In this document: one piece after another, positions 1 to 64,000 of the stretch
How positions within the stretch are numbered: the first letter of the stretch is position 1
Layout: the number at the start of each line of letters is the position of its first letter
IMG/VR virus record: IMGVR_UViG_3300010352_001202
Strand: one strand, 5' to 3'
DNA: 64,000 bases
Source: a virus
Taxonomy: Duplodnaviria > Caudoviricetes
Notes under the pieces: generated by a model
The model's input: only the letters and a program-made list of their open reading frames with translations
Databases searched by the model: none
What the model was told of the DNA's origin: nothing
Position numbers and translations under genes: made by a program

Positions 1-2
1 TT

Positions 3-272
3 ATTCTTAAGACATATCTTGCCTGGACAGAAGAACAGGTTGCAGAAAACGAACGTATGTGGAAAGAAGAGCGTAGCAGACTTACTAAGACATTCGCTCC
101 AGAGGCATCTGGTGGCGGTGGTGCTGCACCTGCAGGATTATCAGATGTTGGTATTACAAGTTCTGGCATTGATGATATGGCTCCGGAAGACGGTGATGTC
201 GAGGGACTCGGTCCCGACGGAGGACCCGGCGGCGGAGTTAGTGACACAGAAGTAGATAGCTTCGGTACTTGA
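3..272 (+). CDS. Portal protein (T4 gp20-like), 3' end only; gene begins before the window
   Basis: Open frame from position 3 reads ILKTYLAWTEEQVAENERMWKEE plus an acidic Gly/Pro tail, typical of gp20-like C-termini; lies upstream of gp21/22/23. Confidence 0.7.
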   Translation: MLKTYLAWTEEQVAENERMWKEERSRLTKTFAPEASGGGGAAPAGLSDVGITSSGIDDMAPEDGDVEGLGPDGGPGGGVSDTEVDSFGT

Positions 273-283
273 TAAATAAGACT

Positions 284-520
284 ATGAAAGCCAGAGATCT
301 ACTTGTTGAATTTTATGACCCAGCCGATGATAAGTTGGGACAAGCAAAAATGGATGACACCCGTCGCCCACGTTTAACTATGCTTCACATACAAAAATTA
401 AGAAAAGCAAGAGATGCTGAAAAGTACGAAACTGCTCAGCATCTTAATTTCTTACCAGATATGTATGGTGTATCGGCTCAGCCCGATGCAGGCGGCGCTG
501 GCGGCATGCCAGGCCTATAA
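284..520 (+). CDS. Small head-module hypothetical protein
   Basis: ORF (MKARDLL...) after a GATAAATA motif at 271, between portal and core genes. Confidence 0.6.
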   Translation: MKARDLLVEFYDPADDKLGQAKMDDTRRPRLTMLHIQKLRKARDAEKYETAQHLNFLPDMYGVSAQPDAGGAGGMPGL

Positions 521-694
521 AGTAGTTTTTTATTTCGAGTAAACCTCGACTAAATAATTGCTGCAAAATCAATTCTCTAAAAATGGCCTCTTTTATGGCC
601 ATTTCCACCTATAATCCCTCTCACCGGGTTAAATACCTAGAATACCACTAAAGTGGTAATTTTGGAACTTTAACTAATCAAGGAGAGATTGGGC

Positions 695-1723
695 ATGTCA
701 CAACAACAAAAGCTTGAAAAAGTTTTGGATCTGCTTTTAAGCGAGGATTCAGAACAGGCCAGCGAACTTCTCCATCAGATCATTGTAGAAAAAGCTCGTG
801 TAATTTATGAAGGCATTGTCGACGAAGAAGAAGTCGCCGATGACGAAAAAGACGAACTTGACGAATCCGATGAAGTTGGTGGCGAACCAAATAAAGACTT
901 CACTGATGAAATTGCAACAGACAAGGAAGAAGTAGATGCCGACGAACAAAACGACGGCGAAGCTGGATCCGACGAAGAGTCTGATGACGGCGACGAAGGA
1001 AGCGATGATGATGAAGGCGGCGAATTTGGAGCCGACGATGAAGGCGGAGAAGGTAGCACAGAAGATCGTATTGAAGATCTCGAGTCCCAACTTGCTGAAC
1101 TTCGTGCAGAATTCGACGCACTAATGGGCGAAGAAATGCAAGAACCTAACCACGCAGATCTAGGCGACGAGTTCGGCGGAGATGAAGTTGAGCCAGCAAT
1201 GGATGACGGAATGGACGACGGAATGGGTGGTCCAGATATGGGCGGCATGGGTGGTGAAGAAAAGGTTGTCGGCGAAGTAGTCGCAACTATGTTCGAGAAG
1301 AAGAAAGACAAGAAACTCGAAGTAGCACCACAGAAGAAAGATGCAAAGAAAGATAAGAAGGTAGACGAAGAAACTCAGTTTCTTAACAAGGTTGCTGACA
1401 CTGGTCAAAAGGGAACAGCCAAGCTTGTAGGAACAGGCAAGGGCATGACTCTTGGTGCTGAGCAAAACAAGTCACCTTACACCAACATCCCTGCACGCAA
1501 GGATTACGGTGGAAAGCCAACAAAAATCGGTGGTAACGGCGGAACAGGCGGCGAGTACGGCAAGTACAACGGCGACTCTGCAAAAGACGACACACCTACC
1601 GATAATGTAAAGGTTGAGCCAAAGAAGAATGGCGTAAAGGCTGATACTACTGCGAAATACACCGGCGGCAAGGCTGCAGGTCCAGGTTTCACAAAGTCTC
1701 CTCTAACAAAGAAGCCAGCTTAA
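695..1723 (+). CDS. Highly acidic prohead core/scaffold-like protein
   Basis: AGGAG SD at 681; D/E-rich N half with a coiled-coil (EDRIEDLESQLAELRAEF), K/G-rich C half; position between portal and protease. Confidence 0.6.
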   Translation: MSQQQKLEKVLDLLLSEDSEQASELLHQIIVEKARVIYEGIVDEEEVADDEKDELDESDEVGGEPNKDFTDEIATDKEEVDADEQNDGEAGSDEESDDGDEGSDDDEGGEFGADDEGGEGSTEDRIEDLESQLAELRAEFDALMGEEMQEPNHADLGDEFGGDEVEPAMDDGMDDGMGGPDMGGMGGEEKVVGEVVATMFEKKKDKKLEVAPQKKDAKKDKKVDEETQFLNKVADTGQKGTAKLVGTGKGMTLGAEQNKSPYTNIPARKDYGGKPTKIGGNGGTGGEYGKYNGDSAKDDTPTDNVKVEPKKNGVKADTTAKYTGGKAAGPGFTKSPLTKKPA

Positions 1724-1733
1724 GGATACAACG

Positions 1734-2375
1734 GTGAAAATGGCAAACAAACTGTACGAGTATTTGTCCTTCGACAAAGCACACGTAACACTTCTTGAAG
1801 AAGATAACAAGATGACAGGCGGTAAAGATCTCTGTATGAAAGGGATCTTTATCCAGGGTGACGTAAGGAACCAGAATCAGCGTGTTTATCCTGTTAGAGA
1901 AATTGCCCGCGCCGTTAACTCTATTACAGAAAAATTAGGCACAGGTCAATCAGTAATGGGTGAGCTCGACCATCCGGAAGAGCTTTCTATTAACCTTGAC
2001 CGTGTAAGTCACCTCATCACAGAAATGTGGATGGATGGTGCAGACGGATACGGAAAGTTGAAAATTGTACCAACTCCGATGGGACAAATAGTTCAGACAC
2101 TATTGAAGTCGGGCGCAAAGTTGGGAGTTTCTTCCCGTGGTTCTGGAAATGTAAATGACGATGGTACTGTTTCGGATTTTGAAATTATTACCGTCGACAT
2201 TGTTGCGCAACCAAGCGCACCAAATGCATATCCTAGAACGATATATGAAAGTCTTTTTAACATGAAGGGTGGCCATAGTTTAGTGAATACCGCAAGGGAA
2301 GCACTAACCGAAGCTGCCGCACAAAAACAGCTTGTTAAAGACCTTCAGAGATTTATCAAAGAGTTAAAAATTTAA
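1734..2375 (+). CDS. gp21: Prohead core protease (T4 gp21-like)
   Basis: Motifs GIFIQGDVRNQNQRVYP, GELDHP, GVSSRGSG, DIVAQPSAPNAYP. Confidence 0.93.
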   Translation: MKMANKLYEYLSFDKAHVTLLEEDNKMTGGKDLCMKGIFIQGDVRNQNQRVYPVREIARAVNSITEKLGTGQSVMGELDHPEELSINLDRVSHLITEMWMDGADGYGKLKIVPTPMGQIVQTLLKSGAKLGVSSRGSGNVNDDGTVSDFEIITVDIVAQPSAPNAYPRTIYESLFNMKGGHSLVNTAREALTEAAAQKQLVKDLQRFIKELKI

Positions 2376-2387
2376 GGGGAACTCAAG

Positions 2388-3506
2388 ATGGCAAAGAAAA
2401 TTGATGAGATCTTGAGCGAAAGCGTTGGACTGTCTGAAGATGTCCGCAACCAGATCGTTGGTTTGTGGGAATCGAGACTTACCGAAGCTCGTGAAGAAGT
2501 TGCTGCTACACTCCGTGAGGAATTTGCACGCAAGTTTGAACACGACAAGGGAGTCTTAGTTGAATCTATGGACCGTTTCTTAACAGACAAAGTCCGCGTT
2601 GAACTCGAAGAATTCGCCGAAGACAAGAGAAAACTTGTCGCAGAAAGAGTTGCTTACAAGAGCAAGCTCACTGAGCACACAGGAATGTTAAACAAATTCA
2701 TCACAGAAGCTGTAGCCAAGGAAATGAAAGAGTTCTATGCCGAAAAGAAGGCAATGAAGGAAAACTTTTCTAAACTAGAGAACTTCCTGTTGAAGCAACT
2801 TGCCGAAGAAATTCGCGAGTTCCGCATCGACAAGAAATCACTTGTTGAGCAGAAAGTCAAGATGGTTACAGAAGGAAAGCAAAAGCTACAAGAAACAAAG
2901 ACACAGTTTATCAAGCGTGCGGCTCAGATTATCGAGTCTAACATTGAGAAGACATTGCGCTCTGAAATTACTCAATTCAAGGATGACATCCGTGTTGCCC
3001 GTGAAAATGATTTCGGTCGTAAGATTTTTGAAAGCGTAGCAGCTGAATTCATGACTTCGTATTTAAACGAAGGCACAGAGCTTAAGAAGCTTCAAAAGGT
3101 TGTCGAATCTAAGAACAAGGAATTAGCAACACTTAACGAATCTGTTAAGAAGAGCAAGGGCCTTATGGAAGGTTTAGATAGCAAACTAAAAGCAACTCAA
3201 GACCTAGTCGAAAGACAGAAAGTCATGGGAGAGTTACTAGCCCCATTGTCTAAGGACAAGAAAGCTGTAATGAAAGAATTGCTTGAATCGGTACAGACAA
3301 AGAACTTGCAAGGTGCTTACAACAAGTATCTACCAAGCGTACTAAATGAAGCCACAGATCGTAAACCTGCTGCCGCAAAGCCACAGTTGAACGAGGCAAC
3401 ATTGTCTGCCAAGACAGGCGATAGAGCGAGAGTCGCTCAAGAAGAAGTATCGGAAGATACATCGGAACTAAATCATATTTTGTCCTTAGCCGGAATTAGA
3501 AAGTAA
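2388..3506 (+). CDS. gp22: Prohead scaffolding protein (T4 gp22-like)
   Basis: Long coiled-coil E/K-rich protein between protease and capsid, ending LSLAGIRK. Confidence 0.8.
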   Translation: MAKKIDEILSESVGLSEDVRNQIVGLWESRLTEAREEVAATLREEFARKFEHDKGVLVESMDRFLTDKVRVELEEFAEDKRKLVAERVAYKSKLTEHTGMLNKFITEAVAKEMKEFYAEKKAMKENFSKLENFLLKQLAEEIREFRIDKKSLVEQKVKMVTEGKQKLQETKTQFIKRAAQIIESNIEKTLRSEITQFKDDIRVARENDFGRKIFESVAAEFMTSYLNEGTELKKLQKVVESKNKELATLNESVKKSKGLMEGLDSKLKATQDLVERQKVMGELLAPLSKDKKAVMKELLESVQTKNLQGAYNKYLPSVLNEATDRKPAAAKPQLNEATLSAKTGDRARVAQEEVSEDTSELNHILSLAGIRK

Positions 3507-3521
3507 TTAGGAGAAACTACA

Positions 3522-4694
3522 ATGGCAACAAAGCTATTTGAATCAAACTGGGGCGCAACAAAAGAAGCCCTTCTAGAAGGCCTTAAGGGAACCCGTCGTC
3601 AAGCAATGGACGTTGTGTTTGAAAACACTCGTAAATACTTGGCAGAATCGGCTACCGCAGGTGCAACACAAGCTGGTAATATCGCAGTTCTTAACAAGGT
3701 AATGCTACCGTTGATCAGACGTGTCATGCCAACAGTTATTGCGAACGAAATCATGGGCGTACAGCCAATGACAGGTCCAGTTGGCCAAATCCACACTTTG
3801 CGTGTTCGTTACGCAAACACTGCTGCTGGTGTAACAGCAGGTACAGAAGCACTTGGTCCATTCGAAATTGCTAAGGCATATTCGGGTAACGAAGTTGCTG
3901 CCGATCCAGCTGCTGCTTCAACAGCACGTCTTGAAGGCGTACCAGGTAACAAGATGAGCATCCAAATCTTGAAAGAAACCGTCGAAGCTAAGACACGTAA
4001 GTTGTCGGCTCGTTGGACTTTCGAGGCTGCACAAGACGCTAATGCCATTCACGGTATTGATATCGAAGCAGAAATCATGCAAGCTCTTGCACAAGAAATC
4101 ACAGTTGAAATCGACCAAGAAATGTTATTCAAGCTAGGTGCTCTAGTACCTGTTGCTCCAACAACATTCAACCAAGCTGCCGTTTCTGGTACAGCTACAT
4201 ACGTTGGTGATGAAATGGCTGCTCTAGCAGTTATGATCAACCAGCAAGCTAACCTTATTGCTGCACGTACACGTCGTGGTGCTGCTAACTGGGCAGTTGT
4301 TTCGCCAACAGCGTTAACAATTCTTCAGTCTGCTACAACATCTTCGTTCGCACGTACAACAGAAGGTACATTCGAAGCACCTACAAACACAAAGTTTGTC
4401 GGTACATTGAATAGCACAATGCGCGTATATGTTAACCAGTATGCAAGCGATGGCGATCCAATCCTTATCGGTTACAAGGGACCTACAGAAACTGACGCAG
4501 CAGCTTACTACTGCCCATACATTCCATTGATGAGCGTTGGTCCTGTTATGGATCCACAGACATTCGAACCAGTCGTATCGTTCATGACACGTTACGGTTA
4601 CCTAGAATTGACAAATACAGCAAACAGCTTCGGTAACGCCGCAGACTATTTGAGCAAGGTTGGAATTGACAGCAGCACTTTGAAATTTTACTGA
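3522..4694 (+). CDS. gp23: Major capsid protein (T4 gp23-like)
   Basis: Motifs LIRRVMPTVIANEIMGVQPMTGPVGQIHTLR, VEAKTRKLSARWTFEAAQD, YYCPYIPL, FMTRYG. Confidence 0.96.
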   Translation: MATKLFESNWGATKEALLEGLKGTRRQAMDVVFENTRKYLAESATAGATQAGNIAVLNKVMLPLIRRVMPTVIANEIMGVQPMTGPVGQIHTLRVRYANTAAGVTAGTEALGPFEIAKAYSGNEVAADPAAASTARLEGVPGNKMSIQILKETVEAKTRKLSARWTFEAAQDANAIHGIDIEAEIMQALAQEITVEIDQEMLFKLGALVPVAPTTFNQAAVSGTATYVGDEMAALAVMINQQANLIAARTRRGAANWAVVSPTALTILQSATTSSFARTTEGTFEAPTNTKFVGTLNSTMRVYVNQYASDGDPILIGYKGPTETDAAAYYCPYIPLMSVGPVMDPQTFEPVVSFMTRYGYLELTNTANSFGNAADYLSKVGIDSSTLKFY

Positions 4695-4732
4695 TCTGCA
4701 CTGGATCGGTACTTTAAAGAGTACGCAGACAC

Positions 4733-4760
4733 AAAAAAGCCCCTTAATCGGGGCTTTTTT
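4733..4760. terminator. Bidirectional intrinsic terminator after capsid gene
   Basis: AAAAAAGCCCC-TTAATC-GGGGCTTTTTT. Confidence 0.85.
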
Positions 4761-5397
4761 CTTCTTTGCGTTTTTTGTGTATTTCTTGCATTAATATAGA
4801 TCTTGCTGCCTTCCGTTCTTCCGACCACGATTGCTTAGGTTTACCTTTACGATTTTCAGACATCATCTTTTTTGTTTCTTCAGAATGCGGCGTAAAATGT
4901 GTACCTACACCTTTTCTTCTTTCACTAATTGCTTTTTTATTTTCTTCTGTATGATGCTTTCCCCTAAAACCCGGAGTATTATAATTACCCCCCGGCCTAC
5001 CTTTTGTAGATTCACTAAGTTTTTTCTTAGATTCTGCTGACCATACTTTTCCTATATTAGGTCCAGGCCGACCCTTCATAAACTCGCTCTGGGCTTTACT
5101 AAATTCCTCTTTTAGAAGTTGGTAATCTCTGGCATATACCTTGTATTTTATTCCGTTTCTTTTTACATTGCACATCAACATAAAGGCCTTTGTCATTTGA
5201 GGGTTTCGGTGTATTTTCCACAGCAAATGGTGTGCCACAAAATGTTCTTTTGCGGTTAAAGAAACAATATTAGATTCAATATCGTCTCCTTTTAATGATA
5301 AAGGAACAATATGATGTTGTTCTACATAAATATCTTGGGATAATATCCTATGTTGTGCTTTTGATATTAGTTGATGGTAAACCTTAATATAGTTCAT
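4744..5397 (-). CDS. HNH homing endonuclease with NUMOD3-like repeats
   Basis: EQHHIVPLSLKGDD..NIVSLTAKEHFVAHHLL; repeats GKHHTEENKKAIS and HSEETKKMMS. Confidence 0.88.
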   Translation of the reverse strand: MNYIKVYHQLISKAQHRILSQDIYVEQHHIVPLSLKGDDIESNIVSLTAKEHFVAHHLLWKIHRNPQMTKAFMLMCNVKRNGIKYKVYARDYQLLKEEFSKAQSEFMKGRPGPNIGKVWSAESKKKLSESTKGRPGGNYNTPGFRGKHHTEENKKAISERRKGVGTHFTPHSEETKKMMSENRKGKPKQSWSEERKAARSILMQEIHKKRKEEKSPD

Positions 5398-5465
5398 AAT
5401 TAATATTTATCATAGTACAACATTGAAATTCTATTAATCCGACTCCAGGGTTAGTAAAAAATTCG

Positions 5466-5492
5466 GAGGGGGCCTTAGGGCTCCCTTTTTTT
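5466..5492 (+). terminator. Second intrinsic terminator (probable original capsid-gene terminator)
   Basis: GAGGGGGCC-TTAG-GGCTCCC followed by a T run. Confidence 0.65.
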
Positions 5493-5498
5493 ATTTCC

Positions 5499-5506
5499 GA
5501 TAAATA
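5499..5506 (+). promoter_or_regulatory. Putative phage late promoter GATAAATA (representative copy)
   Basis: Same octamer precedes many genes on both strands (271, 6718, 8190, 14696, 23477, 25187, 36070, 41912, 44019, 49410, 50076, 59346, 61276, 63963; minus strand 5404, 23437); resembles T4 late TATAAATA. Confidence 0.75.
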
Positions 5507-5524
5507 TACGAAACGGAGATTATA

Positions 5525-6688
5525 ATGGCAGTCAATATTAACAATATTACAATAGACGGACTTACTAAAATTTCAAAAGTACCTGAACCAGTAGGTACAT
5601 TAGAAGCAAGTTCATATTCAGTAACATCAGGTGACAGTGTAACATTAACATGGACATCGTCGGAAACTACTACAGTAACCGCAAGCGGTGCATGGAGCGG
5701 ATCTAAAGCATTAAACGGAAGTGTATCATCCGGGGCATTGACAAATGCAAGTAATACATTTGGACTTACATTTATAGGACCCGGTGGATCGACTTATGTT
5801 TCTGTAGAGGTAGCTGTAGTTACACCTGTTGTTGGTGAACAGGTATTTCCTACACCTACAACTACTACATGGGTAGTTCCTGCTGGTGTTACATCTATTT
5901 GTGTTGTTGCAGTGGGCGCCGGCGGTGGTGCTCAATCGGCAGGATCAGTTCACGGTACAGCATCGGGAGGCGGTGGTGCCCTTGCCTATGTAAATAATAT
6001 AGCTGTTACACCAGGCGAAACATTAAACTTATCTGTAGGTAATGGTCCATATTCAGTAACAAGTTCCTCTGCTAGTGTTGGAAATATTCCAGATGGTGGA
6101 CCCACTTGGCTAGCACGCGGAGCAACAAAGCTTGTTCACGCCGGCGGCGGTCACGGCGCTATAGGAACACCGTCGAGTGCATCAGCAGGCGGCGCCGGCG
6201 GATCAGTTATTGTTGGTTCTGGTGGAGCAGGCGGCGCCGGTACAGTTTCGTATTTTGCACGACTCGCCGGCGGCGGTGGCGCCGGCGGATATTCCGGCGC
6301 CGGTGGTTACGGCGGTGGAACATATAGTGCAAGTTCATCGACAGTTCAGGCAGCAGGATCGGGTCACGGTGGCGCCGCCGCCGGCGGTTCTACACATCAG
6401 ACTGCAAACGGTCATTCAGGTGGTGGCGGTGGCACAGGAATATACGGAATAGGTAGCAGTGGTTCTGCTGCAAGTTCTCCATATACAGGTCAGGGCGGCG
6501 CAGGTGGTTCCACGGCAAATAGTACAGGAACAGCCGGCACCACCGGCGGTGCATCTGTTGGTGGATACCCAGGTGGTGGCGCCGGAGCCCCTGTAAGTGA
6601 TAATTTATCAACTTATGGTAATGGTGCCAATGGTGCATTGAGAATTATTTGGGGACCTGGGAGATCATTCCCATCTAACGCAGCATAA
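5525..6688 (+). CDS. Glycine-rich virion/tail-fibre-associated protein
   Basis: WVVPAGVTSICVVAVGAGG start of a Gly-rich domain, C-terminal GALRIIWG.GRSFP; paralog of 32732..33412. Confidence 0.65.
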   Translation: MAVNINNITIDGLTKISKVPEPVGTLEASSYSVTSGDSVTLTWTSSETTTVTASGAWSGSKALNGSVSSGALTNASNTFGLTFIGPGGSTYVSVEVAVVTPVVGEQVFPTPTTTTWVVPAGVTSICVVAVGAGGGAQSAGSVHGTASGGGGALAYVNNIAVTPGETLNLSVGNGPYSVTSSSASVGNIPDGGPTWLARGATKLVHAGGGHGAIGTPSSASAGGAGGSVIVGSGGAGGAGTVSYFARLAGGGGAGGYSGAGGYGGGTYSASSSTVQAAGSGHGGAAAGGSTHQTANGHSGGGGGTGIYGIGSSGSAASSPYTGQGGAGGSTANSTGTAGTTGGASVGGYPGGGAGAPVSDNLSTYGNGANGALRIIWGPGRSFPSNAA

Positions 6689-6747
6689 ATCTGCCTACCT
6701 GCTATTTCTGTATTTGTGATAAATATACGAAATGGTAGGTAGACTCT

Positions 6748-7581
6748 ATGGCTCAGAAAATTAAATTACAAGACGGTAATATTGTTTACTCAGCGAGTGA
6801 TCCAGCTCACGCGGTAAACTTCGGTATCAATGGCCAATTAAATGTCACTAAGGAACTTAATGTCGGCGATGATCCGCTTGCTGATGGGATTATTACCACT
6901 CCTGTTGATCTTGATCTAAATATTATCACCGCAGGTACAGGTAAACTCAAGTTGGTTACTGACCTTACAGGTGCTATCCTTCTAAATAATGTTCAATGGC
7001 CCGATGGCACTGTAGTTCCTGTTCCCGGAATGTATATCGGCGTATCTGCACTCAATACTTTACAGTTTTATACATTTCCACCAGTTAGTGGCACAGTTAC
7101 CTCAGTAGGAGCTGTAGGAAATAATGGTATTACTATTGCCGGTTCTCCGATTACATCTTCGGGTACAATAACACTTGGATTAGGTGCTATTACACCTACC
7201 AGTATTTCTACAACAGGAAATATTGGTGCCGGTGGTATCATAACCTCGCTCAACTTTACTGGTTCAAGTTCCGGCACAAATACAGGCGATCAAACAATCA
7301 CTCTAACAGGCGATGTCACTGGTTCGGGCTCTGGCAGTTTTGTAACAACTCTGGCTAATACAGCGGTTGTTCCGGGCCCTTATACAAACGCAAACATCAC
7401 TGTTGATGCGCAAGGCAGAATTACAGCAGCAGCAAACGGCCCAGCGGTACCTACAATATTAAATGATCTTACAGATGTAACTATTACTTCGCTGGCTAAC
7501 CACGATGTATTAAGTTATGATTCCATTACATCACAATGGATTAATTTACCAGCGGATCTAATACCTGTTCAGAATATTTAA
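6748..7581 (+). CDS. Tail-fibre-like structural protein
   Basis: Fibre repeats SGTVTSV, TITLTGDVTGSG, ITVDAQGRITAA shared with neighbouring genes. Confidence 0.65.
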   Translation: MAQKIKLQDGNIVYSASDPAHAVNFGINGQLNVTKELNVGDDPLADGIITTPVDLDLNIITAGTGKLKLVTDLTGAILLNNVQWPDGTVVPVPGMYIGVSALNTLQFYTFPPVSGTVTSVGAVGNNGITIAGSPITSSGTITLGLGAITPTSISTTGNIGAGGIITSLNFTGSSSGTNTGDQTITLTGDVTGSGSGSFVTTLANTAVVPGPYTNANITVDAQGRITAAANGPAVPTILNDLTDVTITSLANHDVLSYDSITSQWINLPADLIPVQNI

Positions 7582-7590
7582 AGGATAACT

Positions 7591-8151
7591 ATGCCATTTC
7601 TGCATATAACAAATTTTAGTGCTACACCGACATCCGGGACTGTTCCACTTACAGTAAATTTCACTGATTTATCCTCTGGTCCACCGACAGCATGGTCGTG
7701 GGATTTCGGTGATCCAGCAAGTGGTGTATTGAATACAAGTACATTACAGAATCCGTCACATACATATTCGTCTGCCGGAACCTATACTGTTGCCCTAACT
7801 CCCACCGCACCCGCCGTATATGTAACACAGACACAAACAAATCTTATTACTGTATCAGCACCACCAAACACTGTATATACACTTACATCTGCCGATGCCG
7901 GAAAAGAAACAAGAGTAACAAACGCATCACCGGGAACCGATATTCATATTCCCACCAATGCGGCACATCCGGATATTTTAGTAGGAATGGTTTTTATTAT
8001 AACTAAAATCAGTTCCGGTACCGTTACACTTATAAATGATGGTGTTACTCTAAACACATCATTATCACCGTTGGTAATACCTGCCGTAGGAAATACCGTT
8101 CGTCTTGTCAAAGTCGCTACAGATGAGTGGGATATGCAATTCTGGTCATAA
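7591..8151 (+). CDS. PKD (Ig-like) domain virion protein
   Basis: FSATPTSGTVPLTVNFTD..SWDFGD..NPSHTYSSAGTYTV PKD signature. Confidence 0.8.
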   Translation: MPFLHITNFSATPTSGTVPLTVNFTDLSSGPPTAWSWDFGDPASGVLNTSTLQNPSHTYSSAGTYTVALTPTAPAVYVTQTQTNLITVSAPPNTVYTLTSADAGKETRVTNASPGTDIHIPTNAAHPDILVGMVFIITKISSGTVTLINDGVTLNTSLSPLVIPAVGNTVRLVKVATDEWDMQFWS

Positions 8152-8231
8152 TTGAATTAACTCGTCGGATTCTGATTTATCACATTTGTGATAAATAATG
8201 AAAAGACTGCGAAGGTTAACAGGAATCCAGC

Positions 8232-9413
8232 ATGGCAATTAAGGTTAGTACATTATTAGCGCACAACACGGATGTCGTACTCGATTCATCCCCATCGCTC
8301 GGTGGTCCCCTAGATACAAATAATTTTCCAATAGCAAATAGCGGAAACCCTGTAGTAATTTCGGGCAACGGTTACCCAATAACAACCGGTACTTCGGGAC
8401 AAGTTCTTACAACAGACGGCGCTGGGTTGCTATCATGGCAAAGTCCGGCAAGCGGATCTATAACTTTAGTAGGGGATGTCACTGGATCTGGTAATTCGCC
8501 GGTAACGACGACAATTTCTAATACAACAGTAATTCCCGGACCGTATGGCTCTTCGTCTTCGGTTGCTACGTTTACCGTAAATTCGCAAGGTCGTTTAACA
8601 ACTGCTTCTAATGCTCCAATTTCTATTACGCCGTCACAGGCTGGCTTAGGAAATGTAGCAAATCAATTACAGGTTATCAACGCCGGCGGAGCCCCGAGTA
8701 TTAGAGAAGGAACAGGTGTTCCCTCTGGGCCAGATACTACCGGTGCTCTTTATGTCGACCGCGGAGTCACTAACGGAGATGGAATTTATTATTACGACGG
8801 CTCATCATGGGTTGTCGTTGCTACAAAGCCCAATCTGTATGATGAACAAGTAAACGGGTTTATTGCGCCAACAGCAATGGCGCTTGATTCGGTTGCGCTA
8901 GGTTCAGGTGCTGAAACTCAGGCAGGAGCAAATAATTCTCTTGCTATTGGCTTACAATCATTGGCAAGAACACCGGGTGGTGTAGTTCAGGCCAGCGGTA
9001 GATTTTCAAATAACGGTGATGCTCAAGCGGGCCGATATTTACTTAGAACAAATACAATCAGTAATGTTCCGACAGAGTTATTCATTGACGGAACAGCAGG
9101 TAGCGTTCGTTTGGTTCTTCCAGATGACGCAACATGGACTTTTAGAATTACAGTTACAGCACACAGAACGGATTTACCAAACGGGCATGCAGGGTATACG
9201 GCAGCAGGGGTTATATATAGAGGCTCCGGTGTCGCGACTACTTCTATCCAGGGATCAGTCAATAAACAGGTGTTAGCGGAGTCAAATCCATCCTGGGATA
9301 TAAATATAAGTGCTGACCCTACCAACGGGTCGTTAAAGATAACTGCCACAGGCGAGACAGGCAAAATTATTCGATGGGTTGCTTTAGTTGAAACAGTCGA
9401 AATTACAAATTAA
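8232..9413 (+). CDS. Tail-fibre-like protein
   Basis: Fibre repeats; C-terminal domain (GDAQ..ELFIDG..IRWVA.VET.EITN) shared with the next two genes. Confidence 0.7.
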   Translation: MAIKVSTLLAHNTDVVLDSSPSLGGPLDTNNFPIANSGNPVVISGNGYPITTGTSGQVLTTDGAGLLSWQSPASGSITLVGDVTGSGNSPVTTTISNTTVIPGPYGSSSSVATFTVNSQGRLTTASNAPISITPSQAGLGNVANQLQVINAGGAPSIREGTGVPSGPDTTGALYVDRGVTNGDGIYYYDGSSWVVVATKPNLYDEQVNGFIAPTAMALDSVALGSGAETQAGANNSLAIGLQSLARTPGGVVQASGRFSNNGDAQAGRYLLRTNTISNVPTELFIDGTAGSVRLVLPDDATWTFRITVTAHRTDLPNGHAGYTAAGVIYRGSGVATTSIQGSVNKQVLAESNPSWDINISADPTNGSLKITATGETGKIIRWVALVETVEITN

Positions 9414-9427
9414 GGAAATAACAAAAA

Positions 9428-12082
9428 ATGGATTTTAATTTTGATACGGGCGAGATTTATGGTGGTCTTCAAACCCTCGATGTAACAGTTCTTCCACCAC
9501 TAGGCGGCCAAGCAGGTGTTTTGACAATTGTCGGTGATGGTGCCCTAACAGTTCCAGTAGGAACTCAATTACAACGCCCGGTGACACCAACAGCAGGTAT
9601 GTTCCGTTTCAACGATGACACAGACCTTCTAGAATACTATGATGGCACACAATGGAATCCATTGTCGACATCATCGAGTACAGTTTCTTCTGTAGCAGCG
9701 AACTCGAACTCGTCTGGTTTAACAATCACAGGTTCACCAATTACATCTGCTGGTACATTCCAATTTACACTTGATGCCGGCCTACAGGCACTTTCAGTTA
9801 AGTCATCTACAGGCATTATGGTTCAGACTGGTTCTGACACATACACATCTGTTTCGATTGACGGAACCGTAGGTAACATTTCGGTTACAAACAACGACGG
9901 TACAGGCGGCAATCCAACTATTAATCTTGCCTCTGTTGTACAGGGCAGTGGTGGCTCCTTTCTAAAATTCACACTCGATGGATTTGGCCGTGTAGTCCAG
10001 AACACCGCAGTAGTTCAGTCAGATATTACAACTCTTGTTGATAGCGTCTATGTAAACGTAGCCGGTGATACAATGACTGGTAACTTGAACATGGGTGGTA
10101 ACAGTATCACTAACGTTGCTGCTCCAGTTAACGGCGGCGATGTAACAAACAAGGATTATGTTGATGCTCTTGCCAACGGTCTTTCATGGAAGCAATCCGT
10201 TACAGCAGCAACAACAACAAACGGTGTTCTTGCTACAGATTTTGAAAACGGAGATACATTAGACGGTGTTACACTTGCAACCGGAATGCGTATTCTTATC
10301 AAGAACCAAACCTTACAAGAAAATAACGGCATTTATGTTGTTCAGGCATCTGGTGCTCCAGTTCGTGCCACAGACATGGACGCAACAACTCCTGTTAACG
10401 AAATTAACGGCGCTGCTGTATTTGTTGAACAAGGTACAGCCAATGCTGATACAGCATGGGTTCAGACTGCTAATGTTGTAACATTAGGAACAGATCCTAT
10501 TGTTTGGGCTCAATTCGCAGGTGCTGGTGCTTATACAGCAGGTAATGGTTTAACATTAACAGGTAATCAGTTCTCGTTAACATCCCCTGTTTCTGTTGCT
10601 AACGGCGGTACAGCACTTTCGTCGACACCATCAAACGGTCAAGTCCTAATTGGTAACGGAACAGGTTATACACTTTCGACACTAACTGACGGTACAGGTA
10701 TTAGCATCACAGAAGGTGCTGGTTCGATTACAATTTCTAATGATGGTGTTCTATCTGTTACTGGTACAACAAACCAGATTACAGCTTCACCAACAACAGG
10801 AAACGTTGTTCTAAGCTTGCCATCGACATTGATTGTCCCTGGTTCATTAGAAGTAACAACAACATTCCAGGTTGATACATTCACTCCAAATAGCATGTTG
10901 TATGTAACAACAGGTGGTGAAGTTGTTTCAACAGCAGCATTGACAGATGGTCAAATTCTAATCGGCGACACAGGATCAGTTCCTGTGGCTGGCACAATCA
11001 CTGGCGGAACAGGTATTACCGTAACAAACGGCGCCGGTACAATTACTATCGATGTTGATTCGACAGAACTTGTAACAAGTTTCAGCGCAGGCACAACAGG
11101 TCTAACACCAAACACACCTACAACAGGAGCAGTTACATTAGCAGGAACTCTTGCTACAACTAACGGTGGTACAGGCCTAACAACAATCGGAACAGCTAAC
11201 CAATTCTTAGCAGTTGATACAGCAGGCACAGCACTAGAATACAAGAGCATTTCGGCAGGTACAGGCATTTCTGTAACTCCTGGTGCTGGTGTTCTAACAA
11301 TTGCTAACACTGGTGTAACATCGGTTGCGTTGTCGCTTCCTGGTTCAGTATTCAATGTTACTGGTTCCCCAGTAACAACAACCGGAACACTAACTGGTGC
11401 GTTCACGACACAATCGGCTAATACAGTTTTCGCAGGCCCAACATCCGGTGGCGCAGCAACACCAACATTCCGCGCACTTGTTCTTGATGATCTTTCTACA
11501 GCACTTCAGTTGTATACAGAAAATCCAACAACACCTACATCTCCTGTAGCTTCCGGCAATAACGCCGTAGCTATCGGTAGTGGAGCTACTGCTACAGCAG
11601 CAGGAAGTTTTGCGGAAGGTGCCGGAACAGATGCTCGTATTTTTGGACAAAAGGCATACGCAAACGGTTCGTTTGCTACAGCCGGCGATGCTCAGCATGG
11701 TGTTTATGTTCTTAGAACACAAACAACAAACAACACCTTAACAGAAATGTTCTTAGACGGCCCTGGCGGAACACAGAGTATTGTTCTTCCTGACAACTCT
11801 TTATTTGTATTTGATATCTTTGTTGCAGGTCGCAGAACAGATGCTGTCGGCGGCGGCGCAGGTTATAGATTTGTTGGCGTTGCAAAGAAGGACACCACAT
11901 CGGGTTCGGTAACTTTTGTCGGTACACCATCGAAGACAATCATCGGCGAAACAAATACACCATGGGATGCCGCAGTCTCAGTTAATACTGCAAACGGTTC
12001 TATGCGTGTTCGTGTAACAGGCGAAACAGGCAAGAATATTAATTGGGTTGCTACAGTCCTAACCACAGAAGTTACAAACTAA
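9428..12082 (+). CDS. Long tail-fibre-like protein
   Basis: N-terminal PVGT..RP..GMFRFN motif, NKDYVD motif, RILIKNQT..ENNGIY motif, T/G-rich repeats. Confidence 0.75.
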   Translation: MDFNFDTGEIYGGLQTLDVTVLPPLGGQAGVLTIVGDGALTVPVGTQLQRPVTPTAGMFRFNDDTDLLEYYDGTQWNPLSTSSSTVSSVAANSNSSGLTITGSPITSAGTFQFTLDAGLQALSVKSSTGIMVQTGSDTYTSVSIDGTVGNISVTNNDGTGGNPTINLASVVQGSGGSFLKFTLDGFGRVVQNTAVVQSDITTLVDSVYVNVAGDTMTGNLNMGGNSITNVAAPVNGGDVTNKDYVDALANGLSWKQSVTAATTTNGVLATDFENGDTLDGVTLATGMRILIKNQTLQENNGIYVVQASGAPVRATDMDATTPVNEINGAAVFVEQGTANADTAWVQTANVVTLGTDPIVWAQFAGAGAYTAGNGLTLTGNQFSLTSPVSVANGGTALSSTPSNGQVLIGNGTGYTLSTLTDGTGISITEGAGSITISNDGVLSVTGTTNQITASPTTGNVVLSLPSTLIVPGSLEVTTTFQVDTFTPNSMLYVTTGGEVVSTAALTDGQILIGDTGSVPVAGTITGGTGITVTNGAGTITIDVDSTELVTSFSAGTTGLTPNTPTTGAVTLAGTLATTNGGTGLTTIGTANQFLAVDTAGTALEYKSISAGTGISVTPGAGVLTIANTGVTSVALSLPGSVFNVTGSPVTTTGTLTGAFTTQSANTVFAGPTSGGAATPTFRALVLDDLSTALQLYTENPTTPTSPVASGNNAVAIGSGATATAAGSFAEGAGTDARIFGQKAYANGSFATAGDAQHGVYVLRTQTTNNTLTEMFLDGPGGTQSIVLPDNSLFVFDIFVAGRRTDAVGGGAGYRFVGVAKKDTTSGSVTFVGTPSKTIIGETNTPWDAAVSVNTANGSMRVRVTGETGKNINWVATVLTTEVTN

Positions 12083-12097
12083 TAGGAAAATATAAAA

Positions 12098-14686
12098 ATG
12101 GATTTTGATTTTACAACGGAAACGATCACCCCTGAGCTTACCAATTTATTAACAATTGGTGGGACGGGGGGCTTTGAACTGCCTGTAGGTACAACCGCTG
12201 AAAGACCGGTCTCCGGTCTTTCAAATGGAGCTCTGCGTTACAACACTGATTTGAGCAATGTCGAGGGATATATTAACGGTTCGTGGACAACCATGGCCAC
12301 CGGTACTACTTCGATTACCTTAACAGGCGATGTTACTGGTTCGGGCGCAGGAACAATTCCTACAACTCTTGCAACTGTCAACTCTAACGTAGGAACTTTT
12401 GCGTCAGTAACAGTTAACGGAAAGGGGTTGGTTACCGCAGCAACAGCACTTTCAGGTGATGTTACCTCTTCTGGTGCCACAGTTACTCTTGCCACAGTTA
12501 ACTCTAACGTCGGACAATTTGCAGTTCAGACTGTAAATGCGAAAGGTTTAGTAACTGCTGCTACCACACTTGCAGCAACAGGTGATGCAACAGGTACATC
12601 ATCGGGCGCAGGAATTGCCTTAACACTTGCCACCGTAAACGGTTCGCCACAGACTGACACATTCCGCAAGATTACAGTCAACGGCAAGGGTCTGGTCACG
12701 GCCACATCGGCAGTAGCAACAGGTGACATTACAACAGCTCTTGGTTACACTCCAGTAAACAAAGCCGGTGATTCGATGTCCTCGGGTGCTAACCTAACAT
12801 TCGTAGGCGGAGGAACTGTAACAGGTTTACCTACACCGACAAACGGAACTGATGCTGCCAATAAGAATTATGTTGACTCGTCTATTGCTGGTCTTTCGTG
12901 GAAGCAATCTGTTCGCGCAGCAACAACTACAAACGGAACTTTTGCTACAGCATTTGCCAACGGTCAGACAATCGATGGCGTTACACTTGCTACAAATGAT
13001 CGTATTCTTATTAAGAATCAAACAACTCAGACAGAAAATGGTATCTATATTGTTCGGGCATCTGGTGCTCCAGTTCGTTCAACTGATGCTGATGTTGGTT
13101 CCGAATTAGTCGGTGCTACAGTTTATGTAGACCAGGGAACAACACAGGCAGATTCGGGTTGGACGCAGACAACCGCAGCACCAATTACAATTGGTTCGTC
13201 AAACATTGTTTGGGCTCAGTTCTCTGGATCGGGTTCCTATACAGCAGGCGCAGGTTTAACATTAACAGGTAATCAATTCTCGTTGACATCCCCTGTTGTT
13301 GCTACACTCGGCGGTACTGGTCAGACAACATACGCCATTGGTGATATCCTATACGCAAGCACAACATCGGCACTTTCAAGACTTGCCGATGTAGCTACAG
13401 GAAATGCTTTAATTTCTGGTGGTACAAATACAGCACCGAGCTGGGGTAAGATTGGTTTAACAACTCACGTAACAGGAACCCTACCTGTTGCTAACGGTGG
13501 TACAAATCTAACATCTATTGGTACAGCTAACCAAATTCTTGGTGTAAATACAGGCGCAACTGGTTTAGAATATAAGACAGTAACAGCAGGTACAGCAATT
13601 TCTGTTACACCAGCAGCAGGTTCGATTACCATTGCTAACACTGGTGTTACTTCTATTGCTGGAACAGCAAATCAGATAACAGCATCAGCAGCAACTGGCG
13701 CAGTTACATTATCTATGCCGGCAAACGTTACAATTGGTACAAGCTTAACAGTTTCGGGACTATCGGCAAACAGTTTCTTATATTCGGGAACAGCAGGTCT
13801 TCTAACAACAGCAACACCGACAAACGGTCAGCTATTAATTGGTTCCACCGGCGCAGCACCAGTAGCAGCAACATTAACTGCTGGTACAGGAATGAGCATC
13901 ACAAACGGTGCTGGTTCGATTACATTGAACAACACCGGTGTTACAAGCGTTGGTCTTTCGTTACCTGGCATTTTCACAGTCTCGGGTTCTCCAGTAACCA
14001 CAACAGGTACGCTGACTGCTACTCTAGCAAGCCAATCGGCAAACTTGGTGTTCGCATCGCCAAACGGTTCCGCTGGAACACCATCGTTTAGGGCTCTTGC
14101 TTATGCTGATCTTCCGATTGTTCTGTTCAAAGAAAATCCATCGAGTCCTGTTGCCCTTGTTGCTTCAGGTGCCAATTCTGTAGCAATTGGTTCGGGTGCC
14201 TCTTCAACAGGTGCTAATGCTATTGCCCACGGTGCCGGTTCTAGTTCTAACGTTGCCAACATCGTTACATTTGCTAACGGAAGTTTTGCTTCGGCAGGTG
14301 ATGCTCAATCGATTCGTGTTGTTTCTAGAAACTCGACAACAAATAACACAACAACAGAATTGTTTGTCGATGGTTCGGCACAGCGATTGGTTCTGCCAAA
14401 TAACTCTGCCTGGACATATAACATTCAGGTCGTTGGCCGTAGAACAGATGCTACTGGTGGTTATGCTATGTACAATTTTGTTGGTGGTATTGTTCGTGAT
14501 GCTACAGCAGCAACAACGACTATTCCAGCAAGTTCGAGAACAACTATCTTTGAAACTGATGGTGCTTGGAACTGTACAATTTCGGCAGATACAACAAACG
14601 GTTCGTTGAACATTAATGTAACAGGTCAGGCAGCAAAAACAATTCGTTGGGTAGCTACTATCGAACTCACACAAGTAACCAACTAA
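12098..14686 (+). CDS. Long tail-fibre-like protein, paralog of 9428..12082
   Basis: Same domain order and motifs (PVGTTAERP, NKNYVD, RILIKNQT..ENGIY, C-terminal IRWVA). Confidence 0.75.
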   Translation: MDFDFTTETITPELTNLLTIGGTGGFELPVGTTAERPVSGLSNGALRYNTDLSNVEGYINGSWTTMATGTTSITLTGDVTGSGAGTIPTTLATVNSNVGTFASVTVNGKGLVTAATALSGDVTSSGATVTLATVNSNVGQFAVQTVNAKGLVTAATTLAATGDATGTSSGAGIALTLATVNGSPQTDTFRKITVNGKGLVTATSAVATGDITTALGYTPVNKAGDSMSSGANLTFVGGGTVTGLPTPTNGTDAANKNYVDSSIAGLSWKQSVRAATTTNGTFATAFANGQTIDGVTLATNDRILIKNQTTQTENGIYIVRASGAPVRSTDADVGSELVGATVYVDQGTTQADSGWTQTTAAPITIGSSNIVWAQFSGSGSYTAGAGLTLTGNQFSLTSPVVATLGGTGQTTYAIGDILYASTTSALSRLADVATGNALISGGTNTAPSWGKIGLTTHVTGTLPVANGGTNLTSIGTANQILGVNTGATGLEYKTVTAGTAISVTPAAGSITIANTGVTSIAGTANQITASAATGAVTLSMPANVTIGTSLTVSGLSANSFLYSGTAGLLTTATPTNGQLLIGSTGAAPVAATLTAGTGMSITNGAGSITLNNTGVTSVGLSLPGIFTVSGSPVTTTGTLTATLASQSANLVFASPNGSAGTPSFRALAYADLPIVLFKENPSSPVALVASGANSVAIGSGASSTGANAIAHGAGSSSNVANIVTFANGSFASAGDAQSIRVVSRNSTTNNTTTELFVDGSAQRLVLPNNSAWTYNIQVVGRRTDATGGYAMYNFVGGIVRDATAATTTIPASSRTTIFETDGAWNCTISADTTNGSLNINVTGQAAKTIRWVATIELTQVTN

Positions 14687-14725
14687 TCTTACTTAGATAA
14701 ATAGTAGGTTATATAAGGGAATTTG

Positions 14726-15904
14726 ATGGACTTTGATACCACTCTCGAAACTATAACCCCCATAAAAACACCAGCATTAACTGTTGGTGGAACTGGGGGT
14801 TTAATTGCACCGGTAGGTACTACTGCTGAAAGGCCTGTCTCACCTACCAACGGGTTGTTACGGTACAATAGTACGACTTCTAATATAGAATTTTATGTAA
14901 ATAGCGCCTGGGTAAACTACCTTCCTGTTACTGTTACTTCACCTGTTATCACACAAGTTGTTACCTATGACGGCACAAAATGGGTTAACTCGAGCATTGT
15001 AGGATCGAATGCTTCGGGTACTATTGGCGTTTCGCCTTCGGGCGGCGGTACAGCATGGACCTTAGTCTCTGGCTCGCGATATACCGCAAATTTTGTGCAT
15101 AATTTAGGCACAACAAACGTGTCTGTAACTGTATGGGACACGTCAAATAATCAGATTGTTACACCGCAAAGTGTAACAACAACGAACGCTAATACCGTTG
15201 CTATTGTAGTTACAGGCAATACGAAAACTCTAAAGGTTGTTGTTATTGCTAATGGTGCTGCTATTGTAGCAGGCGGTTCTACTCCGTCTTCTGTTATCAC
15301 CGCATACGAAGGTGTAACAGTTTCTGCAGCGGCCACAAAATTAAATTTCCAAGGTCAGGCAGTCGGAGTTACAGATGCTGGATCGGGTACAACCAATATC
15401 ACTATAGGTTCGAGATTTACCTTCTTTGCCGCTTCTCTAGATACCCCGGTAAACGCAGATTTTGCTGTGAATGCCTTGGCAGTTATGATTACAGATCCGA
15501 CGTACAATTCTTTAAATGTGCGTGCGTTTAGTAATTCAACTGAACAGGGTGTAGCATATCTAGTTTCTATACCAGCTGGCGCAACAGCAATGACTGTAAA
15601 AATTCGTGGCAGAGCACAAACAGCACCGGGTGTTGCTTCGGTAGTTCAACCAAGAATTTATTACAGACTTTTGCCAAATAATACAGCAGTAGGCGCATGG
15701 TCAGCAGCACAAGAATTGGCAAATATTTCTATCCCCACAAACGCTAACTTTCAGTATGCTACTCAGACTATTCTGCTATCTACATTAGGATTAACTGCTG
15801 GTAATCTATATCAAATGGAATTGACACGACGCATTGCCGGTGTTACAGGAACAAACCTAGCAGCTAATTTCTTAATGGCTGAACTCACTGTGGAATTCGC
15901 ATAA
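14726..15904 (+). CDS. Tail-fibre-like structural protein
   Basis: Shares the MDF..PVGTTAERP..GLLRYN N-terminus. Confidence 0.65.
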   Translation: MDFDTTLETITPIKTPALTVGGTGGLIAPVGTTAERPVSPTNGLLRYNSTTSNIEFYVNSAWVNYLPVTVTSPVITQVVTYDGTKWVNSSIVGSNASGTIGVSPSGGGTAWTLVSGSRYTANFVHNLGTTNVSVTVWDTSNNQIVTPQSVTTTNANTVAIVVTGNTKTLKVVVIANGAAIVAGGSTPSSVITAYEGVTVSAAATKLNFQGQAVGVTDAGSGTTNITIGSRFTFFAASLDTPVNADFAVNALAVMITDPTYNSLNVRAFSNSTEQGVAYLVSIPAGATAMTVKIRGRAQTAPGVASVVQPRIYYRLLPNNTAVGAWSAAQELANISIPTNANFQYATQTILLSTLGLTAGNLYQMELTRRIAGVTGTNLAANFLMAELTVEFA

Positions 15905-16620
15905 TGGCAATTCAAATGACCGGCGTGACCAATAGGCATTTGTACACAACAAGTACAAATTTTTTAGCATCAACAGATCCATACTCTATTTCTGTATGGA
16001 TTAATGCTATATGGAATGGTGGCACACGTTTAAGTTATGTAGGAATGTATAACGGGGACCTTGTTGGTGGAACAACTACTGGATTACAGATTGGAACAAG
16101 CACTGGCGCCGGCGAAGTAACTTGCTGGACCTACGGCGGCGCACCTATGGTTGAGAGCGCCGCCGGCGCCATGACGCCTTTTAATAATACATGGGTAATG
16201 ATAACATATACATACGATGGTACAAATCATCGTGTATATAGAAACGAAGTATTACTTAATACAGATACAGTCGCCCAGAATCCAGGAACATTTACTCAGA
16301 TTTATATAAATGGATATCCGCCGACAGGCACAACAAACGAAACATCGACATATCAAATCGACTCCTATAATTACTACGGCAGAACATTAACGCAGCCAGA
16401 AATTCAGACAATTTATGAATCTCGTGGCAATAGACACGCCATTACATATACTCAGATCGCAGCATATGACTTTGATGAATTAGCACAAGGTTCGACAGTC
16501 ACTGGGGTAATTGATATCTCTGGTAACGGAAATACTATGATAAATACAGGAGCAGGTACTGCGATAACATATACCTATACCGGTACAGTAGCAAGTTCTA
16601 ATTTAAGGCCAGTTCAATAA
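15904..16620 (+). CDS. LamG/concanavalin A-like lectin domain protein
   Basis: YSISVWIN..WVMITYTYDGTNHRVYRN..RTLTQPEIQTIY pattern. Confidence 0.75.
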   Translation: MAIQMTGVTNRHLYTTSTNFLASTDPYSISVWINAIWNGGTRLSYVGMYNGDLVGGTTTGLQIGTSTGAGEVTCWTYGGAPMVESAAGAMTPFNNTWVMITYTYDGTNHRVYRNEVLLNTDTVAQNPGTFTQIYINGYPPTGTTNETSTYQIDSYNYYGRTLTQPEIQTIYESRGNRHAITYTQIAAYDFDELAQGSTVTGVIDISGNGNTMINTGAGTAITYTYTGTVASSNLRPVQ

Positions 16621-17372
16621 TGTCAGACGTTTTAGGTTCACTATCATTTCTAGATACACCAGATGTTAATGGTGTATTAGTTCTTACGGCTACTTCGGGC
16701 GTAAATTCTGTTTCTGGTACTGCAAATCAGATTGCGGTTACCGGTTCATTACCTTCGTATACTGTAGGGCTTGCGAGCGATCCAATTGTTCCGGGCCTAC
16801 AAAGAATGAGGCTCCCTTTAGGGGCAACAGCAGATCGTCCAACCGGTGGTGCAGGAGATATTCGCTACAATACAACATTAGGTTATATAGAAAACTATGT
16901 GGGTGCTTCTTGGTTACCTATGGGTCGTGTTTTACAAAAGGTTACAGGAACTATTCCTGCTGTAAATACTACGGCAGTTATTCCTAACGATAATACCGTA
17001 CCTACAAACACAGAAGGTGTTCAAATTTTTACAAATACATTTACACCATTATCTGCGACATCAACTGTTATTGTTTCCTACAGTGTTAGTGTCGGGGCAA
17101 GTTCTAATAACATTTCTGTAGCTACGTGTGTTTTCTCTGGGGCAACTAATCAAGGCGCCGCCGTTTCTCGCTGTGCTACAAGTACCGGCACAACAGGTGT
17201 TCTATATCCACTACCAATCACAGTTGCCTGGCAACCGGGTTCAACCGCTTCGATTACAATTTCGGCAAGAGTCGGACCTATGGCAGCATCTACATGTTAT
17301 GTTAATTCTCATGCTACAGCTTTCTTTGGTGGTGCTCTAGTTACCGATTACACAATTACAGAGGTTATCTAA
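16620..17372 (+). CDS. Tail-fibre-like structural protein
   Basis: LPLGATADRP..GDIRYN motif and a beta-rich C-terminal domain. Confidence 0.6.
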   Translation: MSDVLGSLSFLDTPDVNGVLVLTATSGVNSVSGTANQIAVTGSLPSYTVGLASDPIVPGLQRMRLPLGATADRPTGGAGDIRYNTTLGYIENYVGASWLPMGRVLQKVTGTIPAVNTTAVIPNDNTVPTNTEGVQIFTNTFTPLSATSTVIVSYSVSVGASSNNISVATCVFSGATNQGAAVSRCATSTGTTGVLYPLPITVAWQPGSTASITISARVGPMAASTCYVNSHATAFFGGALVTDYTITEVI

Positions 17373-17884
17373 TGTCACAGAAATATACATACATGGAAAT
17401 CATCGGGAGATTTTATCCTGATGTCGGCTGCCATTTAGAGGGCGAAGATAATGTGTATGAGGATATAGTCTATGACTATGGCAGTTCTATTCCTGCAAAA
17501 TTAGAACTTGAAACAAAGATGCTTGAGGCATTAAGGTCTGATTTGTGGGAAAATATCAAGGTAGAGCGCGAAAGGCGCAAAGATACGGGTGGTTATAAGG
17601 TGGGCAACTATTGGTATCATTCCGATACAACATCTCGTATTCAACAGGTTGCCCTTGTTATGCTCGGTGCCAACATGCCGAGTAATATTCTTTGGAAAAC
17701 AATGTCTGGTGCCTTCGTACCAATGACACCCACACTTGCTGCTCAAATTTTCCAAGCAGCTATGGTATCTGATACAATTATTTTTGCGACAGCAGAACAG
17801 AAACGAGCAGCCATGTTGGCAAGTGCTGACCCTGCTAACTACGATTATCTCTCAGGATGGCCTAAAATATACGGCGAGGAGTAG
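17372..17884 (+). CDS. Tail-fibre assembly-like protein (DUF4376-like)
   Basis: IKVERERRK.GG..V...WYHSD..SRIQ..WKTM..FVPM pattern. Confidence 0.6.
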   Translation: MSQKYTYMEIIGRFYPDVGCHLEGEDNVYEDIVYDYGSSIPAKLELETKMLEALRSDLWENIKVERERRKDTGGYKVGNYWYHSDTTSRIQQVALVMLGANMPSNILWKTMSGAFVPMTPTLAAQIFQAAMVSDTIIFATAEQKRAAMLASADPANYDYLSGWPKIYGEE

Positions 17885-17885
17885 T

Positions 17886-18506
17886 ATGAAAAAACTTTGG
17901 ACTTCATTTGTGGATTGGGTTGTAATTACAATTGGAAAGATACATTGGGGTTACAAAGATGGGTTAACGGTAAAGGAACTTTCAGAGGTTCGAAATTTAT
18001 TAATCCCGAATTACTATATCATCCTTACTCATAGAAAAAATCATTTATCGACTTTCTTTGTTGGTCTGGCAAGCTGGGTTCTTACCGGAAAATGGAGCTA
18101 TTGGGCTCATGCTTTAATGAACCTTGAAGATGAAGTTAAGTCAGACAACGATTTTCGATTGATTGAAGCAACAGGTAATGGCACACATTATTCACCGTTT
18201 GATCTGGTGTTTCGAGTCCACGGTGTTGTTCTTCTAAAGCCTAAGAATATGTCAGCAGAACATTGGACTAAGGTAATGGATAAGGCCAATACAGAATTGG
18301 GTAAGCCTTACGATTCGTTATTTGACCTAAGAAATGATCAGCGTTTGAGTTGTGTTGAATTAGTCAGATCAGCATTAATGGCAGAACCTGACTACGAAAA
18401 GAATTTTGCTAATTTCGAAGCAATGATAAAGTCAAGAAAAAATCTAACACCGGAAATGTTTTATGAGTGTGACGATTTTGAAATTGTATACGAGGTAAGA
18501 CACTGA
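17886..18506 (+). CDS. Permuted papain-like NlpC/P60 (YiiX/YebB-like) enzyme
   Basis: His before Cys: WAHALM..LIEA..LGKPYD..LSCVELV. Confidence 0.7.
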   Translation: MKKLWTSFVDWVVITIGKIHWGYKDGLTVKELSEVRNLLIPNYYIILTHRKNHLSTFFVGLASWVLTGKWSYWAHALMNLEDEVKSDNDFRLIEATGNGTHYSPFDLVFRVHGVVLLKPKNMSAEHWTKVMDKANTELGKPYDSLFDLRNDQRLSCVELVRSALMAEPDYEKNFANFEAMIKSRKNLTPEMFYECDDFEIVYEVRH

Positions 18507-18507
18507 T

Positions 18508-19053
18508 ATGGCAGCAATTAATTATGTTTCAGCCGCAGCAATGATGGATCCAAATGTTAGTTTCAGTTCATATGCCGATCCTACTGATTACGATTCTTTA
18601 GTATGGAACACTACTCAGATTCCAGAAATAGATTTAGAAAATCATTGGGTAATGTGTGAAAAGAAAAGGATTATAGATAAACTAACAGACGATATGATTG
18701 TAGCGGTGCAGGCAGGATTTACGTCCGATGTATTAGTTCCGGGAACATTCAGAAAATATGATACAAGTATACAAGGTCAAATAGGTATAATTGGCGCATA
18801 CATATACTCGATGAAAGGTATAGTTCATCCTACAGGTCGTACATTTAACCTTGCAAGCTATGATTTAGTATACGGATTGATAAGTGTAGACCAATATACA
18901 GCGAACCAACTTTCTACGTTACTCGATGTTTTTGCTACTTTTTCAGAAGGGTTGATGCAAAAACTTACTGATAAGATTATCCAAGTTCTTGCAATAAATG
19001 AAACAAATCCGCACGATTCGTTGGATTTGATTTATGCTGTTACCTGGAATTAA
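18508..19053 (+). CDS. Hypothetical protein, weakly tail-fibre-assembly-like
   Basis: Intact ORF in operon; GFTSDVL..YDTS..Q pattern; ends in VTW. Confidence 0.45.
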   Translation: MAAINYVSAAAMMDPNVSFSSYADPTDYDSLVWNTTQIPEIDLENHWVMCEKKRIIDKLTDDMIVAVQAGFTSDVLVPGTFRKYDTSIQGQIGIIGAYIYSMKGIVHPTGRTFNLASYDLVYGLISVDQYTANQLSTLLDVFATFSEGLMQKLTDKIIQVLAINETNPHDSLDLIYAVTWN

Positions 19054-19490
19054 TGCTGACTTAAGATAATATTTAGTTTGTCAATTGCCTTTGCATTACA
19101 GAAACTAATCTTAGCTCCTTGATGCATAGGCTTAGGCCATTGTCCCAAATCAATCCAACAATATCCACAGCTCTCGACATTGAGTTCGGGAACAAACTCT
19201 TCCTCGACAATACACACAAAGCTATAATATTTGAAATGTTTATCTTTACTTTGATAGACATCAAACGGATATATCTTTTCAATATCCGGTATAAACCCCA
19301 TTTCTTCTGTAAGTTCGCGAAGTAATGCTTCTTTGGGTTGTTCACCATCTTCCATCATTCCACCCCACAAAGACCAACACATTGAATGTGTTTTATGTGG
19401 TGCTCTGAGGTTTAGAAGAACTCTCTTAGTTTTGGTAGAAACAAATATTGTTCCTACACCGGTTTTGTTTTGAATGATGTTTGTGTCCAT
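19050..19490 (-). CDS. Nudix hydrolase
   Basis: Nudix box GGMMEDGEQPKEALLRELTEEMG. Confidence 0.9.
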   Translation of the reverse strand: MDTNIIQNKTGVGTIFVSTKTKRVLLNLRAPHKTHSMCWSLWGGMMEDGEQPKEALLRELTEEMGFIPDIEKIYPFDVYQSKDKHFKYYSFVCIVEEEFVPELNVESCGYCWIDLGQWPKPMHQGAKISFCNAKAIDKLNIILSQH

Positions 19491-19501
19491 AAATACTACT
19501 T

Positions 19502-20074
19502 ATGAACTATAGTGAACACTACAATCGCCTAATAGATAGAGCCAAAGTAAGGACTATTTTGCCCGACACCTATATTGAAATACATCATATTGTTCCTAAA
19601 TGTATGGGCGGAAATGATGATTCTGATAATCTCGTGAAGCTATTACCGGAAGAACATTTCGTAGCACATCAGTTACTGGTAAAGATATATCCAACAAATC
19701 CTAAGTTGGTATTTGCGGCAAAAATGATGTCGGTAAATAATTCTACCCAATGCAGGAATAATAAATTATACAAGTGGATAAGATTACGATTATCTTCTGT
19801 TATGTCAGCAATGGTTCGTACCGAAGAACATAAAAAGAACATATCTTTGTCCATGATAGGTAAATCATATACGAAAGGTATTCCGAAAACTGATTTACAT
19901 AAATTAAATATGTCAATAGCAAAGAAAAATAAACCTAAGAATAAAGAACACCGTAATAAACTATCTAGTATTCTAATGGAATTGCCTCCACTGGAATGCC
20001 CACATTGTGGCATTAAGGGTAAAAACGGCCCAATGCGTCGATGGCATTTCGATAATTGTAAGAATTACTCGTAA
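19502..20074 (+). CDS. HNH homing endonuclease
   Basis: EIHHIVPKCMGGNDDSDNLVKLLPEEHFVAHQLL; C-terminal CPHC..WHFDNCK. Confidence 0.88.
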   Translation: MNYSEHYNRLIDRAKVRTILPDTYIEIHHIVPKCMGGNDDSDNLVKLLPEEHFVAHQLLVKIYPTNPKLVFAAKMMSVNNSTQCRNNKLYKWIRLRLSSVMSAMVRTEEHKKNISLSMIGKSYTKGIPKTDLHKLNMSIAKKNKPKNKEHRNKLSSILMELPPLECPHCGIKGKNGPMRRWHFDNCKNYS

Positions 20075-21510
20075 TTGTTTATTGTCAATCCATCTGGCGC
20101 CTGAATAATATTGTCCACACGCCAGTAACCAGGAGCATATACACCATAATAGGTATATGTCCAATCTACACCATCAAAGGTGTATTGAGAACTATTAGAG
20201 TTGTTAACGACATAATTCTTACCTACAGCATTTCGTGAATCAAAAATTACTACCCAATCGATGCCGTTGAATTCGATAACATCGTTTGGATATGCAACCA
20301 CTGTATCGCCCCATGGGCTGGTAGGCACACCCGGCGGAATTGCAGGTTCTTCTCCTGCACTGTCATGTGATGTGAGCAAATATCGTTGGCCCGGCATAGC
20401 CACAGGTAAAACATTTCCAGGCCAAACTTCCTTGGGATCGATAATTGCTGCAATAGGCATTATTGTAGTTGGCGGAAGAGTATCAATATCGGGCGAGAAT
20501 AAAAGCACATTTTGCCTTGTCGGGTCTTGCTCAATATAGCCTATGATGTCAGAGTCTGTGACATCAATGTTAGGGTCTAGTTTTAGCCGAATACTGGTGA
20601 TATTAGGCGATATTTGCCCGTACTTTTGAAACAAGCTTTCCCAGCTAAGTGCCGGATCTACCTGTCCAAACTCATTTAGTAATGTAATTTCGTCACCACT
20701 GATTGCGCGTGCAACAGATATACGATAGTTACCCACGGTGGTAATAATCTGTATAGGTATACCATTGAAGCAATTTCTGAAATAGTCCTCTCTGTTTTGC
20801 AAACTTAGTTCAACTTCGTTTACATCAGCAACATTGAATACATTAGTAACAATTTCTGCAATGAGCCCGCTTCTCTTGAGTTTAGCAGGTGGATTGATCC
20901 AACCCTCTACCTTGAACTTGAAACTCATTACATCTCTTTCGTCGCCAGTAACAGTACCAATACTGCGATTAGACCATGTAAAATCTTCCATCCATACTTC
21001 AAAGATACTTGTCCAGTCTAGAATATTGCTATTCTGCTGTAGTTGAACTGATTTATTGAATATAACTGCAATCTGCTCGAAAATCTGTAGCTTGGTAGTT
21101 GTATTAGTTGTCCAAACATCAAGCTTGAAAGTAATATCGTAGGGTACAGGCATATATCTTTCAACATCTTGCCTTACACCGGGCCCCGAACCGTAAGATT
21201 GAGTTTCCTTATTGAACTCTCTTTCCACGGTGGAAACCTTCCCGACATATTGGGAATCTTGCCTACGCTTATCGTTCATTTTTATGCTATCAATATAAGC
21301 ACTAAAAATCGGTGATGGAATCATTGTATTTTCGCTTGCACCCTTAATGAGTTGTGCAACCATCCAAGATGGGTCTCCATACATAATTGGTATTCTTTGG
21401 ATTGTATAAAGTCCATTGGCATCTGGACCGTTTCTGACTTTGATATCAGAAAAGATTCGCATAAATTGTATTAGGTATCTGCGTACCTGACCGTCATAAA
21501 AAAAGTCGAT
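20065..21510 (-). CDS. Tail terminator / sheath-stabiliser protein (T4 gp15-like); frame extends upstream of the ATG to an ATC codon
   Basis: IDFFYDGQVRRYLIQFMRIFS..IPIMYG..PVPYDITFKLDVWT..QIFEQI; GAGG SD 8 nt before the ATC at 21510. Confidence 0.65.
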   Translation of the reverse strand: MDFFYDGQVRRYLIQFMRIFSDIKVRNGPDANGLYTIQRIPIMYGDPSWMVAQLIKGASENTMIPSPIFSAYIDSIKMNDKRRQDSQYVGKVSTVEREFNKETQSYGSGPGVRQDVERYMPVPYDITFKLDVWTTNTTTKLQIFEQIAVIFNKSVQLQQNSNILDWTSIFEVWMEDFTWSNRSIGTVTGDERDVMSFKFKVEGWINPPAKLKRSGLIAEIVTNVFNVADVNEVELSLQNREDYFRNCFNGIPIQIITTVGNYRISVARAISGDEITLLNEFGQVDPALSWESLFQKYGQISPNITSIRLKLDPNIDVTDSDIIGYIEQDPTRQNVLLFSPDIDTLPPTTIMPIAAIIDPKEVWPGNVLPVAMPGQRYLLTSHDSAGEEPAIPPGVPTSPWGDTVVAYPNDVIEFNGIDWVVIFDSRNAVGKNYVVNNSNSSQYTFDGVDWTYTYYGVYAPGYWRVDNIIQAPDGLTINNYE

Positions 21511-21528
21511 TTTGGATGCCTCTTTGTG

Positions 21529-22824
21529 TTATCCAGGTAAGCCGGAACCAGTGCCCGGACTTCCTGTGTTAGAACTATTGCCACGAAGTGCAGCACGCTC
21601 ATCGGCAATAGCAGAACGAGCAGCCTCAGATGCAGTGACCTTTGTTTTTCTTTCTGCGTATAAGTCAACCTTCTGTTTGACAACTTGCGACAATGCTTGT
21701 TTTTCTGGAATAATAGTTCCATCAGAAAGAACAGTATCGACATTGTTATCAATGAATGTATCCAATACACGGTTGTATGCAGTCCAGGCTTTCAACACAT
21801 CTACCTCTATAAGTTTGAAGCAAGTACCTTGCTTCTGAAATAATCTTTCAGGATAATAATCTATTCTTAGATAGTATTGTCCATCTGTCATGCCCGGTGG
21901 AAATGTTACACCTGCACCTACTAAAGGTCCAGAAGGTACTAAATTCTGTTGATTATCTGTTGATAAATTAGGAGGCGCACCGTCGCCGCTAAAGTAGTTA
22001 CTTCCGATTACTGGATAACCCTTTTCATCTAGATAAATGTATAGGTTGGCACTTTCGAAAAACTTAGGATCGAAGAATGCATTTTGTTCAGCCTCGGCAA
22101 CAATTTCGTCTGTAATTTTGATAATCTTACAGAATAGGTCTAGTGAATTCTTAATGTTCGGGTTACATCCTAGTCCGGGGTTGCCTTGTGCATCTGCTGT
22201 ATCGGTAAATCCTTCCGGCATTACTCCGATACCCTGTCCTACACCACCTGCTGTCTGCCCCGTTGAAGCTTGATCGATAATCTGCGTAAACTCAGTAGAA
22301 GCAGTCATTTGCTTTGCCCTGATTAGCCAAATGTGAGGAAACCATTTCTGGCCATAACCACCTGCAGCATATAGAGCATCTAGCACAACATAATATTTAT
22401 TGATACCTACGGCATTGTCGAAAATAGGTATATCGCGCATACTAGGAAATTCTAATACATCACCGGCAATAAGTTTTCTACCTAAGGCGTCGACCATATC
22501 ATTGTAGTGAAACTGAATGCGGATAGTATCAGAACTAAGAAAAATACCAAACTGGGATAAGTCATAGTTAACATCTTGCGGAACATGGTGCCCTCTAAGT
22601 TCGATCACATCTGGATTATATTTTCGATTGTTATTGGTAAGGAACAATACATCTTGAATAGTTGTAAGCGATGTATCTGTATTACCCTGCGAATCGGTAG
22701 TAGGACCTTCATACATATGTACAAGAACACCGTCCCCAGCAATCCTAAAATTTTCACCAATGGTACGATCGACGAAATTATAATCGTCTCCACGGACAGG
22801 ATTCCAGAGACTTATGCGTGGCAT
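21529..22824 (-). CDS. Neck protein (T4 gp14-like)
   Basis: [36 protein letters not shown]; adjacent to the gp15-like gene. Confidence 0.6.
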
Positions 22825-23417
22825 TTTGCATCTCCTACAATTTTGTAATCGGGAAATCCCGCCGATCTGCACCTATATCTTACTGTTTCGTTTTGAATGC
22901 CGAGCATTTTTGATGCCTCTGTAATTGAGTTATATCTGATACCATAGATCTCAACGATCAGTCTGATCTTCTGGGTCATCGCAGCAAGATTATTCAACTC
23001 ACCAATAGTTCTATTTCTATTGCTTAGTTCCGGCCTCTTTTTTCCGATTCGGGCAATACTCATTTTTATGCGTGTATCTTCTTTCAATATTTTTCCTGTA
23101 TTGAGCTTAGATAAGTGTAGTTTCTTGTATTCGTCCATTAACGGGCTATCGCCACCCTCGGTTTTATTTAAAAGAATACCGGTACCTAAATCTTTTCTTC
23201 CCCACCATCTAATATATCTTCTTTCCAGTGCCAGCGCGCCTACCTCTGTGAGTGCGGTTTCGAGAAATATAATTCTTGATTTATCGGGAATAGCAAATGT
23301 GTGTTTCGAAAATGCCCTATTACCGGTTCCTTTGCCGATATAGTAGGGTGTACCTGCGCGAGCAGTTCTGCTATCTTTATCTCTTATATATGCATAGACA
23401 TAAAACCTATTTAACAT
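22812..23417 (-). CDS. GIY-YIG homing endonuclease
   Basis: [27 protein letters not shown]; C-terminal [16 protein letters not shown]. Confidence 0.88.
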
Positions 23418-23545
23418 ACCGCGCCCTCGTTTTTAGTATTTATCACTAAGATGGTATTGAATTATTTTGTGATGATGATAAATACATTCGAGCACAGACT
23501 AATACTAAACTATTAGACAGGTAAATAGCCTGAACAGGAGAGCTT

Positions 23546-24385
23546 ATGTCAGTAACAATTAATGCTAAAGGTACTAGCACATCTTCCTTTAAGATTGGCA
23601 AAAACGGTACCGTAATCGATCAGAATGCAATTATTACCCCACCTGCCGCAACTGATGTCACTTTTGATATCGACTCCGGGCAATTTATGGTGGTTAACGG
23701 TGCCTCCGGTTCTGCATTAATCACAACCTCTTCTTCACAAGATCTTCACATTAATCCTGCTGTCGGTGGCGGTCAATACCTTGTATTGAATGCAAATCGC
23801 TGGCCCGCAGCGGATGGCACAACAGGGCAGATTCTAGTTACCAACGGGTCTGGTGTACTTTCCTGGTCAACTGTTTCCGGTTCTGGTACAGTAACATCTG
23901 TCGGAGTGTCGACATCGGGTGTTGGCATTTCTGTTAGCGGTTCTCCTGTCACCACCAGCGGCACCATTACTCTTACTTCAAACGCAACATCTTCAAATAC
24001 AGCATCGACTATTGTTGCAAGAGATGCATCTGGCAACTTTACGGCAGGTACCATTACCGCAACATTGTTTAATGCCACTTCCACAAAGAAAGTTAAGAAG
24101 TCTATTAAAAACTTAAATAAGACATATCTAGCAAACTTCGGCAAACTAAAACCACGAGAGTACGATAGAAAAGATTATGTATCTCATGAGTTTGGTTTTA
24201 TTGCAGAAGAAATGGCATTGGTATATCCAGAGATTGTCGGATTAGATTCTCTAGGTAAACCAAACGGTATTGATTACGGAAAGCTTACAACAATCCTAAC
24301 AGCAAAAGTTCAGGAACAACAGAAAACTATTGATAGTCTGCAAACGCAGGTTACTGAGATTAGAGCACTATTAGGCAAGAAATAA
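23546..24385 (+). CDS. Tail fibre with C-terminal intramolecular chaperone (peptidase S74-like) domain
   Basis: STKKVKKSIKNL..GFIAEEM..YPEIV..IDYGKL followed by a coiled coil. Confidence 0.75.
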   Translation: MSVTINAKGTSTSSFKIGKNGTVIDQNAIITPPAATDVTFDIDSGQFMVVNGASGSALITTSSSQDLHINPAVGGGQYLVLNANRWPAADGTTGQILVTNGSGVLSWSTVSGSGTVTSVGVSTSGVGISVSGSPVTTSGTITLTSNATSSNTASTIVARDASGNFTAGTITATLFNATSTKKVKKSIKNLNKTYLANFGKLKPREYDRKDYVSHEFGFIAEEMALVYPEIVGLDSLGKPNGIDYGKLTTILTAKVQEQQKTIDSLQTQVTEIRALLGKK

Positions 24386-25177
24386 ATGGCAGCAAATATA
24401 CTAGCAAGCGGAATTGATTTAGATTCTGTATTTGCACAGCATGTTTCTGCAGACGCTGCGCATTTAACAGGATATCAAATCTCCGGTGCCGATATTTACA
24501 ACAGGTATGATCCTTTATCATCGCCTGCACAGGTAAATCTCGGTTCTAGAATTCCGGCTATTAGTATTCATACTTCGTCATCGGGGTGGTCTTCTGGTAC
24601 CGATCTTGCTTCTATATTCTGCGGGCATCCAAGTAGATATTCGTTAACAACACCGTCAGGCGGCAGCAAGAATTCTGGCGGCGGATGGACCTCTCCAAAG
24701 ACATGGACACATACCCTTACGGCAACCTTTGCTAGTGCATCTGCACTAACTGATTATTTCTACTATGGCGGTAGAATACAAATTTCAGGAAATCAGGGTT
24801 CTGGTACAATTGCTGACGCAGCCTTAGCGAATATGTTTGTTGATATGGGTACAATTATTATTTACGATCAGGGACATTATCAGACTGGTGCAGGTGGTAC
24901 ACTAACAAATTCGGGAACAGGTGGTGCCAATATAGGAACCACACCTGTAGCGTTATATAACACAACCGATGGTTCGCCTTACTTGGGTAGCACATACTCG
25001 ATTAGTATGGTAGCAAATGCAGCCGCAGGATCCGCAACAGTAATAACAATTACGACAATACTAGATATTATTACTGCCGGAGTTACAGATACATATTCGG
25101 GAACATATACATCGAATATACAACAAAGAAATTACCCTACTATGGCAGTGCCGACTTTCGGCGGATCTATGGTATGA
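24386..25177 (+). CDS. Virion structural protein (hypothetical)
   Basis: Intact ORF in tail operon, S/T/G-rich. Confidence 0.5.
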   Translation: MAANILASGIDLDSVFAQHVSADAAHLTGYQISGADIYNRYDPLSSPAQVNLGSRIPAISIHTSSSGWSSGTDLASIFCGHPSRYSLTTPSGGSKNSGGGWTSPKTWTHTLTATFASASALTDYFYYGGRIQISGNQGSGTIADAALANMFVDMGTIIIYDQGHYQTGAGGTLTNSGTGGANIGTTPVALYNTTDGSPYLGSTYSISMVANAAAGSATVITITTILDIITAGVTDTYSGTYTSNIQQRNYPTMAVPTFGGSMV

Positions 25178-25217
25178 TATATAGATGATAAATATAGAAC
25201 TTAGGTAGGATTAGATT

Positions 25218-27161
25218 ATGTCAATTAAAATTTCAGGCGTACAAATGGGGAGCCTAACAGGTGGTCCATCTGCTATAAACCTCTCTGACCTGCATGATGT
25301 CAGTATTACATCTCCTGCCACCGGCCAATATCTAAGATATAATGGCGCAATCTCTGAATGGCAAAATGCATACATTGATAGTGATGTTTTTGGTTATCTT
25401 GATTCTGCATTATCCGGAACACAAGGTGTAACAATTACAACAGTTTCGGGTCCTAACACTATTGCAATCGGACTAGGTGCTATTACACCGTCGTCTGTAA
25501 CTTCAAGCGGCACCGTTACTGGTACCAATCTTTCCGGCACAAATACAGGCGATCAGACAATTACGCTAACAGGCGATGTTACCGGATCGGGTACAGCAAC
25601 ATTCAGCACAACTTTAGCGACTGTTAATTCAAGTCCGCAAACAGATACATTTAGAAGAATTACCGTAAACGGTAAGGGATTAGTAACAGCAACATCGTCG
25701 GTAACATCGTCGGATATTACAACAGCCCTTACCTACACGCCAGTTGATAAAGCCGGTGATACAATGTCCGGCTATCTAATATTGAATGCAGATCCTGCCA
25801 GTTCGCTTGGCGCAGCAACAAAGCAATATGTTGATTCAGAAGTTGCAGCAGTGGCATCTGGTGTCAATGTTCACGCTGCCTGCGAAACTTCGACTACGGC
25901 AGCTCTTCCAACATGCACATATAATAACGGTTCGTCGGGAGTAGGAGCAACATTAACAGCAAATTCAAACGGTGCATTAGGCACTGTAGGTGGTTATGGC
26001 GGCCTTACTGTTTCTGCTCGTCTTCTAGTTAAGAATCAGGCAGCAACACTTCAAAACGGTATCTATGTTGTTACACAGTTAGGCGATGGTTCTAATCCCT
26101 GGATTCTAACAAGAGCAACAGACTTTGACGGTTCGCCAACAAGTGAAATTTCTGCAGGCGACATGACTTATGTTCAGGAAGGTACATTAGGTGGAACACA
26201 ATGGGTCGAAACAGCAATTGGAACGGGATCACCAGGTGATTACATTATTGTTGGAACAGATCCAATTGTATTTTCACAGTTTTCTGGAGCAGGTGTTTAT
26301 ACAGCAGGCTCCGGAATTGATATTACAACAAATGTTATTTCTAATACTGGTGTTCTAAGTATTGTTGCAGGTTCGGGTATTGGAATTTCTGGTGGAACAG
26401 GTAACGTAACAATCACTGCAACAGGTGGCGGCGGAACAGTAACTTCTGTGAATATTACTCCACCGTCTGCAGGTATCGGAGCATCAGGTGGCCCAATTAC
26501 AGGTTCGGGTTCAATAACATTATCTCTAACAAACGATTTGGCCGCAGTTGAAGGATTATCTACGAACGGCCTTACTGTTCGTTCAGCCACAGATACATGG
26601 ATTACAAGAAATATTGCAGTCAGCGGTACTGGTTTATCAGTTACCGATCCCGACGGTATTCTTGGAAACCCAACAGTAACGAGTAATGCAACTAGTGCAA
26701 ACACAGCATCCACTATTGTTGCGAGAGACGGTTCGGGAAATTTCACAGCGGGCACAATTACCGCTTCTCTAACAGGCGCTGCAAGCTTAAATGTACTGAA
26801 AGCTGGCGATACAATGTCGGGTGCGCTAAACGAAGCACCTGTAACAACTATTGCATCTGGCTCGACTGTAAATCTTGCAACAGCCACATCTAATACAGTG
26901 ACTGTTACCGGGACTAGCACAATAAATAGCTTCGGTACAATAGCAAGTGGCGCCCGTAGGGCACTGATTTTCTCGGGAGTTTGTACAGTAACAAATTCTG
27001 CAAATATTATTAATGTTACCGGAGCAAATATTGTTACGGCAGCAAATCAAACACTAGAATATGTTTCGTTAGGTTCCGGTGTCTGGCAACAAATTGGATC
27101 AGCTTCATCGGGCGGCAGTGTTAGCCTAGACGATGCTTTAATCTATTCACTTACATTTTGA
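25218..27161 (+). CDS. Tail-fibre-like protein
   Basis: ATKQYVD, RLLVKNQ..QNGIYVV..WILTRATDFD motifs; modules shared with the 6748, 12098 and 23546 genes. Confidence 0.75.
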   Translation: MSIKISGVQMGSLTGGPSAINLSDLHDVSITSPATGQYLRYNGAISEWQNAYIDSDVFGYLDSALSGTQGVTITTVSGPNTIAIGLGAITPSSVTSSGTVTGTNLSGTNTGDQTITLTGDVTGSGTATFSTTLATVNSSPQTDTFRRITVNGKGLVTATSSVTSSDITTALTYTPVDKAGDTMSGYLILNADPASSLGAATKQYVDSEVAAVASGVNVHAACETSTTAALPTCTYNNGSSGVGATLTANSNGALGTVGGYGGLTVSARLLVKNQAATLQNGIYVVTQLGDGSNPWILTRATDFDGSPTSEISAGDMTYVQEGTLGGTQWVETAIGTGSPGDYIIVGTDPIVFSQFSGAGVYTAGSGIDITTNVISNTGVLSIVAGSGIGISGGTGNVTITATGGGGTVTSVNITPPSAGIGASGGPITGSGSITLSLTNDLAAVEGLSTNGLTVRSATDTWITRNIAVSGTGLSVTDPDGILGNPTVTSNATSANTASTIVARDGSGNFTAGTITASLTGAASLNVLKAGDTMSGALNEAPVTTIASGSTVNLATATSNTVTVTGTSTINSFGTIASGARRALIFSGVCTVTNSANIINVTGANIVTAANQTLEYVSLGSGVWQQIGSASSGGSVSLDDALIYSLTF

Positions 27162-27170
27162 GGTAAAATA

Positions 27171-30100
27171 ATGTCATCTTCATTCAAAAGAACATACTAC
27201 AAGCCAACAACAACAGGAATGGATGTTGCATATACAGTACCTTCTGTTTCGTCAGCTATCCTGCTCAGTGCTATTGTCACACCAACTAATAACGAAGATA
27301 AGACAGTATCGTTAGGTGTTGCGCCAACAGGTTCATCTGACATTAACTGGGTAAGCAGAAATATTCCTGTCTATAACGGTTCGTCTATTAACCTTTCGCC
27401 CGATAGAATGGCACTAAACACAGGTGATAGAATTATTGTAAATGCCAACACAGATTTGATGCAATTTATCCAATCTGTTTCTGATTTGCCTATTGCTAAT
27501 CCAACATCAATTGCAGTGAATTCCGGCGGAACAGTAATTGTTATTGGTGGAACAGATGGTCTTGCAATGTCATCAGATGGTGGATTATCGTTTAATAAGG
27601 TATCGTCAGTTGCACCTGTAAATACTGGCTTTAACTTGTTGAAGTATTTTGCAAGTAAATTTATTTATTTTGTTAGTTCGTCACTTATTTACACATCAAC
27701 CGATGGCGTAACATGGACCGCAAATACCAGTGGAGTTGCAACAAACCAGATTTATCCGACTTCGCAGGTTACAGGTAATGGTTCGAGATTAGTAGGCATC
27801 AACAATGGCGCATTGTACCAGTCGACAGATGGTACAACATGGACATCTATTTCTACAAATGGATATCCTACGAATATGAAGACAATTACCGATGTTAACA
27901 TTAATTATGTTTACTATAATGCCTCGATAAGTGGTTTCTATGCATGTGGCGATAACGGTACTGTTTTCCGCTGTGGAACTACGCCCGGTGCCAATACATG
28001 GACACAAGTACCAACAGGCGTACTAGAAAACTTAAACGGAATGTATTTTGGTAGCAGTACATTAGTTGTAGTCGGTGATAACGGAAGACTCATTACTACA
28101 TCGACATATACAGATGCAGGAGTATTTGCTGTAGCCGCAGCTAGCGTAACAGGCACAACAGAAAACTTAAGAGGAATCACATTTAACGGATCTTATTGGA
28201 TAGTATGCGGAACAAATGGAACTATTCTTACTTCTACCTCTCCAACAACCTCATGGACATCAAGAACATCGGGTGTTTCGGTAACATTAAATGCGGTAAC
28301 ATTTTCTGCATCTAATAATGGTATTATTGTTGGCGATACAGGCACTATTTTATATGAAATAGGAACAGCAGGTGCAACATGGAATTCACAATCATCTGGT
28401 ACTTCCAATAATCTTAACAGTGTTATGTTTTCTGGTAGTTTAAATTCATATGTCGCCGTAGGAAATGCAGGAACTGTTATATCAAGTCCCAATGCAACAG
28501 CGTGGACTTCGAGAACATCTGGTACCTCCAACAATCTTTATTCTGTTAATCAGGGTTCTGCGACTTTTGGAATATTAATGGCCGGCGCTGCCGGGACACT
28601 GCTCGGCGTCGAACAAAGATCTGGTTTGTACAATTTTACAACATTTAGATCGGGCACAACATCGACTATAAAATCTATTTTTGCTGTAGGAAATGCAGGA
28701 ACTTATGCAGCATATGTTGGCGCCAATGGCCTATTTGGAATGTCAACTACGGAATTTACTTCTTCCCAGCTACTTACAGGTGCTTACATTGCATCCGACC
28801 TAGTCAGCGGTACATCTACAAAATTCAATGCCATTGCCATGGCAACAACTGGTTCTAATATTGTTGCAGTTGGAGATAGTGGTATTATTTACACTTCGGC
28901 ATCTAGCACTTTAACAACATGGACATCAAGGACATCTGGTGTAGGTGTAAACCTTAATGGAGTGGTACAGAACAGTGCTGGTGTTTGGGTTGTAGTAGGT
29001 GATACAGGCACTATTCTAACAAGTTCTACATTAACAACATGGACTTCACAGACATCGAGCACATCAAACAACCTAAACGGTGTTTGCCTCGGCCCGGGTA
29101 CGCCAAGTTTTATTGCTGTAGGTAACGGCGGTGTTGTTAGAACAGGTGATGCAACTGGCGTGACATGGACTTCACAGACAAATGCCGATACAGCAAATCT
29201 AAGAGCTATTGCTTTTAATTCAGCAAACACAAACTGGGTTGCAGTCGGCGATGGTGGCAGAGCATTACTTGGCACAACTTCGGGAACTACCTGGGCTGTT
29301 CAAACATCTAACACATCTAACAACTTAAGAAGTATTTCTTGGACACCGACCTTTAACTATACTGCTGTGGGTGATGCTGGTACTGTTATTTCTGGTGTCG
29401 CAGGCGGTACATCATGGACCGTAAGAAATTCTGGAACGGCTGAAAATCTATTTACTTGTTTGTCACTCAACTCAGGCGTTGCAGGTCTTTCAGTACTTAC
29501 CACCGTCGGCGCAGCAGCATTTGGTGATAATGGATGCATGATAACATCAAATACACCGACATCTGCTAACTTTGTAACCAGAAAAATAGCGGTAACAGGT
29601 GCATTATATGGAAGCACAGATACAGGAACAGTAACTCTTGCCGTAGGTGCAAGTGGAAAAATTTATTCATTCTCTGTTGTTAACGGTGGATTCCAAGAAA
29701 TTTTTGTATTAAGGCCGAACGACATACCGGCGATTGCGGGTGGTACAAACTTTGCAGTAGCACCAGGCCCGTTTTCGACAATGTATACTTCGGGAACCAC
29801 TGCTGCAACAAACAGATGGAATACTTTATTCCCGACATCTGGCTTTGCTGAGATGAACCTAAGGAAAGCAATTTACAATGGTACCTCATGGATGATGGTG
29901 GGTAATAACGGAAGTGCAATGACCCTGTCAAGCAATACACAGACTGGTACTCCTACTATGCTTACCACACAGACAAATACAAATCTTCGAAGCGGTATCT
30001 ACAATACAAGTAGTGTAATACATATTCTTGTTGGAGAAGATGGCGGAATATTCACATCGACCTCGTCAGTTAGTACAATGATTATTACAAAGAGAACATC

Positions 30101-32042
30101 GGGAACTACACAGGATTTAAATGATATTGCGTTTAGGGGATACTTAAATGTTGTTGTGGGAAATGGTGGTACAATATTAACTTCGAGCAATGCCGGCGTT
30201 ACATGGACTTCACAAACATCTGGAACAAGTGAAAATCTATTAGGTGTTGCATACAACGGCACATTAGATATTTTCATTGCTGTTGGAGCCAATGGTACCA
30301 TTCTTACAGGCAATACTACAGGCACAACATGGACTTCGAGAACATCGGGCACATCAAAGAATCTTAACGGTGTGTTTTTTGCTAACGGCAACATTCCTGT
30401 TGCTGTCGGCGACACAGGCACAATTCTAGTTTCTACAGCAGCATCTCTTGGCGCTACATGGACTTCCATCACACCTGTAGTTGATCATGATTTGCTCGGC
30501 GGATGCACATTACCGTCATCTACACAGAATTATATTGTCGGTAAGGGTTATACAATTATTGATGCAACAGTTACCACAGCACCTGTTATTAGATCTTCAT
30601 ATACACCGAACTGTTCGATTACGGCTGGATGCCCAAATCCGGTGGCAACTGCAAGACCTGTCTTTGTGGGAACCAATGGAATGATTTTCTACGGCATGGG
30701 TCGTCAGGGATCGAGTATGTTTACTCCACGCTTTAGTGGAACATATTCTAATTTAAACGATATTTGTACAACAGCTATTAGTTCAAATGCCATGCTTGCC
30801 TGCGGTGATTCGGGAACTGTTATTCAGTGTTCTGCTGCATCTATTGGATATGTACCGTGGTCTTATATCACTTCAAACACGACAGATAATTTATACGGTA
30901 TTGGAACCGGTGTAACAAATACATGTTGCTCCGTCGGTGCTGGCGGTCGTGTTGTCTATGGATCGCCCAATGTTAATTCTTCCTGGACTGTAGCGTCTAC
31001 AACCAACACAACAAATAGATTAAATTCTGTTTCGACTTTTACATCTAACTGGTGTGCGGTAGGTGCCAATGGTACAATTATTACATCAAATTCTGAACCG
31101 ACACCTGCTTCATGGACATTACAAACCACCGGCACTACAGAAACATTTAATTCTGTAAGACTCGATACCACTAATACTGTGTTTATAGCTGTCGGGACAA
31201 ACGGAATTATCAAAACATCAGCGAATGCTTCTCCATCGACCTGGTCCACAAGAGCTTCTGGTGTTACAACAGAGCTAACAGATATTGGATTCCTTAGTGC
31301 AGGTAGCAGTACGAGTATTGTTGTTGGAAAGGCCGGTACATATTTAACAAGTTCTAATCTTTTAACATGGACGGCAGTGTCCTCTGGCACAACAAATGAC
31401 CTTGTAACGGTTGTTTCTGTAGGAAGTAGCTTACCAATATATGTTGATTCGATAGGATCGATTTATGGAAAAGATACATCTGCAGGAGTAACAGCTACAT
31501 TATTGGCAGCACCGAGAGCGGTTACATCTCAAATTTCATTATCTAATGCAACATTACTTTCGTACCTTACACCAATCGGCCTTACTTCGTACAATGTCTA
31601 TTTAGGGCTATCGGGCAAAACTATTGCTTTGAAATCACAAACATCGACGACAGCAGTCACAGATATTACTTCTGTTGGCGATAGTTCAAATACAATTTTC
31701 TTTGTTGCACAAACAACAGGAAATGTAAGATCTACCAGCGATTTCGTAACCATGACAGATCTTGGATATGCAGGAAAGGCAACAAAATCATTAGGTAATA
31801 GAGTTATTTCCGGCACCGATGGTGTAATTAGCGTGCCGCAATCAACCGTTGTTGCATCGGCACTGACAGCAAATGTTGTACCGTTCGGGCCGACATTAAC
31901 TTCGGCAGCGAATTTTGATAGATACAGTAATACATCGTTGGGATTCGATTCCAGCGGTAATCTGTGGAAAATAGATGATACCACATCCGCCGTGCCGAGA
32001 GGTGGATTGCAACTTGTTGTATCGACAACGGAGATTGTATAA
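27171..32042 (+). CDS. Large beta-propeller repeat protein (BNR/Ycf48-like repeats), probable receptor-binding or virion protein
   Basis: Many ~43-aa repeats of VAVG..GTIL.S....WTSRTSGT..NL..V. Confidence 0.75.
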   Translation: MSSSFKRTYYKPTTTGMDVAYTVPSVSSAILLSAIVTPTNNEDKTVSLGVAPTGSSDINWVSRNIPVYNGSSINLSPDRMALNTGDRIIVNANTDLMQFIQSVSDLPIANPTSIAVNSGGTVIVIGGTDGLAMSSDGGLSFNKVSSVAPVNTGFNLLKYFASKFIYFVSSSLIYTSTDGVTWTANTSGVATNQIYPTSQVTGNGSRLVGINNGALYQSTDGTTWTSISTNGYPTNMKTITDVNINYVYYNASISGFYACGDNGTVFRCGTTPGANTWTQVPTGVLENLNGMYFGSSTLVVVGDNGRLITTSTYTDAGVFAVAAASVTGTTENLRGITFNGSYWIVCGTNGTILTSTSPTTSWTSRTSGVSVTLNAVTFSASNNGIIVGDTGTILYEIGTAGATWNSQSSGTSNNLNSVMFSGSLNSYVAVGNAGTVISSPNATAWTSRTSGTSNNLYSVNQGSATFGILMAGAAGTLLGVEQRSGLYNFTTFRSGTTSTIKSIFAVGNAGTYAAYVGANGLFGMSTTEFTSSQLLTGAYIASDLVSGTSTKFNAIAMATTGSNIVAVGDSGIIYTSASSTLTTWTSRTSGVGVNLNGVVQNSAGVWVVVGDTGTILTSSTLTTWTSQTSSTSNNLNGVCLGPGTPSFIAVGNGGVVRTGDATGVTWTSQTNADTANLRAIAFNSANTNWVAVGDGGRALLGTTSGTTWAVQTSNTSNNLRSISWTPTFNYTAVGDAGTVISGVAGGTSWTVRNSGTAENLFTCLSLNSGVAGLSVLTTVGAAAFGDNGCMITSNTPTSANFVTRKIAVTGALYGSTDTGTVTLAVGASGKIYSFSVVNGGFQEIFVLRPNDIPAIAGGTNFAVAPGPFSTMYTSGTTAATNRWNTLFPTSGFAEMNLRKAIYNGTSWMMVGNNGSAMTLSSNTQTGTPTMLTTQTNTNLRSGIYNTSSVIHILVGEDGGIFTSTSSVSTMIITKRTSGTTQDLNDIAFRGYLNVVVGNGGTILTSSNAGVTWTSQTSGTSENLLGVAYNGTLDIFIAVGANGTILTGNTTGTTWTSRTSGTSKNLNGVFFANGNIPVAVGDTGTILVSTAASLGATWTSITPVVDHDLLGGCTLPSSTQNYIVGKGYTIIDATVTTAPVIRSSYTPNCSITAGCPNPVATARPVFVGTNGMIFYGMGRQGSSMFTPRFSGTYSNLNDICTTAISSNAMLACGDSGTVIQCSAASIGYVPWSYITSNTTDNLYGIGTGVTNTCCSVGAGGRVVYGSPNVNSSWTVASTTNTTNRLNSVSTFTSNWCAVGANGTIITSNSEPTPASWTLQTTGTTETFNSVRLDTTNTVFIAVGTNGIIKTSANASPSTWSTRASGVTTELTDIGFLSAGSSTSIVVGKAGTYLTSSNLLTWTAVSSGTTNDLVTVVSVGSSLPIYVDSIGSIYGKDTSAGVTATLLAAPRAVTSQISLSNATLLSYLTPIGLTSYNVYLGLSGKTIALKSQTSTTAVTDITSVGDSSNTIFFVAQTTGNVRSTSDFVTMTDLGYAGKATKSLGNRVISGTDGVISVPQSTVVASALTANVVPFGPTLTSAANFDRYSNTSLGFDSSGNLWKIDDTTSAVPRGGLQLVVSTTEIV

Positions 32043-32722
32043 TGCTTAACTTAAAAGGCGTAGGTAATGGGACACTATCATATGTAGTGACCCAACAGCC
32101 GGGTAGTTCTATTTCTCTTGTATCACTTGATAACATAGGATTAGTCGGCGGAAATTCTTTATCGAATAATCTGTTGGCAGGTAATGCAACGATTACTGCT
32201 GGCTCCGCTGTGAATACAGGTGCAACTGCTGGAAGTGTAACTCTTACAGCAGGTGCAGCAACTGGCACGAGTTCCACAGCCGGTGCTATTGTATTATCCG
32301 CAGGAGCAGGATCGGGGTCAAATAATGCAGGTAAGATTGAATTTCGCCCAGGAGTAGCAGCTTCAGCAGTTCACGGCTCGTCGGACTTTTACAAGTCTTA
32401 TACTGAAGAAATGGTAACAATATCTTCAGCAGCCGCAACTACAGTGAATTGCCGCCTCGGTAATAATTTTGCATTTACACTTACTGCAAACACTGGATTA
32501 TCTGTTCAGAATGTTCCGGTAACCGGAAGACTGTATAATATGACATTGTTCATTACACAGGGAGCAACTCCGTTTTCGATTACATGGCCTGTAGCGGTAA
32601 AATGGCCCGGAGCTATTGCTCCAACCTTATCTTCTACTTCTGGTAAAATTGACATTATTACATTAGTAACATATGATGGCGGAGTAAATTGGTTTGGATT
32701 CATTGGTGGACAAAACTATTAA
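32042..32722 (+). CDS. Tail-fibre distal-like protein
   Basis: TLFITQG..ITWP..VKWPG..APTLS..GKIDII..YDGG.NW C-terminal domain. Confidence 0.6.
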   Translation: MLNLKGVGNGTLSYVVTQQPGSSISLVSLDNIGLVGGNSLSNNLLAGNATITAGSAVNTGATAGSVTLTAGAATGTSSTAGAIVLSAGAGSGSNNAGKIEFRPGVAASAVHGSSDFYKSYTEEMVTISSAAATTVNCRLGNNFAFTLTANTGLSVQNVPVTGRLYNMTLFITQGATPFSITWPVAVKWPGAIAPTLSSTSGKIDIITLVTYDGGVNWFGFIGGQNY

Positions 32723-32731
32723 GGATATCTT

Positions 32732-33412
32732 ATGTTTGGCGTAAGAGCAATGAATTATTTCAAATCTGCCTCACCGGGTGAGCAGGTATACACCACAGAA
32801 GGGACTTTTAGTTGGATTGCACCAGCAGGTGTTACATCTGTGTGTGTTGTAGCTGTAGGTCGCGGTGGATCAAACAACGGTGGTGGCCTGGGGTGGAAAA
32901 ATAGCATATCAGTGGTGCCTGGCGGATCCTACACAGTTGTTGTTGGTGCCAGCACATACTTTATAAGTAGTGCCTTGGTAGCGGGATTTAATACTGGTGG
33001 ATTTGCAGGCGACGGCGGTGGCTCCGGCGGCAGCAACGGCGGCGGCCCTGAAGGTGGTTACGGTGGCGCCGGTGGATATACGGGCAACGGCGGCGCCGGC
33101 GGTAATAACACAGGTAATTCGGGCAGCAATGGCACAGGCGGCGGCGGAGGCGGCGGCGGCTCGGGCGATACTGGACAATCCGGTGGCGGCGGCGGTGGCG
33201 TGGGATTATTGGGTCAAGGCGCAAACGGCTCGGCGGGCAGCGGTGGAAATATAGGCAGCGACGGCAGTCCGGGTGGTGGCGGTTCTGGTGGATCCAACGG
33301 AAGTTTTTCAGGCGGTGGCAATTATGGCGGTGGTGGCCAATTCACAAACGGATCTGGAGCTCTTCGTATAATATGGGGAACTGGCCGTTCTTTTCCAAAT
33401 AATGCAGCTTAA
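32732..33412 (+). CDS. Glycine-rich virion protein, paralog of 5525..6688
   Basis: GEQVY..WIAPAGVTSVCVVAVG..GALRIIWGTGRSFPNNAA. Confidence 0.65.
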   Translation: MFGVRAMNYFKSASPGEQVYTTEGTFSWIAPAGVTSVCVVAVGRGGSNNGGGLGWKNSISVVPGGSYTVVVGASTYFISSALVAGFNTGGFAGDGGGSGGSNGGGPEGGYGGAGGYTGNGGAGGNNTGNSGSNGTGGGGGGGGSGDTGQSGGGGGGVGLLGQGANGSAGSGGNIGSDGSPGGGGSGGSNGSFSGGGNYGGGGQFTNGSGALRIIWGTGRSFPNNAA

Positions 33413-33421
33413 AAGGTAAAC

Positions 33422-34231
33422 ATGAAATACATTGATACAAATACACTAGCAGTTTTGACTGTTTATGATATTCAGTTACTATATCCTACAACTTCTTTTC
33501 CAGAAGGTACACCGGATTTAAACTATCTTGGATATCCTTACTATGCAGAAGTTGTTCAACCTACATATGATTCGATAACGCAAGGTGTACAAGAAATTAC
33601 TCCTGTTCTCGCCGAAGACGGAATTTGGTATCAAACATGGGAAGTTTATGCATTAACCCAAGAAGAAATTGATGCAAACACAGCAGCAGCAAATGCAGCA
33701 CTTCGGAAATCTATTACAGATGATGTAATGAAGAGTTTAGATGATTTTGCAGCAACAAGAAATTACTCAAGTATCTTTGCCACATGTACATATGCAACAT
33801 CTATTATTCCTAAGTTTCAGCAAGAAGCTGTATGCTGTGTAACGCTCCGCGATAATACTTGGGTAGCATGTTATCAAATCCTTGCAGAAGTGCAGGCAGG
33901 TACAAGACCTGTTCCATCTGGGTATGCAGATATTGCAGCAGACTTACCAGTTCTAGAATGGCCTCCTGTGGCTGACTTTAGTGCTTCTGTTACATCTGGA
34001 GTTGCGCCACTTGAAGTTACATTCACAAGCCTATCTACTGATGCACGAACATATGCATGGGACTTCAATAACGATACAACTGTTGACGATACTATTGCTA
34101 ATCCGGTATATACGTTTGATACAGCAGGAACGTACACTGTTCGTCTAGCAGTTTCTAACTCAATGGGTACATCGGAAGAAATCAAGACTGCATATATTGT
34201 AGTTTCGGAACCTCCTCCGCCAGGACCATAA
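33422..34231 (+). CDS. Tail-fibre assembly-like protein with C-terminal PKD domain
   Basis: LDDFAATRNY..RDNTW pattern followed by ADFSASVTSGVAPLEVTF..WDFNND..AGTYTV. Confidence 0.7.
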   Translation: MKYIDTNTLAVLTVYDIQLLYPTTSFPEGTPDLNYLGYPYYAEVVQPTYDSITQGVQEITPVLAEDGIWYQTWEVYALTQEEIDANTAAANAALRKSITDDVMKSLDDFAATRNYSSIFATCTYATSIIPKFQQEAVCCVTLRDNTWVACYQILAEVQAGTRPVPSGYADIAADLPVLEWPPVADFSASVTSGVAPLEVTFTSLSTDARTYAWDFNNDTTVDDTIANPVYTFDTAGTYTVRLAVSNSMGTSEEIKTAYIVVSEPPPPGP

Positions 34232-34239
34232 TTGGATAG

Positions 34240-34660
34240 TCGACAATAGGTCGGCATACATATATAGTAAGGCCAATGACGCAGCGTATGGCTTATGTAG
34301 AATGAAGGGTATGCCGTAGGCACCCGCCCTCTACGCATTTTTTAACATAGTCTTATATGGGTCGCAACTGGTGAATAGGTCACACAGAGTAGGCTCCAGT
34401 CTATAAGATTCCCTGGACATCTCATGGATAGCAAGGTGTAACAGTTTATGTTACCATCCTCTGAGAACCGCCACCCGGTGCATGTGGTGATGGACCGCTC
34501 GTTTTATGGTGATAGGTAGTAGGACGCGAACCCTTTAGAAAGCTTCCCGTTATCCGAGGGTTGACACCTAACTAAAACGATGTTACATTAGTCAATGATG
34601 CACAAGCTTGCATAGTTGTATATAGGAGAGGCCAGTGCCACTGACCAATCACTACAATAA
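34240..34660. ncRNA. Candidate large structured ncRNA, unidentified
   Basis: About 420 nt with no credible ORF and nested helices (34349-57/34402-10, 34343-49/34447-53, 34500-06/34573-79). Confidence 0.4.
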
Positions 34661-34673
34661 AGAATTTGGCGAT

Positions 34674-34702
34674 TTGACACCGATCTAAAAAGGTGCTAGA
34701 AT
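34674..34702 (+). promoter_or_regulatory. Sigma70-type promoter P1 of the tRNA operon
   Basis: TTGACA-17 nt-TAGAAT. Confidence 0.8.
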
Positions 34703-34860
34703 CGCAGATGATAAATAACTTTGTCGCAAGCAATATATTTGTCTATTAGAAGATAACTTGAATGACTTGACAGATTAACTATAACTTGTTAAACTTGCGG
34801 CAAGGTAGTAAAAAGAACTGTTTATGCAGTGTTTTTTACGCAGATGATAAATAACTTTGT
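34703..34860 (+). repeat. 22-nt direct repeat CGCAGATGATAAATAACTTTGT containing the late-promoter motif
   Basis: Exact copies at 34703-34724 and 34839-34860. Confidence 0.9.
34767..34795 (+). promoter_or_regulatory. Sigma70-type promoter P2 of the tRNA operon
   Basis: TTGACA-17 nt-TAAACT. Confidence 0.75.
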
Positions 34861-34914
34861 GAAGACGGGTGTCTTCGCACAAATGAACTTAACTTTGGAT
34901 TTTTGGATATAAAA

Positions 34915-35064
34915 ATGTTTGCTAACTTGAAACAACTGAACGCGATGCATATGGTGGCTTTAGCCTCCAAGCGCCTCTGCGCCGGTTATTGGGTCGGGTT
35001 TAGTACAAATAATGAACAAGATCCTATTAAGATGGCTTCCTTCTATAAGGAGTCTAGAACCTAA
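34915..35064 (+). CDS. Putative 49-aa attenuator leader peptide
   Basis: MFANLKQLNAMHMVALASKRLCAGYWVGFSTNNEQDPIKMASFYKESRT*; 3' end overlaps the antiterminator strand; weak GGA SD. Confidence 0.65.
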   Translation: MFANLKQLNAMHMVALASKRLCAGYWVGFSTNNEQDPIKMASFYKESRT

Positions 35065-35118
35065 CAAGTCTAGAAACTTTACAAAAGGAAGCCGCTAGGA
35101 AACTAAGCGGCTTTTTTG
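35034..35118 (+). terminator. Alternative antiterminator / intrinsic terminator (attenuator)
   Basis: GGCTTCCTT (35034-42) pairs with AAGGAAGCC (35085-93), which overlaps terminator AAGCCGC-TAGGAAACTAA-GCGGCTT-TTTT. Confidence 0.8.
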
Positions 35119-35438
35119 TTGGCCCCAACAGAGTTGGGAACCAATGTTAGTGGTAGGATAGTGTGAAGATACAGGAAACGAGTTCCTGGGCCTGCACTGT
35201 AAAAAACATGGGTCGAAAGGGCGTGTTCGGGGTATAAAATCCGTGGCGGTAACGCGGAGAGTCAGAACCGGATCGTAAAGTGCATATCCACTTCAGGCGC
35301 TAACTACCGCTGAATGATCTGTTGTGTACTTTACGATAAGCATTGATCTGAGATGGGCTGAAACGCCGCAGACAGTGCTTACAAGAATATATGCATTGTT
35401 GTTACAGTCTGTATAAATATTTACAGAGGACAACAGCA

Positions 35439-35858
35439 ATGATAAAATGTGAAACATGTAGTAATGAAACTTCTAATCAGCGATTCTGTTCTTTGCGTTG
35501 TACTGTTGTATGGAATAATAAACATTCTATGACAGAAGAAACACAACGAAGTAGAGGAAAGAAAAATAGTCAAGGTACAAAAATACCGAACAATCTTTTA
35601 GATATGTCGAGTAGGACAGTTACTAAATTGATTAGAAGAATGAATATAGGTTGTAGTGTATGTGGCTGGAAAGATGCCTTATGTGATATTCATCACATAG
35701 TTCCCAAAAGAAAAGGCGGAACCAACGATAATAGCAACCTAACAATACTTTGCCCAAACCATCATAGACTCATACACGAAGGTGCAGAGTTACCAATAAA
35801 GTCAGTTACTGATCATATTGGAGAGGAATGGAGAAAGCATTACTACGCACATGAATAA
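35439..35858 (+). CDS. HNH endonuclease
   Basis: CSVCGW..DIHHIVPKRKGGTNDNSNLTILCPNHH; GAGGA SD; TATAAATA upstream. Confidence 0.88.
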   Translation: MIKCETCSNETSNQRFCSLRCTVVWNNKHSMTEETQRSRGKKNSQGTKIPNNLLDMSSRTVTKLIRRMNIGCSVCGWKDALCDIHHIVPKRKGGTNDNSNLTILCPNHHRLIHEGAELPIKSVTDHIGEEWRKHYYAHE

Positions 35859-35859
35859 T

Positions 35860-35945
35860 GGGTGTGCCGGGGAGTTGGAGATCCTCACCTGTCTGTAAAA
35901 CAGGCGCCACAGGCTGAATAGGTTCGAATCCTATAACACCCACCA
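35860..35945 (+). tRNA. tRNA-Tyr(GTA)
   Basis: CCTGT-CTGTAAA-ACAGG, long variable arm, GGTTCGAATCC, ACCA. Confidence 0.9.
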
Positions 35946-35952
35946 AGTTTAT

Positions 35953-36040
35953 GGGCTTTTAGGGAAGCGGACAAACTCACCTGCGATGTGAATGCAGGCA
36001 CCTAATGGTTTCGGTAGTTCAAATCTATCAGGGCCCACCA
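35953..36040 (+). tRNA. Atypical tRNA: GTG anticodon on a type II (Tyr-like) body
   Basis: CCTGCG-ATGTGAA-TGCAGG, long variable arm, A73-CCA, no G-1/C73. Confidence 0.6.
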
Positions 36041-36082
36041 AGTTTCGGGATAGACGGAGGGCTAAAAGAGATAAATAAGTGT

Positions 36083-36727
36083 ATGAGCACCTACTATCTC
36101 TATGTAAAAATTCATAATGTCACTGGACTAAGATATCTCGGTCAGACTAAACAAGATCCGCTGAAATATGTAGGATCGGGCATAGATTGGCTAGAACATA
36201 TCAAATGTTATGGATCGGACTTAAAGACAGAAATTATTCTTGAATCTAAATCAAAGAGCGATATTGATAATGCCGGGAGATACTATAGTAACTTCTGGAA
36301 AATTACAACATCTGCAGACGATTTTGGTAATAGAATTTGGGCAAATAGGATAAATGAAACAGGTGGTGGAGGCATTGGTGGTCGGGGAAGATTACCGGGC
36401 TTTTCACATTCCGAAGAAACCAAAGAAAAACTTAGACAAGCAAATAAATCATTTGTAATGTCCGAGGATCGTAGAAGACATTTATCTGAGATCAATACTG
36501 GAAAAACTCATACGGTAGAGACCAAGCAAAAAATTTCTAATGCCAGAAAAGGCAAACCAAGAAGTGCCGAGACTAAAGCAAAAATTTCAGAGTCATTGAA
36601 AAATAGAGTCCCAAGTAGCGCCGCCGCCCCTCAAAAGGCAGGCATTGGTTTTAACGCGAAGTATGGTTTGTTAAAACTCGCCCTTTCGAGACGCAACTAT
36701 CGTACGGTAGTCCTGAATTTAATGTAA
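36083..36727 (+). CDS. GIY-YIG homing endonuclease with NUMOD3 repeats
   Basis: YYLYVKIHNVTGLRYLGQT..YVGSG; HSEETKEKLR, GKTHTVETKQKIS, RSAETKAKIS. Confidence 0.88.
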   Translation: MSTYYLYVKIHNVTGLRYLGQTKQDPLKYVGSGIDWLEHIKCYGSDLKTEIILESKSKSDIDNAGRYYSNFWKITTSADDFGNRIWANRINETGGGGIGGRGRLPGFSHSEETKEKLRQANKSFVMSEDRRRHLSEINTGKTHTVETKQKISNARKGKPRSAETKAKISESLKNRVPSSAAAPQKAGIGFNAKYGLLKLALSRRNYRTVVLNLM

Positions 36728-36783
36728 GTATATGCCCCCGCGGAAGCAGGTGGGCGGAGATGAAAGTTCTCCAATCCTATAAT

Positions 36784-36858
36784 GGGGGCAGCAGAGGGCT
36801 GCGGAGTTGCCTTGCAAGCATCTTGTCTAGAGGGGTTCGATACCCCCGGCCTCCACCA
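36784..36858 (+). tRNA. tRNA-Ala(TGC), reduced D arm
   Basis: Loop CTTGCAA, G3-U70, ACCA. Confidence 0.8.
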
Positions 36859-36864
36859 TTTTCT

Positions 36865-36924
36865 AAAGTGTTCATTCAGCAATCCACAAAAATCAACTTT
36901 TAATTGAAAATAAAACGAACACTG
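36865..36924 (+). ncRNA. CAGCAA module 1 carrying a bare anticodon stem-loop (UUU, Lys-like)
   Basis: AGTGTTC/GAACACT stem, CAGCAA 36877-82, TCAA-CTTTTAA-TTGA. Confidence 0.75.
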
Positions 36925-36934
36925 ATTTATTCAT

Positions 36935-37010
36935 GGCGCAGTAGCATAGCGAATTATGCACCTCCCTGTCTAGGAGGCCGACGAGGGTTTGAGTCCCTTC
37001 TGCGTCGCCA
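36935..37010 (+). tRNA. tRNA-Asp(GTC)
   Basis: CCTCC-CTGTCTA-GGAGG, GCCA end. Confidence 0.85.
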
Positions 37011-37113
37011 GTTATGTGAAGAGTATCGAGCTTACCCTCATAAATACTTTTCACAGTTTAGGTAAGGTATAACGTTGCTTATAACAACTCTACGATACCC
37101 AAACACCTTCTTT

Positions 37114-37170
37114 AAAGAGAACCTACAGCAACTAAAAATTTACTGTAAATGAAACCAAATGTGTTCTCTG
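37114..37170 (+). ncRNA. CAGCAA module 2 carrying a bare anticodon stem-loop (GUA, Tyr-like)
   Basis: AGAGAAC/GTTCTCT stem, CAGCAA 37126-31, TTTA-CTGTAAA-TGAA. Confidence 0.75.
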
Positions 37171-37205
37171 TTTTGAATTTGTAAATATTTGTGTTACAAT
37201 GTGCT

Positions 37206-37619
37206 ATGGCACTCATCAAATGTACTCATTGCGGAAATGATAAAAGAACTTATGGCACAAGTGCTAATTTGTTTTGTTCACGGCAATGCGCTAACGATTT
37301 CCAATATGAACAGCGTGTAGCTGAATGGAAATTATCGGGAGAAAGTACAAGAATTAGCGGCACGCCAGGCTGGTTACGCAGATATTTTTTTGAGAAGCAA
37401 AATGGTAAATGCGCCGGATGTTTGAATGATACCTGGCGAGAACAACCCATAACTCTTGAATTAGAACATAAAGATGGTAACAGTGACCATAATAAGGAAG
37501 AGAATTTAGAACTTCTTTGTCCAAATTGTCACAGTCAGTCATCGACTTATAAAGCAAAGAATAAGGGTAATGGAAGACATTATCGAAGACAGCTTTATAA
37601 GGAAGGTAAAAGTTTTTAG
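37206..37619 (+). CDS. HNH endonuclease
   Basis: CAGC..LELEHKDGNSDHNKEENLELLCPNCHSQ. Confidence 0.88.
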   Translation: MALIKCTHCGNDKRTYGTSANLFCSRQCANDFQYEQRVAEWKLSGESTRISGTPGWLRRYFFEKQNGKCAGCLNDTWREQPITLELEHKDGNSDHNKEENLELLCPNCHSQSSTYKAKNKGNGRHYRRQLYKEGKSF

Positions 37620-37692
37620 CTCTGTTAGTTTAGTGATAGAATGCTGGTTTTGTAGTCCAGATGCGGGAGTTTGATTCTCTCACGGAGCACCA
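37619..37692 (+). tRNA. tRNA-Thr(TGT)
   Basis: Loop TTTGTAG, acceptor GCTCTGT/ACGGAGC, ACCA. Confidence 0.8.
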
Positions 37693-37753
37693 CAAAAAGC
37701 TTGATTGATGTATATAAGATCCTGATTCGACACTACGGATATCAAGCACATTT

Positions 37754-37827
37754 CAGGGTATAATGAAATGGTATCATCCCACCTTTGGAGCGTGGAAGCG
37801 GTAGTTCGATTCTACCTACCCTGACCA
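37754..37827 (+). tRNA. tRNA-Pro(TGG)
   Basis: Loop TTTGGAG, C1-G72, ACCA. Confidence 0.85.
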
Positions 37828-37833
37828 GAATTA

Positions 37834-37907
37834 CAGAGTATAATGAAATGGTATCATCCCACCTTCGGAGCGTGGAAGCCCAAGTTCGATTCTTGGTACT
37901 CTGACCA
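37834..37907 (+). tRNA. tRNA-Pro(CGG), tandem paralog of the preceding gene
   Basis: Loop TTCGGAG; near-identical D and anticodon arms. Confidence 0.85.
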
Positions 37908-38013
37908 ATATAACACATAACAGAAAGCACAATATGGAATTTTTAGCATTCAACTTAATCATGATTATGATAATGTTATCAGCAAGTCTTGCTGAACAAC
38001 TTATCTAAGACAT

Positions 38014-38087
38014 GGCTCTGTAGCTCAATGGTAGAGCACGCGACTGATAATCGCGCGACGAAGGTCCGATTCCTTACGGAGCCACCA
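38014..38087 (+). tRNA. tRNA-Ile(GAT)
   Basis: CGCGA-CTGATAA-TCGCG, ACCA. Confidence 0.9.
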
Positions 38088-38093
38088 TACAAT

Positions 38094-38168
38094 GTCCTGT
38101 TCCACTTCGGGTGAGGTGACCTGCCCTTCAAGCAGAGAAGATGGGTTCGACTCCCATACAGGATGCCA
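38094..38168 (+). tRNA. tRNA-Glu(TTC) with C33
   Basis: CTGC-CCTTCAA-GCAG, GCCA end. Confidence 0.75.
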
Positions 38169-38175
38169 AGTTTAC

Positions 38176-38251
38176 GGGTTTGTAACTCAAATGGCTAGAG
38201 TCCTGCCTCTTAAGCAGCGAGATCCCGGTTCGATGCCGGGCGAACCCACCA
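38176..38251 (+). tRNA. tRNA-Lys(CTT)
   Basis: Loop CTCTTAA, ACCA. Confidence 0.85.
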
Positions 38252-38410
38252 AACAACGGTCCGGACAGAGATCCCTAGGATATATTTCCTCTAGACCACC
38301 ATCAAACCGCTTCCACTTGTTTTCTATTGACATATATAAGCCTAGCGGGCCAATTTTGACCTTTCCACATCACTAAATTATATAAGGATAAAAAAAGGTC
38401 TCTTCAAAAT

Positions 38411-38527
38411 GTCGCTGTAGTGTAAAGGTAGCACAACTAAAAAGGTGATCCTGGCAAGGATACATACAGCAATCTACATTCCATTACAAGGAGTAGGTCC
38501 GGTGTTCGATTCCCGCCGGCGGCACCA
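38411..38527 (+). tRNA. tRNA-Val(TAC)-like gene interrupted between D arm and anticodon arm by a 42-nt CAGCAA module (module 3)
   Basis: Acceptor GTCGCTG/CGGCGGC-ACCA, D arm to 38435, insert 38436-38477, ATTCC-ATTACAA-GGAGT, T loop TTCGATT. Confidence 0.75.
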
Positions 38528-38556
38528 TTGACAAGGTTGAGACTGCATGTAATACT
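38528..38556 (+). promoter_or_regulatory. Possible sigma70 promoter for the vWA gene
   Basis: TTGACA followed 16-17 nt later by TAATACT. Confidence 0.5.
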
Positions 38557-38589
38557 TAGTGCTCAACTTACACACCCTGAAAGGTACAC

Positions 38590-39609
38590 ATGAAGAACTA
38601 CATTGGTATTAGTCGTGACCATAGCGGCTCCATGAGCATGATTGCTAATGCAGCAGCCCGCGATTACAACGACAACATCGCTTCCATTAAGGAAGAAGCC
38701 GGCTCGTTCAACATTGACACTATTGTAAGTGTCATTAAGTGTGGAACTGGTCGCCCTGCGCAAAACCGCTGGGATGTTCAGAATTCGAATGTTACGGCGC
38801 TGAAGCCGCTGACTTCGTACATTGCAGACGGTAACTGCACTCCGCTGTTCGACAGCGTGATGATGCTTATCGACCAAATGGAAAGCGTCCCTGACGCAGC
38901 TGATCCTGAAGTTTCGTTCATGGTTATGGTCGTTACTGACGGCCAGGACAATGCTTCAAACACCAAGGGTCCGCAACTGGCGCAACGCATCAAGTCGCTT
39001 CAGGCAACTGATCGTTGGACTTTCGTCTTCCGTGTTCCGAAGGGCGACAAGGCTCCTCTGGTTCGAATGGGTCTCCCGGCAGGTAACATCCTGGAATGGG
39101 AACAAACCGAACGCGGTGTTCAGCAAGCAACTGTTGCTACCAAGTCGGCTATGCGTGGTTTCTACGCTGCTCGCTCCACTGGTGCAACCAGCACTGACAA
39201 GTTCTACGCCGACATGAGCACTACCACCTTGAATGAAGTGAAGGCCGCCCTGGTTGATATTTCCAAGGAAGTGGATGTGTATGTGGTTGATACGAAGAAC
39301 GACGGTGTCTAAATCAAGGACTTTGTGCTTGCGCAAGGTGTTACCTTTACCAAGGGCTGCGCGTTCTATGAACTGAGCAAGACCGAAACTGTGCAAGAAT
39401 ACAAGCAGATCGCCATCCGTGACAAGATTACGGGCGCTGTCTACAGCGGTTTCGCAGCACGAGATTTGCTTGGTTTGCCGCACTACGGTGAAGTAAAACT
39501 TGCTCCGGGCCAGCACGGTCAGTACAACATCTTCGTCCAGTCGACCTCCATCAACCGCAAGTTGGTGAAGGGCACGAATGTGATGATTTGGACTGCTGTA
39601 ACGGTCTAA
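38590..39609 (+). pseudogene. vWA-domain protein with a single in-frame TAA (39310-39312); pseudogene, sequencing error or readthrough
   Basis: MIDAS motif DHSGSM, TPLFD, VVTDGQDNAS; frame continues past TAA (IKDFVLAQ..AFYELSKTE..) with the same codon style. Confidence 0.7.
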
Positions 39610-39769
39610 GAAACATTAGAGTATGAGATGTATTATAACCATATCCACTACTCTACAGAACATAAGATAGATAACCGGGCCTTGATCATGCAAATCTGTT
39701 GTAAAACAGTAGGTTATCCGTAAGTCGCGGAAGTCAGGACGCCGCGTTATAAATGCGTGGCACGAATAT

Positions 39770-39844
39770 GCGGGTGTGGTGTCAGTGGTAGCATCATAGT
39801 CTTCCAAACTAAAGGTGCGGGTTCGATTCCCGCCATCCGCTCCA
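39770..39844 (+). tRNA. tRNA-Gly(TCC)
   Basis: Loop CTTCCAA, U73-CCA. Confidence 0.9.
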
Positions 39845-39860
39845 AATAGAAAGTATCAAA

Positions 39861-40187
39861 ATGTTTAACTGGTTCAAGTTTAAGCCCAAAGAAGATTGGC
39901 GTCTTGTTAAGACTATTGTCGATGATGTATCTCGCAATAGTGGTAAAGAAAAAGGTAAATTCTATTACCATCTGTTTGAATCTAGTCGTGGAAATAGGCG
40001 CGTAGAGTTTGCTTCTACATTTAGCGATCTGGATAAGGAAGCTTTAGAAAAAGCCGGAAAGCATTTTGACACATATCAAGATATGATTTATCGTTGGGAG
40101 CATGGTCGTGTAGATCCTAACATTCCGCGATATGATCAGATCCCCGAAGAAGAGACAGTAAATGTCCTAAAGGGCAAGATTTCGTAA
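39861..40187 (+). CDS. Hypothetical protein
   Basis: 108-aa ORF between RNA genes. Confidence 0.6.
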   Translation: MFNWFKFKPKEDWRLVKTIVDDVSRNSGKEKGKFYYHLFESSRGNRRVEFASTFSDLDKEALEKAGKHFDTYQDMIYRWEHGRVDPNIPRYDQIPEEETVNVLKGKIS

Positions 40188-40209
40188 TTGTGTGAGGCCT
40201 CACACAAAT

Positions 40210-40297
40210 ATTCGCGTAGTTTAAACGAAAACACCTGCTATTAGGGCATTCAGTTGTTCCAGCAGTAGATATGGGGTTTGGACCCATAGCGACTCTA
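40210..40297 (+). tRNA. Degenerate tRNA-like element with enlarged anticodon arm
   Basis: D-like arm GTTT-AAACG-AAAAC, CTGCT/AGCAG stem closing a 21-nt loop, ATGGG/CCCAT arm, no CCA. Confidence 0.35.
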
Positions 40298-40332
40298 TAA
40301 TCGAAGATCGCTTATTAAATGACAACGATAGA

Positions 40333-40551
40333 GTGACATTTAAGATGCATGATCCTCATAGTAACACTGTTAGAAGATCTTATAATTCAGATAACATAGA
40401 TTTAATTGCGTTATATATTCCCGAACTAAAAGAAATAGCTTTAATTCCTATAGACAAGTTTACCACAAATGATGCGGTTGTTAGAGTTAAGGAATTAGTA
40501 GTAAAAAGAAAAAATGCAGCAATATTGTTTTCGGACTTTATTGTATGGTAA
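40333..40551 (+). pseudogene. C-terminal fragment of a PD-(D/E)XK homing-type endonuclease
   Basis: RRSYNSDNIDLIALYIPELKEIALIP resembles the C half of this family; N half absent. Confidence 0.5.
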
Positions 40552-40556
40552 GTTAT

Positions 40557-40631
40557 GCCCGGTTAGCTCAATGATAGAGCAATTGCTTGATAGGCGATAG
40601 GTTGTAGGTTTGACTCCTACACTGGGTACCA
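40557..40631 (+). tRNA. tRNA-Ile(GAT), second copy
   Basis: ATTGC-TTGATAG-GCGAT, ACCA. Confidence 0.8.
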
Positions 40632-40637
40632 AACAAT

Positions 40638-40709
40638 AGTGTATCTCCGTGCGGACTTCAATCCTTGTTGCGGAACGAAGACTAGGTTAGAAACCTATAT
40701 ACACTGCCA
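40638..40709 (+). ncRNA. D-armless tRNA-like RNA with GGA-CTTCAA-TCC hairpin
   Basis: AGTGTAT/ATACACT acceptor + GCCA, TAGG-TTAGAAA-CCTA T-like arm. Confidence 0.5.
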
Positions 40710-40715
40710 GAGTAT

Positions 40716-40781
40716 TGATGTATCCAGTGGCTGTAGGCTTCGACTAGGAGCATAGACTAGGTTCGATTCCTATATACATCA
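40716..40781 (+). ncRNA. tRNA-like RNA (acceptor + T arm), paralog of the preceding element
   Basis: TGATGTAT/ATACATCA helix, AGACTAGGTTCGATTCCTAT. Confidence 0.5.
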
Positions 40782-40792
40782 GACAAAACAAT

Positions 40793-40871
40793 TCCGCAGA
40801 AACCGAGCAAGGTGCATGGTCTTGACTGTTAATCAATGGTTAGAGTGGTTCGATTCCACTGTGCGGAGCCA
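40793..40871 (+). tRNA. tRNA-Asn(GTT)
   Basis: TTGA-CTGTTAA-TCAA, GCCA end. Confidence 0.88.
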
Positions 40872-40880
40872 GATTTTTAT

Positions 40881-40953
40881 ATGTTTATGGTGCAGTGGCA
40901 GCACTCCCTCCTTCCCAGAGGGCGACCGGGGTTCGAATCCCTGTAAACTTCTA
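40881..40953 (+). tRNA. Degenerate tRNA-Gly(TCC)-like gene without CCA
   Basis: CCCTC-CTTCCCA-GAGGG and GGTTCGAATCC; weak acceptor stem. Confidence 0.5.
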
Positions 40954-41052
40954 TAAAACAAATGTAGAGTATTGTGTGGCCACACAATACCTAAGCAGGA
41001 GTATAGCAAGTTCCAAGGGGGAATCGTTTGCATCCTACTCCGAATCTATTAT

Positions 41053-41126
41053 GAGTCATAAGTGTTACGGTAGCACATCAGTCTCCAAAACTGAGGGCCG
41101 GGGTTCGACTCCCTGACGACTCGCCA
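41053..41126 (+). tRNA. tRNA-Trp(CCA)
   Basis: TCAGT-CTCCAAA-ACTGA, G73-CCA; U11-A24. Confidence 0.9.
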
Positions 41127-41176
41127 ACAATCCGACTTTAGCTGATGTGGTCATAGCGCCTGTCATAAATATAATT

Positions 41177-41833
41177 ATGAACTATCGGCAATTTAGTAAT
41201 AAATGGATATGTAATCTTTGTGAGCGATCGTTCTCTAGCAGACAGGCCACTACATCTCATATCTACAGGGCACATACCGAGCCCGGCGTCTCGCTTGGCG
41301 GCCATAAAAAAGGCAAACCCGCATGGAACAAAGGGCTTTCTAAGGAAACAGATGCAAGGGTGGCCGAAAATGCTATTGCGGTTTCCTTAGCAACTAAGGG
41401 TCGTCCGGGACATCCGCAAACAGAGGAATCCAAAAGAAAGATAAGTCTATCTAAGTCTATCAATAATAAGGGCGGCAGATGTAAATGGTTTGAGATTGCC
41501 GGCCAGAAAGTTCAGGGGACTTGGGAACGAGATATTACACTAAAGTTTGAAGAACTTAATATCAAATGGCAGAAGCTAAAAACAAATCAACATACATTTG
41601 ATTATGTAATGGATTCTAAAACAAGATGTTATACACCGGATTTTTATCTTCCGCAATACGGCATATACCTAGAAATAAAAGGTCGCTGGTGGGGTAGAGA
41701 TAGAGAAAAAATGGATATTGTTATGAAAACATATCCTGATAAAAAGATTGTTATTATAGAAAAACAAGATTATGAAAAGATTTTGCGAGGTGAGCTAGTG
41801 TGGTCATTCCAGCGGCTGCCTGAAGAGCAGTAG
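41177..41833 (+). CDS. PD-(D/E)XK homing endonuclease with C2H2 finger and NUMOD3-like motif
   Basis: CNLC..H..AH; AWNKGLSK; YTPDFYLP..YLEIKG. Confidence 0.82.
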   Translation: MNYRQFSNKWICNLCERSFSSRQATTSHIYRAHTEPGVSLGGHKKGKPAWNKGLSKETDARVAENAIAVSLATKGRPGHPQTEESKRKISLSKSINNKGGRCKWFEIAGQKVQGTWERDITLKFEELNIKWQKLKTNQHTFDYVMDSKTRCYTPDFYLPQYGIYLEIKGRWWGRDREKMDIVMKTYPDKKIVIIEKQDYEKILRGELVWSFQRLPEEQ

Positions 41834-41863
41834 AACCAGGTTCGATTCCTGGACCTCGCACCA
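41785..41863 (+). tRNA. tRNA-Phe(GAA), overlapping the endonuclease 3' end
   Basis: GCTGC-CTGAAGA-GCAGT, ACCA. Confidence 0.85.
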
Positions 41864-41943
41864 ACATATTGTTCGATTCCTGGAGGTCGGGCCAGGTTTA
41901 CTCTTCCTCGAGATAAATAAAAGTATAATCTCGGAGAGAAAAC

Positions 41944-42864
41944 ATGAACATTATCAAAAGTGTTTCTATCATTTTAGTTTCAGTAGTTGCGTTAGCTGGT
42001 TGTGCTTCAACACATGATTACCAGATGTATGCGCAAGGACAGGCACAAATCGAAGCAGCAAAGTATGCTGCCGAAGCAGCTCGCTTCAAGGCAATGTCAG
42101 ATATTGCAGCAAGCGGCGATCCAACAGCAAAGGTGGCAGCAGTAGTTGCCCTAGCAATGACAGGCAATGGTTCTGGCGGTAATTCGGGTAATGCAGCTCA
42201 ACTAAGAGCCCCCGAAGCACCTGGACAAACAGCACTTGCGTGGGCAAGCATCTTTGTTCCTGCATTGACACAAGGCTATAGCATCTATTCCAACACAAGA
42301 CTTGGAATGGCACAGAGCAACAACAATGCTCGCGTAGCAGAAAGCACAAACGGTGCATTCCTTGGAATGGCTGGACAAATTCAATCAACAGCAACAAGTG
42401 GTAACGCCGCTCTTGCACAGTTAGGAACATCGAGCAATACTGCTATTACAGCGGTTGCTGGTGCAGGAACACAGGCGCTAACTTCGCTTGCAACTTCGAG
42501 CAACCAGTCGCTTGTATCGCTATCAAGCTTAATTCAAGCACCGCAACCTAATGTAAGTTATACATTGAGCGGTACTGGTGTTCTAGGTAACGGAACATAT
42601 ACAACCACAGCTAACTCGTTAGGTGGCAATGGTGTAATTGGTTCTGGTTCATATAGCACACAACAGAATCCAGTACTGAGCGGAACTGGTGTTATTGGTA
42701 GTGGAACACATAATCCATCTACAGTAACAACACCTGCTCCTGTAGTTATTACTCCTGTTGTAACAACACCACCTGTTGTTATTACACCAGTAAACAATGT
42801 TACTCCAGTAGTTATTACTCCTGTGGTTGTAACACCGCCAGCAGCGGCTGCATCAGCACCGTAA
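41944..42864 (+). CDS. Lipoprotein with low-complexity P/V/T tail
   Basis: Signal peptide with lipobox LAGC; LSGTGVIG repeats; PVVITP repeats. Confidence 0.75.
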   Translation: MNIIKSVSIILVSVVALAGCASTHDYQMYAQGQAQIEAAKYAAEAARFKAMSDIAASGDPTAKVAAVVALAMTGNGSGGNSGNAAQLRAPEAPGQTALAWASIFVPALTQGYSIYSNTRLGMAQSNNNARVAESTNGAFLGMAGQIQSTATSGNAALAQLGTSSNTAITAVAGAGTQALTSLATSSNQSLVSLSSLIQAPQPNVSYTLSGTGVLGNGTYTTTANSLGGNGVIGSGSYSTQQNPVLSGTGVIGSGTHNPSTVTTPAPVVITPVVTTPPVVITPVNNVTPVVITPVVVTPPAAAASAP

Positions 42865-42916
42865 GTTGGTTTAGTATTTTCACATAGTAGGTGCTCTTGC
42901 ACCTACTTTCATTTAT

Positions 42917-42993
42917 GCCCCCGTACGCTAATTGGTAGTGCGGATTGATTTAGAATCAGTTGGTTGGGAGTTCGAATCTGCCCGGGGGTACCA
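42917..42993 (+). tRNA. tRNA-Leu(TAG), short variable loop
   Basis: ATTGA-TTTAGAA-TCAGT, ACCA. Confidence 0.82.
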
Positions 42994-42997
42994 AGTT

Positions 42998-43102
42998 TAA
43001 GGGATGGTTGCAGCAAACAAAAATTACTCTTACCATAATCAAGAGGCCGGCCCGCTGGGGGTGTGTCGTGGGTTCGAGTCCCGGCTTAGACACCTCATCC
43101 CG
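42998..43102 (+). ncRNA. CAGCAA module 4 carrying a CAU-loop hairpin and a T-arm-like hairpin
   Basis: GGGATG/CATCCC stem, CAGCAA 43011-16, CTCTT-ACCATAATC-AAGAG, GGG-TTCGAGT-CCC. Confidence 0.65.
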
Positions 43103-43116
43103 ATTTTATTTGACCG

Positions 43117-43235
43117 TTAGGTTCGTTTCAGCAAACAATATAATTCATCTTCAAAATGAAAGATCTGGGTTCGAATCCCAGCAGTAGGGTTGGTCACTAC
43201 TGTCGTCTAATGGATAGGATATAAATACGAACCTG
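43117..43235 (+). tRNA. CAGCAA module 5 enclosing a circularly permuted tRNA with UCA anticodon
   Basis: AGGTTCG/CGAACCT stem; 3' half 43144-89 (TTCAT-CTTCAAA-ATGAA, CTGGG-TTCGAAT-CCCAG, CAGTAGG-G) precedes 5' half 43196-221 (ACTACTG-TC-GTCT-AATGGATA-GGAT-A). Confidence 0.8.
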
Positions 43236-43248
43236 TTTTTAATTCAAT

Positions 43249-43322
43249 GGTGTTAGTAGTGTAGTGGTAGCAAGCTTGTCTGTGAAACAAGAAGCGAGGG
43301 TTCGATTCCCCCTTTCACCCCA
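43249..43322 (+). tRNA. tRNA-His(GTG)
   Basis: CTTGT-CTGTGAA-ACAAG, G-1/C73, CCA. Confidence 0.88.
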
Positions 43323-43329
43323 ATAGTTT

Positions 43330-43419
43330 GGTTGTTTAGCTCAGACGAGAGCACGGAAGAAACCTCTTAACAATGTTGGTCTCCGGGGTCGCAGAAGTAA
43401 TGCCCTGCAACAGCCACCA
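43330..43419 (+). tRNA. Atypical tRNA-like RNA with extended anticodon arm and abnormal T loop
   Basis: GGTTGTT/AACAGCC-ACCA acceptor, TAGCTCAGACGAGAGC D arm. Confidence 0.5.
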
Positions 43420-43426
43420 AATCGAT

Positions 43427-43526
43427 ACCGTCGTCATTATCCGGAGCAAATCCTTCCGGGTTCTAAATGAACAAGGCGCCTAGATGCTGGCGTATATTAC
43501 AGGTTAGATTCCTGTCGGCGATGCCA
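43427..43526 (+). tRNA. Atypical tRNA-like RNA with enlarged D region
   Basis: Acceptor ACCGTCG/CGGCGAT-GCCA, ACAGG-TTAGATT-CCTGT T arm, GCGCC/GGCGT arm. Confidence 0.45.
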
Positions 43527-43666
43527 GTTGCTTTCCTGTAGTGGCTGTCTTATAATAAATACAGATATATAACTATGCGAGCGTCCTTCCGCTTATCTAC
43601 AATGCTCTAAGGTGCCGCAGCGGAAATGCGGTGAAAATTTGTCGTTATTTCTATCTAAAGAACAAT

Positions 43667-43743
43667 GTGCGTGTGACCCGAATTGGCGAGGGAACAGATT
43701 GCAACCCTGTTATATGTAGGTTCAAGTCCTATCACGCACTCCA
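43667..43743 (+). tRNA. tRNA-Cys(GCA)
   Basis: Loop TTGCAAC, U73-CCA. Confidence 0.88.
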
Positions 43744-43753
43744 AAATTTGATA

Positions 43754-43920
43754 CATTCTACAACGGGTTGCAGAGAGTGCAACATTATCAAACCGCTGTG
43801 GAGGCGTTGGCAGCCCACTATACTCGGAGAGCCATATTCGAGTGTTTAGTCCTTTAATGGATGAGGCCCTCGGCACCCTGTCGGTCTGGTGGAGGCAGGA
43901 TAGAAGCTAACTGTAGAATG
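43754..43920 (+). ncRNA. Candidate structured ncRNA, unidentified
   Basis: Closed by CATTCTACA/TGTAGAATG with several internal hairpins; sits between tRNAs. Confidence 0.45.
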
Positions 43921-43931
43921 AACTATTCAAT

Positions 43932-44008
43932 GCCCCCGTACGCTAATTGGTAGTGCGGTCTGATTCAAAATCATATGGTTGTAGGTTCGAATCCAACCGG
44001 GGGTACCA
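43932..44008 (+). tRNA. tRNA-Leu(CAA), short variable loop
   Basis: Loop TTCAAAA; body nearly identical to the 42917 gene. Confidence 0.8.
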
Positions 44009-44030
44009 AAAATATTACGATAAATATAGG

Positions 44031-44723
44031 ATGATCCTAAATTTAGCAAACGGTAATCTAAGCACGGTATTAGACTTTTCTATACCTACCACACTTCCCG
44101 AAGTAGGAAGTATTAACAACATATCTGTATTTTCGTCCGGCGGACTTGATTCGGGTGCATTGTTATGTTTGATAATGTCGGAACTTAAGGCAACAGGTCA
44201 GCTCGACACATTACCGGTAACCTGCTACACAGGTATAAAATACGACGGTGCAACATATTATGCATCGCGTCTGGTATCAAAGATAGCAGAACATTTTTCG
44301 TGTAACATTATTCATAACAACAATGTCGAAAACGATGTTGTAGAGACAGGCCGATTCAGATTTATTGCATCAACTGAACCCAATACCGTTGTGTATGCAG
44401 GTATCAGTCGAATGGTGCCAGAATCGGTAAAAGAATTTAAGAATAAGCTAAAGGTAAAGTATCCAAACGAATTTGGAAAATACAAGTTTCCTTTTTTGAA
44501 TATGGCAAAGCCACAGATACTAGATATCTATTATAAGCTTGGTTGTGAAGACATTATACAATACACGCATTCGTGTGTAAATTTAGCTGTAAGTAAATGC
44601 AATAATTGCTATTCATGCGAAGAGCGAGCCTGGGCATTTACAGAGTTAATGAAATCTGATACAGGGACTGTGCCACCGGATGTAGTAGACATATCCTACA
44701 ACGGCACTTGGCAAGTTTCGTAA
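44031..44723 (+). CDS. QueC-like N-type ATP pyrophosphatase
   Basis: PP-loop SGGLDS; PFLNMAK.QI; THSC..CNNCYSCEER zinc site. Confidence 0.75.
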   Translation: MILNLANGNLSTVLDFSIPTTLPEVGSINNISVFSSGGLDSGALLCLIMSELKATGQLDTLPVTCYTGIKYDGATYYASRLVSKIAEHFSCNIIHNNNVENDVVETGRFRFIASTEPNTVVYAGISRMVPESVKEFKNKLKVKYPNEFGKYKFPFLNMAKPQILDIYYKLGCEDIIQYTHSCVNLAVSKCNNCYSCEERAWAFTELMKSDTGTVPPDVVDISYNGTWQVS

Positions 44724-44726
44724 CAT

Positions 44727-44822
44727 GGGATCTGTGTCCTGCTCGGCCCTAGGCGCATATGCTGAGAAAGGCTTGGAGTAAGCCGTATAGGCCGGCGGGT
44801 TCGAACCCCGTAGGTTCCACCA
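44727..44822 (+). tRNA. Atypical tRNA-like RNA with Ala acceptor identity
   Basis: GGGATCT/AGGTTCC-ACCA (G3-U70, A73), normal T arm, CTGAGAA followed by an extra hairpin in the anticodon region. Confidence 0.55.
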
Positions 44823-44830
44823 AAGTCAAT

Positions 44831-44873
44831 GGGCCCATAGAAGTCACTATTCTATACACCTTTAGGTCCACCA
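44831..44873 (+). ncRNA. 43-nt minihelix-like RNA with Ala identity and CCA
   Basis: GGGCCCA/TAGGTCC-ACCA enclosing a single hairpin. Confidence 0.5.
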
Positions 44874-44879
44874 AATATC

Positions 44880-44952
44880 GGGCCGCAAAATGCTTGCAAA
44901 CTAAAACTTTTCGGCAGAATTACACCAGGGTCGCGCCCTGGGCGGTCCACCA
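44880..44952 (+). tRNA. Degenerate tRNA-Ala-like RNA
   Basis: GGGCCGC/GCGGTCC-ACCA (G3-U70), CCAGG/CCTGG arm, CTTGCAA but no D arm. Confidence 0.5.
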
Positions 44953-44995
44953 ATAATAGTCTGCGTATGATAAGCAAAGAACAGACCTACTTTAC

Positions 44996-45071
44996 GCCGA
45001 TGTAGCTCAGTGGGTAGAGCGGCAGCCTGAAAAGTTGCGCGTCACTGGTTCGATTCCAGTCTTCGGCACCA
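44996..45071 (+). tRNA. tRNA-Phe(GAA)
   Basis: GCAGC-CTGAAAA-GTTGC, canonical body, ACCA. Confidence 0.93.
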
Positions 45072-45097
45072 ATCACTAAGACATAGTCTTATAAAAC

Positions 45098-45168
45098 GCA
45101 ATAGTAGCTTCAAGGGTAGAGCGCAACCGCAAAGGCGAGGTTATAGGTTCGAGTCCTGTCTATTGTAG
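45098..45168 (+). tRNA. Degenerate tRNA-like gene with collapsed anticodon arm, no CCA
   Basis: GCAATAG/CTATTGT acceptor, D arm and GGTTCGAGTCC present. Confidence 0.45.
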
Positions 45169-45177
45169 AAAATTTAT

Positions 45178-45254
45178 GCCCGGAGAGCGCAGCTGGCGAA
45201 GCCATCCTCCTTACAAGTGGAAATTGTAGAGTTCGATTCTCTATCCGGGTACCA
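45178..45254 (+). tRNA. tRNA-Val(TAC)
   Basis: Loop CTTACAA, ACCA. Confidence 0.85.
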
Positions 45255-45258
45255 TATT

Positions 45259-45351
45259 GGGTGATGATGCAGAGCGGCCTCTGTCCCTGTCTTGAAAACA
45301 GATGTATCGATGATGAGTCGGTAGGCGATCGACACGACCCCTCACCCGCCA
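45259..45351 (+). tRNA. tRNA-Ser(TGA)
   Basis: CTGT-CTTGAAA-ACAG, long variable arm, G73-CCA; divergent T arm. Confidence 0.75.
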
Positions 45352-45361
45352 TAAATATAAT

Positions 45362-45703
45362 ATGTTCAGCGTATTTTTCAAACTTTATAACCGTCCTGGC
45401 ACAAATGTTCCTGTAGGATTTCGTACAGGCCATACCGATATACCGTATAAAGTTTTGTTCAGGACGAAGGGCATAACGGTTGATAGAATCTTTATACCTG
45501 CTAGTGCTATAATAGAGTACAGCGGCATGTATCAAGGAGATATTAAGCCGGGATCAGAAGAATGTAGATTTCAAATGGGCAATCCGGACTACCAATATAA
45601 GTTGTATTTGGTAGCAGATAACATGTCAGAAGCCCAAGCAGCACATTTTTCAAAAACATTATCGGAGAAGCTTAGTTCTTCTCAATTATTCATGCGTGCT
45701 TAG
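45362..45703 (+). CDS. Hypothetical protein
   Basis: 113-aa ORF preceded by CATAAATA; stop lies inside the next tRNA. Confidence 0.55.
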   Translation: MFSVFFKLYNRPGTNVPVGFRTGHTDIPYKVLFRTKGITVDRIFIPASAIIEYSGMYQGDIKPGSEECRFQMGNPDYQYKLYLVADNMSEAQAAHFSKTLSEKLSSSQLFMRA

Positions 45704-45767
45704 TTAAATGGTATAATTATTGGTTGCCATCCAGTAGTCAGGAGTTCGATTCTCCTAGCCCGCACCA
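45694..45767 (+). tRNA. tRNA-Gly(GCC)
   Basis: ATTGG-TTGCCAT-CCAGT, ACCA. Confidence 0.82.
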
Positions 45768-45774
45768 AGTTTCT

Positions 45775-45832
45775 AAAGGTTACATTCAGCAAACAAAACT
45801 AACTTTCAATTGGTGAAAAAAACTGTAACCTG
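45775..45832 (+). ncRNA. CAGCAA module 6 carrying a bare anticodon stem-loop (UUC, Glu-like)
   Basis: AGGTTAC/GTAACCT stem, CAGCAA 45787-92, ACTAA-CTTTCAA-TTGGT. Confidence 0.75.
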
Positions 45833-45838
45833 AATTAT

Positions 45839-45914
45839 CGCGTAGTGGCAGAGCGGCTAGAGCGCCTCCCTCATAAGGATGAATACACTGGTTCGAATCC
45901 AGTCTACGCGACCA
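45839..45914 (+). tRNA. tRNA-Met(CAT)
   Basis: Loop CTCATAA, CGCGTAG/CTACGCG-ACCA. Confidence 0.85.
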
Positions 45915-46004
45915 CAGAATTATTGACTCTCAGTGTTTATACTTAGTAAAATTGTGCGGTCGCAGCAATTTTGCTAAATACTTATACAACACACTGGGAA
46001 AATC

Positions 46005-46178
46005 ATGTTAAAGCAAATTATTGAATTCATTAGAGACATTTTCAGATCACAAAGTATGTACGATAGCCTCGATGCATACATTACTGCTCATAATCCGCAG
46101 AACGCCGGCGATGTGGATCGCCTAGAAAAAGAATTCTATCAGCGCCGTTCGATTTCGGCATTTGAAAAATACTATTAA
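46005..46178 (+). CDS. Small protein, possibly DUF3563-like
   Basis: MLKQIIEF..LDAYITAHNPQNAGDVDRLEKEF (57 aa; below the ORF-track cutoff). Confidence 0.55.
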   Translation: MLKQIIEFIRDIFRSQSMYDSLDAYITAHNPQNAGDVDRLEKEFYQRRSISAFEKYY

Positions 46179-46250
46179 TCTCACCGCTAATGGATTAGCG
46201 CCGTCGCTACGAACGATGGCTAGGGGGTTCGAATCCCTCCGGTGGGTCCA
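46178..46250 (+). tRNA. tRNA-Arg(ACG), compact 5' region
   Basis: CCGTCG-CTACGAA-CGATGG, GGTTCGAATCC, CCA. Confidence 0.75.
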
Positions 46251-46255
46251 TTTAT

Positions 46256-46332
46256 ATCTCCATCGTCTAGTGGCTATAGGACGCTTGCCCCTCAAGCAGG
46301 AAAGTCGGGTTCGAATCCCGATGGGGATGCCA
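46256..46332 (+). tRNA. tRNA-Glu(CTC) with C33
   Basis: CTTGC-CCCTCAA-GCAGG, GCCA end. Confidence 0.8.
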
Positions 46333-46339
46333 AATCAGT

Positions 46340-46420
46340 TGGGAGTAAAGTCCGAAGTGGCCCGAGGCGTCTGCCTTTGAAGCAGAAATTTAGCTGGTTC
46401 GAGTCCAGCACTCCCTGCCA
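46340..46420 (+). tRNA. tRNA-Gln(TTG)
   Basis: TCTGC-CTTTGAA-GCAGA, GCCA end. Confidence 0.85.
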
Positions 46421-46428
46421 ATTACAAT

Positions 46429-46503
46429 GTGCCTATCGTCTATCGGTTTAGGACGACACCCTTTCACGGTGTAAAGCGGGGTTCGATTCCTTCTTGGGAT
46501 TAC
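46429..46503 (+). tRNA. tRNA-Glu(TTC) with degenerate 3' end (probable pseudogene)
   Basis: ACACC-CTTTCAC-GGTGT, but acceptor 3' strand mismatched and no CCA. Confidence 0.55.
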
Positions 46504-46510
46504 AGAATAT

Positions 46511-46602
46511 GGATGGCGGGCAGTGCGGCAAATGCAACACCCTGCTAAGGTGTAGGCTTGTGATGAACAGGCCGCTGGGTTCGACTCCCAGGCCATCCTC
46601 CA
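46511..46602 (+). tRNA. tRNA-Ser(GCT)
   Basis: ACACC-CTGCTAA-GGTGT, long variable arm, CCA. Confidence 0.88.
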
Positions 46603-46608
46603 GAGATT

Positions 46609-46929
46609 ATGATAGAATTTACAATAGACAAAGTATATCTAACGTCGTTGACAGTTAGGACTGAATATAAATCAAAGTTTGAGAACACCGAAGAAGGTCT
46701 TGTCGAAGCTTTGAAATATGCCGGTACCTGTTTTATGACAAGTTCAATTGATCATCCTGAGTTTACTAAACTTAGGGAACAGTTGGGCGCCGAGGGATAC
46801 ATTAGCATTCAGCGCGGTTGGTGGAACGGCGATGCTGTTCTTAAACCTTTTAAACTAAACGGTAAGAAGTTTAAGAAAGGTAATCAATTTCCGTCAGCTT
46901 GTGCTATTAAGTGGGTTCTGGAGCATTAA
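46609..46929 (+). CDS. Hypothetical protein
   Basis: 106-aa ORF, first of three coupled ORFs. Confidence 0.6.
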   Translation: MIEFTIDKVYLTSLTVRTEYKSKFENTEEGLVEALKYAGTCFMTSSIDHPEFTKLREQLGAEGYISIQRGWWNGDAVLKPFKLNGKKFKKGNQFPSACAIKWVLEH

Positions 46930-47097
46930 ATGACAAGTAGAACTATCGATATTCATTGTGAAGCATGTAGAAAATATCTATTTTCGCTTCAGCCCAATGA
47001 TAGTAAAGGTCTAGCAAAGGATTATTACTGTAAGGCTAAGACTTGCCAGATGCAGGCAACTGTAGATAAGCTAAAGAAAGAACCAGATGTCAAATGA
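46930..47097 (+). CDS. Small Cys-rich hypothetical protein
   Basis: MTSRTIDIHCEAC..YYCKAKTC; abuts both neighbours. Confidence 0.5.
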   Translation: MTSRTIDIHCEACRKYLFSLQPNDSKGLAKDYYCKAKTCQMQATVDKLKKEPDVK

Positions 47098-47398
47098 TAC
47101 AGCGGACAAGATAAAGAATTATGTCGATCACATTGATGATCACATAGCAATGGCGCTTAACCTAGCACAACAGATGCAGGCAGTGGTCCTAGAGACCGAA
47201 GGCGACAGTGATTTGAACCGTAAATTGGCGTTTTACCTAATCCCGAACCTAACACATTGGGTCGCGGGAGCCCAGGCGGGCAATATGAAGGATTTAAAGG
47301 AAACATTAGCAAGGCGACTTGCTACTCAGGAGAGCAATATGTTACAATCGCAGCAAGGCGAAGGACACGACGTCCTAACTAAACCTTCGAAAACCTGA
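47087..47398 (+). CDS. Hypothetical protein
   Basis: 103-aa helical ORF. Confidence 0.6.
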   Translation: MSNDTADKIKNYVDHIDDHIAMALNLAQQMQAVVLETEGDSDLNRKLAFYLIPNLTHWVAGAQAGNMKDLKETLARRLATQESNMLQSQQGEGHDVLTKPSKT

Positions 47399-47402
47399 CA
47401 AG

Positions 47403-47476
47403 GGGCTCGAAGCTTTAAGGTGAAGCATCGGACTTTTAATCCGATGAAGAGGGGTCAGTACCCTCCGGGCCTACCA
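47403..47476 (+). tRNA. tRNA-Lys(TTT), abnormal T loop
   Basis: TCGGA-CTTTTAA-TCCGA, ACCA. Confidence 0.8.
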
Positions 47477-47486
47477 ATTTTACATT

Positions 47487-47560
47487 GGGGGCATGACGTA
47501 GTGGTAGCGTCTCTGGCTTTTACCCAGATGGCCACAGTTCGATTCTGTGTGCCCCTACCA
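47487..47560 (+). tRNA. tRNA-Lys(TTT), second divergent copy
   Basis: TCTGG-CTTTTAC-CCAGA, ACCA. Confidence 0.82.
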
Positions 47561-47568
47561 AAATTTAT

Positions 47569-47994
47569 ATGTATAAGAATAGTAAGAAACAAGGCGATGC
47601 CGGATTAGGACAAGCAATAGCATATTTCACTAAACTGGGATATGAAGTTGCAATTCCGCTAACCGACAGTGCCGATTGGGATCTTATTGTTGAGATTGAT
47701 AGTGCGTTGAAGAAGATACAGGTCAAGACAAGTTCTCAAATAAGAGAAGGCGTCGAGATTTTTCAGGCCGATGTTAAGGGTGGAAATAAAACTTCTTCAA
47801 CAAAGAAGAGTATACAGGAACAAGATTGGGATTTAATATTTCTTCATCATCTTGTTACTGGAAAGCAGGCTCTTATTCCCAAAACTGCATTGACCACAAA
47901 AGGTCAAATTAATCTTGGGAATAAGTATCAGCAGTATTTCATTGGGGATGTAGTCCTGTATGGAGCAGGGGGAGACTGTAAATCTCTTGCCTAA
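47569..47994 (+). CDS. PD-(D/E)XK homing-type endonuclease
   Basis: KQGDAG..YEVAIPLTD..WDLIVE..KIQVKT; 3' end runs into the tRNA-Tyr gene. Confidence 0.82.
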   Translation: MYKNSKKQGDAGLGQAIAYFTKLGYEVAIPLTDSADWDLIVEIDSALKKIQVKTSSQIREGVEIFQADVKGGNKTSSTKKSIQEQDWDLIFLHHLVTGKQALIPKTALTTKGQINLGNKYQQYFIGDVVLYGAGGDCKSLA

Positions 47995-48029
47995 CGGCCC
48001 AGTTGGTTCGATTCCAGCTATCCCCACCA
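47944..48029 (+). tRNA. tRNA-Tyr(GTA), second copy
   Basis: GGAGA-CTGTAAA-TCTCT, long variable arm, ACCA. Confidence 0.85.
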
Positions 48030-48036
48030 AGTTTCT

Positions 48037-48101
48037 AAAGAGTGCTTCCAGCAAACACAAAAATTTCAAAACCATTATCTTTGAAAAGAAAAAGCATTCT
48101 G
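48037..48101 (+). ncRNA. CAGCAA module 7 carrying a CAU-loop hairpin
   Basis: AGAGTGC/GCATTCT stem, CAGCAA 48049-54, TTTCAAA-ACCATTATC-TTTGAAA. Confidence 0.7.
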
Positions 48102-48109
48102 AATATATT

Positions 48110-48283
48110 ATGGACGACGAACTAAAACAACTTGTCAAAGAATTCTTCCGTATCTTAGATATTGTAGAAGAAACAGACGAAGGTAGAGAGTTTCGTCCTA
48201 CCAACATTTATTCATCTAGGGCATTAGATGGAGCAAAGCTCAATACAGTGCTTTCTAAGATGAAAGAAATTGTAAAGGATTAA
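48110..48283 (+). CDS. Small hypothetical protein
   Basis: MDDELKQLVKEFFRILD..; coupled to the next gene. Confidence 0.55.
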   Translation: MDDELKQLVKEFFRILDIVEETDEGREFRPTNIYSSRALDGAKLNTVLSKMKEIVKD

Positions 48284-48285
48284 TC

Positions 48286-48669
48286 ATGGCACACAAGATA
48301 GCAATCATAACATCGAGAGATTTCTATTCAGGCGATTACGACGAAACTCATTCAAGTATCATCGAGAGCATCACTGAATGGGAAGAAGTAACCGACGACG
48401 AATATAAGACACTGCAATTTGCAGCACCGCGTCTAGGATTTACTATGCTCGAACAGCCGACTGAGCCAAAGAAATTCATTGCTAAGACCATCGCCGACTA
48501 TAAGGCTATTGCTAAGGCAGAAGCAGAGCGTGCAGCAGCCGACAAGCTAGCACGAGAGGAAGCAGCTCTTCAGCGCAAGTTTAAGAAAGAATTAAAGGAC
48601 AAGGCATCTAAGGAAAAGATGCTAGCAAAGCTTTCAGCAGAGCTTGGTGTCCAAATAGTTAAAGTCTAA
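48286..48669 (+). CDS. Hypothetical protein with C-terminal coiled coil
   Basis: 127-aa ORF with AAGGA SD. Confidence 0.6.
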   Translation: MAHKIAIITSRDFYSGDYDETHSSIIESITEWEEVTDDEYKTLQFAAPRLGFTMLEQPTEPKKFIAKTIADYKAIAKAEAERAAADKLAREEAALQRKFKKELKDKASKEKMLAKLSAELGVQIVKV

Positions 48670-48747
48670 GAAGCCAATCCGAGGGTTGGTGGTATGTCCG
48701 CGACTGTGAATCAAAGGGCCTGCTACATTATTAGACTATTTTGATTT

Positions 48748-49146
48748 TGATGTATAGGGTCATATGCAGCCTCGGGGCACCGAACTAGCTATTCGGAAAG
48801 CAATCGTTGCAAATTATGGAAAACCTTAGCCCGGCTAATCAACTACTGTGTTATTTGGGGGCATCTTGAATAACGCACGAGTTTCCAGGTGGAGTACACA
48901 TAATGCCAGCTGTCGGAGTGTACGAAAGTTGATTATACATCATTTTGAATCTTTGATATAGAGTGGGGCAGAGTGTAATAGCTGCTGCATAAGATACCCA
49001 TTACAGGAAGTCTACACGACATGAGAGTACGGAGGTAGCATCTTTCGTAACATGAGTCCAGGGTAGATAAGACCACTGCTATGGTCCTACCAAGGTAGAT
49101 TCTATATCATACCCGCATAAAATCCGGCCGGCACTTATGCGGTTTT
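48748..49146 (+). ncRNA. Two adjacent candidate structured ncRNAs plus a terminal hairpin
   Basis: TGATGTATA/TATACATCA (48748/48942) and TGATATAGAGT/ATTCTATATCA (48954/49109) closing helices; CCGCATAA/TTATGCGG-TTTT. Confidence 0.5.
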
Positions 49147-49152
49147 AACATT

Positions 49153-49229
49153 GCCCCTGTACGCTAATTGGTAGTGCGGACAGACTTAAAATCTGTTGGT
49201 TCCCGGTTCGAATCCGGGGAGGGGTACCA
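49153..49229 (+). tRNA. tRNA-Leu(TAA), short variable loop
   Basis: ACAGA-CTTAAAA-TCTGT, ACCA. Confidence 0.85.
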
Positions 49230-49237
49230 AATTTTCT

Positions 49238-49323
49238 AAAGAATTCTTCCAGCAACATCCTATGGATAAAATTGGTTCAACTCCAATACGCGCCTGTAAC
49301 AGGGCGGGTTTAAAAGAATTCTG
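49238..49323 (+). ncRNA. CAGCAA module 8 carrying a T-arm-like and a CTGTAAC-containing hairpin
   Basis: AGAATTC/GAATTCT stem, CAGCAA 49250-55, ATTGG-TTCAACT-CCAAT. Confidence 0.7.
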
Positions 49324-49333
49324 TTTTTACAAT

Positions 49334-49409
49334 TGGGGATTCGCCAAGTGGTTAAGGCACCGGTCTTTGAAATCGGTATACGCAGGTTCGATCCCTGCAT
49401 CCCCTGCCA
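49334..49409 (+). tRNA. tRNA-Gln(TTG), second copy
   Basis: CCGGT-CTTTGAA-ATCGG, GCCA end. Confidence 0.92.
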
Positions 49410-49423
49410 GATAAATATGTTTT

Positions 49424-50008
49424 ATGAACATATTAGATAATCATAGTCCGTATTATCTTACCTTTCAACATCAACAGTTTGACGAAATAGTTAGGCTTGC
49501 ATCTTCTACTGAAGTTAATAACTGGGACAGGGTTACACCCTTTACTCACGAGTTGTTACCTGCAGATATTGCCGACAAAATAATTTCAATGGTTCCAAAA
49601 TCAGAAGAACTGAAATTAATAAAGGGTCGCGCATCACTTTTTATTTCTAAGCCCGGGCTTTATTACAGAGCCCACAAGGATGGTTTGAGACTGAGATTTG
49701 GTATAAACTATCCTATTGTGATTAAAGATGCGTGCTGCGTAACCCGGTGGTATGACGATAGTGTGTCGCAACATTATGATACTAATTTATTGAAGAATGC
49801 ATCGAGGGAGTTGGAAGGATTTGACCCAGCAAAACATACTCCTGTTCATGAAATAAGTATGAAAGACAATGCAGTGGTATTGTTTAATACAGAAATATAT
49901 CACGACTGGTCGAACCAGAACTCAAATAATATTAGGGTAATTATGGCGCTAAGATCCTCTGACCCTAATATTACATATGATATGGCAAAAGAAATTCTAT
50001 TCGGCTAA
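49424..50008 (+). CDS. Putative 2OG-Fe(II) oxygenase / cupin-fold protein
   Basis: HxD (AHKDG), INYPI, distal FNTEIYHDW and R. Confidence 0.6.
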   Translation: MNILDNHSPYYLTFQHQQFDEIVRLASSTEVNNWDRVTPFTHELLPADIADKIISMVPKSEELKLIKGRASLFISKPGLYYRAHKDGLRLRFGINYPIVIKDACCVTRWYDDSVSQHYDTNLLKNASRELEGFDPAKHTPVHEISMKDNAVVLFNTEIYHDWSNQNSNNIRVIMALRSSDPNITYDMAKEILFG

Positions 50009-50024
50009 CATAAAAATTCCATGC

Positions 50025-50057
50025 AGCTCATTGCTTTCGGGCAATGGGCTTTTTTTG
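50025..50057 (+). terminator. Intrinsic terminator at the end of the tRNA region
   Basis: AGCTCATTGC-TTTCGG-GCAATGGGCT-TTTTTT. Confidence 0.8.
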
Positions 50058-50091
50058 TGACTTGAAAAAATCCGAGATAAATATGCATATT

Positions 50092-50547
50092 ATGACAAAT
50101 AAGATTTCGTTTATAGATTTTGAAACTATATTGCCTATTTGGAGAAATAAACTTTGGCCAGACAGAACATCCGTCATCGAAAGTCATAGTGCAATGATGA
50201 TCACTCCCGGAATATACGATGCAGGTAATTTTAATTTACCTATATGGTATTATGGCTTTTACTTAGATGATATGTTGGTCGGTGTGAACAGCGTGCATGA
50301 ATGCACCGATGGGCTAATAAGGAGTCGTGGATTCTGGGTCGACGACAATTATCGTGGCAGGGGAATAGGTACACAATTGCTTGCAAGCATCGTAAATGAC
50401 ATAAAAATGCACAAATTTAAAGGCATATGGTCATATCCCCGTAAGCAGGCGTGGTCAGTGTATGAGCGTGTAGGTTTTAGATCTATTTCCGACTGGGAAG
50501 AAAGTGAGACAGGCACGAATATGTATTGTTACATGGATTTACAATGA
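50092..50547 (+). CDS. GNAT acetyltransferase
   Basis: WVDDNYRGRGIGTQLL acetyl-CoA motif; YERVGF. Confidence 0.85.
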   Translation: MTNKISFIDFETILPIWRNKLWPDRTSVIESHSAMMITPGIYDAGNFNLPIWYYGFYLDDMLVGVNSVHECTDGLIRSRGFWVDDNYRGRGIGTQLLASIVNDIKMHKFKGIWSYPRKQAWSVYERVGFRSISDWEESETGTNMYCYMDLQ

Positions 50548-52085
50548 CAGTTGATGTTTTAATTTTCACAGATTGTGCTTCGCGGGCATTTTTAAGAACA
50601 GCAGGTGCATATACGATCGCGACTGTGTTGAGAAAGAATGGCTACACCGTACAGGTTGTAGATTATTTCTTATTATCCGGTTTAGAAAGAGCTCTGGCAA
50701 CGATTGATAAATTTGTAGGCGAGAACACTCTATTTGTTGGATTTGCAACCACATTTATGAATTTAAGTGGGGTGCATTTATCCGAGTCTGCAAAAAATGA
50801 TAAAATGTTTTCATATCATGGATATGAGCGAACTGCATTCGTATTAGGTACAGCAGCATTATCGACTCGTGTACCTGTTTCTGATAATGAGATGGACCAG
50901 ATAAGAGACAGAATCAAACTAAGAAATCCTAAAACAAAGCTGGTAATGGGCGGCACGAAAGCAGACAACAGAAGTCAGCCACAAATAGATACATTTATAC
51001 TCGGGTATGCCGATAACTCAGTTATTGAGTATACGAAATTCCTTGAGGGGAAAAATCCTTTCTTTAGATACACATTAAATGAACATCATCAAATGATTGT
51101 TGACCACGACCTCGATGCATCTGGTTATGATTTTGTTCACTCAACTATCGAATATGACGAGAGCGATCTAATTAAACATAATGAGGTATTGTCATTAGAA
51201 ATTGCACGCGGTTGCATTTTCAAATGCAAGTTTTGCAATTTTAGATTAACGGGAAAAAAGAAAAACGATTACATTAAAGATAAAGAGGTAATTTATTCTG
51301 AATTAATGAATAATTATGAAAGATTTGGCACAACAAAATATTCCTTTGCTGATGATACATATAATGAATCAGTACAGAAGTTAGAACACTTTGCTGAGGT
51401 ATTTCAGAAGTTGCCCTTTAAACTAGAATTTGTTGCCTACCTAAGGCACGACCTTATTTGGCGTTATCCGGAGATGGCTGATATTCTTAGACAGAGCGGA
51501 CTAAAGGTGGCGATGTTTGGAATCGAAACACTAAATCACGAAGCCGGTAAGATTATTGGTAAAGGATTGCCACCAGAGAAAACAACCGAGTTGTTGCATT
51601 GGTTGCGCAAAGAAAAGGGTTGGGCCGGTAATATCTTAATGAATTCGGGATTTATTGTTGGACTACCTACCGAGACGGAAGATACAGTAAATAAATGGAC
51701 AGAAGAGCTTATGGATTTTAATTATCCGTTAGATTCTTTTCTAATAAATCCTCTAGGCATAACTCCGCGTTCTCCTAAATTATCAAAATCCGAATTTGAT
51801 ATAAATTACAAAGATTACGGATATTATTTTGATCCGAAGGTATCTGTGGGATGGATAAACGAACATTGGAGAATCGAGGATGTAAGAAGATTGTGTACAG
51901 TCATTGACAAATATGCTACAGAAATAGGTCGAATTAAATTATACGGATTTAGCACAATGACACTTCATAACTATGGCTATACATGGGATGATATACACAA
52001 TTCTGTATCAGCCAATTATACAAACTCCATTTTCTACGAAACTGTAAAGCAGGCAGATTCATACTATAAAGAATTATTAAAATGA
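50544..52085 (+). CDS. Radical SAM enzyme with N-terminal B12-binding-like domain
   Basis: EIARGCIFKCKFC; DDTYN; GIETLN; GFIVGLPTET. Confidence 0.88.
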   Translation: MTVDVLIFTDCASRAFLRTAGAYTIATVLRKNGYTVQVVDYFLLSGLERALATIDKFVGENTLFVGFATTFMNLSGVHLSESAKNDKMFSYHGYERTAFVLGTAALSTRVPVSDNEMDQIRDRIKLRNPKTKLVMGGTKADNRSQPQIDTFILGYADNSVIEYTKFLEGKNPFFRYTLNEHHQMIVDHDLDASGYDFVHSTIEYDESDLIKHNEVLSLEIARGCIFKCKFCNFRLTGKKKNDYIKDKEVIYSELMNNYERFGTTKYSFADDTYNESVQKLEHFAEVFQKLPFKLEFVAYLRHDLIWRYPEMADILRQSGLKVAMFGIETLNHEAGKIIGKGLPPEKTTELLHWLRKEKGWAGNILMNSGFIVGLPTETEDTVNKWTEELMDFNYPLDSFLINPLGITPRSPKLSKSEFDINYKDYGYYFDPKVSVGWINEHWRIEDVRRLCTVIDKYATEIGRIKLYGFSTMTLHNYGYTWDDIHNSVSANYTNSIFYETVKQADSYYKELLK

Positions 52086-52603
52086 AAGAAGACTCAATTC
52101 TTACTCACCTTGGCAGGGTGCTAACGCAGCAAGAAGTAACTGATGCTATGACTTATATCAAGTCTAACCGATTACTTTTTGTCAATCGTCCTTACATGTG
52201 TGATGAACAGGTAGGTGGATATCCTCTTGCATATGTATGCCAAAAATCACAAGAACTTGATAGTATTATCAAGGCATTAGAACAGGCATTGTTATCAACA
52301 AGTCATTTAGACAATACACGAATTATCGAGCGTGGCATCGGTATTTCGCCTGAGGATTTATCTTTTGATAATGTTGTTGATAGTAAAGAGATAGCACTGC
52401 TATCTAAACAGGTAAGAATCCCGCTATCGGGGATTTCAAAAATTAATGATGAACTGTTGGGACTAGGGCTTGCTTATATTGTTGATACTGTAAGCGGGTA
52501 TAGTTTCTCAGCGAGTAAAGATTCAACTCATTTGGTATTTAACTTCCTCAGTAACGATGAAGTAAGAAAACCGTGGGAACTATGGAAGAATAGAGAATTA
52601 TGA
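52082..52603 (+). CDS. Hypothetical protein
   Basis: Translationally coupled between the two radical SAM genes. Confidence 0.55.
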   Translation: MKEDSILTHLGRVLTQQEVTDAMTYIKSNRLLFVNRPYMCDEQVGGYPLAYVCQKSQELDSIIKALEQALLSTSHLDNTRIIERGIGISPEDLSFDNVVDSKEIALLSKQVRIPLSGISKINDELLGLGLAYIVDTVSGYSFSASKDSTHLVFNFLSNDEVRKPWELWKNREL

Positions 52604-54138
52604 CTGTAGATGTAATTATATTTTCTGATTGCTCTTCTGAAGCATCTATTAGATATGCAGGCGCATATACAATAGCATCTTCATTGCGCGAGGCCGGCTT
52701 CACTGTTCAGGTAGTTGATTATTTTCTGCTTACGGGATTAGAAAAAGCATATAAGATTATTGATAAATTTCTGGGTGAGAATACATTGTTTGTCGGGTTT
52801 TCTACAACATTTATGAATGTCTCGTGGGAGCATAAAAAGGCACACCAGACAGATCCGTCGATGTTTAGATTTGACAATTTTACACAGATGCAATTGGGTG
52901 CATCAACCCATAACGGTTATTCATACGGTGTGCCGATATCCGAAGATGAAATGCTTCAGATTCAGCAGTATATCAAGAATAAGAATTCTAAGACAAAACT
53001 TGTTCTCGGCGGAACAAAAGCAGATTTTACTTATCAGAAATATATTGATACATTTATCCTGGGATACGCAGATAAATCGGCAGTCGAATATGCAAAATTT
53101 CTACAAGGAAAAAATCCGTTCTTTAGGTATAGAATAAATGATAAATTGCAAATGGTCGTTGATTATGACATTGATGCCAAGTCTCACGATTTTGTCAATT
53201 CTCGTATTGAGTATGACTCTAGCGACCTTGCACGCCCAGACGAACCTTTGCCGATTGAAATTTCAAGAGGATGTATTTTTAAATGTAAATTCTGTAATTT
53301 TAGAATGATTGGCAAGAAGAAAAACGATTACATTAAAGACAAGGAAGTAATATATTCTGCGCTAATGAGTAACTATGAAAAGTTCGGTACAACAAAGTAT
53401 TCTATCACTGACGATACATGGAATGAATCTGTCGGTAAGCTCGAGATGTTTGCGGAAGTATGCCAACGATTGCCTTTTAAGATAGAATATGTTTCTTATC
53501 TAAGGCTTGACTTAATATGGCGTTATCCGGAGATGGCCGACCTCCTGAGAGAGACAGGGCTTAAAGCAACAGCATTTGGAATCGAAACACTAAATCACGA
53601 AGCTGGTAAAATTATCGGCAAGGGATTGCATCCAGAGAAAGTCAGGGAAACACTTCATACTCTTAGAGATAGCAAAGGTTGGAGAAATAATATTCTAATG
53701 TTCTCTGGATTCATCGTTGGCCTGCCTACAGAAACAAGAGACACTGTAAATAAGTGGGTAGAAGAATTAATGGACTTTAATTATCCGTTAGATGCATTTC
53801 AGTTAAATGCTTTATTTTTAGGAAACAATAAACATAAATCCGAATTTGATTTGAATTATAAGGATTATGGTTATTGGTATGATAAGAAAGTTTCTACTGG
53901 CTGGATCAATGAGCATTGGCGTGTGGAAGATGCGGGCGAGTTATCTTCAAATATGCACAATTATGGACTTAGCATTGGCCGACTAAAAGCAAATGGATTC
54001 TATTCTATGATTATGCAAAATTACGGATTTACATGGGAAGATGTACACAACACATCAATGGTCGGATATGGATCTTTATTTCAGAAGACTCTTACACATG
54101 CCAACACATACCATGAGAGATTGTTGAACGAAGTATGA
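52600..54138 (+). CDS. Radical SAM enzyme, paralog of 50544..52085
   Basis: EISRGCIFKCKFC and long identical peptides (GKKKNDYIKDKEVIYS, GIETLNHEAGKIIGKGL). Confidence 0.88.
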   Translation: MTVDVIIFSDCSSEASIRYAGAYTIASSLREAGFTVQVVDYFLLTGLEKAYKIIDKFLGENTLFVGFSTTFMNVSWEHKKAHQTDPSMFRFDNFTQMQLGASTHNGYSYGVPISEDEMLQIQQYIKNKNSKTKLVLGGTKADFTYQKYIDTFILGYADKSAVEYAKFLQGKNPFFRYRINDKLQMVVDYDIDAKSHDFVNSRIEYDSSDLARPDEPLPIEISRGCIFKCKFCNFRMIGKKKNDYIKDKEVIYSALMSNYEKFGTTKYSITDDTWNESVGKLEMFAEVCQRLPFKIEYVSYLRLDLIWRYPEMADLLRETGLKATAFGIETLNHEAGKIIGKGLHPEKVRETLHTLRDSKGWRNNILMFSGFIVGLPTETRDTVNKWVEELMDFNYPLDAFQLNALFLGNNKHKSEFDLNYKDYGYWYDKKVSTGWINEHWRVEDAGELSSNMHNYGLSIGRLKANGFYSMIMQNYGFTWEDVHNTSMVGYGSLFQKTLTHANTYHERLLNEV

Positions 54139-54968
54139 ATTACACCTTTAGTCCGTTCTCGGTTGATTACGGAAATATCGCAGAACCTGTGCTAGATTTT
54201 AAATCGGAATGCGTGAGGGCTGTACAATTAGCTCAGTCTAAAAATAAGTATAATTTTCCGTTAGTTGTTATGATGAGCGGTGGTATAGATAGTGAATTGA
54301 TAGCACAATCATTGTTAATAGCCGGTGTTGAATTTAAGTGTGTTATTGGTAAACTAATGACACGGTTATCGGATAACGATATAGTATTCAATGAGCACGA
54401 TTATCAATATGCTGTTAGATGGTGTAATGCAAATAACATAGAAGTGATCTATTGCGAAATAGATATATTCAAAGAAAATAGACTGCTGTGCGATTATGCA
54501 CTATACTCAAAGGGGTTTTCGCCACAGTATGCTTGCCACATGTTTATTATGAAGTGGTGTTCGGATAATGGTTATTTTTTCTTAGCTGGTAACGGTGAGA
54601 TGGACTTAGTTCTAAAAGATAATGAATATTACATGCTTGACGAACAGAGAGAATTCACATTGGCTAATTTCTGCAAACTATACAACCTGAGCGGTGTGTG
54701 GCAGTTCTGGAAGCAGGATGGCAGAGTAATTTCGTCATTTTTGAAATTACCTACCGTGGCCGCTCTTATGGAGAAGAAAGTAGAATCTATCTTATCTTAT
54801 AAGCATGAATGCTTTAGTGATGCATTTGTATTTGAAGGTAGAAAAAAGGCCACAGGGTTTGAAAGAATACAAGAATGGGATTATATTCATAGGACCGAAC
54901 TGAAACAAGTAAACGGCCACTTAGACGAAAAGTATTATACACCCGTTTCGCAATTTATAAAGGTATGA
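54135..54968 (+). CDS. N-type ATP pyrophosphatase (asparagine-synthase-like) protein
   Basis: VMMSGGIDSE PP-loop; C-terminal RKKATGFE. Confidence 0.7.
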   Translation: MNYTFSPFSVDYGNIAEPVLDFKSECVRAVQLAQSKNKYNFPLVVMMSGGIDSELIAQSLLIAGVEFKCVIGKLMTRLSDNDIVFNEHDYQYAVRWCNANNIEVIYCEIDIFKENRLLCDYALYSKGFSPQYACHMFIMKWCSDNGYFFLAGNGEMDLVLKDNEYYMLDEQREFTLANFCKLYNLSGVWQFWKQDGRVISSFLKLPTVAALMEKKVESILSYKHECFSDAFVFEGRKKATGFERIQEWDYIHRTELKQVNGHLDEKYYTPVSQFIKV

Positions 54969-54969
54969 T

Positions 54970-55551
54970 ATGTTAGCTAATCTTTTTGCATTCGGAAACA
55001 GAAAATATATAAACAATGCGGTAGTTACTGCGGATATCCTATCTTATATTACATCTACATACGGCGATGTAAAGAATTTCAGGTTGCATTTTAGAAAACC
55101 TTTTTTCACACAAGGAAATCTTGTTGTGGCTCCGTATAAGCTCGATGGGCATTTTGTAGGACAATTTGAAATTGATTATGTTCCTATGTACTTTGCATAT
55201 TCGCCCACCGACATTCCTTTAGAGACAAAAGAAGTATCTGTAGATGATGTGCAGGCAGATATAAATATTTTCAGCATGTGTTATTTTGTTGCTGAAAACT
55301 GCCACCAGGCTGTATTGCGTGCATTTGAAAAAAACTATGGTCCGCGAACGGCAGATGATAAATCTATATTCGTAATATACGAAATTCCGAACACATCAGT
55401 GTTCACAAAATTAATACAGGAAAAAAGAATACCAAACCTTACAATTTCTGAACCAGAAATAACTGCTGAACGAAAGTTTAAATTATCTGTATCAGTAGAT
55501 GGAGAATTGTTAGGTTATAGATATAATACAGTAAAGAAGTTTATCTTATGA
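54970..55551 (+). CDS. Hypothetical protein, paralog of 57903..58484
   Basis: MLAN.F..G.R.Y.NNAVV..FRKPF..QG shared. Confidence 0.65.
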   Translation: MLANLFAFGNRKYINNAVVTADILSYITSTYGDVKNFRLHFRKPFFTQGNLVVAPYKLDGHFVGQFEIDYVPMYFAYSPTDIPLETKEVSVDDVQADINIFSMCYFVAENCHQAVLRAFEKNYGPRTADDKSIFVIYEIPNTSVFTKLIQEKRIPNLTISEPEITAERKFKLSVSVDGELLGYRYNTVKKFIL

Positions 55552-56408
55552 AATATTGGGGCGAAAAAGCAGATACACACATTCGCCTGTGTGACACAAA
55601 TGTTTATCAGGGTTATCCCTGTGTCTCGGGAAAAGTTAACGAACACGGATATGTAGACGCACCGTTAGGTAAGAGTGATGTGCTTTATATGGGAACATGC
55701 GATATAATGTCTTCTGTTCCCGTTCCCGAACAGAGATGGGTGGCATTATTGCATAACAAGAAATATTCTAGTTTGCCGTTTATGACTATCGGTTCATCGG
55801 CTGCAGGATTGCCATCTATGGTTCGTAGGCTGCATTCATATGTGTCTAATTATGGTGCTCCTAAGAAACTATTCTTAACTGTTGCTAGATTTGAAGGTTA
55901 CGAATATGTAAACAAATCCGGCAAATGCTACAATGTGAATAGCAGAGTTGGCACCCCTCAATTTCTGAAGAGAAGAGAAATGCTTTCGGATGAGGAATTC
56001 AGCACTTGGCTTCTGCAGGTAAGCAATTACAAAAGGTTGTACAATATTCAGAATAATCAATACATTCTGGAAGAACGGTTTGCATTTATCGAAACCCTAT
56101 GTAAAGCCTATGGCATAGAAATGCAGTGGACCTTTAATTTATCTGATGCGTGTATTGTTGCTATGCATAGAAATATATCTATATTTGAAAATATTTCTTC
56201 CTTTATGAAAGATGCATTTGTTGGATTAGTAAACATAGAAGACGACATGCCCGACAGATCCATGGGATTAAAAACTCATAATAATATCTTCAATATGTTT
56301 ATGAATCCATGCAGCTGGAATTTCAAGCAGCTTGCAGAACAGGCCGAAAATAACTTTAAATGGCTAGAAGAAAAATACCCTGGCAACTTAATAAAGAATG
56401 AGGACTAA
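55548..56408 (+). CDS. Hypothetical protein (possibly SGNH-like), paralog of 58481..59341
   Basis: GTCD, MVRRL, RFEGYEYVNKSGK, NNQYILEERF shared. Confidence 0.6.
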   Translation: MKYWGEKADTHIRLCDTNVYQGYPCVSGKVNEHGYVDAPLGKSDVLYMGTCDIMSSVPVPEQRWVALLHNKKYSSLPFMTIGSSAAGLPSMVRRLHSYVSNYGAPKKLFLTVARFEGYEYVNKSGKCYNVNSRVGTPQFLKRREMLSDEEFSTWLLQVSNYKRLYNIQNNQYILEERFAFIETLCKAYGIEMQWTFNLSDACIVAMHRNISIFENISSFMKDAFVGLVNIEDDMPDRSMGLKTHNNIFNMFMNPCSWNFKQLAEQAENNFKWLEEKYPGNLIKNED

Positions 56409-56410
56409 TA

Positions 56411-57376
56411 ATGATCCACAGAAATTATTATACCTGTGGTTTCAACGCAAATTCGAGTCAATGTATTCGAACTGATATATCGGATAAGTGGAGTATAAAT
56501 TTTGATACTAAGGTTATAGAGAAAAGACCTCTAAAAACATTTCGAGAAGAGGTATTACATTCTTGCGAATTAATATATGAAGAGTTCGGCAAATACACAC
56601 CGAAACTAAATTTGTACTTTAGCGGCGGCATGGATTCCGAATGCATGCTTCGTAGTTTTGTAGAATTAGGTATACCTGTAAATCCTATAGTTATTACTCA
56701 TTATTACAGTCCGTTTGCTGACGAAACATTAAATGCTATGCGAGTATGCAACGAACTTTCGGTTAAACCGTTAATCTTTGATTTGAATCTTAGGGAATTA
56801 TACAGTAATAAGAAATTGTATGAGTTAGGTATAAAGTATCAATCGCCAAGACTAGGCATGTTAGAATTATTACATGTTATGGAACAAATTTCTGAACCTA
56901 GTGTATTAGCCGACGATATACAGATGCTTCACATTTCGTCAGATAAGAATTTACTGAATATAAATGAAACTGATTTTTTAGAGTGGATGTATGAAATACG
57001 GGAGGACGAGGACGGTGTTTTCTACAGGTATGAATGTATTACCGGAATACCGACAATTTCTGACTTCTTTAGGTATACACCGCAATCTTGGGCTTCGATG
57101 ATTCTCACCGAAGATATAAAGGACATTATCTTCAATTATAGAGGAAAGGCTTCTGCAACATCGACAAAAAATACAATGATGGCCCGAGAATTTAATGTAC
57201 TGTGGAGGCAAAAGACGGGTGTATTTTTCTCCCCTCAGCATTGGGAAATCAGAAACAGAATTAAGCATGATTTAGAAAATGAGTTATATCCATTTTCAAC
57301 AGCATTAATTACATACGAAAAGTTATTACAATTATTAGGATATCATTATGCTCTGCAGAATACTAACACAAAGTGA
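56411..57376 (+). CDS. N-type ATP pyrophosphatase-like protein, distant paralog of 54135..54968
   Basis: LYFSGGMDSE PP-loop; C-terminal RQKTG. Confidence 0.68.
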   Translation: MIHRNYYTCGFNANSSQCIRTDISDKWSINFDTKVIEKRPLKTFREEVLHSCELIYEEFGKYTPKLNLYFSGGMDSECMLRSFVELGIPVNPIVITHYYSPFADETLNAMRVCNELSVKPLIFDLNLRELYSNKKLYELGIKYQSPRLGMLELLHVMEQISEPSVLADDIQMLHISSDKNLLNINETDFLEWMYEIREDEDGVFYRYECITGIPTISDFFRYTPQSWASMILTEDIKDIIFNYRGKASATSTKNTMMAREFNVLWRQKTGVFFSPQHWEIRNRIKHDLENELYPFSTALITYEKLLQLLGYHYALQNTNTK

Positions 57377-57893
57377 TTACATGGTGTGCAGGGAATTGTA
57401 TGATAAATTCACTGATGCAGATCCACTGCGTCCACCGATTCCCACATTGAATCGGTATTACTTTGGCGACGACGAACCCCTATCTATGGTAATCGGTGCA
57501 TTCGATGAGTACGGAGTATTATCTGTTTGTGTTTTTGTTATATTTTCTAAACACGATCGTTCTATATCTATTCGTTATGTAATGAAGCATCCGTTTGCCG
57601 ATAAGAGCATGGTAGTTGGCGTCCTTGAATTTGTTGCCAATATGTCAAGAAATAGTAATTACTGTAAGATGTATATAAGTTACTTCAACAACCGCGCAGC
57701 AGCATGGGAGAGACTATTAAGAAATTCGGAAATTTTTAATAGATATACCGCCGTGGTCGAGGAAGTAATACCTGCTTCACGCAAGTCTTCTTTTACTAGG
57801 TACTGGACAGAAATGCAGGGTTGTAAAATTTCTCTAGAGCCAATGACAATTAAGATGTATTCATTAAAACAAGAGTTTAGACCTATTCTATAA
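57348..57893 (+). CDS. Hypothetical protein, possibly GNAT fold
   Basis: Coupled ORF; VIGAFDEYGVL beta pattern. Confidence 0.45.
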   Translation: MLCRILTQSDYMVCRELYDKFTDADPLRPPIPTLNRYYFGDDEPLSMVIGAFDEYGVLSVCVFVIFSKHDRSISIRYVMKHPFADKSMVVGVLEFVANMSRNSNYCKMYISYFNNRAAAWERLLRNSEIFNRYTAVVEEVIPASRKSSFTRYWTEMQGCKISLEPMTIKMYSLKQEFRPIL

Positions 57894-57902
57894 AGGATTA
57901 TT

Positions 57903-58484
57903 ATGTTAGCAAATTTCTTCTCAATCGGAGATAGAAACTATCTCAACAATGCAGTTGTTATCTCCGATGCATTAACTATTATTAGCAAGACATTCGGGAA
58001 TGTAGCTGATTTTAAGATACAATTTAGAAAGCCATTTCTTTCGCAGGGCGAGTTTAAGCTTAGTACAGAAAAACTCGATGGCCATATTACAGGACAGTTT
58101 AAGAAGAACGATATGGTGTTTTTCTTTGCATATACACCTACAGATATTTCCTTAGAAGTTAAGGATGCAAACGGTGACGCAGTAAAGAATGATGTTACGC
58201 CGTTTAATGTATGCTATCATGTAACTGATGTATGCCGTGGCGCAATTGAAGAAGGATTTGAAAAGGTTTACGGGCCAATGACAACAAAGGATAAAGTTAT
58301 CTTTGTTATGTTTGAAATTCCATGTACAGCAGTGTTCAACAACATTATTATTGACGGTGCAATGCCTCCTATGACTATTACTCCTGCAGAGCAGACAGGA
58401 GATAGGAGATTCAAGGTGTCTGTTTATGTTGGCGGAAAATTATTGGGACATAGGCACAGCACAGTAAAGGAATTTATTGTATGA
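57903..58484 (+). CDS. Hypothetical protein, paralog of 54970..55551
   Basis: Collinear similarity over the full length. Confidence 0.65.
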   Translation: MLANFFSIGDRNYLNNAVVISDALTIISKTFGNVADFKIQFRKPFLSQGEFKLSTEKLDGHITGQFKKNDMVFFFAYTPTDISLEVKDANGDAVKNDVTPFNVCYHVTDVCRGAIEEGFEKVYGPMTTKDKVIFVMFEIPCTAVFNNIIIDGAMPPMTITPAEQTGDRRFKVSVYVGGKLLGHRHSTVKEFIV

Positions 58485-59341
58485 AAAAATACTGGGGAGA
58501 AACGGAAGATAGCCACTTAAGATTATGGACCTCTGATGTCTATCTCCAATATGCGCCTGTAAAACATACCATAACAGAAGAAGGGTATCGTGGAGATAAG
58601 TTACAATCAACAGATGCATTGTTTTTAGGAACATGTGATGTAATGTCAAGCCTTCCCGATAGTAATCTTAGATGGTCTGCATTAGTTCATAAGGAGAAAT
58701 TCTCAGATCAACCATTTATACCGCTGGGTACTGTTGGTTCTGGATTGCACGCAATGGTACGGCGTTTGTATTCATTTATACAAAATCACGGCGCCCCGAA
58801 ATATGTATACATGACTGTTCCGAGATTTGATGGATATGAATATGTAAACAAATCAGGCAAGACATACAGCGTTAGTTCAAGAAAAGGAACAGCAAAGTTC
58901 CTAAAATATGCTAACCTAATAAACGAAGAAGATCTTAGTATATGGTTATCTCAGATTGAAGCAAACAAGAATTTAGAGAATATACATAACAACCAGTATG
59001 TACTTGAAGAAAGATTTTCATTTATAGAACTGTTGTGCAAGGCGCACAACATAGAACTAAAATGGAGCTTCAATCCCAGCGATGCTGGCATCGTATTGCT
59101 GCATAGAAATCTAGCTATATTTGAGCATCTTTCTCCGTTTATGAAAGATTCGTTTGCCGGCTTGGTCGAAATCAAGGATCAGGAAAAAGATAGATCAATT
59201 GGTATAGAAACCCACCGTGCTATCTATCAGCAATTTATTAATCCGGAATCGTGGAATTATGCTACACTTCGAACCAGGGCAGAATATAATCTCGAATGGT
59301 TAAAAACTCGTTACGGTGATAACCTTATCAATAGGGAATAA
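58481..59341 (+). CDS. Hypothetical protein, paralog of 55548..56408
   Basis: Same length (286 aa) and shared motifs. Confidence 0.65.
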   Translation: MKKYWGETEDSHLRLWTSDVYLQYAPVKHTITEEGYRGDKLQSTDALFLGTCDVMSSLPDSNLRWSALVHKEKFSDQPFIPLGTVGSGLHAMVRRLYSFIQNHGAPKYVYMTVPRFDGYEYVNKSGKTYSVSSRKGTAKFLKYANLINEEDLSIWLSQIEANKNLENIHNNQYVLEERFSFIELLCKAHNIELKWSFNPSDAGIVLLHRNLAIFEHLSPFMKDSFAGLVEIKDQEKDRSIGIETHRAIYQQFINPESWNYATLRTRAEYNLEWLKTRYGDNLINRE

Positions 59342-59376
59342 TAACGATAAATACCCATACATAGGAGATATTGAGT

Positions 59377-59784
59377 ATGGGATTTATAACATTATTGATG
59401 GGTAATAAAAACCTGATATTAGTCGGGTTGTTACTAGCGGCTTTTGCTGGAACAGGCATTTATGTAAAAGTCCTGAAACATAATATCGAAAGTTGCCAAC
59501 AAGAAAAGGCACTGATCTCGGCAAAACTAGAAGTTTCGCAAGAGGCTGTAAAAAACCTGCAGGCAGCCATTACTGAACAGAATACCGCGATTGATAAGTT
59601 TAAGTCCGCAGCGGACGAAAGAGTAAAAGCAAATCAAGTAGAGCTAAACAAAGCTCAGAATACAGCAAATGCATTCAAGCAGCAGGCAACTGATATAATG
59701 AAGTTTGTTCCACAGCCCGGTGTTCCTAAATGTGATTCTGCAAACTCCCTAATCAATATGGAGATCAAAAATGCTAAAAAGTAA
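59377..59784 (+). CDS. Inner-membrane spanin (Rz-like)
   Basis: N-terminal TM helix, long coiled coil, Cys near C-terminus, overlapped by a lipoprotein gene. Confidence 0.75.
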   Translation: MGFITLLMGNKNLILVGLLLAAFAGTGIYVKVLKHNIESCQQEKALISAKLEVSQEAVKNLQAAITEQNTAIDKFKSAADERVKANQVELNKAQNTANAFKQQATDIMKFVPQPGVPKCDSANSLINMEIKNAKK

Positions 59785-60049
59785 TCTATTGGCATTATCC
59801 TTGGCTGTGCTATTATCTGCATGCGCATCGGGACCTGCACCTGTAATGGCTCCACTTATTCAAAAAGTTGAAGTTCCTATTGCTGTTCCTTGTAAAGTAG
59901 CCGTTCCTAAGTTACCGTCTTTCAATTTTGATGAACTAAATATTGATCAGGATATTTACGAAAAGGTACGCGCATTGCTTGTAGATAGGAAGTTACATCT
60001 CGGATATGAGGTTGAACTTTTGGCAGCATTAAATTCCTGTATAAAATAA
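59771..60049 (+). CDS. Outer-membrane spanin lipoprotein (Rz1-like)
   Basis: Lipobox LSAC, Pro-rich segment, KVRALL..YEVELLAALNSC. Confidence 0.78.
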   Translation: MLKSNLLALSLAVLLSACASGPAPVMAPLIQKVEVPIAVPCKVAVPKLPSFNFDELNIDQDIYEKVRALLVDRKLHLGYEVELLAALNSCIK

Positions 60050-60057
60050 AATCTATT

Positions 60058-60629
60058 ATGCTTGTAAAGATAATAACTGTTGTAGATAATGATAAGCTTT
60101 TAGCAGCATTAGAAGAAATTTCGATTATTAGCTGGGAAACTATTGTTGATGAAAGAGCCAGAGATATATTTACTACCAGTAGAAGTATTTCTCTTAGAAC
60201 ACATAAAATTACCGGTGCACCACCTAAAACAATCGATGAATCATCTAGGATTTTAGATTGCACCGATATTGTAGTTAATAAGCAGAAATATGTACAATGC
60301 TATAATTAGCCGAATGGGCATATAAACAGGTAGGCGGGATATCACTAGGACGGGTAATGATTGTAAATCTGCTACCCAACGGATATGTTTCTTCGCATAT
60401 CGATCCCGGCAGTTATTTTGCAAAATATTCAAGATTTCATATACCGTTAATAACAAATGAGCAAGTTGTATTTTCTCGATACGAAGATACAGAAAAAGAA
60501 CATATGCCGTATGGGCATCTTTGCCAACTTAATAACTTGGATATGCATATGGTAAGAAACAACAGTGATCAGCCAAGGATTCATATTATTGCTGACATTG
60601 AAGTACCGGGCGGTAACTCTATATTCTGA
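60058..60629 (+). pseudogene. Asp/Asn beta-hydroxylase-like 2OG-Fe(II) oxygenase split by a 1-nt frameshift near 60306
   Basis: Adding one base joins ..VQCYN to LAEWAYKQVGGISLGRVMIVNL..HID..RFHIPL..H.VRN..RIHII. Confidence 0.7.
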
Positions 60630-60797
60630 ATCCTTGCGATGTGTAGCCATTTGTAGTAAAGTAGCGATCTGAGGTGTTATCAGACCAATTTACGGTGGTA
60701 GCGCACTAGGTAGTAAGGGCTGCATCCCTGCTGCAAACAAACGCAGGTAAAGCGGTAGGTCGGCTTGCCGGTAACATCTCAACTAAATTTACGATTT

Positions 60798-61046
60798 TGA
60801 TTACTTGGACAATCGCTGCTGTAATGGTAGAGGAAGTTCGGGTCTGCAAAGAGCAGGGTTTGTCGCTCTGTGGGAGAATATCTAATTATCGGCTGCCATA
60901 AAGAAAAGGATGATATGGCCCCAGGTGTTGACCGGCGAAAGCCCATGTCTCACCCTGCCCGATAGCCGCAACTATTCGTTTGTACCACAACGACTCCGCA
61001 GTAACACAAACAGTTCTCGCTGACGCTGCTCGCCGAGGGAATGGTT
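60798..61046 (+). ncRNA. 3'-truncated RNase P RNA-like copy
   Basis: GGACAATCGCTG..GAGGAAGTTCGGGTCT 5' signature; shares GTGGGAGA and AACACAAACAG with the second copy; no 3' P4 strand. Confidence 0.65.
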
Positions 61047-61048
61047 AT

Positions 61049-61246
61049 TTTGGTGTCCGATCTAACGCTGGCAACAGAGGAAGTTCAGGACTTGCGCCGA
61101 GTGCGAGTGGGAGACCTTGGTCGTTATTACCACCGTGATATAGCAAGCAACACAAACAGAACCTGGGAACATTCGGCCTATAGGTTCGGGTTGTGGCAAA
61201 GATGAATGTTAGAGTTGAAACAGAATCCTGGCTATGAGACACCAAA
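61049..61246 (+). ncRNA. rnpB: Compact RNase P RNA (about 198 nt)
   Basis: P1 TTTGGTGTC/GACACCAAA; P2 TCTAAC/GTTAGA; P4 GAGGAAGTTCAGGA with ACAGAATCCTGGCTA; AGATGAATG junction. Confidence 0.85.
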
Positions 61247-61288
61247 TTTTTTATACGGGTTGTAGCACTATATTAGATAAATAGTATT

Positions 61289-61897
61289 ATGTTCAAACCC
61301 ACATACCTATACATAAAAACTCATAATGTTACCGGATTGAAATATTTTGGTAAAACTGTAGGTGATCCCTTTAGATATAAAGGATCGGGTGTAAGATGGC
61401 TGAATCATCTATCTGTACACGGCAATAAGGTGACCACTGAAATAATCGGGCATTATGAAGTATTAGAAGAATGTAATAAGGCAGCATTAGAGTTTAGTGA
61501 AAAATACAATATAGTAAAGAGTGACGAATGGGCCAACCTTATTGTCGAAGACGGTCTGATGGGAGGATTCACTGAAGATCACGGTAAGAAGATAAAAGAA
61601 ATATGGAAAAATCTTACCGAAGAAGAAAAAGACATAAGAAGGCAAAAAGCCAACCCCTGGAATAATAAAACAGAAGAAGAGATAAGTCGATATAAAAAGA
61701 ATCTTCAAGATTCTATGATTGATATGTATCAATCGATTGCCGGTAAAGAATTATTAGAACATAAGAAAAAAGTAGGAAAATCTTTATTAAAGAATGGAAA
61801 AAGAATGCTATCCGATGAAGCACGACAAAGAATGAAAGAATCGGCGTATAGGACAAACGAATTAAGACGAATAAAGAAGGAGAAAGATAATGCGTAG
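61289..61897 (+). CDS. GIY-YIG homing endonuclease
   Basis: YLYIKTHNVTGLKYFGKT..YKGSGVRW..WANLIVEDG. Confidence 0.88.
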   Translation: MFKPTYLYIKTHNVTGLKYFGKTVGDPFRYKGSGVRWLNHLSVHGNKVTTEIIGHYEVLEECNKAALEFSEKYNIVKSDEWANLIVEDGLMGGFTEDHGKKIKEIWKNLTEEEKDIRRQKANPWNNKTEEEISRYKKNLQDSMIDMYQSIAGKELLEHKKKVGKSLLKNGKRMLSDEARQRMKESAYRTNELRRIKKEKDNA

Positions 61898-62558
61898 AAT
61901 TTTAGAAATCCGCGCAGCAGAAGGCGGAGAAGATAGCAAGCTATTTACGGTAGATCTTGCACAAGCATACCAACGCCATTTTGATCGAGTCGGCTGACTT
62001 AATCGAATAGTAAAGAATGTCCCTGGCGAACTTTATATAGAAGTTGAAGGGCAAAGTTTACACCATCTAGAAAACGAGGCCGGCGGCCATCGCATACAAA
62101 GAGTCCCTCCAACAGAGCGTAAGGGCAGAGTTCATACTAGCACCGTAACGGTTGCAGTCATTGATCCCGAATTACAGGTCAAAGAATACAAAGATTCAGA
62201 CTTTAGGATAGAATGGTATAGTGGTACAGGTGCAGGCGGGCAACACAGAAACAAACATCAAAATTCGTGTCGAATCACTTATACGCCCACAGGCCAAACT
62301 GCTACTGCCCAGTGTCGTTCTCGACAAAATAGCCTAGAACAGGCTAAAGCAGCATTAATAGAACAGTTAAAAAGCGAGGATCACAGACAGAAGAAATTTA
62401 GTCTCGATTCTGAAAGAAAACAGCAAGTTGGTTCTGGAATGCGCGGCGACAAGATTAGGACATATCGTTTTCAAGATGATGTAGTAAAAGATCACCTTAC
62501 AGGAAAAAGTGGTAGCGTAAAGCAGGTTTTACGCGGATACTTTGACTTAATGTGGTAG
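61890..62558 (+). CDS. RF1-type class I peptide chain release factor lacking domain 1, with in-frame TGA at codon 36 (61995-61997)
   Basis: LEIRAAEGGEDS..YQRHFDRVG*LNRI..EAGGHRIQRVPPTERKGRVHTSTVTVAV..GAGGQHRNK..RGDKIRTYRF; missed by the ORF track. Confidence 0.9.
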
Positions 62559-62568
62559 GAGAAAAATA

Positions 62569-62997
62569 TTGCCAAAAAGTAAAGGAATAAGAGAATCATA
62601 TCGATTTGCTCGGGAGGCCGCTCGTATCGCGGGAAATAAATTCTATATCGGTCAAATCTGTAAGAAACATCCGGAATTGTTAGGCCAACGGCAGGTTAAT
62701 AATTGTATCTGTATTGAGTGTAGAAAAGAATATTCAAGACTGCAAAGTACTGGATTTTCGGTAGAATTATTTAATTTGGTATTAAAGCAACAAGAAAATA
62801 GTTGTGCTATATGCAGAGATAAATTTGATAATACTGATGCACACGCAGACCATAATCATGTAACTAAGCAACCACGCGGAATACTGTGCCGAAAATGTAA
62901 TTTAATGATAGGGTTTGCACGAGATAATCCGGAAATTTTACAAAATGCTATAGAATATCTTGCTAAACCAGACCTAATTTTTGGTTGTGATAAATAA
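62569..62997 (+). CDS. Endonuclease VII-like HNH nuclease
   Basis: QENSCAIC..HADHNHVTKQPRGILCRKCNLMIG..DN. Confidence 0.85.
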   Translation: MPKSKGIRESYRFAREAARIAGNKFYIGQICKKHPELLGQRQVNNCICIECRKEYSRLQSTGFSVELFNLVLKQQENSCAICRDKFDNTDAHADHNHVTKQPRGILCRKCNLMIGFARDNPEILQNAIEYLAKPDLIFGCDK

Positions 62998-63029
62998 AAA
63001 TATATATTATAGTTTTAGTTATTGTTGTA

Positions 63030-63350
63030 ATACGGACTGATTCAAAGGATTCAAGACGCGGGTTCGATTCCCGCCGGCTCCACCATTAAGCACATTTGCC
63101 GAATGTTCTTAATAATGGGGCCGACCAGGTTTCGATTGGGTCGCGGAGAGGATGATACGCAACACGCCAGGCGATCGGCGTTAATGAAGCAAAACTCTGT
63201 AAATGCAAACGCAAATACATTCGAGACAGTAGCCCTTGACCTTTCAGCTCTTGCTGACAGCGATATGGCTCTTGCTGCTTAATACCCAGCATACTCCGGG
63301 GCTGGTTAGCCTTGTAACCCAATAACCTTATAGGGACTTCGGTCCCTATA
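63030..63350 (+). ncRNA. ssrA: Two-piece (circularly permuted) tmRNA
   Basis: Acceptor piece ends GACGCGGGTTCGATTCCCGCCGGCTCCACCA (63085); hairpin spacer; coding piece starts GGGGCCGA (63117); tag ANANTFETVALDLSALADSDMALAA* (63205-63282). Confidence 0.92.
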
Positions 63351-63371
63351 ATTATGACTTTTATTTCAAGG

Positions 63372-63400
63372 TTGACATTTCAAGAATAATGTCATATACT
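63372..63400 (+). promoter_or_regulatory. Sigma70-type promoter for the OMP gene
   Basis: TTGACA-17 nt-TATACT. Confidence 0.8.
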
Positions 63401-63460
63401 AGATAAACTTTATAAATAAAAGTTCCGCTCAAGATGGGCGGATTACAAGAGGAAAATAAT

Positions 63461-63901
63461 ATGAAGAAATTAGCAATTATTGCGATCTTAGCAGCCGTGA
63501 CAGGTGTTGCTTCCGCTGCCGATGTTGGCTTGCATATTGGTCGTGGCGCTGGTGCAAACGGTGCCGGTGTTGTTGTTGGCCAAAACTTTGGTAAGCTTGG
63601 CGTAGAAGCCGCATTTGACCGTACTGTTGACGGAACAGTGAATGTTAACCGTTATAGCGTAGTCGGTTCGTATCCTGTGGCCACATTTGCAAATGTTACA
63701 TTTGCAGCTAAGGCTGGCGCAGCATTTACAGACCCGGCAGTCGGTGTAAACGGATATTCAGCAGTGGTAGGAGTAGGTGTATCCTATCCTGTAACCAAGA
63801 CTGTTAGCCTGGTTGCCGATTATGCTTATCAGCGCGGACAAGATCGCGTTAGTTTTGCAGACGGTAATTATGTTAGCGCAGGACTGAAATATTCATTCTA
63901 A
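63461..63901 (+). CDS. Small outer-membrane beta-barrel protein (OmpA/Ail/Lom-like)
   Basis: Signal peptide MKKLAII..ASA, alternating beta strands, C-terminal GLKYSF BAM signal. Confidence 0.85.
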   Translation: MKKLAIIAILAAVTGVASAADVGLHIGRGAGANGAGVVVGQNFGKLGVEAAFDRTVDGTVNVNRYSVVGSYPVATFANVTFAAKAGAAFTDPAVGVNGYSAVVGVGVSYPVTKTVSLVADYAYQRGQDRVSFADGNYVSAGLKYSF

Positions 63902-63917
63902 TTTTTGAATGAATTAC

Positions 63918-63940
63918 AAAGGGCCGCAAGGCCCTTTTCT
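63918..63940 (+). terminator. Intrinsic terminator
   Basis: AAAGGGCC-GCAA-GGCCCTTTT. Confidence 0.85.
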
Positions 63941-64000
63941 GCTGAGTACAGTCTCACAACGAGATAAATACTTTTGTCACACAATGTGACGCCTAACTGA

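Follow-up and report, generated by a model that had tools for sequence, protein, structure and literature searches.

A probable translation island in an uncultured huge phage: a UGA-interrupted RF1 gene and an attenuator-like leader within a loosely linked toolkit

Do the tRNA genes, unusual RNAs and release factor (RF) gene at positions 34,915 to 63,350 of a 64,000-nucleotide stretch of phage DNA (the window) form a single translation surveillance and rescue system, as the initial annotation proposed? The phage behind this stretch is uncultured, has a genome of about 370 kb and originates from activated sludge. Most of the parts listed for the proposed system are real, but in related phages they lie apart or are missing. 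We consider it reasonably probable that the stretch is a translation island, i.e. a clade-typical, loosely linked toolkit of separately evolving translation-support genes with two candidate regulatory devices. This estimate applies jointly to the toolkit, to the two local devices and to a Y-RNA-like mimic that is not a decoder. The stretch is not one co-inherited, co-regulated machine, and an integrated inducible circuit is unlikely. Two of the proposed gates, namely a leader ORF with competing structures and a UGA in the RF gene, are nevertheless real and conserved features at the level of sequence.

The interrupted release factor gene

The strongest result of this analysis is an RF1 gene with an invariant TGA at codon 36. 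The gene (61890..62559, plus strand, as are the features below unless noted) comprises 222 codons and encodes an RF1 homologue without domain 1. It matches NF001859 (RF1) with 181 bits over model positions 107-332, as well as solved RF1 chains (E 4e-37), starting at their residue ~88-126, and it carries the PPT and GGQ motifs, the consensus in at least 90% of 94 aligned sequences. Its single in-frame TGA (61995-61997) aligns to a conserved tryptophan of RF1. A first set of 80 loci all had the TGA at codon 36, as did all 93 distinct genes subsequently compared from related huge phages, which bears out the earlier description of a UGA-interrupted release factor. The identity among the 93 proteins ranges from 53% to 100%, with a median of 66%. 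More distant relatives lacking domain 1 (45-49% identity) have no TGA, and the best GenBank phage match shares 40% identity. Full-length database entries of the protein are gene calls in which the TGA was translated as Trp. The dN/dS ratio is 0.07 upstream and 0.12 downstream of the TGA, with dS close to 1, and purifying selection acts on either flank in the same reading frame. The TGA is followed by A in 45 contexts, by G in 16 and by C in 8, and never by T.

The output of this gene would require in-frame readthrough of UGA-36, at which host RF2 would compete with a near-cognate tRNA-Trp(CCA) of host or phage origin, and the balance between the two would set the amount of RF produced. As a result of this competition, the factor would be scarce while RF2 works well and more abundant when UGA termination is slow. 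Given the retained PxT region, the RF1-type product itself would read UAA and UAG. No conserved readthrough-stimulating RNA structure was found around the UGA, so that the efficiency of readthrough may be low and simply constitutive.

Leader, tRNA array and tRNA-like modules

The tRNA array (35860..49409) extends over about 14 kb and contains 29 tRNA genes according to ARAGORN at default settings, to which Rfam adds two further matches in the region. CCA is encoded by 26 of the 29 genes. The full tRNA set announced for this array holds for 17 amino acids at default thresholds, while Ala, Asn and Arg are covered at relaxed thresholds only. The array is interrupted by homing-endonuclease ORFs (HNH, NUMOD3, endonuclease I/VII-type and PD-(D/E)XK) and by a QueC-like ORF.

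The evidence on the leader of this array is based on seven related sequences. Two promoter-like sites (34674..34860), TTGACA-17 nt-TAGAAT at 34674 and TTGACA-17 nt-TAAACT at 34767, are each followed by an exact copy of a 20-nt motif (34705-34724 and 34841-34860), which occurs nowhere else in the window, where the chance expectation is 0. Both sites and motif are conserved in the seven phages. The leader ORF (34915..35064) has 49 codons and homologues with 59-80% identity and in-frame indels. All 20 amino acids are used in 7 of 7 leader peptides, compared with 1.3-3.3% of same-length windows from the phage's own proteins. The last codons of the ORF make up one arm of a long hairpin, a candidate antiterminator (35034..35093), and the stop codon is located in the loop of its inner hairpin; 35034-35042 pairs with 35085-35093, 35046-35049 with 35078-35081 and 35053-35058 with 35069-35074. 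In the leader alignment, 98.5% of its cells are paired, with compensatory changes at two pairs, and sliding the 3' partner as a control reduces pairing to 29-58%. An intrinsic terminator follows (35089..35119; 35089-35095 pairs with 35107-35113, then a T run), which is 100% paired and shows one compensatory pair. The 5' arm of the terminator and the 3' arm of the hairpin share 5 nt, and the two structures are mutually exclusive. The whole arrangement of leader ORF, overlapping hairpin and terminator is kept in the seven phages, and the first tRNA genes lie 350-750 nt 3' of the leader wherever the contig permits this check.

At the sequence level, a candidate attenuator heading the tRNA array is supported by the competing structures, the compensatory changes in both helices and their conservation. 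A ribosome reaching the leader stop codon would melt the hairpin and allow the terminator to form, whereas a ribosome held earlier in the leader would let the hairpin form, and transcription would continue into the tRNAs. Alternatively, the product of the leader ORF may be an ordinary small protein, with a terminator after its gene.

The window also contains a repeated RNA module, composed of a closing stem plus CAGCAA and bearing hairpins or tRNA parts. Copies occur, for example, at 36867-36923, 37116-37169, 43001-43101, 43119-43235, 45777-45831 and 48041-48098. These RNAs form a family that displays anticodon-like hairpins or entire tRNA bodies. The copy at 43119..43235 (plus strand) had been described as a permuted UGA-reading tRNA, and the described anatomy is present: the closing stem with CAGCAA, an anticodon-like arm (loop CUUCAAA), a T arm, an acceptor stem and a D arm. 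Its decoding role, however, does not stand. A loop seals the acceptor stem, which comprises 6 pairs and one mismatch and lacks the CCA found in most tRNAs of the array, and UCA is unique to this phage, with GUA, UAG or GAA taking its place in orthologues. The sealed acceptor stem covaries among these orthologues. By its topology, which is like that of YrlA-type Y RNAs, the module is a predicted tRNA mimic of the Y-RNA kind.

The orthologues with GUA, UAG or GAA loops adjoin RF genes that contain the UGA. As UCA is replaced in them, the module cannot be a general decoder of UGA-36, a role that is thereby ruled out. Nor was any tRNA(UCA) found in the phage's contig or in a complete relative, even at relaxed thresholds (G000 and G001), and about 160 RF loci yielded none beyond one doubtful reverse-strand call. 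The proposed link between the permuted RNA and the interrupted RF gene is thus lost.

RNase P RNA, tmRNA and the case for a single circuit

The RNase P RNA of the initial annotation was recovered upstream of the RF gene. A 5' remnant (60796..61040), comprising the P1 5' strand, the P4 5' strand GAGGAAGUUCGGG and a reduced specificity region but missing the 3' partner strands, is followed by a compact RNA of about 205 nt (61041..61250) with its own P1, both P4 strands, AGAUGAAUG and ACAGAAUCCUGGCUA, and no specificity domain. The RF00010 match at 61049-61250 scores 42.7 bits (E 3e-10, model positions 1-367) and, though it is under the Rfam threshold of 100, we regard it as a real RNase P RNA homologue. 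At the same place, the RNA of relatives is about 345 nt long and scores 61-68 bits. Compared with the long form, a P4 pair has changed from G-C to A-U, and two P1 pairs are compensatory against L007. These comparisons point to an ancestral RNA of about 345 nt that was rearranged in the phage's lineage into a dead 5' remnant and a compact copy without specificity domain. No RnpA encoded by the phage was found. Between the RNase P RNA and the RF gene lies a 202-aa ORF (61289..61897), whose stop overlaps the RF start and whose position in relatives is taken by just a tRNA. It has no Pfam match, its N-terminus is GIY-YIG-like by eye, and it is probably an inserted homing endonuclease.

The tmRNA claim was confirmed by a permuted two-piece gene (62971..63354) that exceeds both Rfam cut-offs (RF04321, 132.4 bits, cut-off 47; RF01850, 127.6 bits, cut-off 84) and encodes a 25-residue tag with ALAA at its end. 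An endonuclease VII-type ORF (62569..62997) separates it from the RF gene. In G001, SmpB is found in this position, and RF, SmpB and tmRNA are adjacent.

The reading that would unite all these parts holds that translation failure relieves the attenuator and releases replacement tRNAs and decoy RNAs, that the permuted UCA RNA becomes an opal suppressor once RNase P has opened it, and that the resulting UGA readthrough switches on a rescue RF beside tmRNA, the whole forming one inducible counter-defence circuit. We consider it unlikely. In its favour, the leader does resemble an attenuator and the UGA is invariant, the gene order of G001 agrees with it, and tmRNA and a Ro60-like protein occur in 5 of 5 complete relatives, all of them with the RF. 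The opening of a sealed acceptor stem also has a precedent in the YrlA Y RNA of M. smegmatis, which is cut in vivo by RNase P and then gains CCA (PMC4201824). Against this stand the restriction of UCA to the module of this phage and the mismatched acceptor stem without CCA, and all five complete relatives keep the UGA with RNase P RNA absent or a remnant, the sole match being a 111-nt remnant in one of them. A search for the repair enzymes expected of such a system succeeded in part: RtcB, Rnl and Pth2 are each present in 3 of 4 complete relatives, all three being absent from G005, whereas the CCA-adding enzyme, like SmpB, occurs in 1 of 4.

Linkage is equally loose. Of 80 loci, 56 have the RF gene among tRNAs and just 8 have it next to tmRNA, its distance to tmRNA being 1.4 kb in two genomes and from 140 kb to more than 250 kb in three, and RtcB is located about 185 kb from the RF in G001. 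No regulatory motif is common to the leader and the RF region, and no promoter or terminator was found to delimit the segment that begins with RNase P RNA and ends with tmRNA. Moreover, some 11 kb of the range (49424..60629) are occupied by a radical-SAM/B12 cluster, comprising two class-B (B12-binding) radical-SAM enzymes, a GNAT, a PP-loop ATPase, an Asp/Asn hydroxylase fragment and unknown proteins; these enzymes have no demonstrated link to translation and do not evidently belong to the translation set. Co-occurrence across complete relatives thus shows patchy distribution (RNase P RNA, SmpB, RtcB, Rnl, Pth2 and CCA-adding enzyme) rather than a conserved module. Some functional coupling of the RF to rescue and repair is possible, given the shared occurrence of tmRNA and Ro60-like protein, the adjacency in G001 and a distant RF relative encoded 2 kb from a kinase/phosphatase/Rnl1 fusion.

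It also seems quite improbable that a dedicated, undetected phage suppressor reads the UGA in a timed code switch, as in the TGA-recoded Jade phages, so that RF1 is made once UGA means Trp, perhaps with a few late genes. The code-change module of Jade phages consists of a suppressor tRNA, TrpRS and RF1, and phage suppressor tRNAs are often missed (bioRxiv 10.1101/2021.08.26.457843); relatives of our phage do have tRNAs of the suppressor type, whose anticodons are CUA and UUA. However, besides the missing tRNA(UCA), TGA is the normal stop in 117 of 321 long ORFs (36%) of G001, code 11 gives clean reading frames for the structural genes of the window, and by inspection no other gene of the 99-kb contig, in which code 11 gives a coding density of about 0.9, has an internal TGA between conserved coding flanks. 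The RF1 gene of Jade phages is itself in standard code, and no TrpRS was seen in the present case. Finally, although mobile endonucleases abound here and at least one RNA gene has decayed (the RNase P 5' remnant), the idea that the RF gene is a pseudogene or assembly error and its neighbouring RNAs hitchhikers in a homing-endonuclease-rich region is effectively refuted by 93 independent, distinct sequences from many samples, each of which keeps a single TGA, always at this codon, with dN/dS near 0.1 on either side.

Comparison with known systems

The toolkit that we favour has published counterparts. Passages of PMC7162821 and PMC7824862 on huge and jumbo phages describe large tRNA complements, RF1/RF2, tmRNA, RNA ligases and a ROT/TROVE protein whose partner RNA resembles a tRNA, and interpret such sets as translation support and as a counter to RNase effectors. 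That tRNAs and factors for RNA repair or rescue help large phages against defences aimed at translation is thus an idea already in print there. The matching passages make no mention of a UGA-interrupted RF1, of a leader-ORF/terminator device before a tRNA array or of a phage RNase P RNA, and the term "RNase P" has zero occurrences in the two papers. PrfH (RFH), which acts with RtcB in the rescue of nuclease-damaged ribosomes (PMC6514570), is likewise an RF paralogue without domain 1 in a setting of conflict and repair, and the Rnl1-type fusion near the distant RF relative recalls this pairing. The phage protein differs in scoring 181 bits on RF1 against 40.5 on PrfH (cut-off 166.65) and in keeping the RF1 codon-reading motif, and RtcB is remote in G001 and absent from G005.

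The leader resembles attenuators of the trp, his and pheST type in its short ORF, in a hairpin overlapping an intrinsic terminator and in the position of the stop codon, where a ribosome that terminates would block the antiterminator. It differs in that every amino acid occurs at least once instead of a run of one regulatory codon, in that its predicted targets are tRNAs and in that a pause hairpin (1:2 type) is without support. RNase P RNAs without specificity domain are known from type T of Thermoproteaceae and from engineered catalytic-domain-only forms. The compact RNA shares with these a size of about 200 nt, the retention of P1-P4 and the catalytic core and the absence of P7-P14, but it is phage-encoded and adjoins a dead 5' copy, and the bacterial type-A-like RNA from which it derives, about 345 nt long, persists in sister phages.

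In the module at 43119-43235, the T arm is followed by the sealed acceptor-like stem-loop and then by the D arm, and a terminal stem closes the whole, as in the YrlA-type Y RNAs to which Ro60 binds (PMC4201824); the Ro60-like protein of the relatives fits this likeness. In contrast to these Y RNAs, its closing stem has CAGCAA instead of GNCGAAN0-1G, it has a full anticodon-like arm and no Rfam Y-RNA match, and its putative partner is a DUF2828 protein, not a canonical TROVE protein.

As in Jade phages (bioRxiv 10.1101/2021.08.26.457843), a phage-encoded RF1 is linked here to UGA, which would be read as Trp; however, the lysis genes are recoded in Jade phages, whereas here the UGA is in the RF gene alone. 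A giant amoeba-virus RF gene, as cited in PMC5009743, is expressed through stop-codon readthrough plus frameshifting and is thus another virus-encoded RF that needs readthrough, although it specifies a eukaryote-type factor of a eukaryotic virus and not, with a single UGA, a bacterial RF1 homologue of phages. The same 2016 review stated that versions of bacterial RF1 and RF2 genes with an in-frame stop and readthrough were unknown (PMC5009743). The autoregulation of prfB (RF2) by programmed +1 frameshifting offers a further parallel, with an early in-frame UGA and an increase in full-length synthesis when RF2 termination at UGA is slow. In the phage gene, the downstream frame is unchanged, which implies readthrough instead of frameshifting, and the RF1-type product should not read UGA, so that control would be exerted by RF2 and not by the product itself.

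The UGA-interrupted release factor gene

This analysis revealed that the RF1-like gene at 61890-62559 (+), which comprises 222 codons, carries an in-frame TGA at codon 36 (UGA-36) that is invariant among its relatives. The TGA is aligned with the tryptophan of the 'GW' motif of RF1. Of the 256 relatives present in IMG/VR, the best 80 were examined first, followed by a second set built around the most divergent one. In every gene examined, codon 36 is TGA and no further internal stop occurs (163 genes, representing 93 distinct DNAs and 88 distinct proteins), with protein identities falling to 53%. With synonymous sites saturated (dS about 1), the dN/dS ratio of the part preceding the TGA is 0.07 and that of the following part 0.12. 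It follows that both parts are translated in a single frame and that the stop is selected for; the initial annotation of this gene as a UGA-interrupted release factor was upheld. The next base after the TGA is never T, and no start codon was found downstream of it. Neither a SECIS element nor another readthrough-stimulating structure was detected at UGA-36, as RNAalifold gave no consensus structure for the 88 contexts; the minimum free energy downstream of the TGA is within about 1 SD of that of shuffled sequences. The 222-aa database entries are gene calls in which TGA is read as tryptophan, while on long contigs the gene is split or truncated by gene callers, with products of 163-183 aa, such that these release factors are under-reported in phage catalogues. 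More distant RF1 homologues without domain 1 (45-49% identity) have ordinary codons instead of TGA, so that the TGA has a single origin within this clade. One such homologue, 49% identical and free of TGA, was found on a Logan contig with P0123 (L197), where a 791-aa RNA-repair fusion protein (kinase/phosphatase/Rnl1) is encoded at a distance of about 2 kb.

With regard to the class of the protein, its similarity to RF1 extends from domain 2 onward. The prfA model NF001859 (TIGR00019) matched with 181.3 bits, not reaching its cut-off of 400, and since the match covers model positions 107-332, the N-terminal domain 1 is missing. The PCRF and RF-1 domains were recognised by PF03462 (80.9 bits) and PF00472 (61.4 bits), respectively. 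The GGQ motif is kept in at least 90% of 94 aligned sequences, the consensus of which also shows a conserved QRVPPTE...GRVHTS region that aligns with the PxT region of RF1. A single-sequence AlphaFold model was unusable (pLDDT 45.6), and the identity of the protein rests on its homology to solved RF1 chains (E 4e-37). Assignment to PrfH (TIGR03072) is disfavoured by a score of 40.5 bits, below the cut-off of 166.65, and by the lack of a neighbouring RtcB gene: there is none in the 99-kb contig containing the window (G000) or in the complete relative G005, and in the nearest complete relative, G001, RtcB is about 185 kb from the release factor. The 202-aa ORF at 61289-61897, between the RNase P RNA and the release factor gene, was rejected as a detached domain 1 on account of its endonuclease-like (GIY-YIG-like) N-terminus and the absence of a Pfam hit; its stop codon overlaps the start codon of the release factor gene. 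An endonuclease VII-type ORF (62569-62997) sits between the release factor gene and the tmRNA, where G001 has SmpB (261639-262043).

A global change in the genetic code was ruled out as an explanation of the TGA. The ORF coverage gained with codes 4 and 15 comes mostly from spurious frames, and TGA often serves as a genuine stop: it ends 117 of the 321 ORFs of at least 150 aa in G001 and closes many ORFs of the window. The standard code gives a clean reading of the window genes at a coding density of about 0.9, and the combination of in-frame TGA in many genes with a tRNA(UCA), by which code-4 recoded phages are recognised, was absent. The large ORFs at 25218-27161 and 27171-32042, which share a frame and are separated by a TGA, were also considered as a readthrough pair and rejected, being two genes with their own starts.

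ARAGORN, at default and relaxed thresholds, found no convincing tRNA(UCA) in G000, G001 or about 160 release factor loci, and a scan for UCA anticodon-loop patterns returned only the sealed module at 43144. The phage encodes a tRNA-Trp(CCA) at 41053-41126; such a gene lies at most 3 kb from the release factor gene in only 7 of 80 loci. We infer that UGA-36 would be read by a near-cognate tRNA-Trp, in competition with RF2. Five related phages (L192-L196; for example G001, 255570-256111) have a tRNA(CUA) gene no more than about 150 nt downstream of a Pth2-like gene of about 105 aa, and one of the five also has a tRNA(UUA). The in-frame TAG at codon 36 of the Pth2-like gene of G001 was dismissed as the mark of a second gated rescue gene, as it is missing from four homologues.

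As to the origin of this DNA, the window comes from an IMG/VR virus contig of 99,215 bases with a CheckV completeness of 26%, and G001, which is 369 kb long and has terminal repeats, is syntenic with it. Only activated-sludge metagenomes contained the DNA (two DNA runs and no RNA run for 60700-63400), and activated sludge is the likely source of the phage. No megablast match to 12 kb was found among GenBank phages, nor any close relative of the release factor, the best tblastn match being 40% identical.

The permuted tRNA-shaped RNA and the RNase P RNA

The RNA at 43119-43235 had been described as a permuted UGA-reading tRNA, the decoding of UGA-36 by which was central to the proposed circuit. 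The permuted order of its parts stands, but a conserved loop closes its acceptor stem and the CCA end is missing, whereas an opal suppressor would have an open 7-bp acceptor stem ending in CCA, and the UCA is not kept. Orthologues on four other contigs, beside UGA-containing release factor genes, carry GUA, UAG or GAA instead, while retaining the handle (a closing stem plus CAGCAA), the T and D arms and the sealed acceptor stem, which shows covariation and has an invariant loop. These varying triplets contradict the proposed link to the release factor. As judged from its sequence, the RNA mimics a tRNA, its anticodon-like loop is variable, and it is not a general decoder of UGA-36.

This RNA is a member of a family defined by a stem plus CAGCAA, and its T arm, sealed acceptor-like stem, D arm and closing terminal helix follow the layout of the tRNA-mimicking YrlA-type Y RNAs (PMC4201824). 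In contrast with Y RNAs, the GNCGAAN0-1G Ro60-binding motif is replaced by CAGCAA in the handle, and no Rfam Y-RNA family matched the module. Each of the five complete relatives encodes a Ro60-like DUF2828 protein, at a distance of 1-168 kb from the release factor gene. Given that one Y RNA is opened by RNase P and then given a CCA end (PMC4201824), the same processing is conceivable here, and this RNA may undergo both steps in this single phage. Sub-threshold matches to the Rfam family Dicty_Class_I_RNA, likewise defined by a terminal stem beside a CAGCAA-containing motif, were observed at 36868-36924, 43120-43167 and 45778-45832 (at most 36 bits; gathering score 41.5).

The RNase P RNA of the initial annotation is a genuine homologue. 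The match to RF00010 (bacterial RNase P RNA class A) at 61049-61250 extends over the whole model and comprises the P1-P4 core, in which GAGGAAGUUCAGG, AGAUGAAUG and ACAGAAUCCUGGCUA align with the P4 strands and J18/2. Nevertheless, it scores 42.7 bits, under the gathering score of 100, and lacks the specificity domain (P7-P14), about 140 model positions being reduced to about 49 nt. Four sister phages have an RNase P RNA of about 345 nt just upstream of the release factor gene (61-68.5 bits). In the alignment, the window and a related locus, L007, keep the 5' two-thirds of this longer gene (60796-61040 in the window), whereas its 3' strands are gone; the remnant is followed by the self-contained copy of about 205 nt, which has its own P1. 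Compared with the long form, a G-C pair of P4 has become A-U on both strands, and P1 differs from that of L007 by two compensatory pairs. Folded alone, the 205-nt RNA has an unremarkable energy (z -0.37), as expected because it is pseudoknotted. Four of the five complete relatives showed no RNase P RNA match and the fifth only a 111-nt remnant, and an RnpA gene was looked for in five phage genomes without success. A literature search by term turned up no published description of a phage RNase P RNA. An RNase P RNA shrunk to about 205 nt would represent a natural experiment on the minimum size of the ribozyme.

The tRNA array, its leader and the tmRNA

ARAGORN identified 29 tRNA genes at 35860-49409, of which 26 encode the CCA end, and Rfam added two more matches. 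Despite their number, they do not amount to the full set previously claimed, as only 17 amino acids are covered at default thresholds, and alanine, asparagine and arginine appear only at relaxed ones. The array is interrupted by HNH, NUMOD3, endonuclease I/VII-type, PD-(D/E)XK and QueC-like ORFs. A tRNA-like sequence at 45098-45167 (38.7 bits, Rfam) has an anticodon arm that is 3 nt short, in which ARAGORN reads a 2-base anticodon.

Upstream of the array, two promoter-like sites, each followed by an identical 20-nt motif, precede a leader ORF of 49 codons (34915-35064). The final codons of this ORF make up one arm of a long hairpin (35034-35093), the 3' arm of which has 5 nt in common with an intrinsic terminator (35089-35119). 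This layout is kept in seven phages, in which pairing is preserved at 98.5% in the hairpin (two compensatory pairs) and 100% in the terminator (one compensatory pair), and tRNA genes lie within 350-750 nt of the leader wherever visible. With its short ORF and an intrinsic terminator that overlaps an alternative hairpin, the leader has the architecture of an attenuator, and these seven related sequences fit a transcription attenuator. The stall-sensing device proposed earlier retains its ORF and competing structures but has no run of regulatory codons. Each of the seven homologous peptides contains all 20 amino acids (those of L102 and L103 were translated by hand), a content found in 1.3-3.3% of equal-length windows of the phage's own proteins. 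The leader suggests that the tRNA supply of phages may be under regulation rather than constitutively expressed. Between the terminator and the first tRNA, a non-coding segment (35120-35390) with no Rfam hit is conserved in the window, G001, L102, L104 and L105 and may be a further structured RNA. Upstream of the promoters, 34232-34700 is gene-free, and 34346-34656 is 85% identical to G001.

The permuted tmRNA at 62993-63373 was found by ARAGORN and confirmed by Rfam as a two-piece tmRNA (RF04321, 132.4 bits, gathering score 47; RF01850, 127.6 bits); its tag reading frame ends in ALAA. The array is separated from the RNase P RNA, release factor and tmRNA genes by 11 kb, and the class-B radical-SAM, GNAT and PP-loop genes that fill this interval are not evidently connected with translation. 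The region (49424-60629) encodes a pair of paralogous radical-SAM enzymes of the B12-binding type, a GNAT, a hydroxylase fragment, a PP-loop ATPase weakly similar to MnmA and several unknown proteins, a gene content that points to a modification or biosynthesis pathway.

Distribution of the parts and comparison with known systems

The proposal that all these parts form one inducible counter-defence circuit is not supported by the complete relatives, in which they are patchy and scattered. The release factor gene lies among tRNAs in 56 of 80 loci and beside the tmRNA in 8. The tmRNA is present in all five complete relatives, at about 1.4 kb from the release factor gene in G001 and adjacent to it (<100 nt) in G002, and at 140 kb to more than 250 kb in G003-G005. 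The gene search suggested in the initial annotation found RtcB, Rnl (PF09414) and Pth2 each in three of four complete relatives, but a CCA-adding enzyme in only one, and G005 lacks RtcB, Rnl and Pth2 altogether. SmpB occurs in one of four, namely G001, between the release factor gene and the tmRNA; it was not found in G000, G002, G004 or G005, and host SmpB may stand in as the partner of the phage tmRNA. No promoter or terminator was found to delimit the stretch from RNase P to tmRNA, and within the window the 20-nt motif is confined to the leader. By gene content and order, the parts are a clade-typical repertoire whose members are gained, lost and moved independently. The initial observation as a whole is partly confirmed. 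As a caution, neighbourhood in a single genome had been read as a circuit, which is not preserved among the relatives.

It is possible, though we consider it rather unlikely, that this phage clade monitors the translation capacity of its host at two points, the leader and the UGA of RF1, and responds. The leader peptide would need all 20 aminoacyl-tRNAs, and a shortage of any one would lead to transcription into the phage tRNA array. The invariant UGA would sense RF2 or termination capacity, and faltering termination would yield more of a domain-1-less, RF3-independent release factor acting on UAA and UAG. If true, these would be the first release factor gene of the bacterial world under stop-codon readthrough control and the first viral attenuator governing tRNA supply.

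Translation support and counter-defence are roles already given to such repertoires in PMC7162821 and PMC7824862, and the concept is also in print in PMC6514570; the RF1 UGA, the phage's RNase P RNA and the leader device each represent a novel variant. According to a 2016 review of recoding, control of the readthrough type is expected for bacterial release factor genes but unknown for RF1 and RF2, and the only readthrough release factor gene cited there is that of a giant amoeba virus (PMC5009743). The RF1 UGA described here, retained in more than 90 distinct sequences, offers a natural system in which to study the sensing of UGA termination efficiency. In Jade phages, RF1 is part of a code-change module, yet its own gene is written in the standard code, whereas the release factor gene described here contains a UGA (bioRxiv 10.1101/2021.08.26.457843).

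What the first reader, a model, noticed from the sequence alone, without database searches (positions are those of the whole stretch)
36865..49323. New RNA module: covarying stem + CAGCAA scaffold carrying tRNA parts (8 copies)
Seen: copies at 36865, 37114, 38436, 42998, 43117, 45775, 48037 and 49238. Each has a 6-7 bp stem that differs in sequence but keeps pairing (AGTGTTC/GAACACT, AGAGAAC/GTTCTCT, AGGATAC/GTGATCCT, GGGATG/CATCCC, AGGTTCG/CGAACCT, AGGTTAC/GTAACCT, AGAGTGC/GCATTCT, AGAATTC/GAATTCT), then 2-4 nt, invariant CAGCAA, mostly A-rich linkers, and a G after the stem. Cargo is tRNA-derived: bare 7-nt anticodon loops CTTTTAA (Lys), CTGTAAA (Tyr), CTTTCAA (Glu), two ACCAT(A/T)ATC loops, T-arm hairpins, or a whole permuted tRNA. 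Five begin 7-11 nt after a tRNA CCA. I do not recognise a described family. Inference: (a) decoys or tripwire sensors for anticodon nucleases, held by a CAGCAA-binding protein, or (b) a minimal splicing/circularisation signal for a phage nuclease-ligase.
Basis: partly seen in the sequence, partly recalled or inferred. Interest (0 to 1): 0.95.

Follow-up and report, generated by a model that had tools for sequence, protein, structure and literature searches.

The report
Phage small RNAs for Ro60-like protein
The eight repeats are genes for small folded RNAs, hidden among a giant phage's tRNA genes, that share one "handle" and carry imitation tRNA parts. They are most likely partners of a ring-shaped Ro60-like RNA-binding protein, and they look strikingly like RNAs thought to exist only in social amoebae.

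Summary
The window is a jumbo myophage from activated sludge, and all eight copies lie inside its tRNA array. Seven have a terminal stem (A-G-N5 / N5-C-U, then G; six pairs in one copy), three or four bases, invariant CAGCAA, and A-rich linkers. The eighth (38411-38528) is the same handle circularly permuted inside a tRNA-shaped RNA.

The family recurs in close relatives and the stem covaries: 100% of cells paired, 5 of 7 pairs compensatory. The cargo does imitate tRNA parts. CUNNNAA loops occur about 40 times more often than in shuffles.

It is not without precedent. 17 copies hit Rfam's Dictyostelium Class I RNA model full-length but below threshold, and they share its defining end and motif features.

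Both complete relatives (capsid 95-98% identical) encode a DUF2828/DUF7788 protein, and the one I modelled folds like Ro60. In 80 distant phage loci holding that gene, handle RNAs lie on the gene's strand 140 to 10.

Best reading: Y-RNA-like partners of a phage Ro60-like protein. Binding and expression are untested, and the gene lies beyond this contig's end. The decoy idea stays open; the splicing idea has no support.

This scan has reported the same family before, on other DNA.

The parts
36867..36924 (+). Handle RNA copy 1. Stem AGUGUUC/GAACACU, AUU, CAGCAA. Inner hairpin with the loop CUUUUAA (Lys-UUU-like). Starts 8 nt after the CCA of a probable tRNA-Ala.
   Evidence: CM R1 69.1 bits. 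RF01414 31.6 bits.
37116..37170 (+). Handle RNA copy 2. Stem AGAGAAC/GUUCUCU, CUA, CAGCAA. Loop CUGUAAA (Tyr-GUA-like). An HNH gene follows.
   Evidence: R1 63 bits. RF01414 23.7 bits. The ortholog in L115 has CUGAAAA instead.
38411..38528 (+). tRNA-shaped RNA with acceptor stem, D-arm, T-loop and an encoded CCA. Its anticodon arm is replaced by the circularly permuted handle: 3' strand ending CUG at 38445-38453, loop GCA, 5' strand AGGAUAC at 38457-38463, AUA, CAGCAA at 38467-38472.
   Evidence: Conserved in G001 and G002, with a G-C to A-U compensatory change at acceptor pair 1-72. Weak Rfam tRNA hit, 22.4 bits.
43000..43102 (+). Handle RNA copy 4. 6-bp stem GGGAUG/CAUCCC, GUUG, CAGCAA. Hairpin with the 9-nt loop ACCAUAAUC, plus a T-arm-like hairpin (UUCGAGU).
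   Evidence: Partial R1 hit at G000:25580-25639, which is window 42998-43057.
43119..43235 (+). Handle RNA copy 5. The terminal stem closes a permuted tRNA body: T-arm (UUCGAAU), an acceptor-like helix capped by a loop, and a D-arm-like part. This is the same topology as bacterial YrlA.
   Evidence: z -2.05. RF01414 22.4 bits and an Rfam tRNA partial hit of 23.9 bits. The same design lies upstream of the DUF2828 gene in G002.
45777..45832 (+). Handle RNA copy 6. Stem AGGUUAC/GUAACCU, AUU, CAGCAA. Loop CUUUCAA (Glu-UUC-like). Starts 9 nt after the tRNA-Gly CCA.
   Evidence: R1 71.2 bits. RF01414 36.0 bits, E 9e-4, full length. Orthologs in L069, L125 and L112.
48039..48101 (+). Handle RNA copy 7. 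Stem AGAGUGC/GCAUUCU, UUC, CAGCAA. A 7-bp hairpin with the 9-nt loop ACCAUUAUC. Starts 9 nt after the tRNA-Tyr CCA.
   Evidence: R1 61.5 bits. RF01414 22.8 bits. Near-identical ortholog in G002 (L128).
49240..49323 (+). Handle RNA copy 8. Stem AGAAUUC/GAAUUCU, UUC, CAGCAA. Three inner hairpins, one T-arm-like (UUCAACU). Starts 10 nt after the tRNA-Leu CCA.
   Evidence: R1 31.7 bits. Fold z -3.23. Ortholog in G001 (L134:475-569).
35860..49409 (+). tRNA array that hosts all the copies: 29 tRNAs called by ARAGORN, two more by Rfam only, all on the + strand. It is interspersed with homing-endonuclease genes.

Best explanation
The eight elements are genes for small non-coding RNAs of one family. 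They are probably made from the tRNA-array transcripts and cut out like tRNAs.

Each RNA has two parts. The first is a constant "handle": a 6-7-bp terminal helix that starts A-G and ends C-U-G, followed by unpaired N-U-N-CAGCAA. The second is a variable module built from tRNA look-alike parts. This can be an anticodon stem-loop, a T-arm, or a whole tRNA body, either closed at the acceptor end or opened there with a CCA.

The handle is most likely the binding site for the phage's Ro60-like ring protein (DUF2828/DUF7788). That would make these RNAs the functional counterparts of Y RNAs, of the bacterial YrlA type. By analogy with Ro60/Y RNA particles, the variable module would then gate the ring or tether it to proteins that recognise tRNA: nucleases, modification or repair enzymes.

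Shown here:
- the family exists and its helix covaries;
- the cargo has tRNA-part character;
- the partner protein has a Ro60 fold;
- the RNA and the gene travel together across distant phages.

Inferred: binding, processing and the downstream role.
For: (1) The family is real. Relatives G001 and G002 (capsid 98% and 95% identical) carry 5-6 copies each. Further contigs carry them too. The helix covaries fully.

(2) The partner gene is present in the relatives. Both complete relatives encode one DUF2828/DUF7788 protein. The AF2 model of the G002 protein (pLDDT 90.9) has Ro60/TROVE proteins as its 13 best PDB matches over the full length, including Thermus phage phiLo Ro60 (E 8e-10 to 1e-6).

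(3) The RNAs sit next to the gene. In G002, two handle RNAs lie within 600 nt upstream of the gene; one is a closed tRNA mimic whose CAGCAA box is degenerate. A minimal 40-nt handle lies directly before the start codon.

(4) The association holds in distant phages. In 80 viral loci with 47-83% identical homologs of the gene, the clade-specific model gave 50 hits, all on the gene's strand, in 31 loci. Many lie within 100 nt of the gene. A model-free grammar scan gave 140 hits on the gene's strand against 10 on the other, in 55 of 80 loci.

(5) A small genome-level check points the same way. Ci1 and phiM19 have the gene and have handle hits. T4 and T5 have tRNA arrays but neither the gene nor handles.

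(6) The topology matches YrlA: terminal helix plus tRNA-like body in copy 5, and an opened form with CCA in copy 3. The opened form resembles RNase-P-cut, CCA-tailed M. smegmatis YrlA.

(7) There is literature precedent. phiLo Ro60 binds two Y-like RNAs encoded upstream of its gene. The Ro60-like gp130 of Bas63 sits before its tRNA array, and its authors guessed that some of those "tRNAs" are Y RNAs.
Against: The window's own 99-kb record holds no DUF2828 gene. I explain this by truncation: in G001 the gene lies about 20 kb past the homolog of the window's end, while the contig ends 4.6 kb past it. That is an inference.

In this clade most handle RNAs lie 30-47 kb from the gene.

The handle lacks the GNCGAA motif of known bacterial Y RNAs, and Rfam YrlA does not match.

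There are no binding data for this family.

Bas63 gp130 alone, moved into T7, overcame the Ppl defence. So at least that effect needs none of its own phage's RNAs.

The gene and tRNA arrays usually sit together, so part of the co-occurrence could come through the arrays.
Confidence: 0.6

Rival explanations
1. Anticodon-arm decoys or sensors. The inner CUNNNAA hairpins imitate the anticodon arms that defence nucleases cut. They would soak up or report enzymes such as PrrC, PARIS AriB, RloC or PtuAB, with the handle only as a scaffold. This can coexist with the Ro60-like partner model.
For: 35 of 154 distinct family members carry a 7-nt CUNNNAA loop on a stem of at least 4 bp, against 0.82 in shuffles.

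Position 34 is U or G in 23 of 27 distinct hairpins and A only once, as in real anticodons, despite A-rich sequence.

Triplets include UUU, UGU and GUU, the three AriB targets. 10 of 27 hairpins have the U36-A-A-U39 string found at AriB's cleavage sites.

Orthologous copies keep the stem but change the triplet: UUU here against UGU in G001, and GUA here against GAA in L115.

The relatives encode an RtcB RNA ligase.
Against: Three quarters of members have no such loop and carry T-arms, whole tRNA mimics or other hairpins instead.

The stems are 4-5 weak A-U pairs and are not predicted by energy folding.

The triplets are spread over 18 different anticodons, with no focus on known targets.

AriB needs contacts far from the anticodon loop.

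No nuclease test exists.
Confidence: 0.2
2. The copies are decayed tRNA genes, or processing spacers of the tRNA operon. They would be acceptor-like helices that help RNase P or RNase E cut the long precursor, with no protein partner of their own.
For: The copies start 6-10 nt after a tRNA CCA, at the spacing of the next tRNA in the array. The terminal helix is 7 bp, like an acceptor stem. The cargo is tRNA-derived.
Against: Decay does not explain an invariant CAGCAA, invariant A-U and G-C first pairs, and a CUG end kept across phages whose partner proteins are only 47-55% identical.

Handles also sit directly before the DUF2828 start codon, away from tRNAs.

T4 and T5 process their tRNA arrays without them.
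Confidence: 0.12
3. The module is a minimal self-cleaving, splicing or circularisation signal for a phage nuclease-ligase.
For: One copy is a circular permutation of the others, and the relatives encode RtcB.
Against: No ribozyme or intron family matched, even at E up to 5. The conserved part is an unpaired hexamer next to a plain helix.

The permuted order is written in the DNA of three phages, so no RNA rearrangement is needed to explain it.
Confidence: 0.03

Closest known systems
Class I RNAs of dictyostelid social amoebae (Rfam RF01414; Kjellin et al. 2021, PMC7919456)
   Same: Both are about 55-65 nt. Both have a 6-bp covarying helix joining the ends that starts with an invariant G preceded by AA. 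Both have an unpaired motif ending in CAGCAA right after the 5' strand, A-rich inner sequence, and a 3' end of C-U-G-(U).

17 phage copies hit the Rfam model over its full length. Four of five published Class I sequences pass the grammar I used for the phages.
   Different: All scores (22-36 bits) lie under the family's 41.5-bit threshold.

The spacer between helix and CAGCAA is 3 nt in the phages and 4 in the amoebae.

The phage copies have no DUSE promoter. They sit in phage tRNA operons.

The phage encodes no RRM protein like Rnp1A/CIBP.

Long forms with tRNA parts are not described for Class I. Class I RNAs were reported as unique to Dictyostelia.
Bacterial and phage Y RNAs bound by Ro60/Rsr: YrlA/YrlB (Rfam RF02553; Chen et al. 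2014, PMC4201824) and Yrl1/Yrl2 of Thermus phage phiLo (PMC12135203)
   Same: Both are small RNAs whose 5' and 3' ends form a helix. They are encoded beside or near a gene for a Ro60-fold protein, in several copies per genome, and some have a tRNA-like body in the same topology.
   Different: The protein is DUF2828/DUF7788 and is not recognised by the TROVE model.

The handle motif is CAGCAA, not GNCGAA, and Rfam YrlA does not match.

Many members carry only an anticodon-arm or T-arm look-alike.

Binding is untested.
Bas63 gp130, a Ro60-like protein that counters the Ppl defence (PhageMaP preprint, 10.1101/2024.10.10.617714)
   Same: A Ro60-like phage protein encoded at a tRNA array. Its authors proposed that some annotated tRNAs there may be Y RNAs. 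Felix-O1-type phages are among the 710 cultured phage records with homologs of the protein studied here.
   Different: The preprint defines no RNA, handle or family. gp130 acted without its phage's RNAs when moved into T7. I did not compare gp130 itself with the protein modelled here.
Small stable RNAs of phage tRNA clusters: T4 species 1 and 2 (rnaC, rnaD) and T5 RNAI, RNAIII, RNA1-3
   Same: They are non-tRNA small RNAs lying between phage tRNA genes. Some are tRNA-like and their function is unknown.
   Different: Neither the T4 nor the T5 region contains the handle, and neither phage has the DUF2828 gene.

Membership tests
Dictyostelium Class I RNA (RF01414) | Score at or above Rfam's gathering threshold (41.5 bits) | tested here: not met
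   The best window copy scores 36.0 bits. The others score 22-32, and relatives' copies 24-34. All hits are full-length, 1-56 of 56.
Dictyostelium Class I RNA (RF01414) | Short covarying helix joining the 5' and 3' ends. Its first G is invariant, pairs with C, and is preceded by AA. | tested here: met
   UAAAG is invariant in 23 of 23 distinct copies, the G-C pair is invariant, and 5 of 7 pairs covary.
Dictyostelium Class I RNA (RF01414) | 11-nt motif CCUUACAGCAA next to the 5' strand, with U3, C6, C9, A10 and A11 near-invariant | tested here: inconclusive
   CAGCAA is kept in 21 of 23 distinct clade copies, with single-base variants in two, and the middle spacer base is mostly U. The spacer is one base shorter.
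Dictyostelium Class I RNA (RF01414) | 3' end CUGU, with C pairing to the 5' G | tested here: met
   The end is CUG(A/U) in seven window copies; the 43000 copy ends CCCG. In the 80 distant loci 97 of 140 hits end CUGU (86 read CUGUU).
Dictyostelium Class I RNA (RF01414) | DUSE promoter element upstream | tested here: not met
   The copies begin 6-10 nt after a tRNA CCA, inside a bacteriophage tRNA operon. By the sequence shown there is no room for an own upstream element of that kind.
Dictyostelium Class I RNA (RF01414) | Partner RRM protein Rnp1A/CIBP | tested here: not met
   No RRM_1 match over the cut-off in G000-G004.
Y RNA / YrlA (RF02553) | Encoded next to a gene for a Ro60 ortholog | tested here: inconclusive
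   A Ro60-fold DUF2828 gene with adjacent handle RNAs is present in relative G002 and in 55 of 80 distant loci. It is absent from the window's truncated record. The protein does not match the TROVE model.
Y RNA / YrlA (RF02553) | Conserved Ro-binding motif GNCGAAN(0-1)G in the stem region, or a match to the Rfam model | tested here: not met
   No RF02553 hit at E up to 5-10. The conserved motif here is CAGCAA.
Y RNA / YrlA (RF02553) | tRNA-like domain in at least one RNA per genome | tested here: met
   Copies at 43119-43235 (closed) and 38411-38528 (open, with CCA).
Y RNA / YrlA (RF02553) | Physically bound by the Ro60 protein | not testable with these tools
   This needs immunoprecipitation or a gel shift.

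The most novel reading that the evidence does not exclude
The phage handle RNAs and the dictyostelid Class I RNAs are one family by descent, exchanged between viruses and bacterivorous amoebae. They would be the RNA subunits of a second, DUF2828-type branch of the Ro60/Y-RNA particle that spans phages and eukaryotes. In that case Class I RNAs, whose function is unknown, would be amoebal Y-like RNAs. The unknown protein DDB_G0281243, which was pulled down with Class I RNA DdR-21, would be worth checking as the Ro60-like partner. Separately, the phage's anticodon-arm cargo would aim this particle at tRNA-cutting defence enzymes.
Probability: 0.2. Interest if true: 0.9.

Novelty: new variant of a known kind. 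Interest (0 to 1): 0.7.

Why it matters
Ro60/Y-RNA particles are a classic RNA-surveillance machine, but few phage examples have been studied. This work points to a large, unannotated RNA family. It has several genes per genome, and the protein partner occurs in at least 710 cultured phage records and about 6,000 protein clusters. That would give many "hypothetical" DUF2828 phage proteins an RNA subunit.

The family also offers a testable link between tRNA arrays, tRNA mimicry and counter-defence.

Finally, it gives the first outside relative, or a striking look-alike, for the Class I RNAs of Dictyostelium. Those RNAs were published as unique to that group, and their function is an open question.

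On the practical side, these genes are missed by tRNA finders and Rfam and deserve a covariance model.

Tried and rejected
- Megablast of the region against cultured phages found no match.
- My first own-genome pattern had one N too many and found only a chance hit.
- The other CAGCAA sites in the array (35434, 37980, 39121, 40517, 45963, 47351, 49827) are not handles.
- The Pfam TROVE model found nothing in G000-G004.
- The RRM model found nothing over its cut-off.
- The T4-type RNA ligase model rang nowhere, controls included, so that search says nothing.
- Sequence-only PDB searches gave just weak Ro60 and TROVE hits (E 0.04-0.2). Fold comparison was needed.
- The vWA gene inside the array (38590-39609, phrog_26613) looked like a possible partner but shows no sequence similarity to the DUF2828 protein.
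- RNA evidence: no RNA holder was listed for this DNA. The only full holders are two activated-sludge DNA runs that may be its source, so I did not lay reads.
- I could not settle whether Dictyostelium has a DUF2828 protein or whether DDB_G0281243 is one. The search for long forms returned only fungal and dinoflagellate proteins. No paper or supplement describes the protein, and Avesson 2011 is not held.
- Energy folding does not recover the short A-U anticodon-like hairpins.
- I did not use complex prediction, because it does not take RNA.

Full report
**What the window is.** The window lies in a 99-kb IMG/VR virus record rated 26% complete. It encodes an HK97-type major head protein, a tail sheath and other myophage structural proteins. 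Positions 35860-49409 hold 29 tRNA genes called by ARAGORN, with two more found only by Rfam. A two-piece tmRNA lies at about 62971-63373. Homing-endonuclease genes are scattered through the array. Two complete relatives of 385 kb and 364 kb (G001, G002) have capsid proteins 98% and 95% identical to the window's, so this is a jumbo phage clade. The only runs that hold the DNA in full are activated-sludge metagenomes.

**The observation.** All eight copies exist. Seven read as follows: leader (U)UCUAA; a 7-bp helix starting A-G (6 bp in the 43000 copy); three bases with U mostly in the middle (four in the 43000 copy); CAGCAA; an A-rich linker; one to three hairpins; a second A-rich linker; the closing strand ending C-U; then G(A/U)UU. 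Five of them start 6-10 nt after a tRNA's CCA, which is the spacing of the next tRNA in the array.

No copy occurs outside the array in the 99-kb record.

The eighth copy is the same handle turned inside out. The strand ending CUG is joined by three bases to the strand starting AG, followed by AUA and CAGCAA. This hairpin replaces the anticodon arm of a tRNA-shaped RNA with its own acceptor stem and encoded CCA (38411-38528). The element is conserved in G001 and G002. The first acceptor pair changes from G-C to A-U in G002, and G001 has a perfect T-arm.

**It is a real RNA family.** A pattern scan of viral contigs followed by a stem filter found the module, with different helix sequences, in seven other contigs. 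A covariance model built from 12 short copies found 5-6 copies in each complete relative. On 23 distinct copies, every one of 161 cells pairs. Five of seven pairs show changes on both sides, and the first two pairs (A-U, G-C) never vary. Sliding the partner strand drops pairing to 32-53%.

**The cargo.** I collected 154 distinct members from this phage, its relatives and 80 distant loci. Hairpins with a 7-nt CUNNNAA loop on a stem of at least 4 bp occur 35 times, against 0.82 in shuffles. T-loop-like UUCRANN loops occur 14 times, against 0.15. The middle triplets cover 18 anticodons. Position 34 is U or G in 23 of 27 distinct hairpins and A only once, as in real tRNAs, although the RNAs are A-rich. 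The stems are not copies of the phage's own tRNA anticodon stems, which are G+C-rich.

Orthologous copies keep the stem and change the triplet: UUU here against UGU in G001, and GUA here against GAA in L115. Only about a quarter of members carry such a loop, however, and the 4-bp A-U stems are too weak for energy folding to predict.

Copy 5 (43119-43235) folds as a terminal helix enclosing a T-arm, a capped acceptor-like helix and a D-like arm. This is the YrlA topology.

**A known look-alike.** At relaxed thresholds, five window copies and twelve copies in relatives hit one Rfam family, the Class I RNA of Dictyostelium. The hits cover the model's full length at 22-36 bits, against a threshold of 41.5, and they coincide with hits of my own model.

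The published definition of Class I RNAs has these features: about 60 nt; a 6-bp covarying end helix starting with an invariant G preceded by AA; the motif CCUUACAGCAA beside the 5' strand; and a CUGU 3' end. The phage RNAs fit it, apart from a spacer one base shorter, the lack of the DUSE promoter, and the lack of an RRM partner. Four of five published Class I sequences pass the same grammar I used on the phages. The authors reported Class I RNAs as unique to Dictyostelia. I found no paper mentioning this Rfam family in phages.

**The likely protein partner.** Earlier notes of this scan, on other genomes, said this handle sits beside a Ro60-like DUF2828 gene. I treated that as a lead and tested it.

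- The TROVE model finds nothing in this clade. DUF2828 is found once in each complete relative, together with DUF7788.
- An AlphaFold model of the G002 protein, built on 62 diverse homologs, is confident (pLDDT 90.9, pTM 0.90).
- Its 13 best matches among solved structures are all Ro60/TROVE proteins aligned over the whole length: Thermus phage phiLo, Xenopus, human and Deinococcus. E-values run from 8e-10 to 1e-6, and the next matches are isolated vWA domains.
- In G002 the 600 nt before this gene hold one handle RNA, then a closed tRNA-mimic RNA with the same helix ends but a degenerate CAGCAA box. After a small ORF comes a 40-nt minimal handle that ends just before the ribosome-binding site.
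- I fetched 80 viral loci with homologs of the protein, 47-83% identical. My clade-specific model gave 50 hits in 31 loci, all on the gene's strand and many within 100 nt of its start or end.
- A model-free grammar scan gave 140 hits on the gene's strand and 10 on the other, in 55 of 80 loci. The spacer was nearly always 3 nt, and CUGUU was the commonest 3' end.
- Whole-genome checks agree. Citrobacter phage Ci1 and Sinorhizobium phage phiM19 have the gene and have handle hits. T4 and T5 have tRNA arrays and their own small stable RNAs, but neither the gene nor handles.

The protein family is large: 6,152 clusters at 50% identity and 710 cultured phage records. Some mycobacteriophage annotations already call it "Ro-like RNA binding protein".

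**Why the window itself lacks the gene.** The record has no DUF2828 match. The homolog of the window's last 2 kb lies at G001 148.1-150.1 kb, and the gene lies at 126.5-127.9 kb on the same strand, about 20 kb further on. The window's record ends 4.6 kb past the window. Truncation is therefore the simplest explanation, but it is an inference.

In this clade most handle RNAs sit in the tRNA arrays, 30-47 kb from the gene. Here the link is at the level of the genome, not of the neighbourhood.

**Mechanism.**
- Shown: the RNA family, the covarying helix, the invariant handle, the tRNA-part cargo, the Ro60 fold of the co-travelling protein, and the same-strand association.
- Inferred, step 1: the RNAs are cut from the tRNA-array transcript by the tRNA-processing enzymes. 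The 7-bp helix starts where the next tRNA would, and copy 3 has a true acceptor end.
- Inferred, step 2: the handle binds the ring protein, as Y RNA helices bind Ro60.
- Inferred, step 3: the variable module brings in or blocks proteins that read tRNA shapes.

What those proteins are is open. The literature offers three pointers. In bacteria and in phage phiLo, Y RNA tethers PNPase to Ro60. In bacteria, Ro60 and Y RNA are tied to the RtcB repair operon, and both relatives encode RtcB. Ro60-like gp130 of Bas63 counters the Ppl defence, though there the protein alone sufficed in T7.

The decoy idea fits the anticodon-like loops. UUU, UGU and GUU, the three targets of PARIS AriB, are among them, and 10 of 27 hairpins keep the UAAU string at its cleavage site. 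The triplets are diverse, though, AriB needs contacts beyond the loop, and nothing has been tested.

**Novelty.** Phage Ro60 proteins with Y-like RNAs are known. One preprint guessed that Y RNAs hide in the Bas63 tRNA array. I found no description of this handle family, no Rfam model that captures it, and no report of Class I-like RNAs outside Dictyostelia.

I therefore class it as a new variant of a known kind. This scan has already reported the same family several times on other DNA. What this window adds:
- a jumbo-phage clade with the RNAs dispersed far from the gene;
- a natural circular permutation of the handle;
- family-wide statistics on the anticodon-like cargo;
- the pointer to DDB_G0281243.

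Noticed in passing
window 38590-39609: A vWA/MIDAS gene (phrog_26613) is split by an in-frame TAA at 39310-39312. Both halves match one profile, and the gene is an uninterrupted 343-350-aa ORF in G001 and G002. This could be a pseudogene, a sequencing error or read-through.
   Followed up: partly
window 36784-36859: A probable tRNA-Ala(UGC) that ARAGORN and the Rfam tRNA model both miss; only the tmRNA model hits it, weakly. It has a G3:U70 pair, the loop CUUGCAA, a good T-arm and a CCA. It directly follows a NUMOD3 endonuclease gene (36005-36727). I read it by eye.
   Followed up: partly
L134 (G001:157955-161028): The relative G001 carries an RNase P RNA-like gene (RF00010, 86 bits, under the threshold of 100). 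It also has the 3' part of a GOLLD RNA (71.8 bits, cut off by the locus end). Both lie among tRNAs and next to a handle RNA.
   Followed up: no
window 62971-63373; also L112:6468-6915: A circularly permuted (two-piece, beta-type) tmRNA is encoded by the phage, and another by relative G003.
   Followed up: no
window 43947-44723, 50526-52085, 52600-54138, 54135-54968, 56411-57376: In and after the array lie two B12-binding radical-SAM genes, a MnmA-like HUP-domain gene and a QueC-like gene, with a second, marginal QueC match (E 0.039, below cut-off). This may be a tRNA or DNA base-modification set.
   Followed up: no
window 45098-45167 and 46341-46416: Two tRNA genes are found by Rfam only, not by ARAGORN.
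   Followed up: no
window 48064-48086 and 43027-43045; L128: Two copies carry hairpins with a shared 9-nt loop, ACCAU(U/A)AUC. It is identical in the G002 ortholog. It is neither anticodon-like nor T-loop-like, and I have no explanation for it.
   Followed up: no
L146:995-1034 (G002); many loci at about 5915-5985: A minimal handle (helix plus CAGCAA and a short A-rich loop) sits immediately before the start codon of the DUF2828 gene in several distant phages. This suggests the protein may bind its own mRNA leader.
   Followed up: partly
G001:352957-354102; G002:212810-213937: Both complete relatives encode an RtcB RNA ligase (about 430 bits). In bacteria this enzyme shares an operon with Ro60 and Y RNAs.
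   Followed up: no

What the first reader, a model, noticed from the sequence alone, without database searches (positions are those of the whole stretch)
38411..38527. tRNA-Val interrupted at position 26/27 by the CAGCAA module in reversed (intron-like) order
Seen: removing 38436-38477 gives a cloverleaf with UAC anticodon and CCA. The insert has the module's halves swapped (A-rich, GTGATCCTG, short loop, AGGATAC-ATA-CAGCAA, linker), the circular permutation of the other copies. The breakpoint between D arm and anticodon arm matches that of the permuted tRNA at 43117. Known: bacterial tRNA introns are large self-splicing group I/II; short enzyme-spliced introns are archaeal/eukaryotic. Inference: a 42-nt intron of a new type, or an unspliced appendage that turns the tRNA into a decoy.
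Basis: partly seen in the sequence, partly recalled or inferred. Interest (0 to 1): 0.78.

Follow-up and report, generated by a model that had tools for sequence, protein, structure and literature searches.

The report
tRNA-shaped phage RNA with Ro handle
This "interrupted tRNA-Val" is a real, conserved small-RNA gene of giant phages, but the 42-base insert is most likely not an intron: it looks like a permanent docking handle for a Ro60-like ring protein, making the RNA a tRNA-shaped, Y-RNA-like molecule whose anticodon is free to change.

Summary
Observation confirmed, with a corrected site. In 46 homologues, covariation puts the insert between tRNA positions 28/29 (window 38438-38479), not 26/27: 44/46 versus 6/46 perfect stems. 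The insert is a loop-closed circular permutation of the stem+CAGCAA module found six or seven more times in the window. It is probably not spliced. No BHB motif (0/46) and no splicing endonuclease were found; 15/46 loops are 8-9 nt; near-identical bodies differ in amino acid or loop size in 26/46 pairs versus 3/619 for ordinary tRNAs; sister RNAs have no anticodon arm at all. The body appears to descend from tRNA-Thr(GGU). The module tracks a DUF2828 protein whose model has the Ro60 fold (9/9 versus 0/5 near-complete genomes; four of the five negatives encode canonical TROVE/Ro60 instead). In two cultured phages the same RNA lies just downstream of that gene. This window's contig (26% complete) lacks the gene; a phage with a 98%-identical capsid has it. 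Best reading: an unspliced YrlA-like tRNA mimic with free CCA end, acting in anti-defence or tRNA repair. Binding and function are inferred. The module closely resembles Dictyostelium Class I RNA. The scan noted this family before on other genomes.

The parts
38411..38527 (+). whole 117-nt tRNA-shaped RNA (linear form, encoded CCA end)
38411..38434 (+). acceptor 5' strand (38411-38417) and D arm (38420-38434)
38436..38437 (+). tRNA positions 27-28; pair with 38494 and 38493 (proximal 2 bp of the anticodon stem)
   Evidence: covariation in 36/36 rows; junction test
38438..38479 (+). 42-nt insert at 28/29: A-rich linker, module hairpin, CAGCAA, linker
38445..38463 (+). module stem closed by a TG-NN-AA hexaloop (the free modules' two ends joined)
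38467..38472 (+). CAGCAA motif, proposed contact for the Ro60-like protein
   Evidence: nearly invariant; 183 forward modules versus 0-2 for control motifs
38480..38492 (+). distal 3 bp of the anticodon stem and loop A32-U33-UAC-A37-A38; the triplet varies across the family
38499..38527 (+). T arm with bulged U, acceptor 3' strand, A73 and CCA
36866..36924 (+). forward module carrying a Lys(UUU)-type anticodon hairpin
37115..37170 (+). forward module carrying a Tyr(GUA)-type anticodon hairpin
42999..43102 (+). probable forward module with larger T-loop-containing cargo (seen by eye; missed by the strict detector; ends approximate)
43118..43235 (+). forward module carrying a circularly permuted tRNA with UCA anticodon (YrlA-like order)
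45776..45832 (+). forward module carrying a Glu(UUC)-type hairpin; best RF01414 match (36 bits, cut-off 41.5)
48038..48101 (+). forward module with hairpin cargo
49239..49323 (+). forward module with T-arm-like cargo

Best explanation
The 117-nt RNA is an unspliced tRNA mimic. Shown from sequence: a tRNA body, apparently derived from tRNA-Thr(GGU), keeps acceptor, D and T arms and CCA; its anticodon stem is opened on the 5' strand after two base pairs, and a stem+CAGCAA module branches off there. Inferred: host RNase P and 3' trimming cut it from the tRNA-cluster transcript; the module is the handle for the phage's DUF2828 Ro60-fold protein, as the Y-RNA stem is for Ro60/Rsr; the particle shows a tRNA elbow, a CCA end and a dispensable, changeable anticodon loop to tRNA-recognising proteins. 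Most likely role (about 60% given the above): bait or scaffold against tRNA-cutting defences and for tRNA repair during infection; otherwise a tether to an RNA-decay enzyme such as PNPase. Origin: tandem duplication of a forward module that carried a permuted tRNA, the spacer between copies becoming the hexaloop. A nick in that loop would give the same two-piece particle as RNase P-cut YrlA.
For: Not a decoding tRNA: bodies >=88% identical differ in amino acid or loop size in 26/46 pairs versus 3/619 ordinary tRNA pairs from the same loci (pairs not independent); L232/L238 are 98% identical yet GTC versus GTT; loops are 8-9 nt in 15/46; six sister RNAs have only 9-13 nt between motif and T stem, so no anticodon arm. 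No splicing signal: BHB 0/46 at five junctions, EndA 0/20 records with archaeal controls positive, linkers of variable length. Partner: DUF2828 in 9 of 14 near-complete records, all 9 with the module, 0 of the 5 without; four of those five encode canonical TROVE, none of the nine does. The DUF2828 model (pLDDT 80) has Ro60 proteins as its top 13 Foldseek hits and Z 17.9 over 397 residues to 9kop. Modules lie within 600 nt upstream of 6/12 DUF2828 genes. The same interrupted RNA lies about 0.6 kb after the gene in Cronobacter phage S13 and about 0.2 kb after a DUF7788/vWA gene in BUCT-ZZ01. G016, capsid 98% identical to this phage, has the gene. Bas63 gp130, Ro60-like, counters the Ppl defence. 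Tandem forward modules joined by TG-NN-AA exist (L169, L216, L228). Insert-free genes with this A32 arm are tRNA-Thr(GGT) in 3 of 4 scan hits and in one bacterial genome.
Against: No binding, expression or processing was shown. The window's own contig has no DUF2828 (26% complete). The co-occurrence set is small, related and selected (positives mostly found through the RNA). Removing the insert at 28/29 gives a perfect 5-bp stem and a cloverleaf fold, ARAGORN such products, and the 28/29 site recurs in unrelated bodies (L195, L227, L236, L248). The four nearest relatives keep Val triplets (TAC, GAC, GAC, CAC) and none of 13 triplets has A34, so something may still read the loop. The motif is not YrlA's GNCGAAN0-1G and RF02553 does not match this RNA.
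Confidence: 0.72

Rival explanations
1. The insert is a new kind of short, protein-spliced tRNA intron at 28/29: the module recruits DUF2828 plus a nuclease, RtcB seals the exons, and a working tRNA is released.
For: Removal gives a perfect stem in 44/46 and ARAGORN calls in 43/46; the site recurs in unrelated bodies, some with canonical Lys or Asn loops (L236, second gene of L319); two genes of BUCT-ZZ01 share an identical insert in different bodies, as if copied; RtcB in 4 of 9 DUF2828 genomes, 0 of 5 others.
Against: No BHB, no EndA; variable linkers; 8-9-nt loops; amino-acid switching on unchanged bodies would make mis-decoding tRNAs; sister RNAs with no anticodon to restore; no insert-free allele with these anticodons in viral or metagenome scans; RtcB absent from G030 and G041, near-complete genomes with this RNA; free modules are not introns.
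Confidence: 0.12
2. The RNA stays unspliced but is charged and used on the ribosome as a protected adaptor, the handle lying outside the decoding site.
For: 7-bp acceptor and CCA in nearly all members; the two parts of the anticodon stem could stack; Val triplets kept in the nearest clade; G73 in 7/10 GTC members versus 3/21 others.
Against: G73 follows the clade as much as the triplet; bulged T stem in this clade; 8-9-nt loops; a 42-nt branch plus a 50-kDa ring on the anticodon stem should not fit the A site (inference).
Confidence: 0.08
3. A decayed tRNA hit by a selfish, mobile repeat; no function.
For: Labile loop, weak T stem, many G-U pairs; the whole RNA does not fold better than shuffles (z -1.35).
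Against: Compensatory changes in acceptor, D, 27-43/28-42 and module stems; synteny; link to DUF2828; 183 modules.
Confidence: 0.04
4. The module is a small ribozyme (self-cleaving or self-splicing) that processes tRNA-cluster transcripts.
For: Occurs in both circular permutations and between tRNAs, as some small ribozymes do.
Against: One helix and a six-base motif only; no ribozyme family matched even at E 10; tied to a protein family; Dictyostelium look-alikes are protein-bound, with an unstructured motif (PMC7919456).
Confidence: 0.04

Closest known systems
YrlA, the tRNA-like Y RNA bound by bacterial and phage Ro60/Rsr (Rfam RF02553; Chen et al. 2014, PMC4201824; phiLo Ro60-Yrl, PMC12135203)
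   Same: tRNA D, T and acceptor domain joined to a protein-binding stem at the anticodon-arm position; encoded beside a Ro60-fold gene; M. smegmatis YrlA gains a free acceptor end with CCA after RNase P cleavage. Forward modules beside DUF2828 genes match the tRNA part of RF02553 below cut-off.
   Different: Chain ends are at the acceptor stem and the handle is loop-closed; motif is CAGCAA, not GNCGAAN0-1G; a remnant anticodon hairpin is kept; the partner is DUF2828/DUF7788, not TROVE; binding untested.
Dictyostelium Class I RNA (Rfam RF01414; Kjellin et al. 2021, PMC7919456)
   Same: Short stem of free sequence, start AAG, end CUGU, conserved motif next to the 5' strand, variable interior; phage flanks are AAG/TAG and CTGT/CTGA; five window modules score 22-36 bits.
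   Different: All scores are below the 41.5-bit cut-off; no DUSE promoter context; tRNA-derived cargo; this copy is permuted; known partner there is the RRM protein Rnp1A.
Short enzyme-spliced tRNA introns of archaea and eukaryotes, including non-canonical sites
   Same: Short insert whose removal restores a cloverleaf.
   Different: No BHB (0/46), no EndA, and the restored product's identity is not conserved.
'Enigmatic' tRNA introns of Lak megaphages (Devoto et al. 2019, PMC6784885)
   Same: Inserts in jumbo-phage tRNA genes with no known splicing route.
   Different: Those keep a fixed tRNA identity and have intron-free alleles; their sequences were not compared here.

Membership tests
YrlA / bacterial Y RNA | tRNA-like domain with D, T and acceptor stems | tested here: met
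YrlA / bacterial Y RNA | GNCGAAN0-1G motif in a stem formed by the 5' and 3' ends; match to RF02553 | tested here: not met
   motif is CAGCAA, stem is loop-closed; no RF02553 match in this contig
YrlA / bacterial Y RNA | encoded with a Ro60 orthologue | tested here: inconclusive
   Ro60-fold DUF2828 in relatives, adjacent in S13; absent from this 26%-complete contig; not the TROVE family
YrlA / bacterial Y RNA | physical binding to the Ro protein | not testable with these tools
   needs pull-down or gel shift
Dictyostelium Class I RNA | terminal stem with AAG start, CUGU end and adjacent motif | tested here: met
   for the forward modules; permuted in this copy
Dictyostelium Class I RNA | RF01414 gathering score 41.5 | tested here: not met
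   best 36 bits
Archaeal/eukaryal enzyme-spliced tRNA intron | BHB or BHL motif at the junctions | tested here: not met
   0/46 at junctions 26/27 to 30/31, central helix plus at least one flank required
Archaeal/eukaryal enzyme-spliced tRNA intron | EndA/SEN endonuclease available | tested here: not met
   PF01974 in 0/20 phage records, controls positive; host genome unknown
Archaeal/eukaryal enzyme-spliced tRNA intron | spliced product in vivo | tested here: inconclusive
   only assembled contigs of a relative available; they carry the insert
Group I / II self-splicing intron | catalytic core of several hundred bases | tested here: not met
   39-54 nt, one helix; no Rfam match
Decoding tRNA-Val | conserved anticodon and 7-nt loop on a conserved body | tested here: not met
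   13 triplets, 8-9-nt loops, 26/46 close pairs differ

The most novel reading that the evidence does not exclude
The module is a new class of 39-54-nt tRNA intron at position 28/29, recognised through its CAGCAA handle by a Ro60-fold protein and sealed by RtcB, giving phages a conditional, anticodon-switchable tRNA supply: protein-based tRNA splicing in the bacterial world.
Probability: 0.12. Interest if true: 0.9.

Novelty: new variant of a known kind. Interest (0 to 1): 0.62.

Why it matters
If the best reading holds, this is a second, uncatalogued Ro/Y-RNA system: a DUF2828 ring protein found in about 700 deposited phage records that appears to replace canonical Ro60, with RNAs that hang tRNA parts on one handle. 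The linear form is a Y-like RNA with a true CCA end and a changeable anticodon loop, a layout I found in no Rfam family and in none of the papers searched. It gives a candidate RNA partner for the anti-Ppl protein gp130 of Bas63, and a testable idea for the orphan Class I RNAs of Dictyostelium, thought to be confined to social amoebae. It can be tested in cultured phages (Cronobacter S13, BUCT-ZZ01, Vibrio nt-1). It also warns that such genes are annotated as tRNA-OTHER, tRNA-Ser or intron-bearing tRNAs.

Tried and rejected
First loose pattern scan of viral contigs: 117 hits, all chance. blastn of the window RNA against cultured phages: nothing full-length. Bacterial and archaeal genome scan for the loop-closed module: 29 hits, all tRNA-Ser(GCU) or chance; one exact pattern only, so absence from cells is not shown. 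L205 is an ordinary tRNA-Ser and was discarded. RNA runs X1-X3 hold only relatives at a small share; a contig in X2/X3 (one sample) crosses 38408-38527 with the insert in place and no joint skips it, but these are assembled contigs, may be DNA or precursor, and drop rare forms: no evidence either way. A32 as proof of non-function was dropped: rare in ordinary tRNAs (9/1559) but natural in tRNA-Thr(GGU). In one search my T-stem columns were out of register; that helix's figures were not used. phmmer of DUF2828 against PDB found nothing; only fold search showed Ro60. Single-sequence folding of the RNA is uninformative. Paper searches for the motif, for Class I RNA in phage and for DUF2828 found no description. 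Whether Dictyostelium's unnamed Class I partner DDB_G0281243 is a DUF2828 protein could not be checked.

Full report
Setting. The window is part of a T4-like jumbo phage (Gp23 capsid at 3522-4694) with about 30 tRNA genes and a permuted, betaproteobacterial-type tmRNA. The contig is 99 kb, 26% complete. Its capsid is 98% and 95% identical to those of two complete 385- and 365-kb genomes, G016 and G002.

The observation. Bases 38411-38527 form a tRNA body with a 42-nt insert. The insert holds a hairpin with a TG-NN-AA loop followed by three bases and CAGCAA. The free copies in the window (36866, 37115, 43118, 45776, 48038, 49239, probably 42999) read AAG/TAG, stem, CAGCAA, A-rich linker, cargo, linker, stem, CTG. 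The insert is therefore the same element with its two ends joined in a loop. The module is real: 183 distinct forward copies in 77 loci, against 0-2 for three scrambled motifs.

Family and true site. Relatives fetched through the neighbouring gene carry the same RNA at the same place. Two pattern scans enlarged the set; 46 distinct members share the arm CC-loop-GG-A. Testing each junction for Watson-Crick pairing of positions 27-29 with 41-43 gave perfect stems in 6/46 (26/27), 24/46 (27/28), 44/46 (28/29) and 36/46 (29/30). On an independent alignment, pairs 27-43 and 28-42 are formed in 36/36 rows with 11 and 18 double-sided changes, and acceptor, D and module stems also covary. So the insert is 38438-38479. 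This pairing is needed whether or not the insert is removed, so it locates the site but does not decide splicing. The permuted RNA at 43118 keeps its whole arm 3' of CAGCAA, so the two breaks differ by one or two bases.

Is it a tRNA-Val? No. The 31 members with 7-nt loops show 13 triplets; 8 have 8-nt and 7 have 9-nt loops. Bodies at least 88% identical differ in amino acid or loop size in 26/46 pairs, against 3/619 for ordinary tRNAs from the same loci; at 92%, 15/26 against 2/295 (pairs are not independent, but the gap is about a hundredfold). All 31 have A32-U33. Insert-free genes with this arm were found four times in the viral and metagenome collections, three of them tRNA-Thr(GGT), and once more as tRNA-Thr(GGT) in a bacterial genome. 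The family thus probably descends from tRNA-Thr(GGU); none of the 31 keeps GGT. Some constraint remains: no triplet starts with A, and the four nearest relatives have TAC, GAC, GAC and CAC.

Is it spliced? Against: no bulge-helix-bulge in 46 members at five junctions; no tRNA intron endonuclease in 20 phage records; insert 39-54 nt with variable linkers; too small for group I or II and no Rfam match; six sister RNAs in which the module replaces the anticodon arm outright, and others (S13 'tRNA-Ser', L246) where it sits beyond a full stem with no normal loop. For: removal restores a clean cloverleaf; the 28/29 site recurs in unrelated bodies; BUCT-ZZ01 has one insert sequence in two bodies; RtcB is present in four of nine genomes. 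The only RNA data are contigs of a relative that carry the insert and decide nothing. I put splicing at about 12%.

What the module is for. Among 14 near-complete records, the nine with the module (seven by sub-threshold RF01414 hits, two by the loop-closed form) all encode DUF2828 and the five without do not. Four of those five encode canonical TROVE/Ro60, none of the nine does. The set is small, related and selected, so the nominal p-values (0.0005, 0.005) overstate it. The DUF2828 protein from the record holding the nearest RNA relative (L198, 95% identical) folds with pLDDT 80 and matches Ro60 structures first: 13 of 13 Foldseek hits at E<=0.001, Z 17.9 to Thermus phage Ro60 against about 10 for plain vWA domains. 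Forward modules lie within 600 nt upstream of 6 of 12 such genes, and some carry a T-acceptor-D domain that partly matches YrlA. In cultured phage S13 this very subfamily lies about 0.6 kb behind the gene and is annotated tRNA-OTHER; BUCT-ZZ01 and nt-1 carry it too. The gene is not on the window's own contig but is in G016 and G002.

Mechanism. Shown: anatomy, covariation, loop lability, co-occurrence, protein fold. Inferred: maturation like a tRNA; binding of the handle by the ring protein; display of elbow, CCA end and loop. By analogy, YrlA mimics tRNA and tethers Rsr to PNPase (PMC4201824), phage Ro60 binds Y-like RNAs and damps host PNPase (PMC12135203), and the Ro60-like gp130 of Bas63 counters the Ppl defence (10.1101/2024.10.10.617714). 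Short forward modules mostly carry anticodon-like hairpins, most often Lys(UUU) (25/68, possibly inflated by T-runs), a known target of anticodon nucleases such as PrrC (own knowledge). A bait or repair-scaffold role fits best, but is not shown. Tandem forward modules joined by exactly TG-NN-AA exist (found by a pattern with that spacing, so this shows existence only), which gives a simple route from the permuted to the linear form.

Comparison and verdict. It works like YrlA but fails YrlA's motif and model, has the opposite chain topology and a different protein family. The forward module shares start, end, stem and motif with Dictyostelium Class I RNA (PMC7919456) yet scores below the cut-off; homology is plausible, untested. 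I found no description in the papers searched. New variant of a known kind; interest 0.62. The scan has reported this family on other genomes; those notes are not counted as support.

Noticed in passing
window 38590-39609: The vWA-like gene after the RNA looks like one reading frame broken by a single in-frame TAA at 39310-39312; the next ORF (39325) is in the same frame. No Pfam hit. It sits in tRNA clusters of many jumbo phages.
   Followed up: partly
window 41132-41894: A tRNA-like 5' part (41132-41164) and a matching T-loop/acceptor/CCA 3' part (about 41870-41894) enclose an endonuclease ORF (41147-41833, Phage_endo_I) and a tRNA-Phe: a tRNA split by a ~700-nt endonuclease insertion.
   Followed up: no
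window 43329-43420: tRNA-shaped RNA with D arm and CCA, a long insert in the anticodon arm and an atypical 10-nt loop in place of the T loop; not called by ARAGORN; similar sequence in L127 and in runs X2/X3.
   Followed up: no
window 43118-43235: The permuted tRNA has a UCA (opal) anticodon here but other triplets in relatives (GTA in L119 and L159); its 9-nt acceptor-closing loop is conserved.
   Followed up: partly
window 62971-63354: Two-piece (permuted) tmRNA of betaproteobacterial type, a hint at the host.
   Followed up: no
G005, G008, G012, G017 versus G002, G016, G021, G029, G030, G036, G040, G041, G048: TROVE/Ro60 and DUF2828 were mutually exclusive in these near-complete phage genomes.
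   Followed up: yes
L313, L317, L318, L319: Motif variants (CCGCAA, CAGCA, CGGCAA, CTGCAA) occur next to DUF2828-type genes or in phages that encode one, so exact CAGCAA scans undercount the family.
   Followed up: partly
window 43947-44723 and 50526-57376: QueC-like, B12-radical SAM and HUP-domain genes flank the tRNA cluster, possibly a tRNA or DNA modification island.
   Followed up: no
window 35391-37619 and 47569-47994: Several free-standing HNH, NUMOD3 and PD-(D/E)XK endonuclease genes lie between tRNAs.
   Followed up: no
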